Of a stretch of DNA of 52,543 bases, positions 1-52,543 are shown one piece after another. The first letter of the stretch is position 1, and the number at the start of each line of letters is the position of its first letter. This stretch comes from Planctomycetota bacterium. GTDB lineage: Bacteria > Planctomycetota > B15-G4 > JADJEK01. The notes beneath the pieces are model-generated. The model was given only the letters and a program-made list of their open reading frames with translations. It was not told the origin of the DNA and did no database searches. Where the stretch lies: contig JBGAIQ010000041.1 in the NCBI GenBank assembly GCA_044225365.1, positions 1 to 52,543 of the forward strand, written 5' to 3'. The position numbers were made by a program, and so were the translations under genes.

Positions 1-3000
1 GCGTATCGGCTGAAGACGTTGCAAAAGGCGCCGGCCGCAGAATCGAAGGCAATCGCGGCGCAATTGCTCACGCTCGATCCCGTCGCCGCCGACTACTTCA
101 AGCTGCGCGACAAGTTCCTCGGCGAGATGCTGAAGCTCGGGCAGAGCTACGAGAAGGAGAATCGCCCGCACTCCGCGATCCGCGCCTATCGGCAGGTGCT
201 CGCTCTCGAGCCCGATCATCCAGAGGCGACCCTCGCGATCGAGCGCGTTTCCGCGCGGCCCGATCCGAGTCTCGCCGAGACGGCGAAGCCGAAGGATCTC
301 CTCGCCGACATCTCGCAGGCCTTCATCGCCGATCACGACAGCAAGCACGACTCGTGGAAGACGCGCGCCAAGCTCGAGCGCGACAACTACGTGACGCAGA
401 CCGACGCCGGCTACGAAGTGATGGTGCGCACCGGCGAGGCGATGGAGCAGATGAGCCAGTTCTATCGGCGCTTCTTCCACTACGCGGAGGACAAGAAGAA
501 GGGCGGGGTGCCGCGCATCGACGTCCTCATCTTCAAGAATCGCGACGAGTACCTGAAGCTCGGCTCGGGTCCGCCCGTCGAGTGGTCGGGCGGCCAGTTC
601 ACGGGAGGATCGGTCGAGACGTACGTGGGCGCGGGCGGCTTCGAGGAGATGACGACGACGCTGTTCCACGAGGCGGCGCATCAGTTCGTCTCCCTCGCGA
701 CCTCCGCGTCGGGCTGGCTGAACGAGGGGCTCGCGAGCTTCTTCGAGGGCACGCGCATCCTCGCGAACGGCACGGTCGTGATGAACATGCCGGCGAATCA
801 CCGGCTCTTCCCGCTCGTCACCTGCATGAAGGCCGGGTGGATGAAGGACTATCAGGACGGGATCGACCCGAAGAACGCGAGCGCGGAGCCGACGACCGCC
901 CCGACGTGGGAGATCATCCTCGAGAACAAGTACGCGTGGGGCCCGCCGTGGTATGCGCCGACGTGGGGCGTCGTGTACTTCCTCTACGACTATCAGGATC
1001 CCACCGACGGGCGCTTCGTCTATCGCGCGGCGTTCCGCGAGTTCATCAACGCGTCGGGCGGACGAGTCGGTGAAGGCGCGATCGCGAACTTCGAGAAGGT
1101 CGTGCTCGCCAACCCCTCGAAAGTGACGCCGGGGTACGAGAAGAAATCCAAGGTCCCGCTGCCGCAGACGTGCGCCGAATTGAATCCCGTCTGGAAGGCG
1201 TGGATGGAGGATCTCGCCAAGGAGCAGTCGGGCGCCAATGGAAGCCCGAAGCCTTATCTCGAGTGGGCCGAGTGTGCGCTCATCCGTAAGGAGCCCGAAG
1301 TCGCCACCGAGCACTTCGAGAAGGGCATCCTGTTCAGCCCGGACGACGTCGAACTGCTGATGGCGTTCTCGAAGCATCTCCTCGACAACGAGAAGAACCC
1401 CGACCGCGCGACGAACGAGAAGAAGATCGACGACGTCGAAGAACTACTCGCGCGCTGCGACCCGAAGCGCGGGCAGTTCAAGCGACTGATGAAGGAACTC
1501 GCCGCGGGATCGACGCAGGTCGTGCAACGCTACATCGACGAGGGCTTCCCCCTGCAGGCGATGGAGATCGCGTCACGGATCGGCACCGAGATGCAGTTGC
1601 CCACGCTCTTCGAACTGTTCGAGAAGGCCGCGCGCATGACCGATCGCTCGATCGCGCGCTGGCAGCTCGTGTACAACGAGGAGGACATGAAGGGCTGGGC
1701 GAGCCCGAGCAAGGACGTGTGGATGCCGTACGGGTCCGAACTGCTCGGACACAACGGGACCTACGATCCGAAGAACTTCGACTTCAACTTCATGACCTGC
1801 GACAAGGTCACGTCGGGCGATTTCTCGTTCGAGGCCGAGGTGTACGCCGAGCCGGACAAGAACGTGTTCTGCGGGCTCATCTTCGGCCGCAAGTCCGCGG
1901 AGACGTATCACCAGCTCGTGCTCTTCCCCGGTCATCGCGCCGACGCGACGAAGAAGCTCGATGCGCGCGCCGATCAAGTCATCTTGAGCACGATGTTCGG
2001 CTCCAATGCCTCCAAGGATTGGGAGAAGTACCGTTATCCGCCGAGCGATCGCACGGGATGGCATCGCCTGCGCGTCGACGTCGTCGATCGATTCGTCGAC
2101 ATGTACGTCGACGGGGACTACATCGTCACGCGTGAGTTCGAGAGTGCCGACGCGTTGCGCGGGTCGTTCGGCCTCGTCGCAGGTCGCGGCGATTGCCGCT
2201 TCCGCAACGTGAAGTATCAACCTCGTGAGCGCAACGACCTCGGCGCGAAGATCGAGCGAACGATCCGGCTCGAGAAGATCGACAAAGCGCAAGGGTCGGG
2301 TTCGCGCAATGGGCGTTGGAAGGGCAAGACCCCGCCCCCGCCCAAGCCGGATACCTGGTACGCCGGCGACTTCAAGCGTTTCGACGACCTGGGTAGCGCG
2401 CCGAAGCTCGTCGTGTTCTGGAACATCGCGCAGAACGAGAACATTCGGATCGATGGTTATCTGAACGATCTGTTCGGTCGCACGCGTTCTTCGGGTCTCG
2501 AGATCATTTCGATCGCGCACTGGCTCGACAAGGACAAGCTCCCGGAGTACCTGAAGACGCATCCTTTCCCGGGACACGTTGCCGTCGATCATCGTGATCG
2601 CGCGATCAACGGATTTGGCGACACGTTCGATGTCTACAGCGTCGGCGATCCCAACAAGGGCAAGAATGGGATGCCGTGGTTCGTCCTGCTCGATCTCGAC
2701 GACGTCGTCTACTGGGAAGGCGATCCGGGATTCGCGGTGGGGCAAGTCTGGAAACCGGGCGATCCATGCATCATCGACGATCAGGTCGAAGCGCTGGTCG
2801 AGACGCGCAAGCTCAAGGATTTCATGGCCTGGCGCGAGAAGTGGCGCCTCACGAGCAAGCCCGCGCTCGCCAGCGGCGACTTCGAATCCGCGTTACCGGA
2901 GCTGAAGAAGGCGCTAGATCTCTCCGCTCGCGCCGCCGAGGTCGCCGAAGCGCAACGCTTCTGGCATGCGATCGAGGTGACCGCCGACGACGTGCCGAGC

Positions 3001-3384
3001 CTTACTGCGAAGTTGACCGAAGCGGGCGCGGAGCCCGCATTGCGCGTGTTCTACGACTGGGCCGCTCGCATCGAGCATCCGGTACCGCGAGACGCGCAAG
3101 CGAAGGTCGCGCCTCTGCTTTCGTCGCCATCGGCGAAGGAATGGGACGCGGTCCTGAAGAAGGTCGACGCCGCGAAGGTGAAGCTCGGCAAGAGTGATTC
3201 GAGATCCGTTCTCGAAGGCTTGACGAAGGAGCTCGAGACCCTGAACGGTGTCTTCACGATCGAACTGAAGACTTCGCTCGGAGAAGCGATCGCGAGCTCC
3301 GACGTCGATGCGGGCAAGCGTGCACTCGATGCGGCAAAGCGCATCCCCGCGCGCTGGCTCTTTCATCGCCTCGCCACCCCGTAG
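1..3384 (+). CDS. Large multidomain protein, 5'-partial: TPR, DUF1570/peptidase-MA-like zincin, TPR, DUF1080-like beta-sandwich, thioredoxin-like fold
   Basis: Frame 1 is open from base 1 (AYRLKTL...), so the true start probably lies upstream of the window. Motifs: FHEAAH...WLNEGLASFFEG (HExxH plus distal E); TPR-like YRQVLALEPDHPEA; GDFSFEAEV...WHRLRVDV...YVDG...FRNVK; TlpA-like LVVFW...GLEIISI...MPWFVLLD. Confidence 0.85.
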   Translation, partial: AYRLKTLQKAPAAESKAIAAQLLTLDPVAADYFKLRDKFLGEMLKLGQSYEKENRPHSAIRAYRQVLALEPDHPEATLAIERVSARPDPSLAETAKPKDLLADISQAFIADHDSKHDSWKTRAKLERDNYVTQTDAGYEVMVRTGEAMEQMSQFYRRFFHYAEDKKKGGVPRIDVLIFKNRDEYLKLGSGPPVEWSGGQFTGGSVETYVGAGGFEEMTTTLFHEAAHQFVSLATSASGWLNEGLASFFEGTRILANGTVVMNMPANHRLFPLVTCMKAGWMKDYQDGIDPKNASAEPTTAPTWEIILENKYAWGPPWYAPTWGVVYFLYDYQDPTDGRFVYRAAFREFINASGGRVGEGAIANFEKVVLANPSKVTPGYEKKSKVPLPQTCAELNPVWKAWMEDLAKEQSGANGSPKPYLEWAECALIRKEPEVATEHFEKGILFSPDDVELLMAFSKHLLDNEKNPDRATNEKKIDDVEELLARCDPKRGQFKRLMKELAAGSTQVVQRYIDEGFPLQAMEIASRIGTEMQLPTLFELFEKAARMTDRSIARWQLVYNEEDMKGWASPSKDVWMPYGSELLGHNGTYDPKNFDFNFMTCDKVTSGDFSFEAEVYAEPDKNVFCGLIFGRKSAETYHQLVLFPGHRADATKKLDARADQVILSTMFGSNASKDWEKYRYPPSDRTGWHRLRVDVVDRFVDMYVDGDYIVTREFESADALRGSFGLVAGRGDCRFRNVKYQPRERNDLGAKIERTIRLEKIDKAQGSGSRNGRWKGKTPPPPKPDTWYAGDFKRFDDLGSAPKLVVFWNIAQNENIRIDGYLNDLFGRTRSSGLEIISIAHWLDKDKLPEYLKTHPFPGHVAVDHRDRAINGFGDTFDVYSVGDPNKGKNGMPWFVLLDLDDVVYWEGDPGFAVGQVWKPGDPCIIDDQVEALVETRKLKDFMAWREKWRLTSKPALASGDFESALPELKKALDLSARAAEVAEAQRFWHAIEVTADDVPSLTAKLTEAGAEPALRVFYDWAARIEHPVPRDAQAKVAPLLSSPSAKEWDAVLKKVDAAKVKLGKSDSRSVLEGLTKELETLNGVFTIELKTSLGEAIASSDVDAGKRALDAAKRIPARWLFHRLATP

Positions 3385-3393
3385 CCGCGCGCG

Positions 3394-3433
3394 TCGAACA
3401 CGCGTGCGCGGTCGTCGCGCGCAACGTGTTCGA
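3394..3433. terminator. Intergenic hairpin (possible terminator or mRNA-stabilising stem, no U-tract)
   Basis: Inverted repeat tcgaacacg...cgtgttcga with an internal GC stem, just after the stop at 3384. Confidence 0.35.
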
Positions 3434-3459
3434 ACGCTCGAAGCACCGAGGTCGACATC

Positions 3460-3855
3460 ATGTGGAAGAAGGAAGGGACCGTTCACGGAGCGATCGTGGG
3501 AGCGATCGCCGCGCTCGTCATCACGTCGTGCCTGCGCGGCTCGCCGTGTTACGAACTCGAATTCGTAAAAGTGGATCGCGTCACGAAGGGTGACGATGGA
3601 AAGCTCGAACTCGTCTACCACACGCTTGCCGAAACGATGTTCCACAGCCCTGGAGTCGATCTCGAACGCATCGATCACACTCTCGAATTGAAGGTCCTGC
3701 GCGCGTACTACAAGGACGACGCGAGTCCCGACGTCCGCGCCACCGCAGGTTCGCCCTTCCAGCGCAAGGTCACCTTCGACCTCGGCAACGCCCGCAGCGT
3801 CGTCCTCACGGATGGCCGATCGAGTCAGCAGATCTGGCCAGAAGCGGCGCAGTGA
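3460..3855 (+). CDS. Small hypothetical exported protein or lipoprotein
   Basis: 131 aa; hydrophobic N-terminus AIVGAIAALVITSC with a lipobox-like Cys; gagg upstream; host-like codon usage. Confidence 0.65.
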   Translation: MWKKEGTVHGAIVGAIAALVITSCLRGSPCYELEFVKVDRVTKGDDGKLELVYHTLAETMFHSPGVDLERIDHTLELKVLRAYYKDDASPDVRATAGSPFQRKVTFDLGNARSVVLTDGRSSQQIWPEAAQ

Positions 3856-3911
3856 CTCGCGTCGCTGCGCCGCTTCCCAATGCGTGATTCACCGTCCTGG
3901 GCCGAACTCGC

Positions 3912-6900
3912 TCAATGGAGCGGCACCTCGATGGGCTTCTTTTCGCCGGACGCCAGCGTGACCGTGGCCGTGCCCTCGAACTGACCCGACGACACCGTGA
4001 GGGTGTACTCGCCGGGCTTCAGCCCGTCGACGGTGATCGAATTGCCACCGCTCGCCTCGCGTCGTTGTTCGTCCGGCTTGTCCGTCGGATGGATCTCGAG
4101 TGTGACGAACTGGAGCGGTTCGTCGTTCGCCGGCTTTGCGGTGATGATGAGGGAGGCGCCCCGGATGGCGTCGAAGTTGACGTTGGGCACCACCTTTCCC
4201 TCCGCCACCGAAACGCTTTCGCGCTTGTCGGGACTGATGCCCGCGCCCTTGATCTCGACGTCGTAGTCGCCGGGCTCGAGGAATCGGACGACGTAATTGC
4301 CCTCGGCGTCGGTCTTCACCGAGTCCTCCTCGTCGCCGAACTTCATCGTCTGCATTCCGCCGCCGCCGCCACCTGCGCTGATCATCACGATGCCGACGCT
4401 GCGCGCTTCTTGCGGCGCATCGTCACCGCCCGATTTTGCCCGGTGCTTCCGGACTTCGACCGTGACGTTCGGCAAACCCTTCGAGCTGTCGCGATCGCGG
4501 ACCTTTCCGGACATGCCGCCGGTCGGCATGCCGATGTCGGCGTCGACCGTTTCGCGCGGGCGGATGCCGACCTTCTTCACGACCGGGATCGCGGCGCCCG
4601 CTGGTTTCACCGACAACGTGTATTCGCCGGGTTCGACGTCGGCGATCTCGTAGTGGCCGCGGTCGTCGGTCTTGCCGTTGCCGATGTCCATCGGCATGAA
4701 CGAGCCCTTCTCCTTCAGGCTCACGATCACGTTCGCGATCGGCTTCCCTGCTTCGGTCACCGTGCCCGCGACCTTGCCGGTTGGAGTGAGGAAGAGATCC
4801 TGCTCCGTTTCCTGTCCAGCTTCGATCGCGACCGGCTTGCCCTTCTGCTCGGGTCCACCGTTCACCGACATGAACACTGCGGTACCGCCACTTGCCTTCT
4901 GCGGGGCCTTGAGCGTGGCCAGGTACTGTCCCGGAGGGATTCCGCCGATGCGGAACTTGCCGTCGGCTCCCGAGGTGGCGACGAGCGGCGAGCCGGGCAG
5001 CCCCGGCAACGAGGTATCGGCAAAGGCGCCGCCGATGGCGGAGATCGAGTTGCCGTCTCCGCCCTGACGCTTCGGATTGACGGAGACGATCCCGTTGGCG
5101 AACGGCTTGCCGTCGGCGTCGTAGGCGACACCGATCAAGACGCCCGCTTCCTTCAGCTCGAGCTTCACGCCTTCGAGGTCGTCGCCGTCCTTGAGGGTGA
5201 CCGGCATGCGATCGGCAGGGGCCCAATTGGGATGATTCGCGACAAGATCGAAGTCGCCGGCGTGCAGACCCTTCAACGTGAATTTCCCGTCGGGTCCCGA
5301 CGTGGTCACGGGCTCTTCGCCATCACCGAACGCGAGGGCTGGCGCTGCTCGCGACGGCCCCGCAAGTCGGGCGCGGCGAGTGAAGACGCGCGCTCCGCCA
5401 CCGGTGTCGGCGGCTTCGTCGGAGTGCTTGGAGAGCACCACCTGCGCGCCTTCGACGCCCTTGCCATCCGATCCGAGAACGATGCCGGAGAGTCGGATCT
5501 CGGGCTGCAGCTCGACGTCTTGTTGGACCTTCGAGTTGCCCTTGACCGTGAGTTCCGTGCCCGCGCCCGACGCGAAGCCGTCGGCTTCGAAATTCAGTCG
5601 GATCCCCTCCGAAGGAAGGGCCGTGAACGCGTACAGGCCCGCGGATTCGGCGACGCCCACGAGTTTCGCGGCTTCGACGCCATAGACCGCTTCTGTTTGA
5701 GAGTCGCGAATGGGAATGAAGACTGGACCGCCGAAGCCGACGTTCTCGAGCCGCACGCTGAACTTCTCGACGGGCTTCTTGTCCTTCGAGCTGCGCACGT
5801 ATCCATAGACGATGCCGGATCGCTCGAGCGTGATCCTCACATCCTTCGAGCCCGACGCCACGGACTCCTTCGTCACGGGCAGATATCCCGGAGCGCGACC
5901 GACGACGTGATACGCCGAGTCCTTCAGCCCCGTGAGCTTGAAGTTGCCGGATGCGTCCGCAGCGACTTCGCGGCTCTGCTGGACCTGGTTCGACAAGCCG
6001 CCTTCGGTGAGGTCGAGAACGGTCTCCATGATCCGGACCTTGGCGTCCGGGATTGCGTGGCCCGCGCTGTCGAGGACGACGCCTTCGATCGAAGCGCCGG
6101 AGGAGAGCGCAACGAGGACCTCGGGCGAGATCTCCGCCCGCTTGACCTCGACGCCCTTCTTGAACTCACGCGTATGACCCTCGGCGGCCACGGAGAGTGC
6201 AGCTTCACCCGGCGCGAGTCCATCGATGCGGAAATTGCCCGAGCCGTCCGATACGGTCTTGCGCGACTTCTGCTGTCCGCCGTCGCCGATCATGAAGAGG
6301 CCGGCGCTGCCCTTGCCCTTCTCGACGGTCCACGCTTCGACATTCGCGCCGGCGATGGGGTTTCCGGCTTCGTTGACGACGCGCCCGACGAGCGTGCCGC
6401 CCGTCGCGCAGACGAAGTCGCCGAGATCGATGACGCCGCCGTCCTGCTTCGGTACGGGCTTCTCGGCGATCACGAGCTTGTCGGGCTCCACCCGCACGCT
6501 GGTGCCGAAGCCCGCGTGAACGCCCTCGAGCGCGAATCGCCCATCCGGTCCGCTCTTCGTGCCCTTGTCGCGCGGCGCCTGACGATCGCCCTTCTCGTCG
6601 ATGATGACGAGTCCGTTGATCGTGGCGATCGAGACCGGGATCCCCGCGAGCGGCGCTCCGCCGTCGTCGACCACGCGTCCCACGACGCGGCACGTGGCGC
6701 GACTCGCGGCTTCCTTCGGGCCCGTCGCATTCGGAGCCGACTCCGCGGCGGCGCGAGTCGGAGTTTGCGCGGCTTCGGGTTCGGCCTTGTCCGCGCCATT
6801 CTCGATCTTCGGCGCATCGAGCGGCGCGTTGCTCTCCGTCTTGCCCGCGTCCTGTTTCCCGTGTTGGGCGACGGAATCGTCCGGTGCGGACGAGGTCGTG

Positions 6901-6971
6901 GTCATGAAATATGCGACGCCGCCGATGGCAGCGAGCGCGATGACGATGAACAGGGCACGAAGGGGATTCAT
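3912..6971 (-). CDS. Membrane-anchored protein with multiple carboxypeptidase-regulatory-like (beta-sandwich) repeats
   Basis: Start revised to ATG 6971 (GAGGAG RBS). N-terminal TM helix followed by many G.V.D..G.P..GA.V ... G.F.L.GL..G.Y repeats. Confidence 0.85.
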   Translation of the reverse strand: MNPLRALFIVIALAAIGGVAYFMTTTSSAPDDSVAQHGKQDAGKTESNAPLDAPKIENGADKAEPEAAQTPTRAAAESAPNATGPKEAASRATCRVVGRVVDDGGAPLAGIPVSIATINGLVIIDEKGDRQAPRDKGTKSGPDGRFALEGVHAGFGTSVRVEPDKLVIAEKPVPKQDGGVIDLGDFVCATGGTLVGRVVNEAGNPIAGANVEAWTVEKGKGSAGLFMIGDGGQQKSRKTVSDGSGNFRIDGLAPGEAALSVAAEGHTREFKKGVEVKRAEISPEVLVALSSGASIEGVVLDSAGHAIPDAKVRIMETVLDLTEGGLSNQVQQSREVAADASGNFKLTGLKDSAYHVVGRAPGYLPVTKESVASGSKDVRITLERSGIVYGYVRSSKDKKPVEKFSVRLENVGFGGPVFIPIRDSQTEAVYGVEAAKLVGVAESAGLYAFTALPSEGIRLNFEADGFASGAGTELTVKGNSKVQQDVELQPEIRLSGIVLGSDGKGVEGAQVVLSKHSDEAADTGGGARVFTRRARLAGPSRAAPALAFGDGEEPVTTSGPDGKFTLKGLHAGDFDLVANHPNWAPADRMPVTLKDGDDLEGVKLELKEAGVLIGVAYDADGKPFANGIVSVNPKRQGGDGNSISAIGGAFADTSLPGLPGSPLVATSGADGKFRIGGIPPGQYLATLKAPQKASGGTAVFMSVNGGPEQKGKPVAIEAGQETEQDLFLTPTGKVAGTVTEAGKPIANVIVSLKEKGSFMPMDIGNGKTDDRGHYEIADVEPGEYTLSVKPAGAAIPVVKKVGIRPRETVDADIGMPTGGMSGKVRDRDSSKGLPNVTVEVRKHRAKSGGDDAPQEARSVGIVMISAGGGGGGMQTMKFGDEEDSVKTDAEGNYVVRFLEPGDYDVEIKGAGISPDKRESVSVAEGKVVPNVNFDAIRGASLIITAKPANDEPLQFVTLEIHPTDKPDEQRREASGGNSITVDGLKPGEYTLTVSSGQFEGTATVTLASGEKKPIEVPLH

Positions 6972-7082
6972 CCCGAGGTCTCCTCGCGGGAAGCACGAAT
7001 TCGAACAGCGACAACGCCGGGAACGAGCCCACCCGAAACGGGCCGCTGCCGGTCGCGGCGCCGAGAGCATCTTTTGTGCCTC

Positions 7083-7124
7083 GCGGATTCGGAAGCGATG
7101 CGTCGCGATTGCGAGCGAATCCGC
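7083..7124. other. Intergenic inverted repeat
   Basis: gcggattcg (7083-7091) and cgaatccgc (7116-7124), between the nnrE stop and the next minus-strand gene. Confidence 0.3.
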
Positions 7125-7213
7125 ACGATTCCGCCCCGAATCGCCCTCGATCGGCGGCGAACGAGCCCCATTTGCGGCGAACGGCCGATCGGCCGCGCTC
7201 GCTTTGGGGCCTC

Positions 7214-7924
7214 TCAGGAGCCGCGAGACGATTCGCGCAGCGCGCGGCGGACGACGTCGACGGGGAAGCCGATCGCTACGACGACCACGCGGCCGCAGTG
7301 GTCGGGCCCCGCCGCGGTGGTGAATCCGGGTTTCGTCGCGACGAAGGTCACCGTCACGTCGGCGCGGATCGCGGCTCCGAGAATTTGCCCGGTGTCGGCA
7401 TCGAGGCCCGACGGGAGGTCGATCGCCAGCACCTCGCAGTCGCTGCGATTCACTGACTGAACGATTCTCGCCGCGAGCCCATCGAGCGGGCGCGTGAGAC
7501 CGGTTCCGAACAGGCCATCGAGGACGAGCGCGGATGGGAGGGCCGTGAGGCTCTCCTCGATGTCTTCGATCGTCTCGATCGGTCGCACCGCGCCCCCGAG
7601 GGCCTCGAAGCGGTCGAGGTTCTTCTTCGCATCGCCCGTCCGTTGGGTGGGATCGCCGAGCAGGAATACTTCGATCGCAAGGTGCGGTCGCATGGAGAGA
7701 AGGTGGCGAGCCGCCACGAACCCGTCGCCGCCGTTGTTGCCTGGACCGCAGAGAACGATGACGCGCGAAAGGTCGTCATCGCGAAGCATCGCCACGGCGT
7801 GCTGCGCGACCGCGGCGCCGGCGTTCTCCATCAAGAGGTCGCCGGGCAGCAGGAAGCGGTCCTGGGCGAGCCGATCGATGGCGCGTGAGTCCTCGCGGCC
7901 GAGCGTCGCGTCGTTGGGTTCCAT
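7214..7924 (-). CDS. nnrE: NAD(P)H-hydrate epimerase (stand-alone YjeF_N)
   Basis: LMENAG, CGPGNNGGDG, DGLFGTG, AIDLPSG, ADVTVTF motifs. Start revised to ATG 7924 so it does not overlap mce. Confidence 0.9.
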   Translation of the reverse strand: MEPNDATLGREDSRAIDRLAQDRFLLPGDLLMENAGAAVAQHAVAMLRDDDLSRVIVLCGPGNNGGDGFVAARHLLSMRPHLAIEVFLLGDPTQRTGDAKKNLDRFEALGGAVRPIETIEDIEESLTALPSALVLDGLFGTGLTRPLDGLAARIVQSVNRSDCEVLAIDLPSGLDADTGQILGAAIRADVTVTFVATKPGFTTAAGPDHCGRVVVVAIGFPVDVVRRALRESSRGS

Positions 7925-7981
7925 CCGTCTGCTAGTGTATCTCCCGCGATCCGCTTCACCCTGCTTCATGAGGAATGGTCC

Positions 7982-8389
7982 ATGTCGGCGCACATCGAAC
8001 ATCTGGGTATTGCCGTTCCGTCCCTCGAGCAAGGTGTCGCGTTGTGGCGAGATCTCCTCGGCTGCGTCGAGACGTTTCGCGAGGAAGTGCCGAGCGAGAA
8101 GGTGAAGGTCGTGGGACTGGCCGCAGGCGGCGCGACGATCGAGTTGCTCGAGCCGACCTCGAGCGACTCCGCGATCGCGCGGCACCTCGAGAAGCGCGGA
8201 CCCGGGATCCATCACGTCGCATTCGAGGTCGACGACCTCGCGGGTTTACTGCCCAAGTTGAAGGCCGCCGGAGTGCAGCTCATCGACCAGGCGCCCCGCC
8301 CCGGCTCGCGCGGTACGAAGGTCGCGTTCATCCATCCGAAGGGCGCGCTCGGCGTGCTCGTGGAGCTGGTGGAGCATAAGAAGGGGTAA
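7982..8389 (+). CDS. mce: Methylmalonyl-CoA epimerase (VOC family)
   Basis: IEHLGIAV, IELLEP, GPGIHHVAFEVDD, VAFIHPK..GVLVELVE motifs; GAGGA upstream. Confidence 0.92.
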   Translation: MSAHIEHLGIAVPSLEQGVALWRDLLGCVETFREEVPSEKVKVVGLAAGGATIELLEPTSSDSAIARHLEKRGPGIHHVAFEVDDLAGLLPKLKAAGVQLIDQAPRPGSRGTKVAFIHPKGALGVLVELVEHKKG

Positions 8390-8396
8390 GGAGGGC

Positions 8397-10079
8397 TCAG
8401 GCCGCCCGGGCCTCGCGTTCGGGCCACGCGCTGGCCCCATGCGTTCGGGCCGCGGGGCCGTCCGGGCGTTCCCACGCCGCGTTGTGCGCACTGGGTGGGT
8501 GTTGCCTGCGGCGGCGGAGTTCTTGCGCTCTACGTGGTGTGCGAGCGGGGAGCTCCGTTCGACTCCGCGCGCGGCGGACCGCGCATGCTTCGCGAACGGA
8601 CTCCCCGCTCGCTTCCCTCGATGCGCGCGAGGGGGAGAAGAGGGGAAGGAAGAAGAAAGGAGCGCCGGGCTCCGCCCGGCAGATGGATTTGGGAAGAAAG
8701 AAGCCACGCTGGAGCGTGGCGGTCCGGGGAGCGCCGGGCTCCGCCCGGCATATGGATTTGGGAAGAAAGAAGCCACGCTGGAGCGTGGCGGTCCGGGGAG
8801 CGCCGGGCTCCGCCCGGCATGTGGATTTGGGAAGAAAGAAGCCACGCTGGAGCGTGGCGGTCCGGGGACCGCCGGGCTCCGCCCCGCAAATTCCAGTTTC
8901 CAATCGAATGTCGATTTCTAGCTCGACGTCGCGGCGGACGACGAGCTTCTCTTCGAAGGCCGTTTCTTTACCGTCGGTGACCATCAGCCTCACGCGACCT
9001 GCGCCTGTCCAAACGGAAAACCGGCCCGGCGTCTGAACGAAACCACAATCCATGGGCCGGTCGTCGGAGTCGTACAGGTGAATTTTCACGAAACAGGGTT
9101 CGCCGTCGGAACGAGAGATCTTGCCGCGCAGCTCGTAGAGCGGGAGATTGAGTGAATAATCAGTGCCGGCTCCAAAAATGGCGTAGCGCGTGAGGACCGG
9201 ACCATCGATCCCCTTCGCTCGGAATACGCGGAGCTTCAGCGGTCCCGGACTGAGCCCTTTGAGAACGAGCCTCGCGCGACCTTCCCCGAATTCCACCTTG
9301 CGCGGATCGATGTTTCCCGTTGGGGACTCGCCGGCGATCATGAACGCTTCTCCCGGGGAAGCGTCCGTCGTCAAGTTCACGGTGAGCCCACAGGTCGGGC
9401 CGCCGACGAGGTATTTCGGGACGGTATCGTCACTCCACTCCTGCCGCTCGTCCGGTAGATAATAAGCGCGCCAGTTCGCCTCGCCGGAACTCGAGTCGAT
9501 CTCTCGCGATTTCATATCGATCCCAGGCCGGTGTAAGAAAAGGATCGGGTCGAAGCGGAGAGCGTTGTCGCAGCCATCGATCTTCTCTTCCGCGGGGAGT
9601 GTGTTCCAACTCGCGAAGCCAAGGCGCTTCTTCCCGCTCGCGGCTCTTCGTTCAAGGGCGATCAAGGCGCCCGTCATATTACAATGCGTGATGTTGAGTC
9701 GGCCGGCCTTGAAACTCCACAACGAAGCTTCGAATCCCGCCGGTTTGAACGTCCAAATCGGATCGAATGCAGCGATGTCGTTCCAGAGCGTCGGGCGGTC
9801 CCAGAAAACGGCGAGCATCGTCAGGTCGTCGTCGGCCGTGTTGAGATCCTCGCCCGGACTCGAGATCCGCACGCCGAATGCAACATCGATGCTCCCGCTC
9901 TCGATCGCTCCGCCCCAGCGGTGGAGTAGGGCAGGAATTTCCGAGGCGTCGCTCGGCAGCGAATCGAGGTCGTGCCAAGTTCTCGCGACCTGGATCGCGC
10001 AGGCGTCGAACGTCGCGGCCGTCTCGCCCGCCTCGTTCGTCAGGGCGAGGCCTACCAGCACGAGGGCAGCGGTCAGCAC
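8397..10079 (-). CDS. Hypothetical exported protein; last ~165 codons read through REP repeats and intergenic-like DNA
   Basis: GTG start with GGAG RBS and a signal-peptide-like N-terminus. A carboxypeptidase-regulatory-like segment (LRGKISRSDGEP...PGRFSV) ends near 8890, followed by three 23-aa repeats and a low-complexity tail. Confidence 0.55.
   Translation of the reverse strand: MLTAALVLVGLALTNEAGETAATFDACAIQVARTWHDLDSLPSDASEIPALLHRWGGAIESGSIDVAFGVRISSPGEDLNTADDDLTMLAVFWDRPTLWNDIAAFDPIWTFKPAGFEASLWSFKAGRLNITHCNMTGALIALERRAASGKKRLGFASWNTLPAEEKIDGCDNALRFDPILFLHRPGIDMKSREIDSSSGEANWRAYYLPDERQEWSDDTVPKYLVGGPTCGLTVNLTTDASPGEAFMIAGESPTGNIDPRKVEFGEGRARLVLKGLSPGPLKLRVFRAKGIDGPVLTRYAIFGAGTDYSLNLPLYELRGKISRSDGEPCFVKIHLYDSDDRPMDCGFVQTPGRFSVWTGAGRVRLMVTDGKETAFEEKLVVRRDVELEIDIRLETGICGAEPGGPRTATLQRGFFLPKSTCRAEPGAPRTATLQRGFFLPKSICRAEPGAPRTATLQRGFFLPKSICRAEPGAPFFFLPLFSPSRASREASGESVREACAVRRARSRTELPARTPRRAQELRRRRQHPPSAHNAAWERPDGPAARTHGASAWPEREARAA
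8541..8612. repeat. Long imperfect hairpin (about 20-bp stem)
   Basis: gcgagcggggagctccgttcg (8541-8561) pairs with cgaacggactccccgctcgc (8593-8612), with one bulged base. Confidence 0.6.
8659..8888. repeat. 69-bp tandem array (3 units plus a partial 4th) of inverted REP-like doublets
   Basis: Units start at 8659, 8728, 8797 and 8866. Each full unit has ggagcgccgggc-tcc-gcccggc, an AG-rich linker, and the inverted relative gccacgct-gg-agcgtggcggtcc. Confidence 0.9.
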
Positions 10080-10121
10080 GGTGGAGACTCCATCAATTCA
10101 CCCATTGTCTTGGGCGAGTCC

Positions 10122-12452
10122 TCAGTTGCCGATGACCCAATGGACGCCATTGGTCTGGGCCGTGTGATAGAAACCCGTGGCTCCCGGATCGGGGAACATC
10201 GCCTGGAGATAGAGATGGAGGCCGCAGATCGCCGCGTCGGGGGGGAGCGGCACGTAGAGATAGAAATTCCCGGCGGCATCGAGTCCGGGGAGATAATAAG
10301 TGGCGAAGGGAGCGACGAGAAGCGTGCCCTTGTCGAATGGGATGGAAGCCGGGGCGAAGCCGACGAACAGAATCGCGGGCGACGCATTCGCGAACCCGTT
10401 CGAGATCGCGAGCAGCACCGTCTCCCCGAGGTGGGGCTCTTGGAACGTGCCGAGATAGGTCGGCCCATTCGTGCCGATCTTTCCGGACCCGTAGTTCGAC
10501 GCTGTCCCGTAACCACTGCAGCTGGGTTTGCCGAAGTACATGTACGCGACGCCCTCTTTCGTCTTCGAGTAGGAGTACTGGGGCGCGCCGATGATCGCGT
10601 CGGAGAATCCATCGCCGTTCACGTCTCCGGCGCTCGCGACCGAGGCGCCGAACGTCGAATCCTTCACGTTGTTGTTTCCGCTCCATAGGAAGTTGGGCGC
10701 GAGTCCCGACGCGTGGCCGAGATAGAGGAAGGCTCGTCCCATCGGGGTGAAGTTCACGGTCTGCTGCTGGGATCCGATGAGGACGTCGTCGAATCCGTCC
10801 CCGTCCGAATCTCCCGCGCTCGCAACGGAGATTCCAAACTCCGCGCCCGATTGATTGCTCTCGGCGGTCCATGAAACGGTCGTCGCGAGACCGGACGCCG
10901 AGCCCAGGTACGCGAACGCTCCGCCCTCGGTGCCTTGGCCGTTCGAGAGGTAAGGGGCTCCCACCACGACGTCCGAATAACCGTCGGAATTCACGTCTCC
11001 CGCCGACGCGACCGAGTAACCGAAGGCTGAAAGGATGACATTGCTCTCGACGGTCCAGACGGCGCTCGCTCCGAGCCCGATCGTGGAACCCTGAAAGACA
11101 TGAGCGCGACCTTCATCGAGTTCGCCGTGATCATGAAAAGGCGCGCCGACGATCACATCCGAGAACCCGTCGCCGTTGACATCGCCCGCGGAAGCGACCG
11201 AATATCCGAAATAAGCATTGGCTTGATCGCTCTCCGCCGACCATGCCGGTGTCGCGGCGAGACCCGTCGGGGAGCCGAGATAGAGGAAGGCCCGACCTTC
11301 GCTCGATTGTCCATTCGTGAACGTATTCGCGCCGACGATCACGTCGTCGTAGCCATCGCCGTTGACGTCTCCCGCGCTCGCCACCGAGCGCCCGAAGCCT
11401 GCTCCCGCCTGTCCGCTGGAAGCAGTCCAGGAAGGAGTCGTGGACGGCCCGAGCGCCGAACCGAGGTAGAGAAAGGCGCGGCCCGCGTCCGGGAACAACG
11501 TGTCGTAATTCGGCGCTCCGACGATCACGTCGTCGTAGCCATCTCCATTCACGTCGCCCGCGGAAGCGACACACCGCCCAAAATCGGAGAGGGTTTGATC
11601 GCCCTTCACCGTCCAGCCCGCGGCGGTCGCGAGTCCGGCTTGCGATCCGAGGTAGACGAAGACACGGCCATCGTCCGTGGCGATATTGGTGAATCCGGGC
11701 GCGCCGACGATGACATCGGAGAATCCGTCGCCGTTGACATCCCCCGCGCTCGCGACGGAGGTGCCGAAGTAGGCCGTGTTCTGATTTCCTTCGACGAACC
11801 AGGTCGGATACGAGAACAAGGGATCGATCGTGATCGGGTACTTCGCATCGCGATCGTTCACGGTGATCCGCACCGCGTTCTTCGAGACGATCATCGCGGC
11901 AGGCAGTTCGCGATGATCGGCATCGAATGCGGCGAGGTGATCGTAACGCAGTGCAGTCGATCCATCGGGCGAAACGAGATCCAAGCCGCCGTCCCGTTCG
12001 TGAGCCACGAGCGATCCGCCCAATGCGAGCTCGATCTCGACTTCGCCGTCGCCTTCGGGTGGAGCCGCGAAGGTGAAGCCCTGCTCGAGTCCCGCTTCGC
12101 CGTTCATGTACCACTCGACGAGGCCGCCGTGTTTTCGCTCGACCCGATCGTCGATCACGCTGAGGGGTGCGTCCGCCACGGGCGCGAGCCGGCCGTGGCG
12201 CCCGGCGCTCGTGAGGGCGATCGACCCGTCGTGGCTTTCGCCGCCGTTCGAAATCGGACGAACGAGCACGCCACCTCCCGCGGGAAAGGTCACGCGGAAG
12301 CGCTGCGCGCGGTTGAACGCTTCGGCCCCGCCATTCGCAGAGACGACGAAGTACTCGTTCCTCGCCTTCTCGGCGACGCCCTCCACGGACGATGGCGGAA
12401 CGCGAGTGATGAGAACGAGCGCCAGGGCGCAAATTCCCGATGGGATGAACAT
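10122..12452 (-). CDS. FG-GAP (integrin-alpha beta-propeller) repeat protein with shared C-terminal module
   Basis: Signal peptide; seven FG.SVASAGDVNGDG..DVIVGAP-type repeats; ~130-aa tail ending YLQAMFPDPGA...TNGVHWVIGN. Confidence 0.92.
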   Translation of the reverse strand: MFIPSGICALALVLITRVPPSSVEGVAEKARNEYFVVSANGGAEAFNRAQRFRVTFPAGGGVLVRPISNGGESHDGSIALTSAGRHGRLAPVADAPLSVIDDRVERKHGGLVEWYMNGEAGLEQGFTFAAPPEGDGEVEIELALGGSLVAHERDGGLDLVSPDGSTALRYDHLAAFDADHRELPAAMIVSKNAVRITVNDRDAKYPITIDPLFSYPTWFVEGNQNTAYFGTSVASAGDVNGDGFSDVIVGAPGFTNIATDDGRVFVYLGSQAGLATAAGWTVKGDQTLSDFGRCVASAGDVNGDGYDDVIVGAPNYDTLFPDAGRAFLYLGSALGPSTTPSWTASSGQAGAGFGRSVASAGDVNGDGYDDVIVGANTFTNGQSSEGRAFLYLGSPTGLAATPAWSAESDQANAYFGYSVASAGDVNGDGFSDVIVGAPFHDHGELDEGRAHVFQGSTIGLGASAVWTVESNVILSAFGYSVASAGDVNSDGYSDVVVGAPYLSNGQGTEGGAFAYLGSASGLATTVSWTAESNQSGAEFGISVASAGDSDGDGFDDVLIGSQQQTVNFTPMGRAFLYLGHASGLAPNFLWSGNNNVKDSTFGASVASAGDVNGDGFSDAIIGAPQYSYSKTKEGVAYMYFGKPSCSGYGTASNYGSGKIGTNGPTYLGTFQEPHLGETVLLAISNGFANASPAILFVGFAPASIPFDKGTLLVAPFATYYLPGLDAAGNFYLYVPLPPDAAICGLHLYLQAMFPDPGATGFYHTAQTNGVHWVIGN

Positions 12453-12509
12453 GTCCTCTTTCTCCCTTCGATCGCGACGAGGCCACTCGCGGCGCCGCGA
12501 AATGTCGAT

Positions 12510-13445
12510 TCAGTAGATCTGCACCACGAGCCCGTTCGAGGCCGCGAACCCGCGAGGCACACCGCCATCGGGAACGAGAGCCTGCATCGTGAATGTGAAG
12601 GTCGTGGAGCCCGGCGGCAGCGCTCCGATCAGCGTGATGTTGCCCGCGCCCGCGCCCACGCCACCGAGCGGCACCGTCACGAAGAACGGCAGGATCGGAG
12701 TGACGAGGAGAGCGCAGCCGGTCCCGCCGATGGCCGACGTGCCTGCCGAGAGTCCGAAGAACAGCGTCGCCGTCGATCCGCCGAGCGCGTGATCGAGCGT
12801 GATCGAGACGTTGTTGCCCGCGATCGCGCAGCCATCGGCATGCAGTTGCGGAACGAATCCGCCGCTGCCCGCGCAGCCCAGGCCGTACGGGCTCGGGATC
12901 TCGGGACAATCGCAGATCAGTTGGAATTTGAAGTGGCGGTCCTGCGACTGCTGCAGATCACCCCACGTCTGGCCCCCGTCGAGCGAGATACGAAACGGTT
13001 GACCGAGATCCGCGCCGGGGTTCGCCATCGGGGATTGCGCGCCGCCGATCGTTCCCCATCCGAGCCAGTAGCTCTTGCCCGGTAGCAGCAGCGGATGGAG
13101 CGAGAAATCCGCGCCCTGAAAGCCGACGGGAAGCACGCACGCGAAATTCGTCGATGTGAGCGGAGCGCCCGGCGCGCCGGCGGCGTCCTCGTAGATGGAG
13201 AGCGTCATCGTCCCGGTCTTCTCGCCCGTGAAGATCTTGGCGCCGCGGATCTGCAGCGTCTCCTGCACCGAGAATTGGATGCCGAACGTCACCGCACCGA
13301 CGGACGAGAAGTCTTCGTAATCAGGGCCGCCGTTCTCGACGTGGCAGACGACCTGTGCGTTCGTGATGTTGGAGGAAGCGAAGAAGAGGACCGCGAGCGA
13401 AGCGAGCCGCGCGAACGGATGAATACGGGTGAGAACATGCGCCAT
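12510..13445 (-). CDS. Secreted protein: choice-of-anchor-R-like passenger domain plus shared C-terminal module
   Basis: Signal peptide LASLAVLFFASSNITNA-Q; SIYEDAAGAPG..L...F...LLPGKSYW pattern; tail ending MQALVPDGG...ASNGLVVQIY. Start may be 13445 or 13463. Confidence 0.75.
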   Translation of the reverse strand: MAHVLTRIHPFARLASLAVLFFASSNITNAQVVCHVENGGPDYEDFSSVGAVTFGIQFSVQETLQIRGAKIFTGEKTGTMTLSIYEDAAGAPGAPLTSTNFACVLPVGFQGADFSLHPLLLPGKSYWLGWGTIGGAQSPMANPGADLGQPFRISLDGGQTWGDLQQSQDRHFKFQLICDCPEIPSPYGLGCAGSGGFVPQLHADGCAIAGNNVSITLDHALGGSTATLFFGLSAGTSAIGGTGCALLVTPILPFFVTVPLGGVGAGAGNITLIGALPPGSTTFTFTMQALVPDGGVPRGFAASNGLVVQIY

Positions 13446-13520
13446 GACGATGACTCCCGGCAATCGCGCGGCGCGAGGAAGTGTACTCGAATCGACCGGG
13501 TGGTGGGGCTGCCAGGGAAA

Positions 13521-13973
13521 TTAGAAAGAGAGGATCTGCTCCACGCCGTCGACGCAGTCGATGTGGAAGGTGAAGCGGTGCGTGAGCTCGCACTCGCGGC
13601 GAGTGCGAGCGAGGTCGCGAGGAAGCACATCCATCAGCGACGCGGCGGCGCGGTAGATCTTGATGCATCCGGATTCGCGTTCGTACACGCTCTCGCACGA
13701 AATGCCTTGGAAGTCGTATTCGACGACGAAGCGAATCGTCGCTCCGGGATCGAGCGCCTGGTAGCTCGTGTTTCGATCGAACCTAAGTTGGGCGAGCCGC
13801 GGGGCGTTCGCACGACTCGTGACGAACACGTAGCGCGCCCGCATCACGCTCGTTCCCCGGTCGCGACTTCGATAGGACGCGAGCCCCGCGTCGATCCGGA
13901 TCTCCACCTCCGCATCCGAGTACGTCGGCTGGGGGAACAGGCGGTGCACGATCTTCGAGTCGCTGCGTCGCAT
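13521..13973 (-). CDS. Hypothetical protein (150 aa)
   Basis: ATG 13973 with GGAG RBS. Fills the gap before the divergent monooxygenase; the upstream part of the listed ORF is antisense to that gene. Confidence 0.55.
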   Translation of the reverse strand: MRRSDSKIVHRLFPQPTYSDAEVEIRIDAGLASYRSRDRGTSVMRARYVFVTSRANAPRLAQLRFDRNTSYQALDPGATIRFVVEYDFQGISCESVYERESGCIKIYRAAASLMDVLPRDLARTRRECELTHRFTFHIDCVDGVEQILSF

Positions 13974-14154
13974 TGGCGTCTCCGGATGATCGCAGAGGAC
14001 GGTGGACCCATCTATCGGACGCGTTCTGCGCGCCACGCGGGAAAAGGCGATCGATTTCTCGAAGCCACCTCCGTTTCTTCGTTTCTTTGGACCGTAGCCC
14101 CCATCGCGATATCGTGGCCCGTGTCGCGAGCGCGACGGCGAGGACGGTGAGTTC

Positions 14155-15330
14155 GTGCGAGCGATCGTGATCGGTGGTGGGATCGGCGGCGTGACCGCGG
14201 CGCTGGCGCTGCGAAAGGCCGGCATCGAAACGCGAGTCTTCGAACGCGCGCCGGGCGCGAGCGAGGTCGGCGCCGGGATCAGCATGTGGGGGAACGCGAT
14301 TCGCGCGCTCGACTCGATCGGAGCGGCGGGTCCCGTCCTCGCGCGCGGCGAGCCGATGCGAATCGCAGAGATGAAGTCGTCGCGCGGGCGCGTGCAATCC
14401 CGAATGGACATGGGCGGCTTCGATCGGGCGCAGGGCGTGACGAGCGTCATCATCCATCGAGCGGAGCTGCTCGACGCGCTCCTCTCGCAGCTCCCGAGCG
14501 ATTGCGTTCGTTTCGGCCACGAACTCGTCGATTGCCAGAATCGCTCGGACTCGGTGGTCGCGAGCTTCGCGAACGGGGTTCGCGAGGAAGCGGACGTACT
14601 GATCGGCGCCGATGGTCTGCGTTCGCGCGTCCGAGAAGTCGTCCATGGGAAACAAGAGCCGCGCTACTCGGGATATACCTGTTTCCGTGGCGTGGTCGAG
14701 TGGAAGGATCACTCGATCGTCGAGCCGGGACACATCAGCGAGTCGTGGGGCGCGGGTTCCCGCTTCGGCGTCATCCGCATGACTCAGAATCGGATCTACT
14801 GGTTCGGGACGTGGAACGCGCCTCCAATGCGCCCCGGCGAGATCCCGAGGAACTCCAAGGACATCGCGGCCCGGATCTTCGCGGAGTATTGGCGACCGAT
14901 CCCCGAGATCATCGCGGCGACCGACGAAGCGCGAGTCTTGCGTCACGACATCGTCGACCGCGAGCCGAGGCGCGGATGGTCGGAGGGCCGCATCACCCTA
15001 CTCGGGGACGCCGCCCATCCCACGACACCGAACGTCGGCCAAGGAGGTTGTCTCGCGATCGAGGACGGTATCGTTCTCGCGCGAGTGCTCGCGAGTTTCG
15101 CGAATCCGATCGACGCTCTCTCGCGGTACGAGTCACTGCGATTCGATCGCTGCGCGCAGATCACGAATTTCTCTTGGCGACTCGGGATCGTCGGGCAATG
15201 GGCGAACCCGCTCGTTCGCGCCCTGCGCGACCTGGTGCTGCGTCACACGCCGCAGTCGGGAATCGAGAAGCAACATGCCCGCTACGTCGGGTTCGACGTC
15301 GTGTCGAGCGTCGATGAGCGACCGACCTGA
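14155..15330 (+). CDS. FAD-dependent monooxygenase (class A flavoprotein hydroxylase)
   Basis: VIGGGIGG, LIGADGLRSRVR, LLGDAAHPTTPNVGQGGCLAIEDG motifs. Confidence 0.93.
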   Translation: MRAIVIGGGIGGVTAALALRKAGIETRVFERAPGASEVGAGISMWGNAIRALDSIGAAGPVLARGEPMRIAEMKSSRGRVQSRMDMGGFDRAQGVTSVIIHRAELLDALLSQLPSDCVRFGHELVDCQNRSDSVVASFANGVREEADVLIGADGLRSRVREVVHGKQEPRYSGYTCFRGVVEWKDHSIVEPGHISESWGAGSRFGVIRMTQNRIYWFGTWNAPPMRPGEIPRNSKDIAARIFAEYWRPIPEIIAATDEARVLRHDIVDREPRRGWSEGRITLLGDAAHPTTPNVGQGGCLAIEDGIVLARVLASFANPIDALSRYESLRFDRCAQITNFSWRLGIVGQWANPLVRALRDLVLRHTPQSGIEKQHARYVGFDVVSSVDERPT

Positions 15331-15397
15331 AGACGATTCGCAAAGTTCGTCGAAGCGAAATGGGAACCGTCGTTCTCGCGCTGCGTAAACAGCGAGT

Positions 15398-15430
15398 TCG
15401 ATCGCAACGATGAAAGCTCGTTGCGATCGA
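15398..15430. terminator. Perfect 13-bp hairpin downstream of the monooxygenase
   Basis: tcgatcgcaacga-tgaaagc-tcgttgcgatcga; no U-tract. Confidence 0.45.
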
Positions 15431-15451
15431 GTCGCAGCGGCAGGTCCACGC

Positions 15452-15480
15452 TTGACGCGCGAGGACTTTGCGGCGACGAT
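15452..15480 (+). promoter_or_regulatory. Putative sigma70-type promoter for the 15601 gene
   Basis: TTGACG-N17-GACGAT, about 120 nt upstream of a TTG start that has an AGGAG RBS. Confidence 0.35.
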
Positions 15481-15600
15481 TACGCCTGCCTGACTCCGAA
15501 ATGGCGCTGAAGCCCCAGGTTACCCTCTCCACACGGGTGGGATACTCATGCGCTCCGAAACCCGAATCACCCCGATCCAGAACTCCGCAGGAGATCACCT

Positions 15601-17235
15601 TTGAAGCTCGCCCGCTCCCTCATCGCCGTCGCGGCGTTTGCCGTCGCGCTGACCGCCGGTAGCGCCTTTGCGCAACCGAACGCAGTCCCGGGTCGTGACC
15701 TGAAACTCAACTCGCTGAACGGCCTGCTCACGATGGGCCGCACGGGCACGTTCCCGAACGGCATGAATGGCTGCGCGGAGTCGACGACCTCCTGCAATCC
15801 CGGAACCAACAACATTCCATGGAACCAGGCGATGGGCGCGACCCATCCCTTCATCTCCTTCATCTTCGCTCGCCAGATGAACGGTCGTCTCGAGCAGATC
15901 AGCGATCGCAGCTACGTGAAGCACGGCTTCTTCGCGACCAATTCCAACGGCTGCGGCGTCTGCCAGAACCCGGGCACGAGCGCGCTCCTCGGGCTCAACT
16001 GCTCCGACACCTACGCGACGTCGAACAATGGCGATAATTTCTGGCTCGCGCCGGCGGAAGAGATCAATCCGTGGACGGGTGCGTGGGTTCCGGCCTGCTC
16101 GCACTTCGACAAGGGTGAGCCGCCGGTTGCGCTCGCGCAGCAGTGCGACGGTATTCGCAGCCTCTCGACTGCGCAGGCGAATGCGCTCGGCCCCGTGGGC
16201 CATCGCGTCCGCGTACCCGACTCGTCGTTCAATGTGACGGGCGCCCAGTTCTTCTATCAGGGCATGTACACGACGCAGGGCGAACCCGAGTCGAACCGCG
16301 GCAACAACATGGGTTGGAAGCCGTTCAACGCGACGTGGACGGGCTCGAGCTGGAGCCTCCAGCAATTCGGTTCGATCACCTACAACTCGGTGCTCTCGGC
16401 CTGGACGGGCGCGACGGTGACGTCGAACACGAACGGCACGGACGACGGTCGCGTCTACGTCGCGGTCAAGATCACCGGCCCGACGAACGGACTCTACCAC
16501 TACGAGTACGCGGTGCACAACCGTGACAATTCGCGCGGCGTGAACGCGTTCCGCCTCCCGGTCTGCTCCGCGGCGCTCGTCGCGAACGCGGGCTTCAAGG
16601 ACACGGACACCGACGCCTCGAACGACTGGACGTTCACGCGCAACCCGACCGAGATCGTCTTCAACACGGCGAACAACCCGCTGAACTGGAATGAGTTCTT
16701 CAACTTCTGGTTCGACAGCGACGCGGGTCCGGTCTCCGCCGCGATCACGCTCGACGAAGCGGCTGCCGGAGCGGGCGCCGCGCAGTTCTCCGTCCCGACG
16801 TCGGCGCCGTCCGAGCTCTACAACGTGAACCTCGGCGGCGGCTGCGGCACCGCAGGCGCTCCGGATCTCCACGCGACGGGTAGCCCCGCGAAGGCGACGC
16901 TCGGCAACGCGACGTTCGGCATCGAGACGACGAACGTCGCTCCCGGCGCCTCGACGCTCCTCTGGGCCAGCGCGCTGGACGGCTCGCTCGCGCTCAACGG
17001 GTCCTGCACGCTCGGCATGAACGTGGCCGGACTCTTCCTCCAGCTCCCGATGACGGCGAACGGCTCGGGCGTCGCGGCGCTCCCGCTCGCGATCCCGGTC
17101 GATCCGACGCTCGAAGGCGTCCACGTCAACTTCGCGACGTGGGAGATCGTCCTCGACGGCGCGGTGGCGCATCAGGCGAATCTGTCGAACACGCTCCGCG
17201 TGCGCATCGGCAATTCGATCCTCGGCTGTCCGTGA
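15601..17235 (+). CDS. Secreted Cys-rich protein with a lysyl-oxidase-like N-domain and shared C-terminal module
   Basis: TTG start, AGGAG RBS, signal peptide ending AFA-Q, strong codon bias. Motifs CNPGT, KHGF, CSDTY, PESNRGNN; tail ending LSNTLRVRIGN. Confidence 0.85.
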   Translation: MKLARSLIAVAAFAVALTAGSAFAQPNAVPGRDLKLNSLNGLLTMGRTGTFPNGMNGCAESTTSCNPGTNNIPWNQAMGATHPFISFIFARQMNGRLEQISDRSYVKHGFFATNSNGCGVCQNPGTSALLGLNCSDTYATSNNGDNFWLAPAEEINPWTGAWVPACSHFDKGEPPVALAQQCDGIRSLSTAQANALGPVGHRVRVPDSSFNVTGAQFFYQGMYTTQGEPESNRGNNMGWKPFNATWTGSSWSLQQFGSITYNSVLSAWTGATVTSNTNGTDDGRVYVAVKITGPTNGLYHYEYAVHNRDNSRGVNAFRLPVCSAALVANAGFKDTDTDASNDWTFTRNPTEIVFNTANNPLNWNEFFNFWFDSDAGPVSAAITLDEAAAGAGAAQFSVPTSAPSELYNVNLGGGCGTAGAPDLHATGSPAKATLGNATFGIETTNVAPGASTLLWASALDGSLALNGSCTLGMNVAGLFLQLPMTANGSGVAALPLAIPVDPTLEGVHVNFATWEIVLDGAVAHQANLSNTLRVRIGNSILGCP

Positions 17236-17270
17236 GGATCGACGGATCGGACGTCGCTCTACCTGATCGG

Positions 17271-18812
17271 TCAGCGACCGAGGCGGCGTAAAGCGCCGGG
17301 GTGACCCGGTGCGATTTCGAGGAGGCGAAGCAGCACTTGCTTCGCCTCCTCGTTCTTTCCCGAGCGTCCGAGGAGATCGGCGAGCTGGAGGTGGCCTTCG
17401 AAGAGCGTGGGCTCGTGGCTCACCGCGGCGCGTGCCCGTGCGATCGCTGCCTCGCGCTCGCCCATCTGTTCGAGCAGCGACGAGATCGCGAGATCGATGT
17501 GGCCGTCCGGGGACAAGGCGACGCGATCCGCCGTCTCGAACGAAGCGAGCGACGCGGCGAACTCCTCGCGCTGCGTCGGTGCGCCGAGGGCGAGTCGCCC
17601 GCGAATCTCCGCGAGCCGCCCCACGCCGTCGCGGACGTAGTACTGCTGGACCGCGCTATGAACGCCGAGCGCGAGGAACACGCCGAGGGCAGCGACGAGA
17701 ACACGCCCGCGTGACGAGAGTCGACCGTTCGTCGTCACGCCCACGTGCTGGAACGTGAAGTTGCCGCGACGCAGGCTTCTCCCGAGTGTGATGACGCTGA
17801 CCGCCGTGATCACGGCGAGCCCGATCGCGAGCAAGAACGGCACCTTGTGGTACAGCTCGCGATACGCGTAGAGCCCGAAGCAAAACGTCGCCGCCGCAAC
17901 GAGTTCTTCCTGCCACGAGAGATCGTAGGTCTTGCGTACGACGCGATTCGTCTTCCTCGATCCGCCGCTCGCAAGCGCCGGTGGGCCGAAGCCGACGTAG
18001 AGGGCGTCCTTCGGACACACGCTCACGCAGTCGAGACACTTCATGCATCCCGGATCGACGACGGCCTTGTGCATGGCGACCTCGCGATGGACCAGGACGT
18101 TGCTGGTGCAGGCGACGGTGCAGTGTCCGCAGCCCTCGCACGCATCCGTGACGCGAATGCGAATCGGCGAAGCGCGATCCGCGAGCCCGAAGATTGCGCC
18201 GTACGGGCAGCCGTAGGTGCAGAACCCCTTCGCGCCGAGGAACCAGACGATGAGGAACCCGTCGACGAGAAGAGTGAGAACGGCGACTGCGGGCCCAGGG
18301 AACGTGCGCCAGAAGCTATCGGTCGTGAAGCCGAGGATCAGGGGCGGAGCCGGACGATTCGCGTAGGCGCGAAGGATCGTGGGCCACACGAACATGTAGA
18401 ACGCCGTACCGAGGGGCACGAGAACGAGGAGGCGCGATCGCAGCGGCTTAGGCCGCAGGCCGAGCTTCTTCAGGATGAAGGCGCAGAGATCCTGATACGC
18501 GACGAGGTGGCAAGCCCAGCCGCAGAAGAAACGCCCGACGATCAGAGTGGCGAGGATCGCGATCGTGAAGAGGATGAATCCCGCGTTGAGCAGGCCCTCT
18601 TCGAGCGTCTGCATCGACTCCGATGGCTCGAGCGGCGAGAGCGTGCGCCCCGTCATCTTCCAATGGACGACGTGGGCGATCACGGCGAGGTGCACGAGGA
18701 CGAGTACGACCGCGCGCCATTTCGCGCGTTTCGACGGCCGCGGATCGCCGCAGCGTGTGCGGTGAGAGGAACTCTGCGGAAGGGAACTCGCGGGCGATTC
18801 GAGAGCGGGCAT
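17271..18812 (-). CDS. Membrane polyferredoxin (NapH/MauN-like 4Fe-4S binding) with C-terminal TPR
   Basis: GRFFCGWAC, FCTYGCPYG, CEGCGHCTVAC, CMKCLDCVSVCP; multiple TM helices; TPR-like tail LLEIAPGHPGA. Start revised to ATG 18812. Confidence 0.88.
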   Translation of the reverse strand: MPALESPASSLPQSSSHRTRCGDPRPSKRAKWRAVVLVLVHLAVIAHVVHWKMTGRTLSPLEPSESMQTLEEGLLNAGFILFTIAILATLIVGRFFCGWACHLVAYQDLCAFILKKLGLRPKPLRSRLLVLVPLGTAFYMFVWPTILRAYANRPAPPLILGFTTDSFWRTFPGPAVAVLTLLVDGFLIVWFLGAKGFCTYGCPYGAIFGLADRASPIRIRVTDACEGCGHCTVACTSNVLVHREVAMHKAVVDPGCMKCLDCVSVCPKDALYVGFGPPALASGGSRKTNRVVRKTYDLSWQEELVAAATFCFGLYAYRELYHKVPFLLAIGLAVITAVSVITLGRSLRRGNFTFQHVGVTTNGRLSSRGRVLVAALGVFLALGVHSAVQQYYVRDGVGRLAEIRGRLALGAPTQREEFAASLASFETADRVALSPDGHIDLAISSLLEQMGEREAAIARARAAVSHEPTLFEGHLQLADLLGRSGKNEEAKQVLLRLLEIAPGHPGALRRLGR

Positions 18813-18884
18813 CGTGTGCAATCTAAATGAGCGGCCCGCTTCCCGAATCCGTCCGCGCATCGAATTCCCTGGCGGCTCTCGAGT

Positions 18885-18927
18885 GCGCCGGGCTCCCGCC
18901 CGGGGAGCGCCGGGCTCCCGCCCGGCA
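18885..18927 (+). repeat. Two tandem REP-like palindromes
   Basis: gcgccgggctcccgcccgg followed by ggagcgccgggctcccgcccggca; same family as the 8659 array. Confidence 0.75.
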
Positions 18928-19001
18928 ATTCCTGTTCAGGACGAAGGAGCCGCGAAAACTCCCGATGTCGTGAACGCCCCGATCCGGGTAGCTTCGTGCG
19001 C

Positions 19002-19733
19002 ATGGACCTTCGCAATCGAGTCTGTCTGGTGACCGGCGCGGCGCGACGCGTGGGGCGCGCGATCGCGCTCGAGATGGCGTCGAGGGGCGCTCTCGTCATC
19101 GTCCACTTCCGCGAGTCGGAGGCCGAGGCCAACGCGGTCGTCGCGGAGATCGCGCGCGCGGGCGGATCGGCGCGCGCGATGCGGGCCGATCTCTCGAGTC
19201 GCATCGAGGTGCAGTCCCTGATCCGCGGGATCGAGGTCGACGTCGGCTACGTCGACATCCTCGTCAACAACGCGTCGGAGTTCTTCGAGACGCCGCTGCT
19301 CACCGCGTCCGACGAGGAATGGGACCGATTGCTCACGAGCAATCTGACGGCGCCGTTCTGGCTCGCGCGCCGCGTCGCAGCGCCGATGCTGAATCGCGGA
19401 GGCGGCAAGATCATCAACATCATCGATATCGCTGCGGAGCGCTATCTCGATCACCACCTCGCTTACTGCGTGTCGAAGGCCGGTCTCGCGATGCTGACGA
19501 AGGGGCTCGCGAGGGAGCTCGCGCCGAGCATCCAAGTGAACGGCGTCGCGCCCGGCGCCGTGCTCTGGCCCGAGAACTACGACGAGGCGCAGCGCGCCGC
19601 GATCCTCGCGCAGACTCCGCTCGCACGGCCGGGGAGCGGCGAGGACATCGCCCGCACCGTGCGATTCCTGTGCGAAGAAGGCGATTACATCACGGGGCAG
19701 GTGATCGCGGTCGATGGCGGCAAGTCGCTCTGA
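19002..19733 (+). CDS. Pteridine-reductase-like SDR oxidoreductase (FolM/PTR1-like)
   Basis: TGAARRVGRAIA, LVNNAS, YCVSK (YxxxK), VNGVAPG, ITGQVIAVDGG. Start GTG 18996 or ATG 19002. Confidence 0.88.
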   Translation: MDLRNRVCLVTGAARRVGRAIALEMASRGALVIVHFRESEAEANAVVAEIARAGGSARAMRADLSSRIEVQSLIRGIEVDVGYVDILVNNASEFFETPLLTASDEEWDRLLTSNLTAPFWLARRVAAPMLNRGGGKIINIIDIAAERYLDHHLAYCVSKAGLAMLTKGLARELAPSIQVNGVAPGAVLWPENYDEAQRAAILAQTPLARPGSGEDIARTVRFLCEEGDYITGQVIAVDGGKSL

Positions 19734-19749
19734 TCGAGCAACGGACATC

Positions 19750-20670
19750 ATGGAAACACGACGCATTCGCAACGTCACGGTGTTCTGCGGCGCGAACAAG
19801 GGATCGCATCCACGATTTGCGGCCCTCGCGACGGCGCTCGGATCCGCCCTCGCACGGCGCGGCCTCGGTCTCGTCTACGGGGGTGGCAACGTCGGCCTGA
19901 TGGGCGTGGTCGCCGATGCGGCGCTCGCCTCGAAGGGCACGGTGATCGGCGTGATCCCGAGATTGCTCGCAGAGGCCGAGCTCGCGCATCAGGGTGCCAC
20001 CGAGATGCATGTCGTCGAGAGCATGCACGATCGCAAGGCGCTGATGACCTCGCGCTGCGACGCATTCGTCGCCCTGCCCGGCGGCCTCGGCACGATGGAC
20101 GAATTGTTCGAGGCGCTCACCTGGGCGCAGCTCACGATCCACGACAAACGCGTCTTCGTCCTCGATCCGTTCGGATACTACTCGCCACTCGTGGCGCAAC
20201 TCGACCGTTTCGTCGCGGAGGGATTCCTCGTTGCGAAGAACCGCGCATTGCTGACCTATTGCGAGGATCTCGGCCAGTTGTTCGACCACCTCGATCCGCC
20301 CCGGGCGGGCCGAGAGACGATCTTCCACCTCACGAGCGAGGCGACGTGGAAGGCCGCGCGAAGTGCAAGCGAGTATCGCGGCGATACCCTGGAGTCGGAG
20401 GGCTTCATCCACGCGTCGACCCGAAGCCAGCTCGCTCCCGTGGCGAATCGACTCTTCCGCGAGCGAACGGATCTCGTCTTGTTGGAGATCGACCTCTCGC
20501 GCATCGCGCCGCGAGTGGTGCGCGAGAATCTCGAAGGTGGGTCGGAACTCTATCCGCACCTCTACGGACCCCTGAATCTCGATGCCGTCGTCGCGGCAAG
20601 ACCGTACCGTGCGGACTCGAACGGTCGCTTCGCGACGCCCGATGATTCAAGGTCCAAGGAGTCGCCATGA
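19750..20670 (+). CDS. LOG-family nucleotide phosphoribohydrolase fused to DUF952
   Basis: N-terminal VFCG, LVYGGGNVGLMG, MHDRK, PGGLGTMDE; C-terminal IFHLT, EGFIHAST, YPHLYGPLNLDAV. Start revised to ATG 19750. Confidence 0.88.
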   Translation: METRRIRNVTVFCGANKGSHPRFAALATALGSALARRGLGLVYGGGNVGLMGVVADAALASKGTVIGVIPRLLAEAELAHQGATEMHVVESMHDRKALMTSRCDAFVALPGGLGTMDELFEALTWAQLTIHDKRVFVLDPFGYYSPLVAQLDRFVAEGFLVAKNRALLTYCEDLGQLFDHLDPPRAGRETIFHLTSEATWKAARSASEYRGDTLESEGFIHASTRSQLAPVANRLFRERTDLVLLEIDLSRIAPRVVRENLEGGSELYPHLYGPLNLDAVVAARPYRADSNGRFATPDDSRSKESP

Positions 20671-21914
20671 AGCCGCGCGCACTCTCTCACTCCCTCGCAG
20701 TCCTCGCCGTTGCTGCGCTCCTGATGGGCTGTGGGCACGAGAAGGAGAGCAAGTCCATTGCGCTCGCGACCGATCTCGCCCACCGGTTCATCCTGATCGA
20801 CGGCCACATCGACGTGCCGTACCGGCTTACCGGGCAACGGAAGCTCGAGGGCAAGATGGACGACGTCTCGGTCGCGACGCCGACCGGTGACTTCGACTAT
20901 CCGCGAGCGATGGCCGGCGGTCTCGATGCGTTCTTCCAGTCGATCTACACCCCGTCCGAATACGAAGGAAAGGGCGCCAAAGCGTTTGCGGATGGACTGA
21001 TCGATCTCGTCGAAGGGATCGTGAAATCCCATCCCGATCGGTTCGTAATGGTGAGGACCGCAGCCGAGGTGCGCGCGCTCCGCTCGCCGAGCGACGGCAA
21101 GCGAATCGGATTCCTGATGGGAATGGAGAACGGAGCGCCATTGGAGGGTGATCTCGCGAATCTCGATCACTTCGCGCAGCGCGGGGTCCGGTACATCACG
21201 CTTTGCCATGCGAAGGACAATCACATCTGTGATTCGTCGTACGACGATCGGCACACGCATCACGGCCTCACCGAATTCGGCCGGCAGGTGATCGCGCGCA
21301 TGAACGAGCTCGGTGTCCTCGTCGACGTCAGCCATGTCTCGGACGACAGCTTCTATCAGGCCGTCGCGCTCAGCAAGGCGCCGGTGATCGCGTCGCATTC
21401 GTCGGTGCGGCGTTACGTCCCGCGCTTCGAGCGCAACATGGACGACGACATGCTTCACCAGCTCAAAGCGAACGGCGGAGTGATCATGATCAACTTCGGA
21501 TCGACGTTCGTCGACGAGGAGATCAACGCGAAGGGCGTGGCGCGCAAGGCCGCGTTCGCCGCGGAGCTGAAGCAGCGAGGAATCGAGGAGAATTCGCCGC
21601 AAGCGGACGAACTCGAGAAGCAGTACGAGAAGGAGCATCCAGTCCCGTACGCGACGGTCTCGAAGGTCGCCGATCACATCGAGCACGTCGTGAAGGAGAT
21701 CGGTGTCGACCACGTCGGGTTCGGCTCGGATTTCGACGGCGTCGGGGATTCGCTGCCGACCGGACTCAAGGACGTCTCGCAGTATCCGAATCTGATCGCG
21801 GAACTCCTGAATCGGGGTTTCACGGAGCCGGACATCGAGAAGATCTGCGGCGGAAACGTGTTGCGCATCCTCGAGAAGGCCGAGCAAGTGGCGGCTTCGC
21901 TCGCGAAGCACTGA
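20667..21914 (+). CDS. Membrane dipeptidase (peptidase M19), lipoprotein
   Basis: Lipobox LLMGC; DGHID, GMEN, DVSH, ASHS, RNMDD, GFGSDFDG motifs; ATGA overlap with the upstream gene. Confidence 0.93.
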   Translation: MKPRALSHSLAVLAVAALLMGCGHEKESKSIALATDLAHRFILIDGHIDVPYRLTGQRKLEGKMDDVSVATPTGDFDYPRAMAGGLDAFFQSIYTPSEYEGKGAKAFADGLIDLVEGIVKSHPDRFVMVRTAAEVRALRSPSDGKRIGFLMGMENGAPLEGDLANLDHFAQRGVRYITLCHAKDNHICDSSYDDRHTHHGLTEFGRQVIARMNELGVLVDVSHVSDDSFYQAVALSKAPVIASHSSVRRYVPRFERNMDDDMLHQLKANGGVIMINFGSTFVDEEINAKGVARKAAFAAELKQRGIEENSPQADELEKQYEKEHPVPYATVSKVADHIEHVVKEIGVDHVGFGSDFDGVGDSLPTGLKDVSQYPNLIAELLNRGFTEPDIEKICGGNVLRILEKAEQVAASLAKH

Positions 21915-21965
21915 AGTCCGGAACTTCGTCTTCTACGCGCGCTCGCGGCGCGGTATGAAGGCGAC

Positions 21966-23537
21966 ATGGCGGACGTCGTCTTCAAGAACGGCAAGGTGTG
22001 GACGTGCGAGGAAGCGCGACCACGGGCGAGCGCGCTCCTCGTGCGCGATGGATCGATCGCCGCTCTCGGTGACGATGCCGAGATCTCGGCCATGGCGCCC
22101 GCGGCGAAGACGATCGATCTCGCGGGCCGCGCGCTGGTACCAGGATTCAACGACGCACACGTCCACGTGTGGAAGGTTGGGCACTTCCTGACCTCGCTGC
22201 TCGACCTACGCGGCGTTCGCAGCATCGCCGAAATGACTCCGCTCCTCCGCGCGAGAGCCGAGGCAACCGCGCGCGATCGGTTCGTGCTCGCTCGCGGCGT
22301 GAACGAGAACGTGCTCGAAGAGCGCCGGCTTCCGACTCGCGCCGACCTCGATCGGGCCGCACCGGATCATCCCGTGATCGTCGTTCGCCAATGCGGACAC
22401 ATCGGGATCGCCAATTCGCGAGCGCTCGCGGCGGCCGGTATCACGAGCAGCACGCCCGATCCGACGGGCGGCGTCATCGACCGCGATTCGCATGGTGAGC
22501 CCACCGGCGTCGTGCGCGAGACGGCGCTCACCGCGCTGCAACGCTGCGTGCCGAAGCCGAGCGAGTCCGAATACGAATCGATGATCGCAGCGGCGCATCG
22601 CAAGTTGATCGAGCATGGGATCACGAGCGCGACCGATCCTGGTGTCGAACCCGAGCTGCTCTACGCCTATCGGCGGCTCGACGAGCGCGGCGCGCTCGCC
22701 GTGCGCATGAACGTGATGGCGCTCGGAACGGACGGAGTGGTGACGCAAGCGCTCCCCGTCGCGTACGTGAGCGAGACGTTGCGGATCGACACCGTGAAGT
22801 TCTTCCTCGACGGCGGTCTGTCGGGTGGGACGGCGGCGCTCGGCAAGGAATCGAGCTACGCCGACGGAACTCGCGGCATCCTGCGACTCGACGAAGCGGC
22901 GTTCTACGAACCCGCGCGCGAGGTGCAGCGGGCGGGTCTGCGCATCGCCGCCCATGCGATCGGCGATCGCGCGGTCGAGTGCGCGCTTGGCGTCTACGAG
23001 TGTCTGCGGCGCGACGGACCGGGCCTGCGCCACCGCATCGAGCACGGCGGCCTCGCGACGAAAGCCCAATTGCGGCGGCTCGAGCGCGGGCGGCATCCCG
23101 TCGTCATGCAACCGATCTTCGTCCGAGAGTTGGCGGCGAGTTGGCGTGCGCATCTCGGCGAGTCGTTCTCGGGCGCGCCGTATCCGCTGCGCACCGCACT
23201 CGATTCGAAATGCGACCTCGCGCTGTCGTCGGACGCGCCCGTCGTCGACGAATTGAGTCCGCTCGTCAACATCGCCACCGCGGTGACTCGCCGTGGAACG
23301 GATGGAATGATCCACGGAAGCGCCGAAGCGATCTCGATCGGTGAAGCGCTACGCGCCGCGACGCTCGGCGGCGCGATCGCGAGCGGCGACGAACATTCGC
23401 GCGGCAGCTTGCGCGTGGGAAAACGAGCCGACGTCGTCGTACTCGATCGCGATCCGCTCTCGATCGAACCCGGCGCCATCGAATCGATTCGCGTCGACCT
23501 CACGATGGTGAACGGCGAGATTGCGTTCGAGCGCTGA
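21966..23537 (+). CDS. Amidohydrolase family 3 (YtcJ-like)
   Basis: PGFNDAHVH, KFFLDG, HAIGDRA, HRIEH, SSDAPV, GSLRVGKRAD motifs. Confidence 0.92.
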   Translation: MADVVFKNGKVWTCEEARPRASALLVRDGSIAALGDDAEISAMAPAAKTIDLAGRALVPGFNDAHVHVWKVGHFLTSLLDLRGVRSIAEMTPLLRARAEATARDRFVLARGVNENVLEERRLPTRADLDRAAPDHPVIVVRQCGHIGIANSRALAAAGITSSTPDPTGGVIDRDSHGEPTGVVRETALTALQRCVPKPSESEYESMIAAAHRKLIEHGITSATDPGVEPELLYAYRRLDERGALAVRMNVMALGTDGVVTQALPVAYVSETLRIDTVKFFLDGGLSGGTAALGKESSYADGTRGILRLDEAAFYEPAREVQRAGLRIAAHAIGDRAVECALGVYECLRRDGPGLRHRIEHGGLATKAQLRRLERGRHPVVMQPIFVRELAASWRAHLGESFSGAPYPLRTALDSKCDLALSSDAPVVDELSPLVNIATAVTRRGTDGMIHGSAEAISIGEALRAATLGGAIASGDEHSRGSLRVGKRADVVVLDRDPLSIEPGAIESIRVDLTMVNGEIAFER

Positions 23538-23547
23538 CCCGCGCCCG

Positions 23548-24669
23548 TCACTGCAGAATGAGCGCCAGACAGTCGATCTTGCCGTTCTTCAGCGGCCGCA
23601 CCGTCTCGGCGAGATCGACGAGTTCGCTCGGCGCCCCCTCGGCCGGGACGAGCAGGACGCAGGTCCAGTCCGCGTAGTCGCGCGTCAGCGTCTTCGAGAA
23701 TGCGCGGGCCGTGCGCGATGCGATGATCGGATCGTCCATGCGCACGCCGTACGGAAGATTCGCGACGAGGATCCCGCTCTTGATCGCGTGTGCGGGATAG
23801 CGAGCGTCGGCGACGGCGATCGTCATCTGATGTCCGACTCGCGCGCGCTCCGCGTTCTTCGCGGCGAGCACGGTCCGTCGATGTTCGAGATCGCAAGCGA
23901 GGATCGGCGCCGGCGGTTTCTGTTTGCGCTGACCGCGGACCGCTTCGAGCACCGCCCGATACTTGCGTGGCTCGAAGTCGGCGAATCGCTCGAAAGCGAA
24001 TTCGCCCTTCTTGCGATGGATCAGCGGCGCCTTTCCGAGCGCGATGTAGGCAGCCTCGATCGCGATCGTGCCCGATCCGCAGAACGGGTCGAGGAAGGGC
24101 ACGCTCCCGTCGTAGCCGACGAGCATGAGCAGCGCCGCCGCGAGAGTCTCCTGGATGGGCGCATCGTGACCCTCGCCACGCCATCCGCGTTTGTGGAGGG
24201 CTTTGCCGGCGACATCGACACCGACGCGCAGCTCGCCCGCGCGGCGATGCACCACGAGCCGGACGTACTCCGGCATGTCCTTCGCCATTTCCTTGCGCGC
24301 GCCGCGCTTTCGATTGAGCCGCCGCTCGATCGAATTCGCGAGCGCCACGATCTTCTGGATCGGCTTGCCGGTGTCGTGCAGTTCGATGCCGATGCCCTGC
24401 TTCTCGCGCAGGACGCTCGACAGATCGAGATCGAGGAGGGTGTCCTCGACCTGCTGCTCGCGCTTCGCGTCGCCGCGATAGATGAGGCGCTGGATGCGGC
24501 TCGCGGTGCGGAGTTCGAGGCAGGCGCGCCAGAGTTTCTCGTCGTCACCTTGCGTGAAGACGCCGCCCTTCACGCGAGTGCCGGGAGGCAGGCCGAGCTT
24601 GCGCATCTCGCGTTCGAGGAGATCCTCGATGCCGGGTGCACAGGTGACGAGGAGCGGGTGTTCGGTCAT
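23548..24669 (-). CDS. RlmL/YpsC-like THUMP-domain SAM-dependent RNA methyltransferase
   Basis: TCAPGIE, LRTASRI, LHKRGWR...APIQETLAAA, DPFCGSGTIAIEAA, ANLPYG, KNGKIDC. Start revised to ATG 24669 (ATGA overlap with the GNAT stop). Confidence 0.88.
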   Translation of the reverse strand: MTEHPLLVTCAPGIEDLLEREMRKLGLPPGTRVKGGVFTQGDDEKLWRACLELRTASRIQRLIYRGDAKREQQVEDTLLDLDLSSVLREKQGIGIELHDTGKPIQKIVALANSIERRLNRKRGARKEMAKDMPEYVRLVVHRRAGELRVGVDVAGKALHKRGWRGEGHDAPIQETLAAALLMLVGYDGSVPFLDPFCGSGTIAIEAAYIALGKAPLIHRKKGEFAFERFADFEPRKYRAVLEAVRGQRKQKPPAPILACDLEHRRTVLAAKNAERARVGHQMTIAVADARYPAHAIKSGILVANLPYGVRMDDPIIASRTARAFSKTLTRDYADWTCVLLVPAEGAPSELVDLAETVRPLKNGKIDCLALILQ

Positions 24670-25358
24670 CGGATTCCTGGGATCGAGCGTGCTGCCACGC
24701 GATTCGTGGGCAGCACGAGGAGGACGCCGGCGCCGTCGCAAACCGGATCGTCGAGATAGCGGGGAAGCAGGCCGCGTGGAGTGAAGCCGAGAGCGAGTTG
24801 GAAGCTGACGGTGGGGTCGCGGCGTCGACCGGCGATCACGTCGTCGAAGTACGAACCGAGGGAGACCTCGTGCTTCACGGCGCCGTATCCCGACAACATT
24901 CCAACGGTGACCTGACCTTCGAGCGCGAGGTCGGCCGCGAGCGCCGCCCGCGCGGCGTACAGCGCCTTCGCGATCCCGCGTCCGCGATGGTCGGGGTGCA
25001 CGCCGATGTCGGCGCCATAGAGCCAGCGTCCCTGCGGCGAGTGCGACGACAGCCAGCCGCCCGCAATGACGTCGGCGAACGTGTGGGTCACGTGATCGAA
25101 ATCGAAATCGAGGCGAAGCGTCGTCGTCGCGCCGATGACGTTTCCGGTGGCGTCGTCGATCGCCACGAATTGTCCCGCGGGGAAGATCTCGAGATGGCGG
25201 CGATAGTGCGCGGCCTTGAATCGTTCGGAGTCGGAGAGCGTCGGGAACACGATCTCCTGCAGTCGCTCGAGCGACGGAGCGTGGTCGCGCTGCATGGCGC
25301 CGATCGAAAACGGCGCGGTGGCTCGGCGGGACTCGTCTCGTTCGTTCGTGCTGGGCAT
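24666..25358 (-). CDS. GNAT-family N-acetyltransferase
   Basis: HLEIFPAGQFVA, LYGADIGVHPDHRGRGIAKALY, DPTVSFQLALGF motifs. Start 25358 or 25373. Confidence 0.88.
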   Translation of the reverse strand: MPSTNERDESRRATAPFSIGAMQRDHAPSLERLQEIVFPTLSDSERFKAAHYRRHLEIFPAGQFVAIDDATGNVIGATTTLRLDFDFDHVTHTFADVIAGGWLSSHSPQGRWLYGADIGVHPDHRGRGIAKALYAARAALAADLALEGQVTVGMLSGYGAVKHEVSLGSYFDDVIAGRRRDPTVSFQLALGFTPRGLLPRYLDDPVCDGAGVLLVLPTNRVAARSIPGIR

Positions 25359-25421
25359 GGACCGCCCGAGCATACCCGCTCGGTCGCCCCGGACCTCACG
25401 GCGTCGGTCGCAGAACCGCGA

Positions 25422-26261
25422 TCAGCCTCCGGTCGCTTTCGAAACTGCGCTGTCGTTCGTCGCGACGCCGTCGTCCTGGACGATCGCGGCTTCGACGAGG
25501 ATCGCGTAGCCCTCGCCGGGACAACCGAGGCTCGGGCTGAGGATCAGGAGCGCTTCGCCTCGTGCGAGCCGCGTCGTGCTCGAGAGCTGAAGTCTCGTGA
25601 GACAGGGCACTTCGATGTGGACGCTCTTATCCGCGACGAGCATCGGGACTTCGACGTCGACGAACGGCCGCGGACTCTCGGAGACATCGATTCGAACCCC
25701 GAGATCGAGATCTCTCGAATTCAGCACCGGATCGGCGCCGATGCGAAGACGAGTGCCGAGTCGTTGGACACCGATCTTCGGATCGAGGATCACGGCGGAC
25801 GGAAGCGACCGCATCTCGAATGTCTCCACGTGGGAGACGTCGCGCACGGCCTCGATCTGCCCGGCGCGGATGTGGTCGAGCTCGAGATTCGCATCCACTC
25901 GGCGATCCGGACTCGTGATCTTGTCGAGCCGGGCCGCGAGTTCGTCGCTCGCCGTCGCGTCGAGCACCCGCGCCGCGGTTCCCGGCAGCGCGTTCGGCGC
26001 CATCGCGTCGATCTCGTCGACGGGGGCCCGCCACATCCGCACGTGCGAGCGGACGAGCGGACGAGTGGCGTCGAACGATGGGATGGCGTCGCCCGTTTCG
26101 TGGATCGGCTCCATCCCGTGGAAGACGATCGAACCCGTGGCCACGACGTCGCACGATCGGAGGGAGGGAATCGCCTCCTCCGATCGCGGGATCCCCGAGC
26201 AGCCGAAGGCAAGCACTGCGACGAGTGGAAGCGCCAGTTTCGTTTCGCGGCGAAGTCGCAT
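25422..26261 (-). CDS. Hypothetical lipoprotein with a secretin-like beta-strand region
   Basis: Lipobox LAFGC; C-terminal half reads SHVETFEM...ILDP..G...GTRLRI...IEVP...STTRL..GEALLI. Start revised to ATG 26261. Confidence 0.65.
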   Translation of the reverse strand: MRLRRETKLALPLVAVLAFGCSGIPRSEEAIPSLRSCDVVATGSIVFHGMEPIHETGDAIPSFDATRPLVRSHVRMWRAPVDEIDAMAPNALPGTAARVLDATASDELAARLDKITSPDRRVDANLELDHIRAGQIEAVRDVSHVETFEMRSLPSAVILDPKIGVQRLGTRLRIGADPVLNSRDLDLGVRIDVSESPRPFVDVEVPMLVADKSVHIEVPCLTRLQLSSTTRLARGEALLILSPSLGCPGEGYAILVEAAIVQDDGVATNDSAVSKATGG

Positions 26262-26343
26262 CGGACTCTCCCAGAAGGGCAATTACGGCACGCAGGTCGT
26301 ATCCGCCTTCGTACTCCGAGTAACATTCGAGCGGAGGTCCAGC

Positions 26344-27777
26344 ATGCGAGTCCAGCCGCTCTACGTCGCGGGCGCGTCCGTCGAGACCGCGACGACGGAC
26401 ACGATCCGATCGCCCTTCGACGGCGAGGTGGCGGGAATCGTCGCCGTGGGCGGCATCGCCGAAATGGAATCCGTGATCGCGCAGGCTCGCGATCACGTGG
26501 CGTTGGCGAGAGCTCTGCCGCGGCATCGCCGCCACGACGTCCTCGAGAAGGCGGCTCGCAGGATCGAGGAGCAAACGGAGCCTCTCGCGCAGCTCATCAC
26601 GGCGGAGAGCGGAAAGCCGATGCGCTTCGCGCGCGCGGAGGTCGCGCGAGCGGTGACCACGTTCGAACTCGCCGCAGCGAACGCGCTCACCTTCTCGGGA
26701 GAGAGCATCCCATTGGACATCGATCCGCGCGGAGAGGGACGCATCGGACTGTACGACCGCGTCGCTCGCGGCGCGGTCGGCGCGATCGCGCCGTTCAATT
26801 TCCCGCTGAATCTCGTCGCCCACAAGCTCGCGCCCGCGATCGCGGTGGGCGCGCCCGTCGTGCTCAAGCCGCCACCGCAGAGCCCGCTGACGTCGTTCGC
26901 GCTCGCCGACATCCTCTACGAATGCGGTTTGCCGAAACCGATGCTGTCGGTGATCCACTGCAAGCCCGATGTCGCTCAGCGTCTCGCGGAGGACGATCGC
27001 ATCGCGGTGCTGTCGTTCACGGGGTCCGCCGAGGTCGGCTGGAAGCTGAAGTCCCTCGCGGGCAAGAAACAGGTCCTGCTCGAACTCGGCGGCAACGCGC
27101 CGTGCGTCGTCGACGAAGGATGCGACGTCGACGCGATCGCGCCCGCGGTCGCACTCGCGGCGTTCGCCCAGGCCGGGCAAGTCTGCATCAAGGTGCAGCG
27201 CATCTTCGTCCACGATTCGCTCGCCCTGCGGTTCACGGAGCGCTTCGTCGCCGCGTCGAACGCTCTTGCGTGCGGGGATCCGAAGGACGAGCGCACGATC
27301 GTCGGTCCGCTGATCGAGATGAAGCACGTCGACCGCGTTCTCGGTTGGATCGACGAAGCGATGCAGCGCGGTGGCAAGCGGCTCTGCGGCGGCGAACGCG
27401 TCGGCCCGCTGCGTTCGATCGTGACGCCGACCGTGCTCACGGGCGTTCCTGCCGACGCGAAGGTTGCGTGCGAAGAAGTCTTCGGCCCCGTGGCCGTGAT
27501 CGAGCCGTTCGCGACGTTCGAGACCGCGCTCGAGCGATGCAACGCGACTCGCTACGGGCTACAGGCCGGCGTCTTCACGCCGAGTCTCGAGCGAGCGATG
27601 CTCGCGTTCCGCGCACTCGAATACGGCGGCGTGATGATCAACGACGTCCCGACCTACCGCATCGACAACTTCCCGTACGGCGGGACCAAGGATTCGGGTT
27701 TCGGTCGCGAGGGCGTACGCTTCGCGATGGAGGAGATGACGGAGCCGCGCGTGCTCGTGCTTCGCGGCCGGTGTTGA
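26344..27777 (+). CDS. Aldehyde dehydrogenase family protein
   Basis: PFNFP, FTGS, LELGGN, GQVCI, EEVFGPV, FPYGGTKDSGFGREG motifs; ATG 26344 with GGAGG RBS. Confidence 0.95.
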   Translation: MRVQPLYVAGASVETATTDTIRSPFDGEVAGIVAVGGIAEMESVIAQARDHVALARALPRHRRHDVLEKAARRIEEQTEPLAQLITAESGKPMRFARAEVARAVTTFELAAANALTFSGESIPLDIDPRGEGRIGLYDRVARGAVGAIAPFNFPLNLVAHKLAPAIAVGAPVVLKPPPQSPLTSFALADILYECGLPKPMLSVIHCKPDVAQRLAEDDRIAVLSFTGSAEVGWKLKSLAGKKQVLLELGGNAPCVVDEGCDVDAIAPAVALAAFAQAGQVCIKVQRIFVHDSLALRFTERFVAASNALACGDPKDERTIVGPLIEMKHVDRVLGWIDEAMQRGGKRLCGGERVGPLRSIVTPTVLTGVPADAKVACEEVFGPVAVIEPFATFETALERCNATRYGLQAGVFTPSLERAMLAFRALEYGGVMINDVPTYRIDNFPYGGTKDSGFGREGVRFAMEEMTEPRVLVLRGRC

Positions 27778-27846
27778 CGCGCGCTTCGTAGGCTTTTCCG
27801 GGCGGCGCCCTTCGCTCGGTTCCTTCTCTCGTTCGAGTTCCTCGAC

Positions 27847-30800
27847 ATGCATCGTATCGTGCCACTCTTCTCCGACTTCACCGGGCCGATGTCCGTTCAG
27901 CTCGGCGAGATCTGCTTCCGTCGGAGCCGAGTCCTGCAACTCGAGAAGTCGCCCAATTCGATCACGGCAGAGATCGACGAGGGCGGCTCGACGCGCTGTT
28001 CGCTCGAGCGATCGGGTAGCAGCGTGCGTTACGAGTGCACCTGTTTCTTCTACGAGCAGCACGGCAGGATCTGCAAGCACCTCCACGCAATGCTGCTCGC
28101 GGTCGACGCCTCGGGCGGCGCCGACGAGCGTTGGGACTTCCAGGACCTCCTCTCCAAGAGCGGCCACGACCCGATCGAAGAGTTGATCCGCGAGAACGAG
28201 GTCACCGGGCTCACCCGGCAAGACCTCGAACGCTGGAGACGGGAGCCCAGAGTTGCCACCTCCTCCTTTCACCGTCGGCCGCTGCCTCCGCCGCCGCCTC
28301 CCTGGTGGCAGCGGCTCGTCGAGCATCCGAGGGCACCGGACGAGAAATCCGAAACGGACGATCGCGATCGATTCGAACCGGTCTTCCTGCTCGCGATCGC
28401 GTCCGGTTCCGGATACGCGGCCGGAAGCGTCGTTTCGTATCGCTCACTGAAGGTCCGCTTTGCCGTGCGGATCCGCAAGCGGGACGGCAAGCTCGGAAAA
28501 CCTCGACAAGCCTCGCGTGAAGAACGACAACGCTGCGAGGCGAAGGACGAGGGACTCGCCTCCCTCTGCGCCACGCTCGACGGGATGAAGACGGATGCGC
28601 CCTTCACGTACGCATACCGACGTGACGAGATCGCGTGCAGTTGGGATTTGAACGAGCGGAATGCGCGTCATCACATCGAGCGACTCTGCGCGAGCGGCCG
28701 CTTCTTCCACGAACCCGAGGAGTGGAATCCGGACTTCGGTCTCGGTCCTGCGATCTCGTGGAACGGTGCGGTTCCGCACCAGGTCGTCATCGAGTTGAGT
28801 CGCTTCGTCGACGGTCGGCTCTTCGTCGATGTCGAATTCCGCCGCGGCGCGGAGACGATCGATTCGGCCGAAGTCTTTGCGATTACCGACGACGGACTTG
28901 CGCTGGTCGCCGGGTGTTTCATTCGATTCGAGCCGCGGGACATCGCCGCGATGGCGCGGGCCCTTCATCAGCGCGAGGATCTCAACGACCGAATCGTCGC
29001 GACCAACGAAGTGCGGCCGTTCCTGAAGTCGCTGCTCTCGCATCCGGCAGCGCCGATCGTCGAGTATCCCGCCGACCTCGGTCCCACGCAGCTCGATGGC
29101 GTTCTCGAGCCGGAGCTTCGAATCGGAGCAAAGACGAAGGAGAAGGACACGACGCTGACCGCGCGGGTGGTCGCAGCGTATGGAGCTCGCGACGCGGAGC
29201 TGCTGCAAGGCCGCCGCGCGTTCTTCGATGCCGAGGCGTGGAAGCTCGTGCGTCGCGACATCGAGAGCGAGCAGCGGCGTGCCGCGGAGCTTCGCTCGCT
29301 CGGCCTGGAGATCTCGAATGGGTCGGTCCGTTTCGAAGAGGCGCAACTACCCGAGGTCGTGACGGCTCTCACGGCATCGGGTTGGATCGTGCGCGCGGAA
29401 TCGCTGCGCTTGCGGCCGCCGGGCGAGTTGCAGCTCCAAGTGAAATCCAGCGGCATCGACTGGTTCGATCTTCGCGGTGAGATCGAATTCGGAGGCAACA
29501 GCGTCGCGCTCCCGCGTCTCCTCGCGGAGATCGAACGCGGCCGTCGAACGGTCGAGCTCGACGACGGAACGCTCGGCATGATCCCCGAGCGCTGGTTGCG
29601 GGTGCGGCGCGCGCTCCTGGCGCACGGCAAGGCCGAGGAGGGTGCGCTCCGCTTTCGCGCCTCGCAGGCGGCGCTGGTGACAGCCATCCTCGACAACGAC
29701 GAAGGCGCAGCAGACAACACGAACGTGAGCGTGGACGAGACTTTCTCGGCGGTGCGAGAAGCGATTCGGAAGGGATCGCATCCCACGGCGGAGGAGCCAG
29801 CGGAGGGATTCAAGGCGTCGCTGCGGCCCTACCAGAAGGAAGGCCTTGGCTTCCTGCGTCACCTCCTGCGACTTCACATCGGGGGTTGCCTTGCAGACGA
29901 TATGGGACTCGGGAAGACCGTTCAGGTGCTCGCGCTGCTCTACCAGCGCAAGGCGAGCAGGCCGAGTCTCGTCGTCGCGCCGCGATCGGTCGCATTCAAT
30001 TGGCTCGCCGAGGCCGAGCGTTTCGCGCCGGAATTGAAGATCGCCGCATACTTCGGGTCCGGCCGCGAAGAGGCTCACGAGCGCGTGAAGAAGGGCGGAG
30101 TGCTCGTCACCACGTACGGAACGCTGCGCAGCGACGAAGGGCTCCGCAAGATCCCGTTCGATGTCGTCGTGCTCGACGAGGCGCAGGCGATCAAGAACAG
30201 ATCGACGGCGACTGCCGTCGCAGCGCGCGAACTGAAAGCACAGCATCGCATCGCTCTCTCGGGAACGCCCGTCGAGAATCACTTCGGCGAGATCCTGTCG
30301 CTCTTCGAGTTCCTGAACCCGGGACTGTTCGGAGCGACCGCAAAGTTGCGAAAGAGCGACGAGGACGAAGCGGGCCGGGCGCTCGTCACACGCGCGCTCC
30401 GCCCGTTCCTGCTACGTCGAACGAAGGAACAGGTCGCGCCGGATCTGCCGTCGCGCACCGAGCAGACCGTGATCTGCGAGATGGAGGGCGAACAACGCGA
30501 ACTCTACGAGGAGCTCCGCGATCACATCCGGCAAAACATCGTTGCGCGCGTCGAGGCCGTGGGCATGAACGCCGCTCGACTGCAGGTCCTGGAAGCGCTG
30601 CTGCGATTGCGACAGGCGGCATGCCACCCCGGACTCATCGACAAGAAACGCTCCGGACAGTCGTCCGCGAAGCTCGACGCGCTCCTACCGCGACTCGTCG
30701 AGGTCATCGCCGAGGGCCACAAGGCGCTCGTGTTCTCGCAGTTCACGAGCTTCCTCGAACTCTTGAAGCCGCGTCTCGATGACATCGGTCTGAAGTACGA

Positions 30801-31167
30801 ATATCTCGACGGGCAGACACGAGATCGCGAAGCCTGCGTGCGGCGCTTTCAGGAGGACCCGGAATGCCCGCTGTTCCTGATCAGTCTGCGCGCCGGCGGA
30901 CTCGGTCTCAACCTCACGGCCGCGGAATACGTCTTCCTCCTCGACCCGTGGTGGAACCCCGCGGTCGAGGCGCAGGCCGTCGATCGCGCGCACCGCATCG
31001 GCCAGACGAAGCCCGTTTTCGCTTATCGATTGCTGACGAAGAACACGGTCGAAGAGCGCGTTGCGGAGCTGCAGGCGCAGAAGCGCGCACTCTTCGACTC
31101 GCTCATGGCCGACACGGCGACGCTGCGCGACCTCGATCTCGAGGACCTGCGCATGCTGCTCAGTTGA
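27847..31167 (+). CDS. SWIM zinc-finger SNF2-family helicase
   Basis: CTC...CKH SWIM motif; LRPYQ, LADDMGLGKT, DEAQAIKN, SGTPVEN, LVFSQF, DPWWNPAVEAQAVDRAHRIGQ. Confidence 0.95.
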   Translation: MHRIVPLFSDFTGPMSVQLGEICFRRSRVLQLEKSPNSITAEIDEGGSTRCSLERSGSSVRYECTCFFYEQHGRICKHLHAMLLAVDASGGADERWDFQDLLSKSGHDPIEELIRENEVTGLTRQDLERWRREPRVATSSFHRRPLPPPPPPWWQRLVEHPRAPDEKSETDDRDRFEPVFLLAIASGSGYAAGSVVSYRSLKVRFAVRIRKRDGKLGKPRQASREERQRCEAKDEGLASLCATLDGMKTDAPFTYAYRRDEIACSWDLNERNARHHIERLCASGRFFHEPEEWNPDFGLGPAISWNGAVPHQVVIELSRFVDGRLFVDVEFRRGAETIDSAEVFAITDDGLALVAGCFIRFEPRDIAAMARALHQREDLNDRIVATNEVRPFLKSLLSHPAAPIVEYPADLGPTQLDGVLEPELRIGAKTKEKDTTLTARVVAAYGARDAELLQGRRAFFDAEAWKLVRRDIESEQRRAAELRSLGLEISNGSVRFEEAQLPEVVTALTASGWIVRAESLRLRPPGELQLQVKSSGIDWFDLRGEIEFGGNSVALPRLLAEIERGRRTVELDDGTLGMIPERWLRVRRALLAHGKAEEGALRFRASQAALVTAILDNDEGAADNTNVSVDETFSAVREAIRKGSHPTAEEPAEGFKASLRPYQKEGLGFLRHLLRLHIGGCLADDMGLGKTVQVLALLYQRKASRPSLVVAPRSVAFNWLAEAERFAPELKIAAYFGSGREEAHERVKKGGVLVTTYGTLRSDEGLRKIPFDVVVLDEAQAIKNRSTATAVAARELKAQHRIALSGTPVENHFGEILSLFEFLNPGLFGATAKLRKSDEDEAGRALVTRALRPFLLRRTKEQVAPDLPSRTEQTVICEMEGEQRELYEELRDHIRQNIVARVEAVGMNAARLQVLEALLRLRQAACHPGLIDKKRSGQSSAKLDALLPRLVEVIAEGHKALVFSQFTSFLELLKPRLDDIGLKYEYLDGQTRDREACVRRFQEDPECPLFLISLRAGGLGLNLTAAEYVFLLDPWWNPAVEAQAVDRAHRIGQTKPVFAYRLLTKNTVEERVAELQAQKRALFDSLMADTATLRDLDLEDLRMLLS

Positions 31168-31187
31168 CGTCGCCGCTGCGGCGGCGA

Positions 31188-32465
31188 TCAATTCAGGGGA
31201 TAGATGATGAAGTCGTTCAGCTTCTTGATCGACGGCGTCGGCATCGTCGCGAGTGTGTCGTTCAAGAGTTGAAGATGAGAGCGCGTGAGTTGCAGGACGT
31301 GCTCGTTCGGGTGCGTCGTGGCGCCGATGGGGAAGTCGACGGTCGGCGTCGTCGTCATCTCGATGTGCGTTCCGATCACCCAGCACAGGTCCTTGCCGGT
31401 GACGAACGTGAGCAGGCGCTGCATGCTGGCCTTGTAGACGGCCCACTGGCCCTGCGAGTTTGCGCCATTCACGTAGCAACGTCCGGGATACAGGCTGTCG
31501 CCGGTGAACAGTAACGCGGTGCGGCGGTCGTAGATCGCGATGTGCGCCGTCTGGTGTCCGGGGATCGGTATGACGTCGATGATGCGCCCGCCTCCCAGGT
31601 CGTACGACACGATCTGCGTCGGCCAGGTGGTGATGCCCCAGAAGGCTTGCACGGCGCTCAGGCTCGTTCCCACGAGGGTCGTGTTGGGTTTGCCCGCGAA
31701 TTGGGAGTCCCCGGCCACGTGATCGCCGTGCGAATGGAGATGCGCCGCGATCAACTGGATCGAGGTCTTCCCGTTCGCCGCGAGCCAATTGTCGATGACG
31801 CCCTTCACGATGTTGTAGATCGGGATGTTGCCGGCGCCGGTATCGAGCATCAGCACCTTGTCGCCGCCGAAGATCAGCGTGATGAACGGCGCCTCGAAGT
31901 TGGTGCACACCGATTGGCGGAGGATGTAGAGATCCGGGTTGTAGGCGTGGATCTGCATCTGCGGTTCGGACGCGCAATTCGGCAGGCCGTTGATCCACGT
32001 CGAAGGGAACACCCCGCCCTCGGGACCGATCGGAATCGCGCCCCTCAGGCCGTTGCTCGCGCTCGCTCCCTTCGGGTTGCCGGGATCCGCCGTCCACGCC
32101 TGGAAGTAGAGCGAGGCCCCGACCGGCAGACCCTTCGGCAGGATTCCGCTCAGAGTCAGATTGCCGGCGGCGTCGGTGAGGAGCGGACTGATGACCACGT
32201 CGGGCGATGGAACGAGGATGCCGCCGAGCAGCGGCACGTCGATCTCGGAGAGTCCCGTGAAGAGCCACGTCGCCGAGCTGGGTCGCGCGTGCGCGAGTTT
32301 CAGCGTCACGTTCGAATAGGCGAGGAGCGGGCCCTCACCGGTGAGCGCGGGAACCCCGGCGGATCCCGCGAGCGCGTGACCGACATCGGTCCACGGCGAT
32401 GGCCCGTCATCCGCATGGGCGAGCGGGACGAGAGCGAACGACAAGAGTGCGAGCCGTCGAATCAC
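31188..32465 (-). CDS. Exported MBL-fold metallo-hydrolase with the shared module at its N-terminus
   Basis: GTG start, GGAGG RBS, signal peptide ending AHA-D. Motifs DTG, HLHSHGDH, PGH, TGD. Residues ~24-145 contain YFQAWTADPG...SNGL. Confidence 0.9.
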   Translation of the reverse strand: MIRRLALLSFALVPLAHADDGPSPWTDVGHALAGSAGVPALTGEGPLLAYSNVTLKLAHARPSSATWLFTGLSEIDVPLLGGILVPSPDVVISPLLTDAAGNLTLSGILPKGLPVGASLYFQAWTADPGNPKGASASNGLRGAIPIGPEGGVFPSTWINGLPNCASEPQMQIHAYNPDLYILRQSVCTNFEAPFITLIFGGDKVLMLDTGAGNIPIYNIVKGVIDNWLAANGKTSIQLIAAHLHSHGDHVAGDSQFAGKPNTTLVGTSLSAVQAFWGITTWPTQIVSYDLGGGRIIDVIPIPGHQTAHIAIYDRRTALLFTGDSLYPGRCYVNGANSQGQWAVYKASMQRLLTFVTGKDLCWVIGTHIEMTTTPTVDFPIGATTHPNEHVLQLTRSHLQLLNDTLATMPTPSIKKLNDFIIYPLN

Positions 32466-32523
32466 GAAGACCTCCGATCACGAACGAGCCCCCAGGTTAC
32501 CCGAGAACTCGGCGCGCGAGTCC

Positions 32524-32604
32524 GGATCGCCAGGCCGGACCGCCAGGCCGGAGCGCCAGGCTCCGCCTGGCATCTTCGGACCGCCAGGCTCCGCCTGGCA
32601 TCTT
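32524..32604 (+). repeat. REP-like cluster (2 half plus 2 full copies)
   Basis: ggatcgccaggcc, ggaccgccaggcc, ggagcgccaggc-tcc-gcctggcatcttc, ggaccgccaggc-tcc-gcctggcatctt. Confidence 0.85.
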
Positions 32605-32622
32605 ACTCTTCTTCCCCCGCCC

Positions 32623-34107
32623 TCACGGCACGACCTCGATCACGAACGGCTGCGTAAAACAAAGTTCCCCCGCTCGATCGACCACGGCCTGGAGGTAGAA
32701 GATCTCGCCCTTCGAGGTGAATCCGGGAGGCAGCCGAACTCGATCCTCGAACGATCCATCGAGCGCCGCGGGGGATGCGAAGAGGAGGCCGCAGGGCGGG
32801 GCGAGGAACCAGGTCGAACTGCCGCCGAACTTGCCCACGGGGTTGCCCAGCACGTAGTTCAGCAGGTTCGGATTCGACCCCGGAGTGAGAACGAGCGACG
32901 CGCTGAAGAACCACGCGACCTGGATCGGGGTGCCAGGAGGCAGTGTCCGATCGTTGGCGTTCTGCCCTGCCAAAGTCACGTACACGGGATCGCCCGCGCT
33001 TCCCAGTTGGACGGTGGCGCCGAGGTCGGTGAGGTAAGGGCGTGGGAATTTGTTCGGGGAGTCGCGATGAAGATAATGTCCATTGCCCAGCCGCTCGGCG
33101 ATCTTCGCGACGAGGTAAGGATTGTTCTCGATGCGCGAATCGACCCACGGGAATCCATGAGTCGGCCAATTCCAGTCGATGTAACAAAAGCCCTTGATGC
33201 GAGGATTGGACTCCATCATCGCGAAGAACGGCTCGAACCACGTATTCCAATAGTCCTCCGCGGCGGCCGGGGACGGATCGACGATGCCGCCGGGAAAGAC
33301 CGCGCTCGACTCCGAGATCATGATCGGCTTGTGCCAGCCGTTTGCCAACTCCAGCATCGTCGTGAGGGTCTTCGGATAACGATTTCCTCCCTGAGGCAGG
33401 AAGTGCTCGGGGTGGAAGAGGTCGACTCCGACCCAATCGACGTATGCATCGCCGGGGAACCAGTTGCCCACGACTTCCATGCTGGCTCCATCGCCAGGAC
33501 CGCTGCACCAGATGAAGGCGGCGTTCTCCACTCCCGCGGCCCGCAGGCGGTCGACGATCCGCCGATAGGCGTCGATGTAGAAGTGGCCTTTGAGATAATG
33601 AGTCGTGTTCGGCTCGTAACCGGGGCGGACGAAGCACGGATTCTTGAAGTCCTTGATGAGCTTCGCGAGTTCATCGATCACCGGATCGAGCGCTCCCGCA
33701 TTGATCGATGGCTCGCCGAACATGCCCTGATACAACTCGAAGTTGACGCTGATCTCCGGCATTGCATTCTTCGACTGAGCCTGCTCCAACCAGCCCTTCA
33801 CTGGGTTCACCGTGAGATCCACCATCTCCTGGACTGTGAGCGGGAATGGATACTTCGTCACGTATTGCTTCGTGTAACGACCCCAGAGAGGGAAGTACAT
33901 TTTCGTAAGCAATGGGTGAAGTGCATCGGAACCCGACGCGAGGTTCAGAGCATCGGAGTAATTCGATAGCGTCGGCTTCTCCTCGAGCGCGCCATGCAGG
34001 ATCTTCCCATCGGCTGGCTCGAATTTCGCTCCGTCGTGCGCGACAGCACACTCGGTCCCGTTGACGATCGCGCAGACGAGGAGCGCGACTCCAATTCTCG
34101 ATCCCAT
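32623..34107 (-). CDS. Glycoside hydrolase family 26 protein with C-terminal beta-rich module
   Basis: Signal peptide; RPGYEPN (acid/base), WFPGDAYVDWVGVD, KPIMISES (nucleophile); tail LPP...FYLQAVVD; GAGGAG RBS. Confidence 0.85.
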   Translation of the reverse strand: MGSRIGVALLVCAIVNGTECAVAHDGAKFEPADGKILHGALEEKPTLSNYSDALNLASGSDALHPLLTKMYFPLWGRYTKQYVTKYPFPLTVQEMVDLTVNPVKGWLEQAQSKNAMPEISVNFELYQGMFGEPSINAGALDPVIDELAKLIKDFKNPCFVRPGYEPNTTHYLKGHFYIDAYRRIVDRLRAAGVENAAFIWCSGPGDGASMEVVGNWFPGDAYVDWVGVDLFHPEHFLPQGGNRYPKTLTTMLELANGWHKPIMISESSAVFPGGIVDPSPAAAEDYWNTWFEPFFAMMESNPRIKGFCYIDWNWPTHGFPWVDSRIENNPYLVAKIAERLGNGHYLHRDSPNKFPRPYLTDLGATVQLGSAGDPVYVTLAGQNANDRTLPPGTPIQVAWFFSASLVLTPGSNPNLLNYVLGNPVGKFGGSSTWFLAPPCGLLFASPAALDGSFEDRVRLPPGFTSKGEIFYLQAVVDRAGELCFTQPFVIEVVP

Positions 34108-34355
34108 GGCAACTCCTCGCTCGACTTCCGGTTTTCCAGTGTGAAAACGCGCGGGTCACGTTTGCCGTGAGCAATACTGCGAGGTGCGAGCGAAGTAACT
34201 TCGTCTCGCAAAGCGGTCCGGATTTCGAGCGGTAGCGCAGACGTTCGATTCGTCCGCGACTTTCATCCAATCCACGAGCCGGAAGAATCGAACAGTCGGC
34301 GCAGCGACGCGCGTCGTTCGCAGATGACGTTTTGTAACGAACCGAGTTCGGCCGG

Positions 34356-37300
34356 TTACCGAGCGTCCTTCAACGCTTCCGTGCGCTTGCGCACGACCGT
34401 GAGCGCGGCGGAGGCCGCCGTGGCGCCGTTTCGCATCGCTCCCGTGGGCGCGACATCCGCGCCCTGGAGTTGGCCGAGGACTCGATTCAACTGCGCGATC
34501 ACCTGTTGGATGGACGGGCCAGCCTTCGCATCGAGCGAGCCGGCGAGTTCGTCGTCGATCCGCCCGATGCGCGCTTCGAGGTCCGTGGCTGTCGAGTTCT
34601 TGCGCGCTTCGACGAGCTTTTCGCGCATCGCCGTGAGAGCGTCCCGCAACTCGCTCATCTGCGCGAGGCCGTCGTACATCGATTTGGAGAGAGTGAACTG
34701 CTCGCGCAGGTCCGACGCGAGGGTCGTGACGCGCGGGTCCATCTCGACGAGAAGGGTCTGAGCGTGCGTTTCGCCATTCACCGTGAGTTTCACGATGTAA
34801 CGCCCCGGCAGGACGACCGGGCCTTCGGGCAGCTTCGGCGTGTCGTGGAGGATCGCGCCCATCGAATAACTCTGTTGCTGGGTCGGGAGAGCGGGGTAAT
34901 GCAGGTTCCAGACGAATCGATGCATTCCGGCAGACTTGCTCAGCACGCGAGTCGGTCGCATCCAATATTTCGGGATCTGGCCCTCGTCGTCGAGCGGAGC
35001 CGCGACGTCGGCGCTCGTGTACCTTCTCACGAGTCTGCCCGATTCATCCTCGATCGCGAGCGTGACCACGCCGGTTGCGTCCGCCTTCAAGTAATAATCG
35101 ATGAGGGCGCCGTCCGGCGGATTCTGCCCGGCAGGCTCTTCCTGCGGCAGGGGGGTGTCGGTGTTCATGTTCCAGCGCACGCGCATGGCGACCTGCGGTT
35201 CGAAGAGATGGGACGACGCACTCACGATCGCGTCGGTCATCTGCCGTAGCGGAGTGACGTCGTCGAGGATCCAGAACGAGCGGCCATGCGTGCCCACCAC
35301 GAGGTCGTCGTCCTTCACGACGAGATCGCGGATCGAGGTCGCGGGCATGTTCTGTCGCAGCGACTGCCAATGGTCTCCGTCGTCGAACGAGACGTAGACC
35401 TCGCGCTCGGTTCCGGCGTAGAGGAGCCCGGGCTTCCTGCCGTCCTCGCGGACGACGTTGACGATCGCGCCGTTCGGAATGCCGTTCGTGATCTCCGTCC
35501 ACGTGCGGCCGAAGTCGTGCGTGCGCTCGATGTGCGGGCGAAGGTCGTCGAGCCGGAAGGTGTTGATCGCGGCGTACGCGGTGCCCTTCGCGAAGTGGCC
35601 GGCGTCGATCAAGGAGACCTTGGCCCACGGCGTGAGGACCTTCGGCGTGACGTCGCGCCAGCTCTTGCCGCCGTCCTCGGTCACGTGGATGAGTCCGTCG
35701 TCGGTGCCGGCGAAGAGGAGATCGACGTCGAGTGGCGAGGGAGCGAGCGTGTAGACCACGCCGCGGCGCGCAGGATGCGCCGAAGGCAGGGACGAATAGA
35801 CGCCGACGTTCTGCGGCGGATCGAATTTCTCGCGAGTGAGGTCAGGACTGATCGCCGTCCAATGGTTGCCGCCGTCGCTCGTTCGCCACACGACGTTCGA
35901 TGCGAAGAACAGGATGTGGGGGTCCGCCGGCGAGAAGATCACGGGCTGCGTACGAAGCACGCGGTAATCGGGTGTCCGCTCGGGCGCGACGTCCTGCACC
36001 TGTCCCGTTCGGCGATGAAAGCGCGTGAGCTTCCCGCCGTAGATCACGTCGGGATCGAGCGGGTCGGGCGCGACGTAGCCGTATTCCTCCACGCCGACCG
36101 GATGCCAATCGCGAAATGTGATCTCGCCCGCATCGCCGCGGCTGGAGATCCCGACCGAGCCGCTCTCCTGCTGCCCGCCATAGACGCGATAAGGAAACGC
36201 GTTGTCCGTCGCGACGTGATAGAACTGCGCCGTCGCCTGGTTGTACCAAGAGCTGAACGTCTCGCCGCCGTTGACGGTGATGATCGCGCCCTGGTCCGCG
36301 GCGAGCAGGATGATCTCCGGGTGCTCTGGGTTGATCCACAGGCGATGATAATCATCTCCTCCCGGCGCGCCGCGAAAAGCGTGGAACGACTTACCACCGT
36401 CGGTCGATTTCCAGGCGCAGATCGTCGCGGTGTAGACGATGTCGTCGTTCTTCGGGTCGACCTTCACTTCCGCGAAGTCGCTCCCTCGCGACGTGAAGCG
36501 GGTGTCGGCGTTGATCTGGATCCAGTGCTCGCCGCCGTCGTCGGAGCGATAGAGGCCCGCGTTCTTCGAGGCCTCGACCGTCGCGAACAGACGATTACGA
36601 TTGCTCGGCGCGACCGTGATCCCGATCCGTCCGAGGTTTTCCTTCTCGAAGGTGGGCAGTCCATTCGTGAGCGGCTTCCACGTGTTGCCGCCATCGATCG
36701 ATTTGTAGAGACCGCTCCCGGGGCCGGTGAAGACTCCGTTCTCCCACGGCGCTTGCCGGGCTTGCCAGAGCACCGCGTAGACGGTGTTCGCATCGACGGG
36801 ATCGAGCGCAACATCGACGCCGCCCGTGTCCGCATCCTTGTAGAGAACCTTCTGGAAGGAGCGCCCGCCGTCGATCGAGCGGAAGATGCCGCGTTCCTCG
36901 TTCGGACCGTAGGGATGACCGAGCACGGCGACGAACAAGCGATCGGGGTTCTTCGGATCGACGACGATCTGCGGGATCTGCTGGCCGTCGCGCAGGCCGA
37001 GATGCTCCCACGTGGTTCCGGCGTCCGTCGACTTGTAGATGCCGTCGCCCGTCGAGAGGTCGGGACGCTGGAGGCCCTCGCCGCTGCCGACGTAGATCAC
37101 GTTCGGCTGCGACGCCGCGATCGCGATCGCGCCGATCGAACCCGTCGGTTGATCGTCGAAGATCGGGGTCCACACCCGACCGGCGTCCGTCGTCTTCCAC
37201 ACGCCGCCGTTGCACACGCCGATGTAGAACACATTCGGCTGCGACGCGATCCCCGCCGCTGCCTTGGTGCGCCCGCCGCGATGCGGACCGATCATGCGCC

Positions 37301-37409
37301 AGTGCAGCTCGGAGTAGGCACTTTGCGGGAAGGGTTGCGCCTCGACCGACGTGGCGAGGGTCGACAGGGCGGCGGCCGATGCGATCGCGATAGCGAACAA
37401 TCTCTTCAC
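34356..37409 (-). CDS. Secreted BNR/Asp-box (VPS10/sialidase-like) repeat glycosyl-hydrolase-like protein
   Basis: WRMIGP.RGGR and many (S/T).D.G.(T/S)W Asp boxes, e.g. KSTDAGTTW, SFDDGDHW. GTG 37409 with GGAGG RBS and a signal peptide. Confidence 0.92.
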   Translation of the reverse strand: MKRLFAIAIASAAALSTLATSVEAQPFPQSAYSELHWRMIGPHRGGRTKAAAGIASQPNVFYIGVCNGGVWKTTDAGRVWTPIFDDQPTGSIGAIAIAASQPNVIYVGSGEGLQRPDLSTGDGIYKSTDAGTTWEHLGLRDGQQIPQIVVDPKNPDRLFVAVLGHPYGPNEERGIFRSIDGGRSFQKVLYKDADTGGVDVALDPVDANTVYAVLWQARQAPWENGVFTGPGSGLYKSIDGGNTWKPLTNGLPTFEKENLGRIGITVAPSNRNRLFATVEASKNAGLYRSDDGGEHWIQINADTRFTSRGSDFAEVKVDPKNDDIVYTATICAWKSTDGGKSFHAFRGAPGGDDYHRLWINPEHPEIILLAADQGAIITVNGGETFSSWYNQATAQFYHVATDNAFPYRVYGGQQESGSVGISSRGDAGEITFRDWHPVGVEEYGYVAPDPLDPDVIYGGKLTRFHRRTGQVQDVAPERTPDYRVLRTQPVIFSPADPHILFFASNVVWRTSDGGNHWTAISPDLTREKFDPPQNVGVYSSLPSAHPARRGVVYTLAPSPLDVDLLFAGTDDGLIHVTEDGGKSWRDVTPKVLTPWAKVSLIDAGHFAKGTAYAAINTFRLDDLRPHIERTHDFGRTWTEITNGIPNGAIVNVVREDGRKPGLLYAGTEREVYVSFDDGDHWQSLRQNMPATSIRDLVVKDDDLVVGTHGRSFWILDDVTPLRQMTDAIVSASSHLFEPQVAMRVRWNMNTDTPLPQEEPAGQNPPDGALIDYYLKADATGVVTLAIEDESGRLVRRYTSADVAAPLDDEGQIPKYWMRPTRVLSKSAGMHRFVWNLHYPALPTQQQSYSMGAILHDTPKLPEGPVVLPGRYIVKLTVNGETHAQTLLVEMDPRVTTLASDLREQFTLSKSMYDGLAQMSELRDALTAMREKLVEARKNSTATDLEARIGRIDDELAGSLDAKAGPSIQQVIAQLNRVLGQLQGADVAPTGAMRNGATAASAALTVVRKRTEALKDAR

Positions 37410-37556
37410 GGCGATCCTCCAGTCCGGACATCGTAGGGGAGCAGCCCACATCGCGGCGAGCGCGATGGCGAGTTCTACAAATCACCGTCGGAGCGGGGCC
37501 GAAGTCGATGGGGATCGAGCGCGATCGGGGAGACGTGTTCGGAGGATCAGCAAGAG

Positions 37557-37703
37557 GATGCCGGGCGGAGCCCGGCGGTCCGAAAGATGCCGGGCGGAGC
37601 CCGATGGTCGGAAAGATGCCGGGCAAATCCCGATGGTCGGAAAGATGCTGCCGGGCGGAGCCCGGCGGTCCGAAAGATGCCGGGCGGAGCCCGGCGGTTC
37701 GAA
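37557..37703 (-). repeat. Five tandem ~29-bp REP-like units
   Basis: Units at 37557, 37586, 37615, 37644 and 37676; reverse complement is tttcggaccgccgggctccgcccggcatc; units 2-3 are degenerate. Confidence 0.9.
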
Positions 37704-37944
37704 CCCACCGTCGAATTCGGGCGGCCGAGAGGGAGCCGAGCGCTCGCCGCGGAGCCTCGCGGCATGCCGTTCGCCATGAGACCCGAAGATCCGCGATCCG
37801 CGGCTCGGCGAGGCGGTTCCGTTCGATACCGCCGCGACCGCGCGGAGCGAGATCGAGGGCGATCGCTTTGCACGACTTCGCGTCCAACCCCATTCCGCGT
37901 TCCGCGTCATGCGCGGGGCGTCGAGGCCACGCGCAGGTGCGGTC

Positions 37945-40900
37945 ATGAAGCGACCGCGGACACTCTTCTTCCCGTCGCTGCCGCCGCTCGAGGAGCCGAT
38001 CCGCGCCGAGATCTTCGGCATCGAGCGGCTCGAGCAACACGCGGAGAGTCTCGCTGCCGCGCAACGCGTGACGGACGGCGACGAGCCGCAGCTCACACTC
38101 CTCCCGCGCGTCGAGTCGAACGGCAGGGCGCTTCGCGAGGCGAACCGGATCATCGCGGACGCCGTGCGCCAGGAGCGTTGGATCACGCCGGCCGCCGAAT
38201 GGCTCCTCGACAATTTTTTCATCGTCGACGAGCAGCTCCGCGAGATCCGCGACGATCTGCCGGTCGGTTTCTATCGAGAGCTGCCCGCGCTGGCGGAAGG
38301 ACATCTCGCGGGTTTTCCGCGAGTCTATGGCATCGCTTGGGCCTTCGTCGCCCACACCGACAGTCGCTTCGATCCCGTCGCGCTCCGTCGATTCGTGCAG
38401 GCCTATCAACGGGTGCAGCCGCTCACGATCGGCGAACTGTGGGCCGTGACGATCTCGCTGCGCGTCGTCCTCGTCGAGAACCTGCGCCGCATGGCGGATG
38501 CGATCGTCGGCGGTCGCGTCGTGCGCGAGGAGGCCGATGCCCTCGCCGACGAGATTCTCGGGCTCAGCGAGCGCGGCGTGAATTCGGTCGCCGAGGTCAT
38601 GTCGCGCGAGGACAACCCTCGTCTCGTGACGGAGTTCGCCGTCGAGCTGGTGCAGCGGCTGCGCGATCGCGACCCCGCCGTGACGCCGGCGCTCGCATGG
38701 CTCCACCAGCGGCTCGCAGCGCAGGGAACCACTGCTGACGAGATCGCGCTCGTCGAGCACGGACGACAAGCCGCGCGGACCGTGACGGTGCGGAACATCA
38801 TCACGAGCATGCGCCTCATCTCCGCGCTCGACTGGACGGCCTTCTTCGAGAGCGTGAGCCTGGTCGACGAGAAACTGAGGGCCTCGAGCACGTATTCGTC
38901 GATGGACTTCGCGAGTCGCGATGGTTACCGCCACGCGATCGAGGAACTCGCTCGCGGTTCGAATCGCACGGAACTCGACGTGACGAAGCGGGCGCTGGAG
39001 CGCTCGGGTTCGGCGACCGATCCGCGCCATTCCGATCCGGGCTTCTATCTCGTCGGCAGCGGCCGGCGCGAGTTCGAACGCGAGCTCGGCTTTCGTCCGA
39101 GCTTGCTGCTCTGGTTGCGGCGCGAGTTTCTGGACGCCGCGACTCCCGGATATCTCGGCGCGCTCGTCCTGACGACTCTGGGCATCCTCGCGGCGGTCCT
39201 GTTCGCTGCGACTGCGGTTCCGATCTCGACGTACGGTCGGATCGTGCTCGGCGTTTTCGCGCTCATTCCCGCTTCCGAGATCGCGATCGCCATCCTGAAT
39301 CGCTTCGTCACGACGGTCGTCACGCCCGAGGTGTTGCCGCGCCTCGAATGGAAGGGAGGCGTTCCGACGGAGTTCAAGACGCTCGTAGCCGTGCCGACGC
39401 TGCTGGCGGGCCGCGCGGACATCGACGAACAGGTGGAGAGGCTCGAGGTCCATTACCTCGCGAATTCCGACGGTGACGTGCGATTCGCGCTCGTCTCCGA
39501 CTGGCCCGATGCGCCGACCGAGCACGCGCCGGGCGACGAGGAGATCCTCGTCGCCGCTCGCGACGGGATCGCGCGACTGAACGAACGCTACGGTCCGACG
39601 CTTTCCGGAGAGGATCGATTCTTCCTGTTCCACCGCAAGCGACTCTGGAACGAGCGCGAAGGGACGTGGATGGGCTGGGAGCGCAAGCGCGGCAAGCTGC
39701 ACGAGCTGAATCGTCTCTTGCGCGGCGCCACCGACACGACGTTCCTCGCCACCAAAGGACCCGGAGGACCGGGGGGGGCCGGGGGCCCGGCGGGATCGAC
39801 GCCGGTCGCACCGAGCGGTGTCCGTTACGTCGTGACGCTCGACTCCGACACGCGGTTGCCGATCGGCGCGATCCACCGACTCGTCGGCACGATGGCGCAT
39901 CCGCAGAATCGCCCGCGTCTCGACCCCGAGTCGAAGCGAGTGGTCGAAGGCTACGCCGTCCTGCAGCCGCGAGTGACGCCGCCTCTGCCCGGTCGCAGTG
40001 GTTCGGTGTTCCAGCGTCTCTGCTCGGGTGCATCCGGAATCGACCCGTACGCGAGCGCGGTGTCGGACGTGTACCAGGATCTGTTCGCCGAAGGGTCGTA
40101 CACCGGAAAGGGAATCTACGACGTCGATGCCTTCGAGGCCGCGCTCGACGGACGCGTGCCCGAGAACGCGCTTCTCAGCCATGATCTGTTCGAAGGCGTC
40201 TTCGCGCGCGCGGGACTCGTGACCGATGTCGAACTGTTCGAGAGCGCACCGTCCAACTACCTCACCGCCGCGAGCCGCCAACACCGTTGGGCGCGCGGCG
40301 ACTGGCAACTCCTGCCGTGGATCCTGCGCGAACGTCTCCTCCCGATCGATCGCTGGAAGATGATCGACAACCTGAGGCGAACGCTCGCGATGGCCACGGC
40401 GTACTTGACCCTCGCTCTGGGTTGGATCTGGCCGGGCTCTTCGCCCGCTCACTGGACGGCGTTCGTGATCGCCGTCGTCGCCGTGCCGGCCTTCCTCCCC
40501 GCGGGCGTGGGAGTCTGGCCGCGCGTTCCCGGCCTCTCGAAACGAAGCCATCTGCGGGCGGTCGCTCGCGACTTCCGCGCGGCGCTCGGGCAGACCTTCC
40601 TCACGCTCACGATCATGGCGCATCAGGCCTGGTCGATGATCGATGCGATCGTGCGAACGCTCTGGCGACTCGACGTGAGTCACGGGCCGATGCTCGAGTG
40701 GCAGACGATGAGTCAGGCTGCATCCAACGCGCCGCTCGCGCTCGCCGGGTTCTATCGGCGCATGATGGGAGGGATCGTTCTCGCGCTCGCTGCAGCGGTG
40801 CTCGTCGCGTGGCGGCGTCCAGAGGCGTGGCCGAGCGCGTTGCCGCTCCTCGCTCTGTGGGTCTTCGCGCCCGTGATCGCTCGGTTCGTCAGTCTTCCGG

Positions 40901-43900
40901 GCCGGCGCGAGAGAACCAAGCCGCTCTCCGACGACGAGGCTCGCGAACTCCGACTCACCGGCCGCCGAACCTGGCGCTACTTCGAGACGTTCGTGCCAAA
41001 GGATGGCAGGGCGCTCCCTCCCGACAACTTCCAGGAGACGCCTTCGCCTGTGATCGCGACGCGAACGTCGCCGACCAACATCGGGCTCTATCTCCTCTCG
41101 ATCGTCTCGGCGCGCGACTTCGGCTGGATCGGGACGCTCGACGCGGTCGATCGCCTCGAATCGACGCTCCGCACGATCCGAGGCCTCGAGCAGCATCGCG
41201 GCCATCTGTTCAACTGGTACGACACGCAGGACGGACGAACGCTCGAGCCGAAGTACGTCTCGTCGGTCGACAGCGGGAATCTCGCGGGCTGCCTCCTCAC
41301 GCTCGCGAGCGCCTGCCGCGCGATGCTCGACCATCCCGTTCTCGGCCCTTCGGCGATCGCGGGGATCCGCGACGCGTTGGATCTACTCCTGGGAGACGCG
41401 ATCGAGTCGGGCGACGGTGAGCGCTCGGCCTCCGTCGAGCACAAGCGATTCGGTGAAGCGCTCGACGTCGTGAGGACCGAGGTCGAAGGGATGCCCCGCG
41501 ATCTCGTCGAGTGGGCCGCTCGAATCGCGGAGCTCGAAGCGAGCACGCGGACCGTCGCGAACTGCGCCCGCGACGTCGCCTCCGAGTCCGCGAATCGATC
41601 GTCGGTTCGCGAGGGTGCCGAGCTCCTGCGCGCCGCGGTCGACACGCACTCGCGAGACCTCGACACGCTCCTGCCCTGGTCGAAGCTCCGCGTCGACGAT
41701 TCGGTCTCTGACGTCTTCGCGGAGTTGAACCATATGCCGACGCTCGCGGAACTTCCCGCGCGTTGTGAAGCGGCGCTTCGCGAGATCATCGCGATCCGCG
41801 CCGCGAACGCGGAGACGGGGAGCGTCACGAATCGGAGTCTGCGAACGGTCGATGCGCTCGTCTCGAGTCTCGAGCGGGCGGTCGCCGCGGCGAGCGCTCT
41901 CAGCAAGCGGATCGAGCGACTCGAATCCGAGGCCCGCGCGATGTTCGCCGCGATGGATTTCAGACTGGTCTTCGATTCGACGCGGATGCTGTTCTCGATC
42001 GGGTATCGAATGCACGACGGAAGTCTCGACACCGGTCGCTACGACCTCCTCGCCTCCGAAGCGCGAATCCTCAGTTTCGTCGCGATCGCGAAGGGCGACG
42101 TGCCCGTGCGTCATTGGTTCCGTCTCGGTCGGTCGCTCACCCCGATGGGCAACGACTCCGTGCTGCTCTCGTGGTCGGGGTCGATGTTCGAGTACCTGAT
42201 GCCGAGTCTGATCATGCGGACGCCGAGCGGCAGTCTGCTCGAGCAGACCTGCCGGCTCGTGGTCCGTCGGCAGATCGAGTACGGCATCGAGCGCGGAGTG
42301 CCGTGGGGGATCTCCGAGTCCGGTTACTTCGTCCGCGACCTCGAGATGACGTTCCAATACTCCAACTTCGGAGTGCCGGGACTCGGCCTCCGTCGTGGTC
42401 TCGGAGACGACATCGTCGTTGCTCCGTATGCGACGGCGCTCGCCTCGATGGTGGAGCCCGTCGCCGCGGTCGAGAACCTGCGCGCCCTCGCGTCCGCTGG
42501 CGCCCTCGGGAAGTACGGCTACTACGACGCGCTCGACTTCACGCCCGAGCGACTCCCGGCCGACAAGCAGAGCGAGGTGGTGAGGACGTTCATGGCGCAC
42601 CACCAGGGGATGACGATCGTCGCCATCTCGAACGTCCTGAACGACGCCGCGATGCGCGCGCGCTTCCACGCCGAGCCGATGGTACGGGCATGCGAGCTCC
42701 TACTGCAGGAGCGAACGCCGCGAGACGTCGCAGTGGCGCGACCCTTGCTCGATGCCGCCACGGCCAAGGGCGATGTCCGCGAAACCACTCCGCCGCACAC
42801 GCGCACCTTTACGTCACCCCACGGGGCGACGCCGAGGACGCAGCTCCTGTCGAATGGGCGCTACGCCGTGATGGTCACCGCCGCCGGTTCGGGATACAGC
42901 CGCTGGAAGGACATCGCGATCACGCGGTGGCGCGAGGATGCGACGAAGGACGACACGGGGTCGTTCATCTACCTTCGCGACGTACTGAGCTCCGAACGCT
43001 GGTCCGCCGGTTATCAGCCGAGCGCGGAGACGCCCGAGAGCTACCACGTATCGTTCGCCGAGGACCGCGCGGAGTTCTTGCGGCGCGACGGAGCGATCGC
43101 GACCCGACTCGAGGTCATCGTTTCCGCGGAGGACGATGCGGAGGTTCGCAGGGTCTCGCTCACGAACCACGGCGTCCGGACCCGCGAGATCGAAGTCACG
43201 TCCTACGCCGAGATCGTTCTCGCATCGCAGGCGGCCGATGCGGCACATCCCGCGTTCTCGAATCTCTTCGTGCAGACGGAGAGCGTGGAGGATCGCGATA
43301 CGTTGCTCGCGACGCGCCGCCGGCGCTCACCCGAGGAGAGCGAGGTCTGGCTCGCGCACGTGATCGCGGTCGAGGGCGAGACGATCGGCGACCTCGAATG
43401 GGAGACCGATCGCGAGCAGTTCCTGGGCCGCGGCCGCGGAGTCCGCGTGCCGAGCGCCATGATGGAGGGGCGCCACCTCTCGAACACGGTCGGCTCCGTG
43501 CTCGACCCGATCCTGAGCCTGCGACGCCGAGTTCGGGTGCGCCCCGGCAAGACCGTACGAGTCGCGTTCGCCACACTCGTCGCTTCGTCGCGCAGTGCCG
43601 TCCTGGATCTCGCGGACAAGTATCACGACGTGACGACCTTCGAGCGCGTCGCGACGCTGGCGTGGACGCACGCGCAGGTGCAAATGCATCACCTCGGCAT
43701 CACGTCCGACGAAGCCCATCTCTTCCAGACCCTCGGCGGTTCGGTGCTCTTCGTCGATCGCGCGCTTCGCGCTTCGGCGAACCTGATCGCGCGCCGGGCG
43801 GAGGGCGTGACGTCGCTCTGGGCCCACGGCATCTCCGGAGATCTTCCGATCGTGGTCGTCGAGATCGAGGAGATCGATGCGATCGACATCGTTCGTCAGT

Positions 43901-46728
43901 TGCTCCGGGCTCACGCGTATTGGCGAATGAAGCGTCTCGCGGTCGATCTCGTGATCCTGAACGCTCGCGCGTCGTCCTATCTGCAGGAGCTCCAAACCGC
44001 CCTGGAGACGATCGTACGCACCAGTCAATCGATGCCGCTCGCCGACGGCCAGCAGCCGCAGGGGCGCGTCTTCATCCTGCGGACCGACCGATTGACGGGC
44101 GCGCAACTCGACGTCTTGAAGAGCGTCTCGCGGATCGAACTCGCGAGCAGTCGCGGATCGCTCGCCGAGCAACTCTCGCGCGCGCAACGAGCGGACGCGA
44201 CGCCGGGGCCGTCCGCCCGCGTGGAGTCGTCGGCCGCGAGCGTGCCGCCGCCGGCGCCGCATCCCGAGCTCGAGTTCTTCAACGGAATCGGCGGCTTCCA
44301 CGCCGAGGGGCGCGAGTACGTGACGATCCTCCGGGCCGGTCAGCGCACGCCCGCGCCATGGATCAACGTTCTCGCGAACCCCGATTTCGGAGCGCTCGTC
44401 TCCGAATCGGGTTCGGGCTGCACCTGGTCGATCAACAGTCACGAGAACATGCTGACGGCGTGGTCGAACGATCCGGTGAGCGATCCGCCGAGCGACATGC
44501 TCTACATCCGCGACGACGACTCCCACGAACTATGGAGTCCGACACCGCTCCCGATCCGCAAGGAGAACGGCGAGTACGAGGTCCGTCACGGGCACGGCTA
44601 CACGCGTTTCCAATTCGAAGCGAACGGCATCGCATCCGATCTGCTGCAATTCGTTCCCATCGCCGATCCGCTCAAGGTGCAGCGCCTCACGCTCACCAAT
44701 CTCTCGTCGTCCATCAAGCGCCTCACGATCACCGGGTATCTCGAATGGGTCCTCGGATCGTCACGGAGCGGATCCGCGCCCTACGTGACGACGGAGATCG
44801 ATCCTTCGACCCAAGCGATGTTCGCGCGCAATTCGTGGAGCCGCGACTTCGGGACACGGATCGCATTCGCCGACCTCGGCGGCGCGCAGACGGCCTGCAC
44901 CGGGGATCGCACCGAGTTTCTCGGGCGCAACGGCGCACTCGATCGACCCGCGGCGCTCGATCGTCGCGAACGACTCTCCGGTCGCAGTGGCGCGGCATTC
45001 GACCCCTGTTGTGCGCTGCAGACGAGCATCGAGATCGCGCCGGGAGCGACGGCCCGCGTGGACTTCGTCGTCGGTCAGGCCGCGAATCGCGACGAAGCGC
45101 GAGAGTTGATCGTGCGCCAACGCAAGGCCGACGTCGCACGGGGCCTCGCCGCGGTCACCGACGAGTGGGATCGGGTCCTCGGGACGCTCGTGGTGAAGAC
45201 GCCGGACCGCGCGTTCGATCTCCTCGTGAATCAGTGGCTCCTGTATCAAACGCTCTCGTCGCGGATCTGGGCGCGATCGGCGTTCTACCAGGCGGGCGGC
45301 GCGTATGGTTTCCGCGATCAACTCCAGGATGTGATGGCGGTCCTCGCCGCGCGGCCGAAGATCGCGCGCGACCAGATCCTGCGCGCCGCGGCGCATCAAT
45401 TCACCGAAGGAGACGTGCTGCATTGGTGGCACGAGCCGGCGGGCCGCGGGGTACGGACGAGGATCAGCGACGATCTCCTGTGGCTCCCCTTCGTCGTGCA
45501 TCACTACGTCGAGACGACGGCGGACTCGGCGATCCTCGACGAGATCATTCCCTTCCTCGAGGGCGCGGTCCTCGGCGAAGGGCAACTCGAGTCGTACTTC
45601 GAGCCGCAGGTCTCGGCGTCGACCGCGTCGCTCTTCGAGCATTGCGCCCGTGCCATCGATCGCAGCCTCGGCGTCGGTGCGCACGGCTTGCCGAAGATCG
45701 GGACCGGGGATTGGAACGACGGGATGAATCGCGTCGGCTCCGGCGGCCAGGGTGAGAGCGTGTGGCTCGCGTGGTTCCTGCTCTCGGTCCTGAAGGCGCT
45801 CGCGCCGATCGCCGCATCGCGCGGCGAGAAGGAGCGCGCGGCGCGTTGGGAGGAGCACGCCAACGCGTTGAAGGCTGCAATCGAACGCGAAGGTTGGGAC
45901 GGTCAGTGGTACCGCCGCGCCTACTTCGACGACGGGACGCCGCTCGGCACAGCCGGAGCGGGGGCGTGCGCCATCGATTCGATCGCTCAATCGTGGAGCG
46001 TGCTCTCAGGGTCCGGGGATCCCGATCGCGCGCGCGTCGCGATGGAATCGGTCGATCGCCATCTCGTGCGACGGCACGACGGACTGATCCTCCTGCTCAC
46101 GCCGCCGTTCGATCGAACGGGGGTCGAGCCCGGATACATCCAGGGCTACGTGCCCGGTGTTCGCGAGAATGGAGGACAATACACTCACGCGGCGATCTGG
46201 GCGGCGATCGCGTTCGCGGAGCTGGGCGACGGCGACAAGGCTTTCGAGCTGTTCGCCATGTTGAACCCGATCCGGCGTTGCGCGACCTCGCGGGGTATGC
46301 AGTGTTATCGAGTCGAGCCGTACGTCGCCGTCGGTGACGTCTACTCCGAGCCTCCCCACGTCGGGCGCGGCGGGTGGACGTGGTACACCGGATCGGCCGG
46401 ATGGCTTTATCGCGCGGGCACCGAATGGATCCTCGGAATCCGCCTTCGCGGCGATCGCCTGATCCTCGACCCTTGCATTCCCTCGAATTGGCCCGGCTTC
46501 TCCGCGACGCTGCGGCGCGGTTCCGCGCGCTACGAGATCACGGTCGAGAATGGGGCGGGCGTGTGCAGAGGCGTCCAGCGCCTCGAACTCGACGGCGTCT
46601 CGTTGGTCGATCTCTCCGGGATCCCCTTCGCCGACGATCGACGGACCCATCGAGTGCGAGTCGTGCTCGGCGCGGGGACGGCGGCGGAGTCGGTGGCCGC
46701 CACGGAGCAACACGTCGTCGAGCCGTGA
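37945..46728 (+). CDS. ndvB: Cyclic beta-1,2-glucan synthase (NdvB/ChvB/Cgs; GT84 plus C-terminal GH94 phosphorylase)
   Basis: AAEWLLDNF, GWERKRGKL, TLDSDT, LLSHDLFEG, RQHRWARGDWQ, PPDNFQE, SWSGSMFEYLMP, GGAYGFRDQLQD, GDWNDGMNRVG, ENGGQYTH, GWTWYTGSA. Start 37909 or 37945. Confidence 0.95.
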   Translation: MKRPRTLFFPSLPPLEEPIRAEIFGIERLEQHAESLAAAQRVTDGDEPQLTLLPRVESNGRALREANRIIADAVRQERWITPAAEWLLDNFFIVDEQLREIRDDLPVGFYRELPALAEGHLAGFPRVYGIAWAFVAHTDSRFDPVALRRFVQAYQRVQPLTIGELWAVTISLRVVLVENLRRMADAIVGGRVVREEADALADEILGLSERGVNSVAEVMSREDNPRLVTEFAVELVQRLRDRDPAVTPALAWLHQRLAAQGTTADEIALVEHGRQAARTVTVRNIITSMRLISALDWTAFFESVSLVDEKLRASSTYSSMDFASRDGYRHAIEELARGSNRTELDVTKRALERSGSATDPRHSDPGFYLVGSGRREFERELGFRPSLLLWLRREFLDAATPGYLGALVLTTLGILAAVLFAATAVPISTYGRIVLGVFALIPASEIAIAILNRFVTTVVTPEVLPRLEWKGGVPTEFKTLVAVPTLLAGRADIDEQVERLEVHYLANSDGDVRFALVSDWPDAPTEHAPGDEEILVAARDGIARLNERYGPTLSGEDRFFLFHRKRLWNEREGTWMGWERKRGKLHELNRLLRGATDTTFLATKGPGGPGGAGGPAGSTPVAPSGVRYVVTLDSDTRLPIGAIHRLVGTMAHPQNRPRLDPESKRVVEGYAVLQPRVTPPLPGRSGSVFQRLCSGASGIDPYASAVSDVYQDLFAEGSYTGKGIYDVDAFEAALDGRVPENALLSHDLFEGVFARAGLVTDVELFESAPSNYLTAASRQHRWARGDWQLLPWILRERLLPIDRWKMIDNLRRTLAMATAYLTLALGWIWPGSSPAHWTAFVIAVVAVPAFLPAGVGVWPRVPGLSKRSHLRAVARDFRAALGQTFLTLTIMAHQAWSMIDAIVRTLWRLDVSHGPMLEWQTMSQAASNAPLALAGFYRRMMGGIVLALAAAVLVAWRRPEAWPSALPLLALWVFAPVIARFVSLPGRRERTKPLSDDEARELRLTGRRTWRYFETFVPKDGRALPPDNFQETPSPVIATRTSPTNIGLYLLSIVSARDFGWIGTLDAVDRLESTLRTIRGLEQHRGHLFNWYDTQDGRTLEPKYVSSVDSGNLAGCLLTLASACRAMLDHPVLGPSAIAGIRDALDLLLGDAIESGDGERSASVEHKRFGEALDVVRTEVEGMPRDLVEWAARIAELEASTRTVANCARDVASESANRSSVREGAELLRAAVDTHSRDLDTLLPWSKLRVDDSVSDVFAELNHMPTLAELPARCEAALREIIAIRAANAETGSVTNRSLRTVDALVSSLERAVAAASALSKRIERLESEARAMFAAMDFRLVFDSTRMLFSIGYRMHDGSLDTGRYDLLASEARILSFVAIAKGDVPVRHWFRLGRSLTPMGNDSVLLSWSGSMFEYLMPSLIMRTPSGSLLEQTCRLVVRRQIEYGIERGVPWGISESGYFVRDLEMTFQYSNFGVPGLGLRRGLGDDIVVAPYATALASMVEPVAAVENLRALASAGALGKYGYYDALDFTPERLPADKQSEVVRTFMAHHQGMTIVAISNVLNDAAMRARFHAEPMVRACELLLQERTPRDVAVARPLLDAATAKGDVRETTPPHTRTFTSPHGATPRTQLLSNGRYAVMVTAAGSGYSRWKDIAITRWREDATKDDTGSFIYLRDVLSSERWSAGYQPSAETPESYHVSFAEDRAEFLRRDGAIATRLEVIVSAEDDAEVRRVSLTNHGVRTREIEVTSYAEIVLASQAADAAHPAFSNLFVQTESVEDRDTLLATRRRRSPEESEVWLAHVIAVEGETIGDLEWETDREQFLGRGRGVRVPSAMMEGRHLSNTVGSVLDPILSLRRRVRVRPGKTVRVAFATLVASSRSAVLDLADKYHDVTTFERVATLAWTHAQVQMHHLGITSDEAHLFQTLGGSVLFVDRALRASANLIARRAEGVTSLWAHGISGDLPIVVVEIEEIDAIDIVRQLLRAHAYWRMKRLAVDLVILNARASSYLQELQTALETIVRTSQSMPLADGQQPQGRVFILRTDRLTGAQLDVLKSVSRIELASSRGSLAEQLSRAQRADATPGPSARVESSAASVPPPAPHPELEFFNGIGGFHAEGREYVTILRAGQRTPAPWINVLANPDFGALVSESGSGCTWSINSHENMLTAWSNDPVSDPPSDMLYIRDDDSHELWSPTPLPIRKENGEYEVRHGHGYTRFQFEANGIASDLLQFVPIADPLKVQRLTLTNLSSSIKRLTITGYLEWVLGSSRSGSAPYVTTEIDPSTQAMFARNSWSRDFGTRIAFADLGGAQTACTGDRTEFLGRNGALDRPAALDRRERLSGRSGAAFDPCCALQTSIEIAPGATARVDFVVGQAANRDEARELIVRQRKADVARGLAAVTDEWDRVLGTLVVKTPDRAFDLLVNQWLLYQTLSSRIWARSAFYQAGGAYGFRDQLQDVMAVLAARPKIARDQILRAAAHQFTEGDVLHWWHEPAGRGVRTRISDDLLWLPFVVHHYVETTADSAILDEIIPFLEGAVLGEGQLESYFEPQVSASTASLFEHCARAIDRSLGVGAHGLPKIGTGDWNDGMNRVGSGGQGESVWLAWFLLSVLKALAPIAASRGEKERAARWEEHANALKAAIEREGWDGQWYRRAYFDDGTPLGTAGAGACAIDSIAQSWSVLSGSGDPDRARVAMESVDRHLVRRHDGLILLLTPPFDRTGVEPGYIQGYVPGVRENGGQYTHAAIWAAIAFAELGDGDKAFELFAMLNPIRRCATSRGMQCYRVEPYVAVGDVYSEPPHVGRGGWTWYTGSAGWLYRAGTEWILGIRLRGDRLILDPCIPSNWPGFSATLRRGSARYEITVENGAGVCRGVQRLELDGVSLVDLSGIPFADDRRTHRVRVVLGAGTAAESVAATEQHVVEP

Positions 46729-46826
46729 GGGCTGCGTAGCGGAACTTCACGACGCGCATCGATTTTTCTCGTAACGCGCCGGGCGTCCGTGGGGGGAGAA
46801 TCCACGAAACCGGCAACCCGGAACCC

Positions 46827-47777
46827 ATGAAGCTCTTCGACGACGAAACCTTGCTCGCACGTTGGCGTGACGATCGCGACGGCGATGCGTTCGCGGAACT
46901 CGCTCGGCGTCACGCGCCGGTCGTCTTCGACATCACCCGCCGCGTTCTTCGCGAGCGAGGCTTGGCCGAGGACGTCCTACAAGAAGCTCTCCTCGACCTC
47001 GCACTGGAACGCACGCAGCGACCCGCGGAGGTCGGTGTGGCGGCTTGGCTCGTTCGTTTCGCCGTGCACCGCGCCCGCAGTAAGCGAGTCTCCGAGATGC
47101 GAAGGACGACGCGGCAGGTCGCATACGCGTCCCAAGGCCCCAGGGAGACCCTTCCGGACGAGGCCGTCGAGTTGGAGAGCGAGCTGCAACGAGCCCTCGG
47201 CTCATGCAACGACGAAGACCGCGCGCTGCTCGCCCTGCGCTTCCTCCACGGTTGGGAGTACGACCGGATCGCATCGGCCTTGGCGATGGATGCCGTCGCG
47301 GTGCGAGTGCGCCTGCATCGAATCCTCCTGCGCATCCGCTCTCGTCTTGCTCGCGGAGCGGTGATGGCGACTTTCGAGGCGCGAATGCTCGCGCGACTTC
47401 TCGAAACACCGGTTTTCACGACCGCGCCCGATTCGCTCGACGGGTGGATCGAATCCGTCGTGAAGAGCGCGAGGTCACCGCTCGGACCCATCGTCGACGA
47501 AGTCGAACGCGGTGCACGAAGATCGCGACGGCGGATCGCGATCCTCGCCGGAGCGGCGCTGCTGTTCCTCGCCACGGTCGCGGTGCCGAGCAAGAACTCG
47601 AGCGAAGGACTCGCCAGCGTTCCATCGGGCCCGTCACGAGTCGTCGCTCCGTCGACGGACGATCCCTTCGTGATCGCGAGGCCCACGGATCCGACGATCG
47701 GACGCGGCTGCGAGTTGCTCGCGAGTTCGAGCGTCGGGATTCGACTGGAGATCGCATGCGCAAGCCCGTCGCGCTGA
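46827..47777 (+). CDS. ECF-type sigma-70 factor with C-terminal TM-containing extension
   Basis: sigma2 DAFAELARRH...AEDVLQEA; sigma4 LRFLHGWEYDRIASAL...VRVRLHR; RRRIAILAGAALLFLATVAV transmembrane helix. Confidence 0.85.
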   Translation: MKLFDDETLLARWRDDRDGDAFAELARRHAPVVFDITRRVLRERGLAEDVLQEALLDLALERTQRPAEVGVAAWLVRFAVHRARSKRVSEMRRTTRQVAYASQGPRETLPDEAVELESELQRALGSCNDEDRALLALRFLHGWEYDRIASALAMDAVAVRVRLHRILLRIRSRLARGAVMATFEARMLARLLETPVFTTAPDSLDGWIESVVKSARSPLGPIVDEVERGARRSRRRIAILAGAALLFLATVAVPSKNSSEGLASVPSGPSRVVAPSTDDPFVIARPTDPTIGRGCELLASSSVGIRLEIACASPSR

Positions 47778-50188
47778 CTCTCGCCCTCGCCGCGTCCTCG
47801 CTCTTTCGTGGGGTCCTGGCGCAGACCCCAACCCAAGTCGCGTCGACCGCGCCCACGCCGTTCCCCATCGACCTCGCGCTCGGCATCAAGAGTCCGTCGC
47901 AGCTCGATCGCCTCGCGATGAGTCCGGACGGGCGATACGTCGCCTACACGATCGCGGGCGCTGCGGGTCCGGCGTCGGGGACGACGGCAGGAGGCGGCGA
48001 CGCGCCTGTGATCCCGGCTCCATCCGCCGCGCCCGAGTGGTGTAGAGGACTGCGTCTTCACGTCGTCGATACGACGAACGGAAAGGTCGATTGGGTCAGT
48101 TCGGAGTCCGCGACGGCGTGGGCCGCGAATTGGTCGCCCGATGGCAAGACCGTCGCGTTCTACTGCGACGCCGGCGGCGAGGTCGGCCTCTGGATCCACC
48201 GCGTGAGCGAGTCCGGAGCGACGCGGCTCGGGAAGTTCGTCGTCGGCACTTCCCATCCCACGCGACCGGAGTGGATGCCGGACGGCGAGAAGATCCTCGT
48301 TCCCGTGGTCGCGAGAGCGGCGCCGCCGAACGATCCGGCGCGAGAGTCCGAAGCGCGACCCCAGATGACGCTCGCGCCGGTCGCGCCGGCCGCGCCGCGC
48401 GTGACGGTCCGCGTGACGGGCGACGAGCGGGTCGCCACTCCGAGTTCGAAGGCCCCGACCGAGGAGTCCGCGTCGCCGCAACCGGTGCAGTCCCTCGTCG
48501 TCGGCCCGCCGGCGGCTCTCGTTGCCGTGAACGTCGGGAACGGAAGTCTCACGGAGATCCTGCCGTCCGGCGATCGCCCGACGTTCGTCGCCGCGAAGGT
48601 GTCCGCCTCGGGCTCGTTCGTCGCCTGCGAGCAATCGCTGCGCGCGGTGTTCGAGGGGGGCCTGAAGGTGCTCCTCGATCTCACGCTCGTGCGGGTCGCC
48701 GACGGGAAAGCGGTCCATCGCGTCGAAGGGATCGAGCTCGACGTCAACATCGATCCCCACTCGCCGACGCTCGCCGCGATGGCGTGGCACCCGCTCCTCG
48801 ATCGCTTCGCCTACCTCCACGCCGGACGGCTCGTCCTCATCGATCTCACGGTCGAGCCGTCGATCACGCGAGAGTTGCCGCTCGGAGAGAACGCGGCACG
48901 CGCCGACCGATTGCGATTCTCGCCCGATGGATCGAGGCTCTTCGTCAGCGTGCTCGCTCCGGACTCTCCCGCCGAGGATCCGTTCCTCGAGCGCATCGTC
49001 GCGGTCCCGACCGGCGAAGGCTCTCGGCAGGACCTCCTGCCGCCCGCCGGATTGAAGCTGCGCGGACTGATCGCCGCGAACTGGCGAACGGCGTGGCAGC
49101 CGGAAGCGGGGGCGGTCCTCGTTGCCGCGACCGACACGCAGACCGGTGAGTCAGTGATCGCACGACTGCCTGTGGACGGCGGCCCTGCGGCGGTGGTCCG
49201 TCGGATCGAGGGCAGCCAGCGCGTGGTCGCGGCCGTCGAGAACGGTCGCGCGGTGGCGCTCGTCGAGAACGCCTCGACGGCGCCGGACTACTTCCTCCTC
49301 GATTCCGATCTCGCTCCCTCGCAACGTCTCAGCGTCGCGGAACCAAGACTCAAAGGAGTCGTAGTCGGACCGGTCGAGAGCTTCGCCACCCAGGTCGAGC
49401 TGCGCGGCGAATCGAAGACCGTACGCGCGGTAATCGCGCTGCCCCCTGGCGGAAAGCGCGGCGGACGGTTCCCGACCCTCGTCACGCTCTACCCGGGGAT
49501 GGAGCTCAGTCGGCAGGCGCGATCGTTCGGCGGCGGCAGCGTCGCCATGATCCCCGCCGCGGTCTTCACGACGCGTGGCTACGCGGTGCTCACCCTCGAC
49601 GTTCCGCTCGCACCCTTCGGCGTTCCGTCGGATCCACGAAGCGACATCCAATCGGTCGTCCTGCCGCAGATCGCCCATGCGATCGAGCTCGGATACACCG
49701 ACGGCGCTCGAGTCGGCGTGATGGGTCACTCCTACGGCGGCTACGGAGCGGCCTGCCTCGCTTGCGGGACGAATACGTTTCGCGCGGTGGTCGCGGTCAG
49801 CGGGAGCTACGACCTCGCCGGAACCTACGCCATGCAGCGATCGAACGAGCCCGATACCGACGGATCGACGCTGAACATGGAGTACATGGAACGCCATCAA
49901 GGTCGCATGGGCACGCCGCTGTGGGACGAGCCGCAACGCTATCTCGACAATTCGCCCTACTTCCAGGCGCACACGATTCGAGCCCCGATGCTCCTGCTGC
50001 ACGGCCGCGCCGATACGACCTGCGCGGTCAGCGAGGCCGAGAAGATGTTCAACTCGCGGAGGCGACTCGGCGGCAGCGCAGAGCTCGCCATCTACGAAGG
50101 CGAGGAGCACGTGCCCGACGAGTGGTCGCGCGAGAACCGCCTCGACATGGTGACGCGCACTCTCGCGTTCTTCGAACGCCATCTCTGA
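47756..50188 (+). CDS. Secreted S9 (prolyl oligopeptidase / acylaminoacyl peptidase) family peptidase
   Basis: ATG 47756 with GGAG RBS and a signal peptide; SPDG propeller repeats; GHSYGG nucleophile, HGRAD, EEH catalytic residues. Confidence 0.92.
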   Translation: MRKPVALTLALAASSLFRGVLAQTPTQVASTAPTPFPIDLALGIKSPSQLDRLAMSPDGRYVAYTIAGAAGPASGTTAGGGDAPVIPAPSAAPEWCRGLRLHVVDTTNGKVDWVSSESATAWAANWSPDGKTVAFYCDAGGEVGLWIHRVSESGATRLGKFVVGTSHPTRPEWMPDGEKILVPVVARAAPPNDPARESEARPQMTLAPVAPAAPRVTVRVTGDERVATPSSKAPTEESASPQPVQSLVVGPPAALVAVNVGNGSLTEILPSGDRPTFVAAKVSASGSFVACEQSLRAVFEGGLKVLLDLTLVRVADGKAVHRVEGIELDVNIDPHSPTLAAMAWHPLLDRFAYLHAGRLVLIDLTVEPSITRELPLGENAARADRLRFSPDGSRLFVSVLAPDSPAEDPFLERIVAVPTGEGSRQDLLPPAGLKLRGLIAANWRTAWQPEAGAVLVAATDTQTGESVIARLPVDGGPAAVVRRIEGSQRVVAAVENGRAVALVENASTAPDYFLLDSDLAPSQRLSVAEPRLKGVVVGPVESFATQVELRGESKTVRAVIALPPGGKRGGRFPTLVTLYPGMELSRQARSFGGGSVAMIPAAVFTTRGYAVLTLDVPLAPFGVPSDPRSDIQSVVLPQIAHAIELGYTDGARVGVMGHSYGGYGAACLACGTNTFRAVVAVSGSYDLAGTYAMQRSNEPDTDGSTLNMEYMERHQGRMGTPLWDEPQRYLDNSPYFQAHTIRAPMLLLHGRADTTCAVSEAEKMFNSRRRLGGSAELAIYEGEEHVPDEWSRENRLDMVTRTLAFFERHL

Positions 50189-50648
50189 TGGGGCCGCGCG
50201 ACGGAATCGAGCGTGCGGCGCCGCGCCCAATTGCACGCGGCAAGGCCGTCGTTTCGGAGTCGGTTTCCCGCCGCCGCGGAACGCTGACGCTCATGAACAC
50301 ATGAGGTATCATGCCGGGCGGCGCGCGGCTTTCCACGCGTTCGTCCGCTGCGCGTGCGCGGGCCCGAGCGGCTGGAGTCGAGGGAGCGACAGTGTGGCAA
50401 GTGCGATGCGCTCAGCGCGAAGCGATCCTGAAGACGTCCGAGGACACGGCTTGGAGACGCGGGCGGTGGGCGGGGCGCTCTATTTCGCTCTTGGCGAACC
50501 CAGCAAGGCGAACGAGCAGGCGGGCAAGAGCCCGTCCTCGCGAACGCGTCGCCCTCGCCGGGTGCTTTCCGAAGGCTCACCGGCAAGGAGCCGGGTGGCT
50601 GCGAATGGGCCCATGCCGACGCCGTGCTCGATGCCCGGAACACTCGCC

Positions 50649-50837
50649 ATGGTCCAGGACGCGAACGGAGTCCTGGCGCCGATCACAATCGTCGCCGCGC
50701 TGAAGCGCGAAGAGGACGAGCTCGTTGCGCCCGCGCACGTGCTGAAGGAAGACGATTATTCCCCCGGCGAGGCGGCTGGGGCGCCGGTGCTCGCGCCGGC
50801 GAATTTGGATGCTAAAAGTTCCCTGGTATTGAACTGA
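50649..50837 (+). pseudogene. Possible gene fragment at the GC transition
   Basis: Host-like codon usage (MVQDANGVLAPITIVAALKREEDE...) that runs into AT-richer DNA near 50800. Confidence 0.2.
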
Positions 50838-50933
50838 GGCGGAGTGTGGGAGTCCAAATGGTGTATCGGAATCTGGTTCATGCGCTTTACAGGTTGGTGC
50901 GAGTTCTGACCGGACTGTCAAGGTAGCATCGTA

Positions 50934-52019
50934 GTGATACCTAGACGCTATTCGCTGCTCGTTGCCCTCGCAATCATGATTGTGGGCATTTCGCATCGTC
51001 ACTACATTGGATCGCGCAGGGATCTTGCAGGCGACATAGGGACTTCGGAGCAAGGTGCGGGGCGCCGCCTCGAACGAACTCATGGCTTTGTGAATATTCT
51101 GGTGGATAACAAGCTCCCGGTGGATGGCTGTTTGTTGGAAACGTATTGTAACGATGTGATCTCCCGAATGAAATGGGGCTGCGCGAGGATCGAGACAGCA
51201 CGGGAATGGACATCAGATGTATTTATTACCAACGACTCACAGCTCGCGCGTCGACTCGCGACGATGAACAAGATTGCAGAAACCTACGGTCGGGATTCCT
51301 CCGTAATTGATCGGATTCTGCGTGACGCGGCATTAGGAAGTGTTGCCGGCATCTGCTTCGAGCGTTCCGACACGATCATTGTATTCGCGGCCGTATCGGA
51401 TACGGCCTTGATACTTCGAACCGTGCTACATGAGTTGATGCATCAGTACTTGTACCACTCCGTCGTAAGTAAGCCACCCTCTATTCTGTGCGAAGCTCTC
51501 TGCGACTTGTGGGCTGATGCTCTACTCCTAGAGACGGCGGGAGTAGAATGGCAGTTTGACTTCATTCGTTCAGAGCACTTTGATGTCATACGTAACGCCT
51601 TACAGCGGCCATCCAAAGCGACATCCTCTCTGCTGCGATTTCAAAAACTCGTGTCAAATCTAGGGTTTTCGGCGGAAGCCGAAATAAATTCCTATTCGGG
51701 GATGATGCACGCCGTGGGTGGTCTTGCTGTGTGTGCTCGATGCAGGGACGTAGGAGGTAGTGGATATAGCGCGTTAGAAGGTGTTACAAGAAACATTCTC
51801 GACGAGTCAAACCAGCGCAAATTCATAGGCGATTGGTGGGAATCATGGGGTTCTCCGGTCGTGGCTTGCGCTTCGGAGTTTGGAATCCACATTGCTCCGT
51901 CGGCGATCGCGCAGCGAGGAGATGCTCTGGTATCTTACGTGCGAGGCGGAAACGATTGTATATCTGTCACGGCTACGTTTTCAGCGCACTCCTTGCGAGT
52001 ATTCGCTCATCCAGATTGA
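50934..52019 (+). CDS. Low-GC hypothetical membrane-anchored zincin-like protein
   Basis: 361-aa ORF; N-terminal TM helix; VLHELMHQY...LCEALCD (HExxH plus distal E); about 48% GC in one hand-counted line. Confidence 0.65.
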   Translation: MIPRRYSLLVALAIMIVGISHRHYIGSRRDLAGDIGTSEQGAGRRLERTHGFVNILVDNKLPVDGCLLETYCNDVISRMKWGCARIETAREWTSDVFITNDSQLARRLATMNKIAETYGRDSSVIDRILRDAALGSVAGICFERSDTIIVFAAVSDTALILRTVLHELMHQYLYHSVVSKPPSILCEALCDLWADALLLETAGVEWQFDFIRSEHFDVIRNALQRPSKATSSLLRFQKLVSNLGFSAEAEINSYSGMMHAVGGLAVCARCRDVGGSGYSALEGVTRNILDESNQRKFIGDWWESWGSPVVACASEFGIHIAPSAIAQRGDALVSYVRGGNDCISVTATFSAHSLRVFAHPD

Positions 52020-52513
52020 GAGTTGGCTATGGAACAGACGCATGCTTGTAGGGACTCTTGGAGGCGTGCATAGGCGAATTGTAACTGGCGGCGGCTCAGA
52101 CCTCACCACCCCGGCTGCGGAGAGTTATGTCGACCAATCCACGTACATCCTCGCTCGCTTCTCTCTCTCTCGCTGCCTCGGTGACCGATGCGTTCACATC
52201 CCAGCAACTTGTTCTGGTGATAACTGGAGGAGGCCGACACCATAGAGTTCATCGAAGAACTCTCCACTACGTCGGAACCTAGCAAGGCGCATCCCCGCGG
52301 AACCGAGCTACCCTCTGGAGCGAAGGTACCAGTGACGTTTGGGTGTCGGGCTCAACGAAACGCCTGCCACCATGACCTGACCGAGCCCCCTCCTCCCGCG
52401 GACCGGGCACCTCCGCGAGCCCGCGAGAAGGGTCGCGACCCGCCCTTGCTCCGACGACTTCTCGAGCGAGCTGATAGAGTGGGCGTCTTGTCCTCGGTAC
52501 GAACGGCATCTCT

Positions 52514-52543
52514 ATGAAGATCGATCCCCTCGCCGGGCAGACC
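52514..52543 (+). CDS. Possible start of phosphoglucomutase (3'-partial)
   Basis: Only 10 codons visible (MKIDPLAGQT), resembling the M..(S/H)PLAG(K/Q) N-terminus of glucose-specific Pgm. Confidence 0.3.
   Translation, partial: MKIDPLAGQT

What the first reader, a model, noticed from the sequence alone, without database searches (positions are those of the whole stretch)
10122..33040. Shared ~125-aa module on unrelated exported proteins: candidate uncharacterised sorting or surface-anchoring domain
Seen: signal-peptide proteins with different cargo carry the same beta-rich module. FG-GAP protein (~10122-10520): YGSGKIG..LFVG..TLLVAP..DAAGN..LPP..YLQA..DPG..TNG. 12510 protein (~12510-12910): YGLGCAG..LFFG..ALLVTP..GAGN..LPP..MQA..DGG..SNG. 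15601 protein (~16815-17235): LGGGCG..P.L..G..LAIP..LSNT. MBL hydrolase (~32030-32400): LFTG..ILVPSP..DAAGN..LPK..YFQA..DPG..SNG. GH26 (~32623-33040), more weakly: LPP..FYLQA..D. Known: a recurring terminal domain on diverse cargo is the signature of T9SS CTD, PEP-CTERM and similar systems; this module has no TM helix, basic tail or T9SS pattern. The 12510 passenger resembles choice-of-anchor domains, which are defined by swapping sorting signals. Inference: a lineage-specific export or anchoring signal; four to five copies in 52 kb suggest many more genome-wide.
Basis: partly seen in the sequence, partly recalled or inferred. Interest (0 to 1): 0.85.

Follow-up and report, generated by a model that had tools for sequence, protein, structure and literature searches.

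The report
Planctomycete surface-protein tag domain, uncharacterised
Four exported proteins in this window share a roughly 125-residue beta-sandwich domain that belongs to a very large family with no database name, found mainly in Planctomycetota, and that looks like a surface-anchoring or sorting tag on many unrelated enzymes and adhesin-like proteins.

Summary
Four of the five claimed copies are real homologues. These are the FG-GAP protein, the 12510 protein, the 15601 protein and the MBL hydrolase. A 301-sequence HMM containing no window sequence scores them at E = 3e-24, 6e-31, 2e-18 and 3e-46. The GH26 tail is only marginal (hhalign probability 2-3%, shuffle p about 0.02).

No Pfam, NCBIfam or PDB-sequence match was found. 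AlphaFold2 gives a confident all-beta model (pLDDT 91.6), and Foldseek returns only generic Ig-like matches.

The family is very large: 20,078 clusters at 50% identity. Named records are almost all Planctomycetota. The domain occurs once per protein and ends at the C-terminus in 162 of 163 and 69 of 70 proteins. It sits behind more than 20 unrelated cargo families.

It is not strictly C-terminal. In the MBL family it follows the signal peptide in 74 of the 120 best homologues, and some relatives have a dockerin-like segment at that place.

My best reading is a position-tolerant envelope-docking tag. A secretion signal like the T9SS C-terminal domain is the main rival. Function is untested.

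The parts
10122..12452 (-). FG-GAP repeat protein (776 aa, P0001) with a signal-peptide-like N-terminus; this is the cargo gene
   Evidence: Translation. Pfam FG-GAP E=3.6e-60, 7 stretches.
10131..10508 (-). Module copy 1, at the extreme C-terminus of the FG-GAP protein
   Evidence: HMMs without window sequences: E=4.8e-23 and 3.2e-24. The match covers ORF residues 668-793 of 795.
12510..13463 (-). 317-aa exported protein (P0002); its passenger weakly resembles DUF4082 / choice-of-anchor R, below threshold
   Evidence: Translation; family scans. Orthologues are P0008 (97% identity to the module query) and P0009 (63%).
12516..12905 (-). Module copy 2, at the extreme C-terminus; this is the sequence modelled by AlphaFold2
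   Evidence: E=2.8e-34 and 5.5e-31. Model pLDDT 91.6, pTM 0.85, eight strands.
15601..17235 (+). 544-aa exported protein (P0003) whose roughly 400-aa passenger has no family
   Evidence: Translation. No Pfam or NCBIfam family. Homologues P0010-P0012 and P0014 have the same architecture.
16822..17208 (+). Module copy 3, a divergent subtype at the C-terminus followed by a short ..GCP tail
   Evidence: E=2.4e-8 and 2.3e-18. Leave-one-out E=2.3e-3.
31188..32465 (-). Metallo-beta-lactamase-fold hydrolase (425 aa, P0004)
   Evidence: Translation. Lactamase_B E=2.3e-8. 1414 homologues at E<=1e-5.
32028..32402 (-). Module copy 4, N-terminal (residues 22-146), directly after the signal peptide
   Evidence: E=7.5e-29, 2.9e-46 and 4.3e-41 for P0170, the window's own record. 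The same placement is seen in 74 of the 120 best homologues.
32623..34107 (-). GH26-like glycoside hydrolase (494 aa, P0005)
   Evidence: Translation. Glyco_hydro_26 E=1.4e-6.
32626..33045 (-). GH26 C-terminal region; a doubtful, at best very diverged, copy of the module
   Evidence: Not hit by any profile that leaves it out. hhalign probability 3% and 1.9%. 39 of 2000 shuffles score as well. No homologue of this region was found. The single-sequence AlphaFold2 model is unusable, pLDDT 36.

Best explanation
The window encodes four members of a very large domain family that has no entry in the libraries searched here and is found mainly in Planctomycetota. The domain is about 125 residues long, is predicted to be an eight-stranded beta-sandwich, and occurs once per protein. 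It is attached to Sec-exported proteins of many unrelated kinds, including FG-GAP and other beta-propellers, peptidases, glycosidases, lectin-like domains and an MBL hydrolase.

The most likely mechanism has three steps. First, the protein is exported by Sec and its signal peptide is cleaved. Signal peptides were judged by eye and with a crude hydrophobicity rule. Second, the module folds on its own. This step is predicted. Third, the module docks non-covalently onto a shared component of the cell envelope, either a receptor protein or a glycan, so that diverse enzymes and adhesin-like proteins stay on the cell surface. This step is inferred.

On this reading the module plays the role that dockerin or SLH modules play elsewhere. 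It tolerates an N-terminal or internal position, so a free C-terminus is not required. The nearly invariant positions are G11, G16, G19, P21, G83, Q104, D109, [ST]119 and N120 of the consensus. They are candidates for the fold core and the recognition surface, which is also an inference.
For: Homology of the four window copies.

No known family: Pfam and NCBIfam down to E=10; PDB sequences, best E=0.28.

Independent globular fold: pLDDT 91.6, pTM 0.85. Foldseek finds only generic Ig-like/E-set matches, TM 0.38-0.49 against PDB, and 0 matches at E<=1e-3 against BFVD.

Family size: 20,078 clusters at E<=1e-3 and 8,226 at E<=1e-10.

Tag-like behaviour:
- 0 of 163 proteins carry two copies.
- The domain ends within 9 residues of the C-terminus in 162 of 163 proteins, and exactly at the end in 145.
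- It ends within 2 residues of the C-terminus in 69 of 70 module ORFs in 54 genome loci.
- More than 20 unrelated Pfam cargo families are attached. 45 of 89 proteins and 38 of 64 proteins had at least one Pfam family, none of them on the module.
- 113 of 163 proteins have a hydrophobic N-terminus. Most of the rest look like fragments or miscalled starts.

Taxonomy: 49 of 54 loci are from MAGs labelled Planctomycetota or Phycisphaer*. The nearest Atlas clusters are Planctomycetota. The family is present in the cultured Engelhardtia mirabilis.

Position tolerance and swapping: in the MBL family, 74 of the 120 best homologues have the module between the signal peptide and the core. At the same place P0288 has Dockerin_1 above the Pfam cutoff (27.2 vs 22.9 bits), and P0284 and P0286 have it below the cutoff. 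About 20 homologues have nothing there. P0097, an unrelated protein, also carries the module N-terminally. L041 has it between a subtilase domain and an FGE-sulfatase domain.

Gene clustering: 12 of 54 loci hold 2-3 module genes within about 6 kb, as in this window.
Against: - No receptor, machinery or localisation data exist.
- No conserved neighbour gene was found; the most widespread neighbour family occurs in 4 of 54 loci.
- The near-absolute C-terminal placement with a zero-residue tail is stricter than is usual for mere binding domains. It is what a C-terminal secretion signal would show.
- The dockerin swap rests on one family, with only one Pfam hit above the cutoff.
- Dockerin function in Planctomycetota is itself unproven; this is my own knowledge.
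- Signal peptides were judged by eye and by a crude hydrophobicity rule, not by a dedicated predictor.
- Taxonomy rests on records that carry names and on a narrow search motif. The 20,078 clusters carry no taxonomy.
Confidence: 0.45

Rival explanations
1. The module is a C-terminal secretion or sorting signal comparable to the T9SS C-terminal domain. An unidentified planctomycetal outer-membrane translocon would recognise the folded module, carry the cargo across the outer membrane, and then remove the module or link it to a surface anchor.
For: - Extreme C-terminal placement in 162 of 163 proteins and 69 of 70 ORFs.
- One copy per protein: 0 of 163 proteins have two.
- Very diverse cargo of the kinds that T9SS and PEP-CTERM systems carry, such as C25 and S8 peptidases, SBBP/DUF7948, FG-GAP and BNR.
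- Restricted mainly to one phylum.
- The genes are dispersed with no linked partner, as is true of T9SS cargo genes.
Against: - The module is N-terminal in 74 of the 120 best MBL homologues and in P0097.
- It is internal in L041.
- There is no sequence match to T9SS CTD models.
- No T9SS CTD structure appears among the listed PDB Foldseek matches.
- No machinery was identified, and no cleavage data exist.
Confidence: 0.25
2. The module is an ordinary accessory beta-sandwich with no role in sorting. It could be a ligand- or substrate-binding domain of the CBM or lectin type, or a structural or stabilising Ig-like domain.
For: - The fold is a generic Ig-like/E-set sandwich. The best PDB matches include an AA10 chitin-binding domain and ML/NPC2 lipid-binding domains, at TM 0.38-0.49.
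- Position is tolerated: N-terminal, internal or C-terminal.
- Conserved polar residues Q104, D109, [ST]119 and N120 could form a ligand site.
Against: - Most cargo is not carbohydrate-active.
- The module is never found in tandem: 0 of 163 proteins. CBM, PKD and Big-type domains are often repeated; that comparison is from my own knowledge.
- A zero-residue C-terminal tail in 145 of 163 proteins is unusually strict.
- The structural matches are too weak to assign any ligand.
Confidence: 0.2
3. The module is a homo-oligomerisation domain that assembles the cargo proteins into surface arrays or multimers.
For: No direct evidence. It is compatible with one copy per protein and with diverse cargo.
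Against: Nothing specific. No tool result bears on it.
Confidence: 0.05

Closest known systems
T9SS C-terminal domain (type A Por_Secre_tail, type B) of Bacteroidota
   Same: A globular beta-sandwich, present once per protein, almost always at the extreme C-terminus of Sec-exported proteins. It is attached to very diverse cargo, is restricted largely to one phylum, and its cargo genes are dispersed around the genome.
   Different: There is no sequence match. This module is longer, about 125 aa with eight predicted strands; I recall about 70-100 aa and seven strands for the T9SS CTD. It also works from an N-terminal or internal position. Its hosts are Planctomycetota, where I know of no T9SS (recalled, not tested).
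Dockerin type I (Pfam PF00404)
   Same: A small cargo-borne docking module on many exported enzymes. In close MBL homologues a dockerin-like segment occupies exactly the place of this module.
   Different: Dockerin is a duplicated calcium-binding EF-hand-like helical module of about 60-70 aa. This module is all-beta and about 125 aa. No cohesin-like partner is known for it.
Short C-terminal sorting signals (PEP-CTERM/exosortase, LPXTG/sortase, GlyGly-CTERM, MYXO-CTERM)
   Same: They mark diverse exported proteins of one lineage at the C-terminus. Passenger families of the 'choice-of-anchor' kind recur with them. I saw only the abstract of 10.1101/2023.06.07.544157, in the listing.
   Different: Those signals consist of a motif, a TM helix and a basic tail, about 20-35 aa in all. 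This module is a folded 125-aa domain with no hydrophobic helix or basic tail.
SLH and other non-covalent cell-wall-binding modules; PPC (pre-peptidase C-terminal) domain
   Same: These are position-tolerant accessory modules that keep secreted enzymes on the envelope (SLH) or that sit at the C-terminus of secreted enzymes (PPC).
   Different: There is no sequence match to either. SLH usually occurs as three repeats, and PPC is largely confined to peptidases (both recalled). This module is single-copy and its cargo is mostly not peptidases.

Membership tests
T9SS C-terminal sorting domain (TIGR04183 / PF18962; type B TIGR04131) | Match to the family HMMs | tested here: not met
   No hit at E<=1 for the five window proteins. 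No hit at E<=10 for the 19 aligned modules.
T9SS C-terminal sorting domain | Obligate extreme C-terminal position | tested here: not met
   The module is C-terminal in 162 of 163 proteins and 69 of 70 ORFs. It is N-terminal in the window's MBL, in 74 of its 120 best homologues and in P0097. It is internal in L041.
T9SS C-terminal sorting domain | Fold similarity to solved CTD structures | tested here: inconclusive
   No T9SS CTD entry appears among the listed PDB Foldseek matches. All matches are generic Ig-like folds with TM below 0.5.
T9SS C-terminal sorting domain | Presence of T9SS machinery (PorK/L/M/N, SprA, PorU/V) in the same genome | not testable with these tools
   Only a 52.5-kb window and roughly 6-kb loci were available. 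None of the Pfam results for window genes shows such components.
Dockerin type I (PF00404) | Duplicated calcium-binding loop-helix segments; match to PF00404 | tested here: not met
   No Pfam hit. The model is all-beta.
PEP-CTERM / LPXTG / other short sorting signals | Signature motif followed by a TM helix and a basic tail at the C-terminus | tested here: not met
   The proteins end with the last beta-strand of the module..VVQIY..WVIGN..ILGCP. No NCBIfam sorting-signal model hit.
Choice-of-anchor R (NF041539) / DUF4082, for the passenger of the 12510 protein | Score above the curated cutoff | tested here: not met
   choice_anch_R 16.7 bits against a cutoff of 30. DUF4082 20.8 against 28.4. 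The orthologue P0009 scores 28.2 against 28.4.
The shared module family itself (no name in the libraries searched) | Significant match to a profile that contains no window sequence | tested here: met
   Met for four window segments. Not met for the GH26 tail.
Carbohydrate-binding module | Match to a known CBM family, or predominant attachment to carbohydrate-active enzymes | tested here: not met
   No CBM Pfam hit. The cargo is mainly propellers, FG-GAP proteins and peptidases. Ligand binding itself cannot be tested here.

The most novel reading that the evidence does not exclude
The module is the cargo signal of a so far unrecognised protein-sorting or secretion pathway specific to Planctomycetota. 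It would be a functional counterpart of the T9SS C-terminal domain, built on an unrelated fold, with its own outer-membrane translocon or attachment enzyme. Thousands of planctomycetal surface proteins would then be identifiable from sequence alone.
Probability: 0.25. Interest if true: 0.85.

Novelty: new variant of a known kind. Interest (0 to 1): 0.6.

Why it matters
How Planctomycetota place proteins on or beyond their outer membrane is, to my knowledge, poorly understood. This domain marks a very large set of exported enzymes and adhesin-like proteins (20,078 clusters at 50% identity), yet it has no Pfam, NCBIfam or solved-structure counterpart.

If it is an anchor or sorting tag, three things follow:
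- It gives a sequence-based catalogue of the planctomycetal surface proteome.
- It gives a handle for finding the receptor or machinery, by pull-down or by phylogenetic profiling.
- It could serve as a display tag in these organisms.

A cultured carrier, Engelhardtia mirabilis, makes the question testable. Even if the function turns out to be mundane, the family deserves a curated domain model.

Tried and rejected
- Homodimer test of the module with complex prediction: no verdict, score 0.00. I do not use it as evidence either way.
- Single-sequence AlphaFold2 model of the GH26 C-terminal region: pLDDT 36, unusable.
- Search for homologues of the GH26 C-terminal region: only the query itself among 563 candidates, so no profile could be built.
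- The search for related loci with the 19-sequence alignment: failed because the alignment had no conserved 7-10-column stretch. I repeated it with a narrower six-sequence alignment. That scan therefore samples only modules with the motif G[LC][ADG]GSGGFVP.
- Foldseek against BFVD: 0 matches at E<=1e-3.
- Conserved-neighbour analysis in the 54 loci: the largest neighbour family is present in only 4 loci, so there is no candidate partner.
- ESM Atlas: the nearest clusters are unnamed Planctomycetota 'hypothetical protein' clusters. The nearest named ones (CHRD 0.81, Spond_N 0.75) are at chance level.
- The listing of cluster members for 10 proteins: only the Engelhardtia MBL carries a name.
- Literature (listings and abstracts only, term search inside 10.1101/817700 with 0 occurrences): nothing describing this domain. 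This does not prove it is unpublished.
- An 8-stranded outer-membrane beta-barrel anchor was considered because the strands are long. I rejected it because Foldseek returns sandwiches, not OmpX/OmpA-type barrels, and the C-terminal residue is not consistently aromatic.
- ORF 13521-14453 (-) looks like a non-coding shadow frame and was dropped.
- Not checked: metagenome contigs and viral contigs (closed), whole genomes, and any supplementary files.


Full report
**1. What is in the window**

The flagged region holds five genes with signal-peptide-like N-termini:
- an FG-GAP protein (10122-12452, minus strand, 776 aa)
- a 317-aa protein (12510-13463, minus strand)
- a 544-aa protein (15601-17235, plus strand)
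- an MBL-fold hydrolase (31188-32465, minus strand, 425 aa)
- a GH26-like hydrolase (32623-34107, minus strand, 494 aa)

Pfam and NCBIfam name only the passengers: FG-GAP, Lactamase_B, Glyco_hydro_26, and sub-threshold DUF4082 / choice_anch_R. They name nothing over the shared segment. The rest of the window is ordinary chromosomal DNA of about 65% G+C. In the FG-GAP, 12510 and 15601 proteins the segment is C-terminal. In the MBL protein it covers residues 22-146, directly after the signal peptide, so it is N-terminal.

**2. Is the similarity real?**

Pairwise BLASTP links 12510 to MBL (E=1.3e-12), FG-GAP to MBL (7e-7), FG-GAP to 12510 (2e-3) and 12510 to 15601 (9e-3). GH26 reaches only 0.04, over 36 residues.

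Leave-one-out HMMs against the 429 six-frame ORFs of the window recover each of the first four segments, at 2.3e-5, 1.6e-12, 2.3e-3 and 7.6e-10. They do not recover GH26.

A profile of 12 database C-termini with no window sequence gives 2.8e-34 (12510), 7.5e-29 (MBL), 4.8e-23 (FG-GAP) and 2.4e-8 (15601). The best noise hit is 0.63. A 301-sequence profile gives 5.5e-31, 2.9e-46, 3.2e-24 and 2.3e-18, with noise at 1.3. That profile includes close orthologues of the 12510 and MBL proteins, so it is not fully independent for those two.

For GH26, hhalign gives probability 3% and 1.9%. Its 5.8-bit score is reached by 39 of 2000 shuffles. No homologue of that region was found, and a single-sequence fold failed. 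By eye it is collinear with the consensus (DLG..G.AG.P, FGG...FLAPP, LPPG....YLQAVVD, final P). I therefore call it a possible but unproven diverged copy.

There are no further copies in the window.

**3. The family**

A word-seeded search with the five-segment profile found 17 non-window proteins that carry the module.

A 19-sequence alignment without GH26 (A2) was searched exhaustively against 1.84 billion cluster representatives. It found 20,078 clusters at E<=1e-3 and 8,226 at E<=1e-10.

I examined 163 proteins: the top 150, the hits, and the window's own 15601 protein.
- The domain ends within 9 residues of the C-terminus in 162, and exactly at the end in 145.
- One protein, P0097, carries it at residues 25-147 after a signal peptide.
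- None has two copies.
- 113 have a hydrophobic N-terminal stretch. Most of the other 50 have odd starts or look like fragments.

The scan of genome contigs used a narrow motif, G[LC][ADG]GSGGFVP. It returned 54 loci from 31 assemblies. Of these, 49 loci are labelled Planctomycetota or Phycisphaer*, 4 are labelled only 'bacterium', and 1 is a 2.8-kb contig labelled Candidatus Aquidulcis. Up to 6 loci came from one assembly.

In those loci, 70 ORFs carry the module. In 69 of them it is at the extreme C-terminus. Twelve of the 54 loci hold 2-3 module genes within about 6 kb, which mirrors the clustering in this window.

The nearest ESM Atlas clusters are unnamed and come from Planctomycetota.

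**4. Cargo**

Pfam scans covered 89 of the 121 proteins of at least 280 aa (limited by the residue cap) and 64 of the 70 locus ORFs. For the second scan I left out five short 5'-open fragments and one near-duplicate. At least one Pfam family was found in 45 of 89 and 38 of 64 proteins.

The families found include:
- FG-GAP variants, SBBP, DUF7948, DUF6923/DUF4394, DUF642 and DUF7453
- WD40, YNCE, PD40 and LDL-receptor-B propellers
- Sortilin/BNR
- Peptidase_C25, Peptidase_S8 and Peptidase_M43
- CarboxypepD_reg, Malectin, Laminin_G_3, PA-IL and Golvesin_C
- PKD and Beta_helix
- GSDH, SGL, Exo_endo_phos and Beta-lactamase2

No family maps onto the module, and no dockerin or other known anchor co-occurs with it.

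**5. Structure**

AlphaFold2 with A2 as the alignment gives a confident all-beta domain: pLDDT 91.6, pTM 0.85, two short strands and six long ones. Foldseek finds only generic Ig-like/E-set sandwiches. Against PDB the matches have TM 0.38-0.49 and include an AA10 chitin-binding domain, superoxide reductase and NPC2/ML. Against BFVD there are no matches at E<=1e-3. A profile search of PDB sequences finds nothing better than E=0.28.

The consensus is W..LG.GLAG..G.P.L.G.G.L ... PF.GGTLVP.P ... Q.W..DP.AP.G..ASNGL....P. The nearly invariant positions are G11, G16, G19, P21, L23, G83, Q104, D109, [ST]119 and N120. That sample is weighted by 73 MBL orthologues.

**6. Position tolerance and the dockerin swap**

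The MBL protein has 1414 homologues at E<=1e-5. I classified the 120 best, which include the window's own record.
- 74 carry the module between the signal peptide and the MBL core. Among the listed homologues is the protein of the cultured Engelhardtia mirabilis, whose sequence shows the module motifs after the signal peptide.
- About 20 are MBL only.
- About 14 are tandem MBLs.
- Several Phycisphaerae-labelled proteins of about 390 aa have a dockerin-like repeat at exactly that position.

Of 13 proteins checked with Pfam, Dockerin_1 passes the cutoff in P0288 (27.2 vs 22.9 bits) and is below the cutoff in P0284 and P0286. P0279 has only sub-threshold EF-hand matches. P0276 looks dockerin-like by eye only.

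In L041 the module lies between a subtilase domain and an FGE-sulfatase domain.

**7. Interpretation**

The following combination is the signature of a cargo tag: one copy per protein, an almost invariably terminal position, a signal peptide, highly diverse passengers, restriction mainly to one phylum, and dispersed genes without a linked partner.

Two readings compete. The N-terminal and internal cases, and the replacement by a dockerin-like module in close MBL homologues, favour a position-tolerant docking or anchoring domain. I give that reading 0.45. The strictness of the C-terminal placement keeps a secretion signal of the T9SS-CTD type alive, at 0.25. A plain ligand-binding or structural accessory domain gets 0.2, and oligomerisation 0.05.

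Nothing here shows localisation, cleavage, a receptor or a machinery.

**8. Comparison and novelty**

The module matches no model of the T9SS CTD, dockerin, short sorting signals, SLH, PPC or CBMs. It fails the defining features I could test for each of them (see Membership tests).

Literature searches returned nothing on this domain (listings and abstracts only, a term search with 0 occurrences). That does not prove it is unpublished.

I rate it a new variant of a known kind: a cargo-borne sorting or anchoring domain on an unrelated fold in a new phylum.

**9. What stayed unchecked**

- Whole-genome copy numbers
- Taxonomy of the 20,078 clusters
- The closed collections metagenome contigs and viral contigs
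- Dedicated signal-peptide prediction
- Supplementary files of any paper

Noticed in passing
window 8659-8888 (inside ORF 8397-10079, minus strand): A 69-nt unit is repeated 3.3 times in tandem at 97% identity. Each unit folds into a long hairpin (-33 kcal/mol, z = -2.6). In the 560-aa ORF it reads as repeated '..CRAEPGAPRTATLQRGFFLPKSI..'. The real gene probably ends before the repeat, which looks like a REP-like intergenic repeat.
   Followed up: partly
window 37909-46728 (+): A giant 2939-aa ORF with two GH94 supersandwich stretches, a GH94 catalytic domain and a glucoamylase-like domain. This resembles a cyclic beta-1,2-glucan synthase or phosphorylase-type protein.
   Followed up: no
proteins P0276, P0284, P0288 (homologues of the window's MBL, 31188-32465): The dockerin-bearing MBL homologues also have a short C-terminal extension, with a Cys-rich motif (..C[CV].RP..F[ED][YF]R..), that the module-bearing homologues lack.
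   Followed up: no
L041 1366-4173 (+): Subtilase S8 (residues 278-534), then the module (542-673), then an FGE-sulfatase domain (692-930), all in one ORF. This is the only internal placement of the module that I saw.
   Followed up: yes
window 15601-16810 (+): The roughly 400-aa passenger of the 15601 protein has no Pfam or NCBIfam family. It is conserved with the same architecture in at least four database proteins, P0010-P0012 and P0014.
   Followed up: partly
window 13521-14453 (-): A 310-aa ORF with high GC3 but an Arg/Pro/Ser-rich, non-protein-like translation. It overlaps the start of the FAD-binding monooxygenase-like gene on the other strand (14155-15330). It is probably a shadow frame.
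   Followed up: partly
window 50001-52543: G+C drops to 0.59, from about 0.65-0.69 elsewhere, and GC skew rises to +0.09. No tRNA gene is present anywhere in the window.
   Followed up: no
window 3912-7070 (-) and 34356-37451 (-): Two other large exported-looking proteins lack the module: CarboxypepD_reg repeats (1052 aa) and a Sortilin/BNR protein (1031 aa). Elsewhere the same cargo types do carry it, for example P0019, P0063 and P0018.
   Followed up: partly
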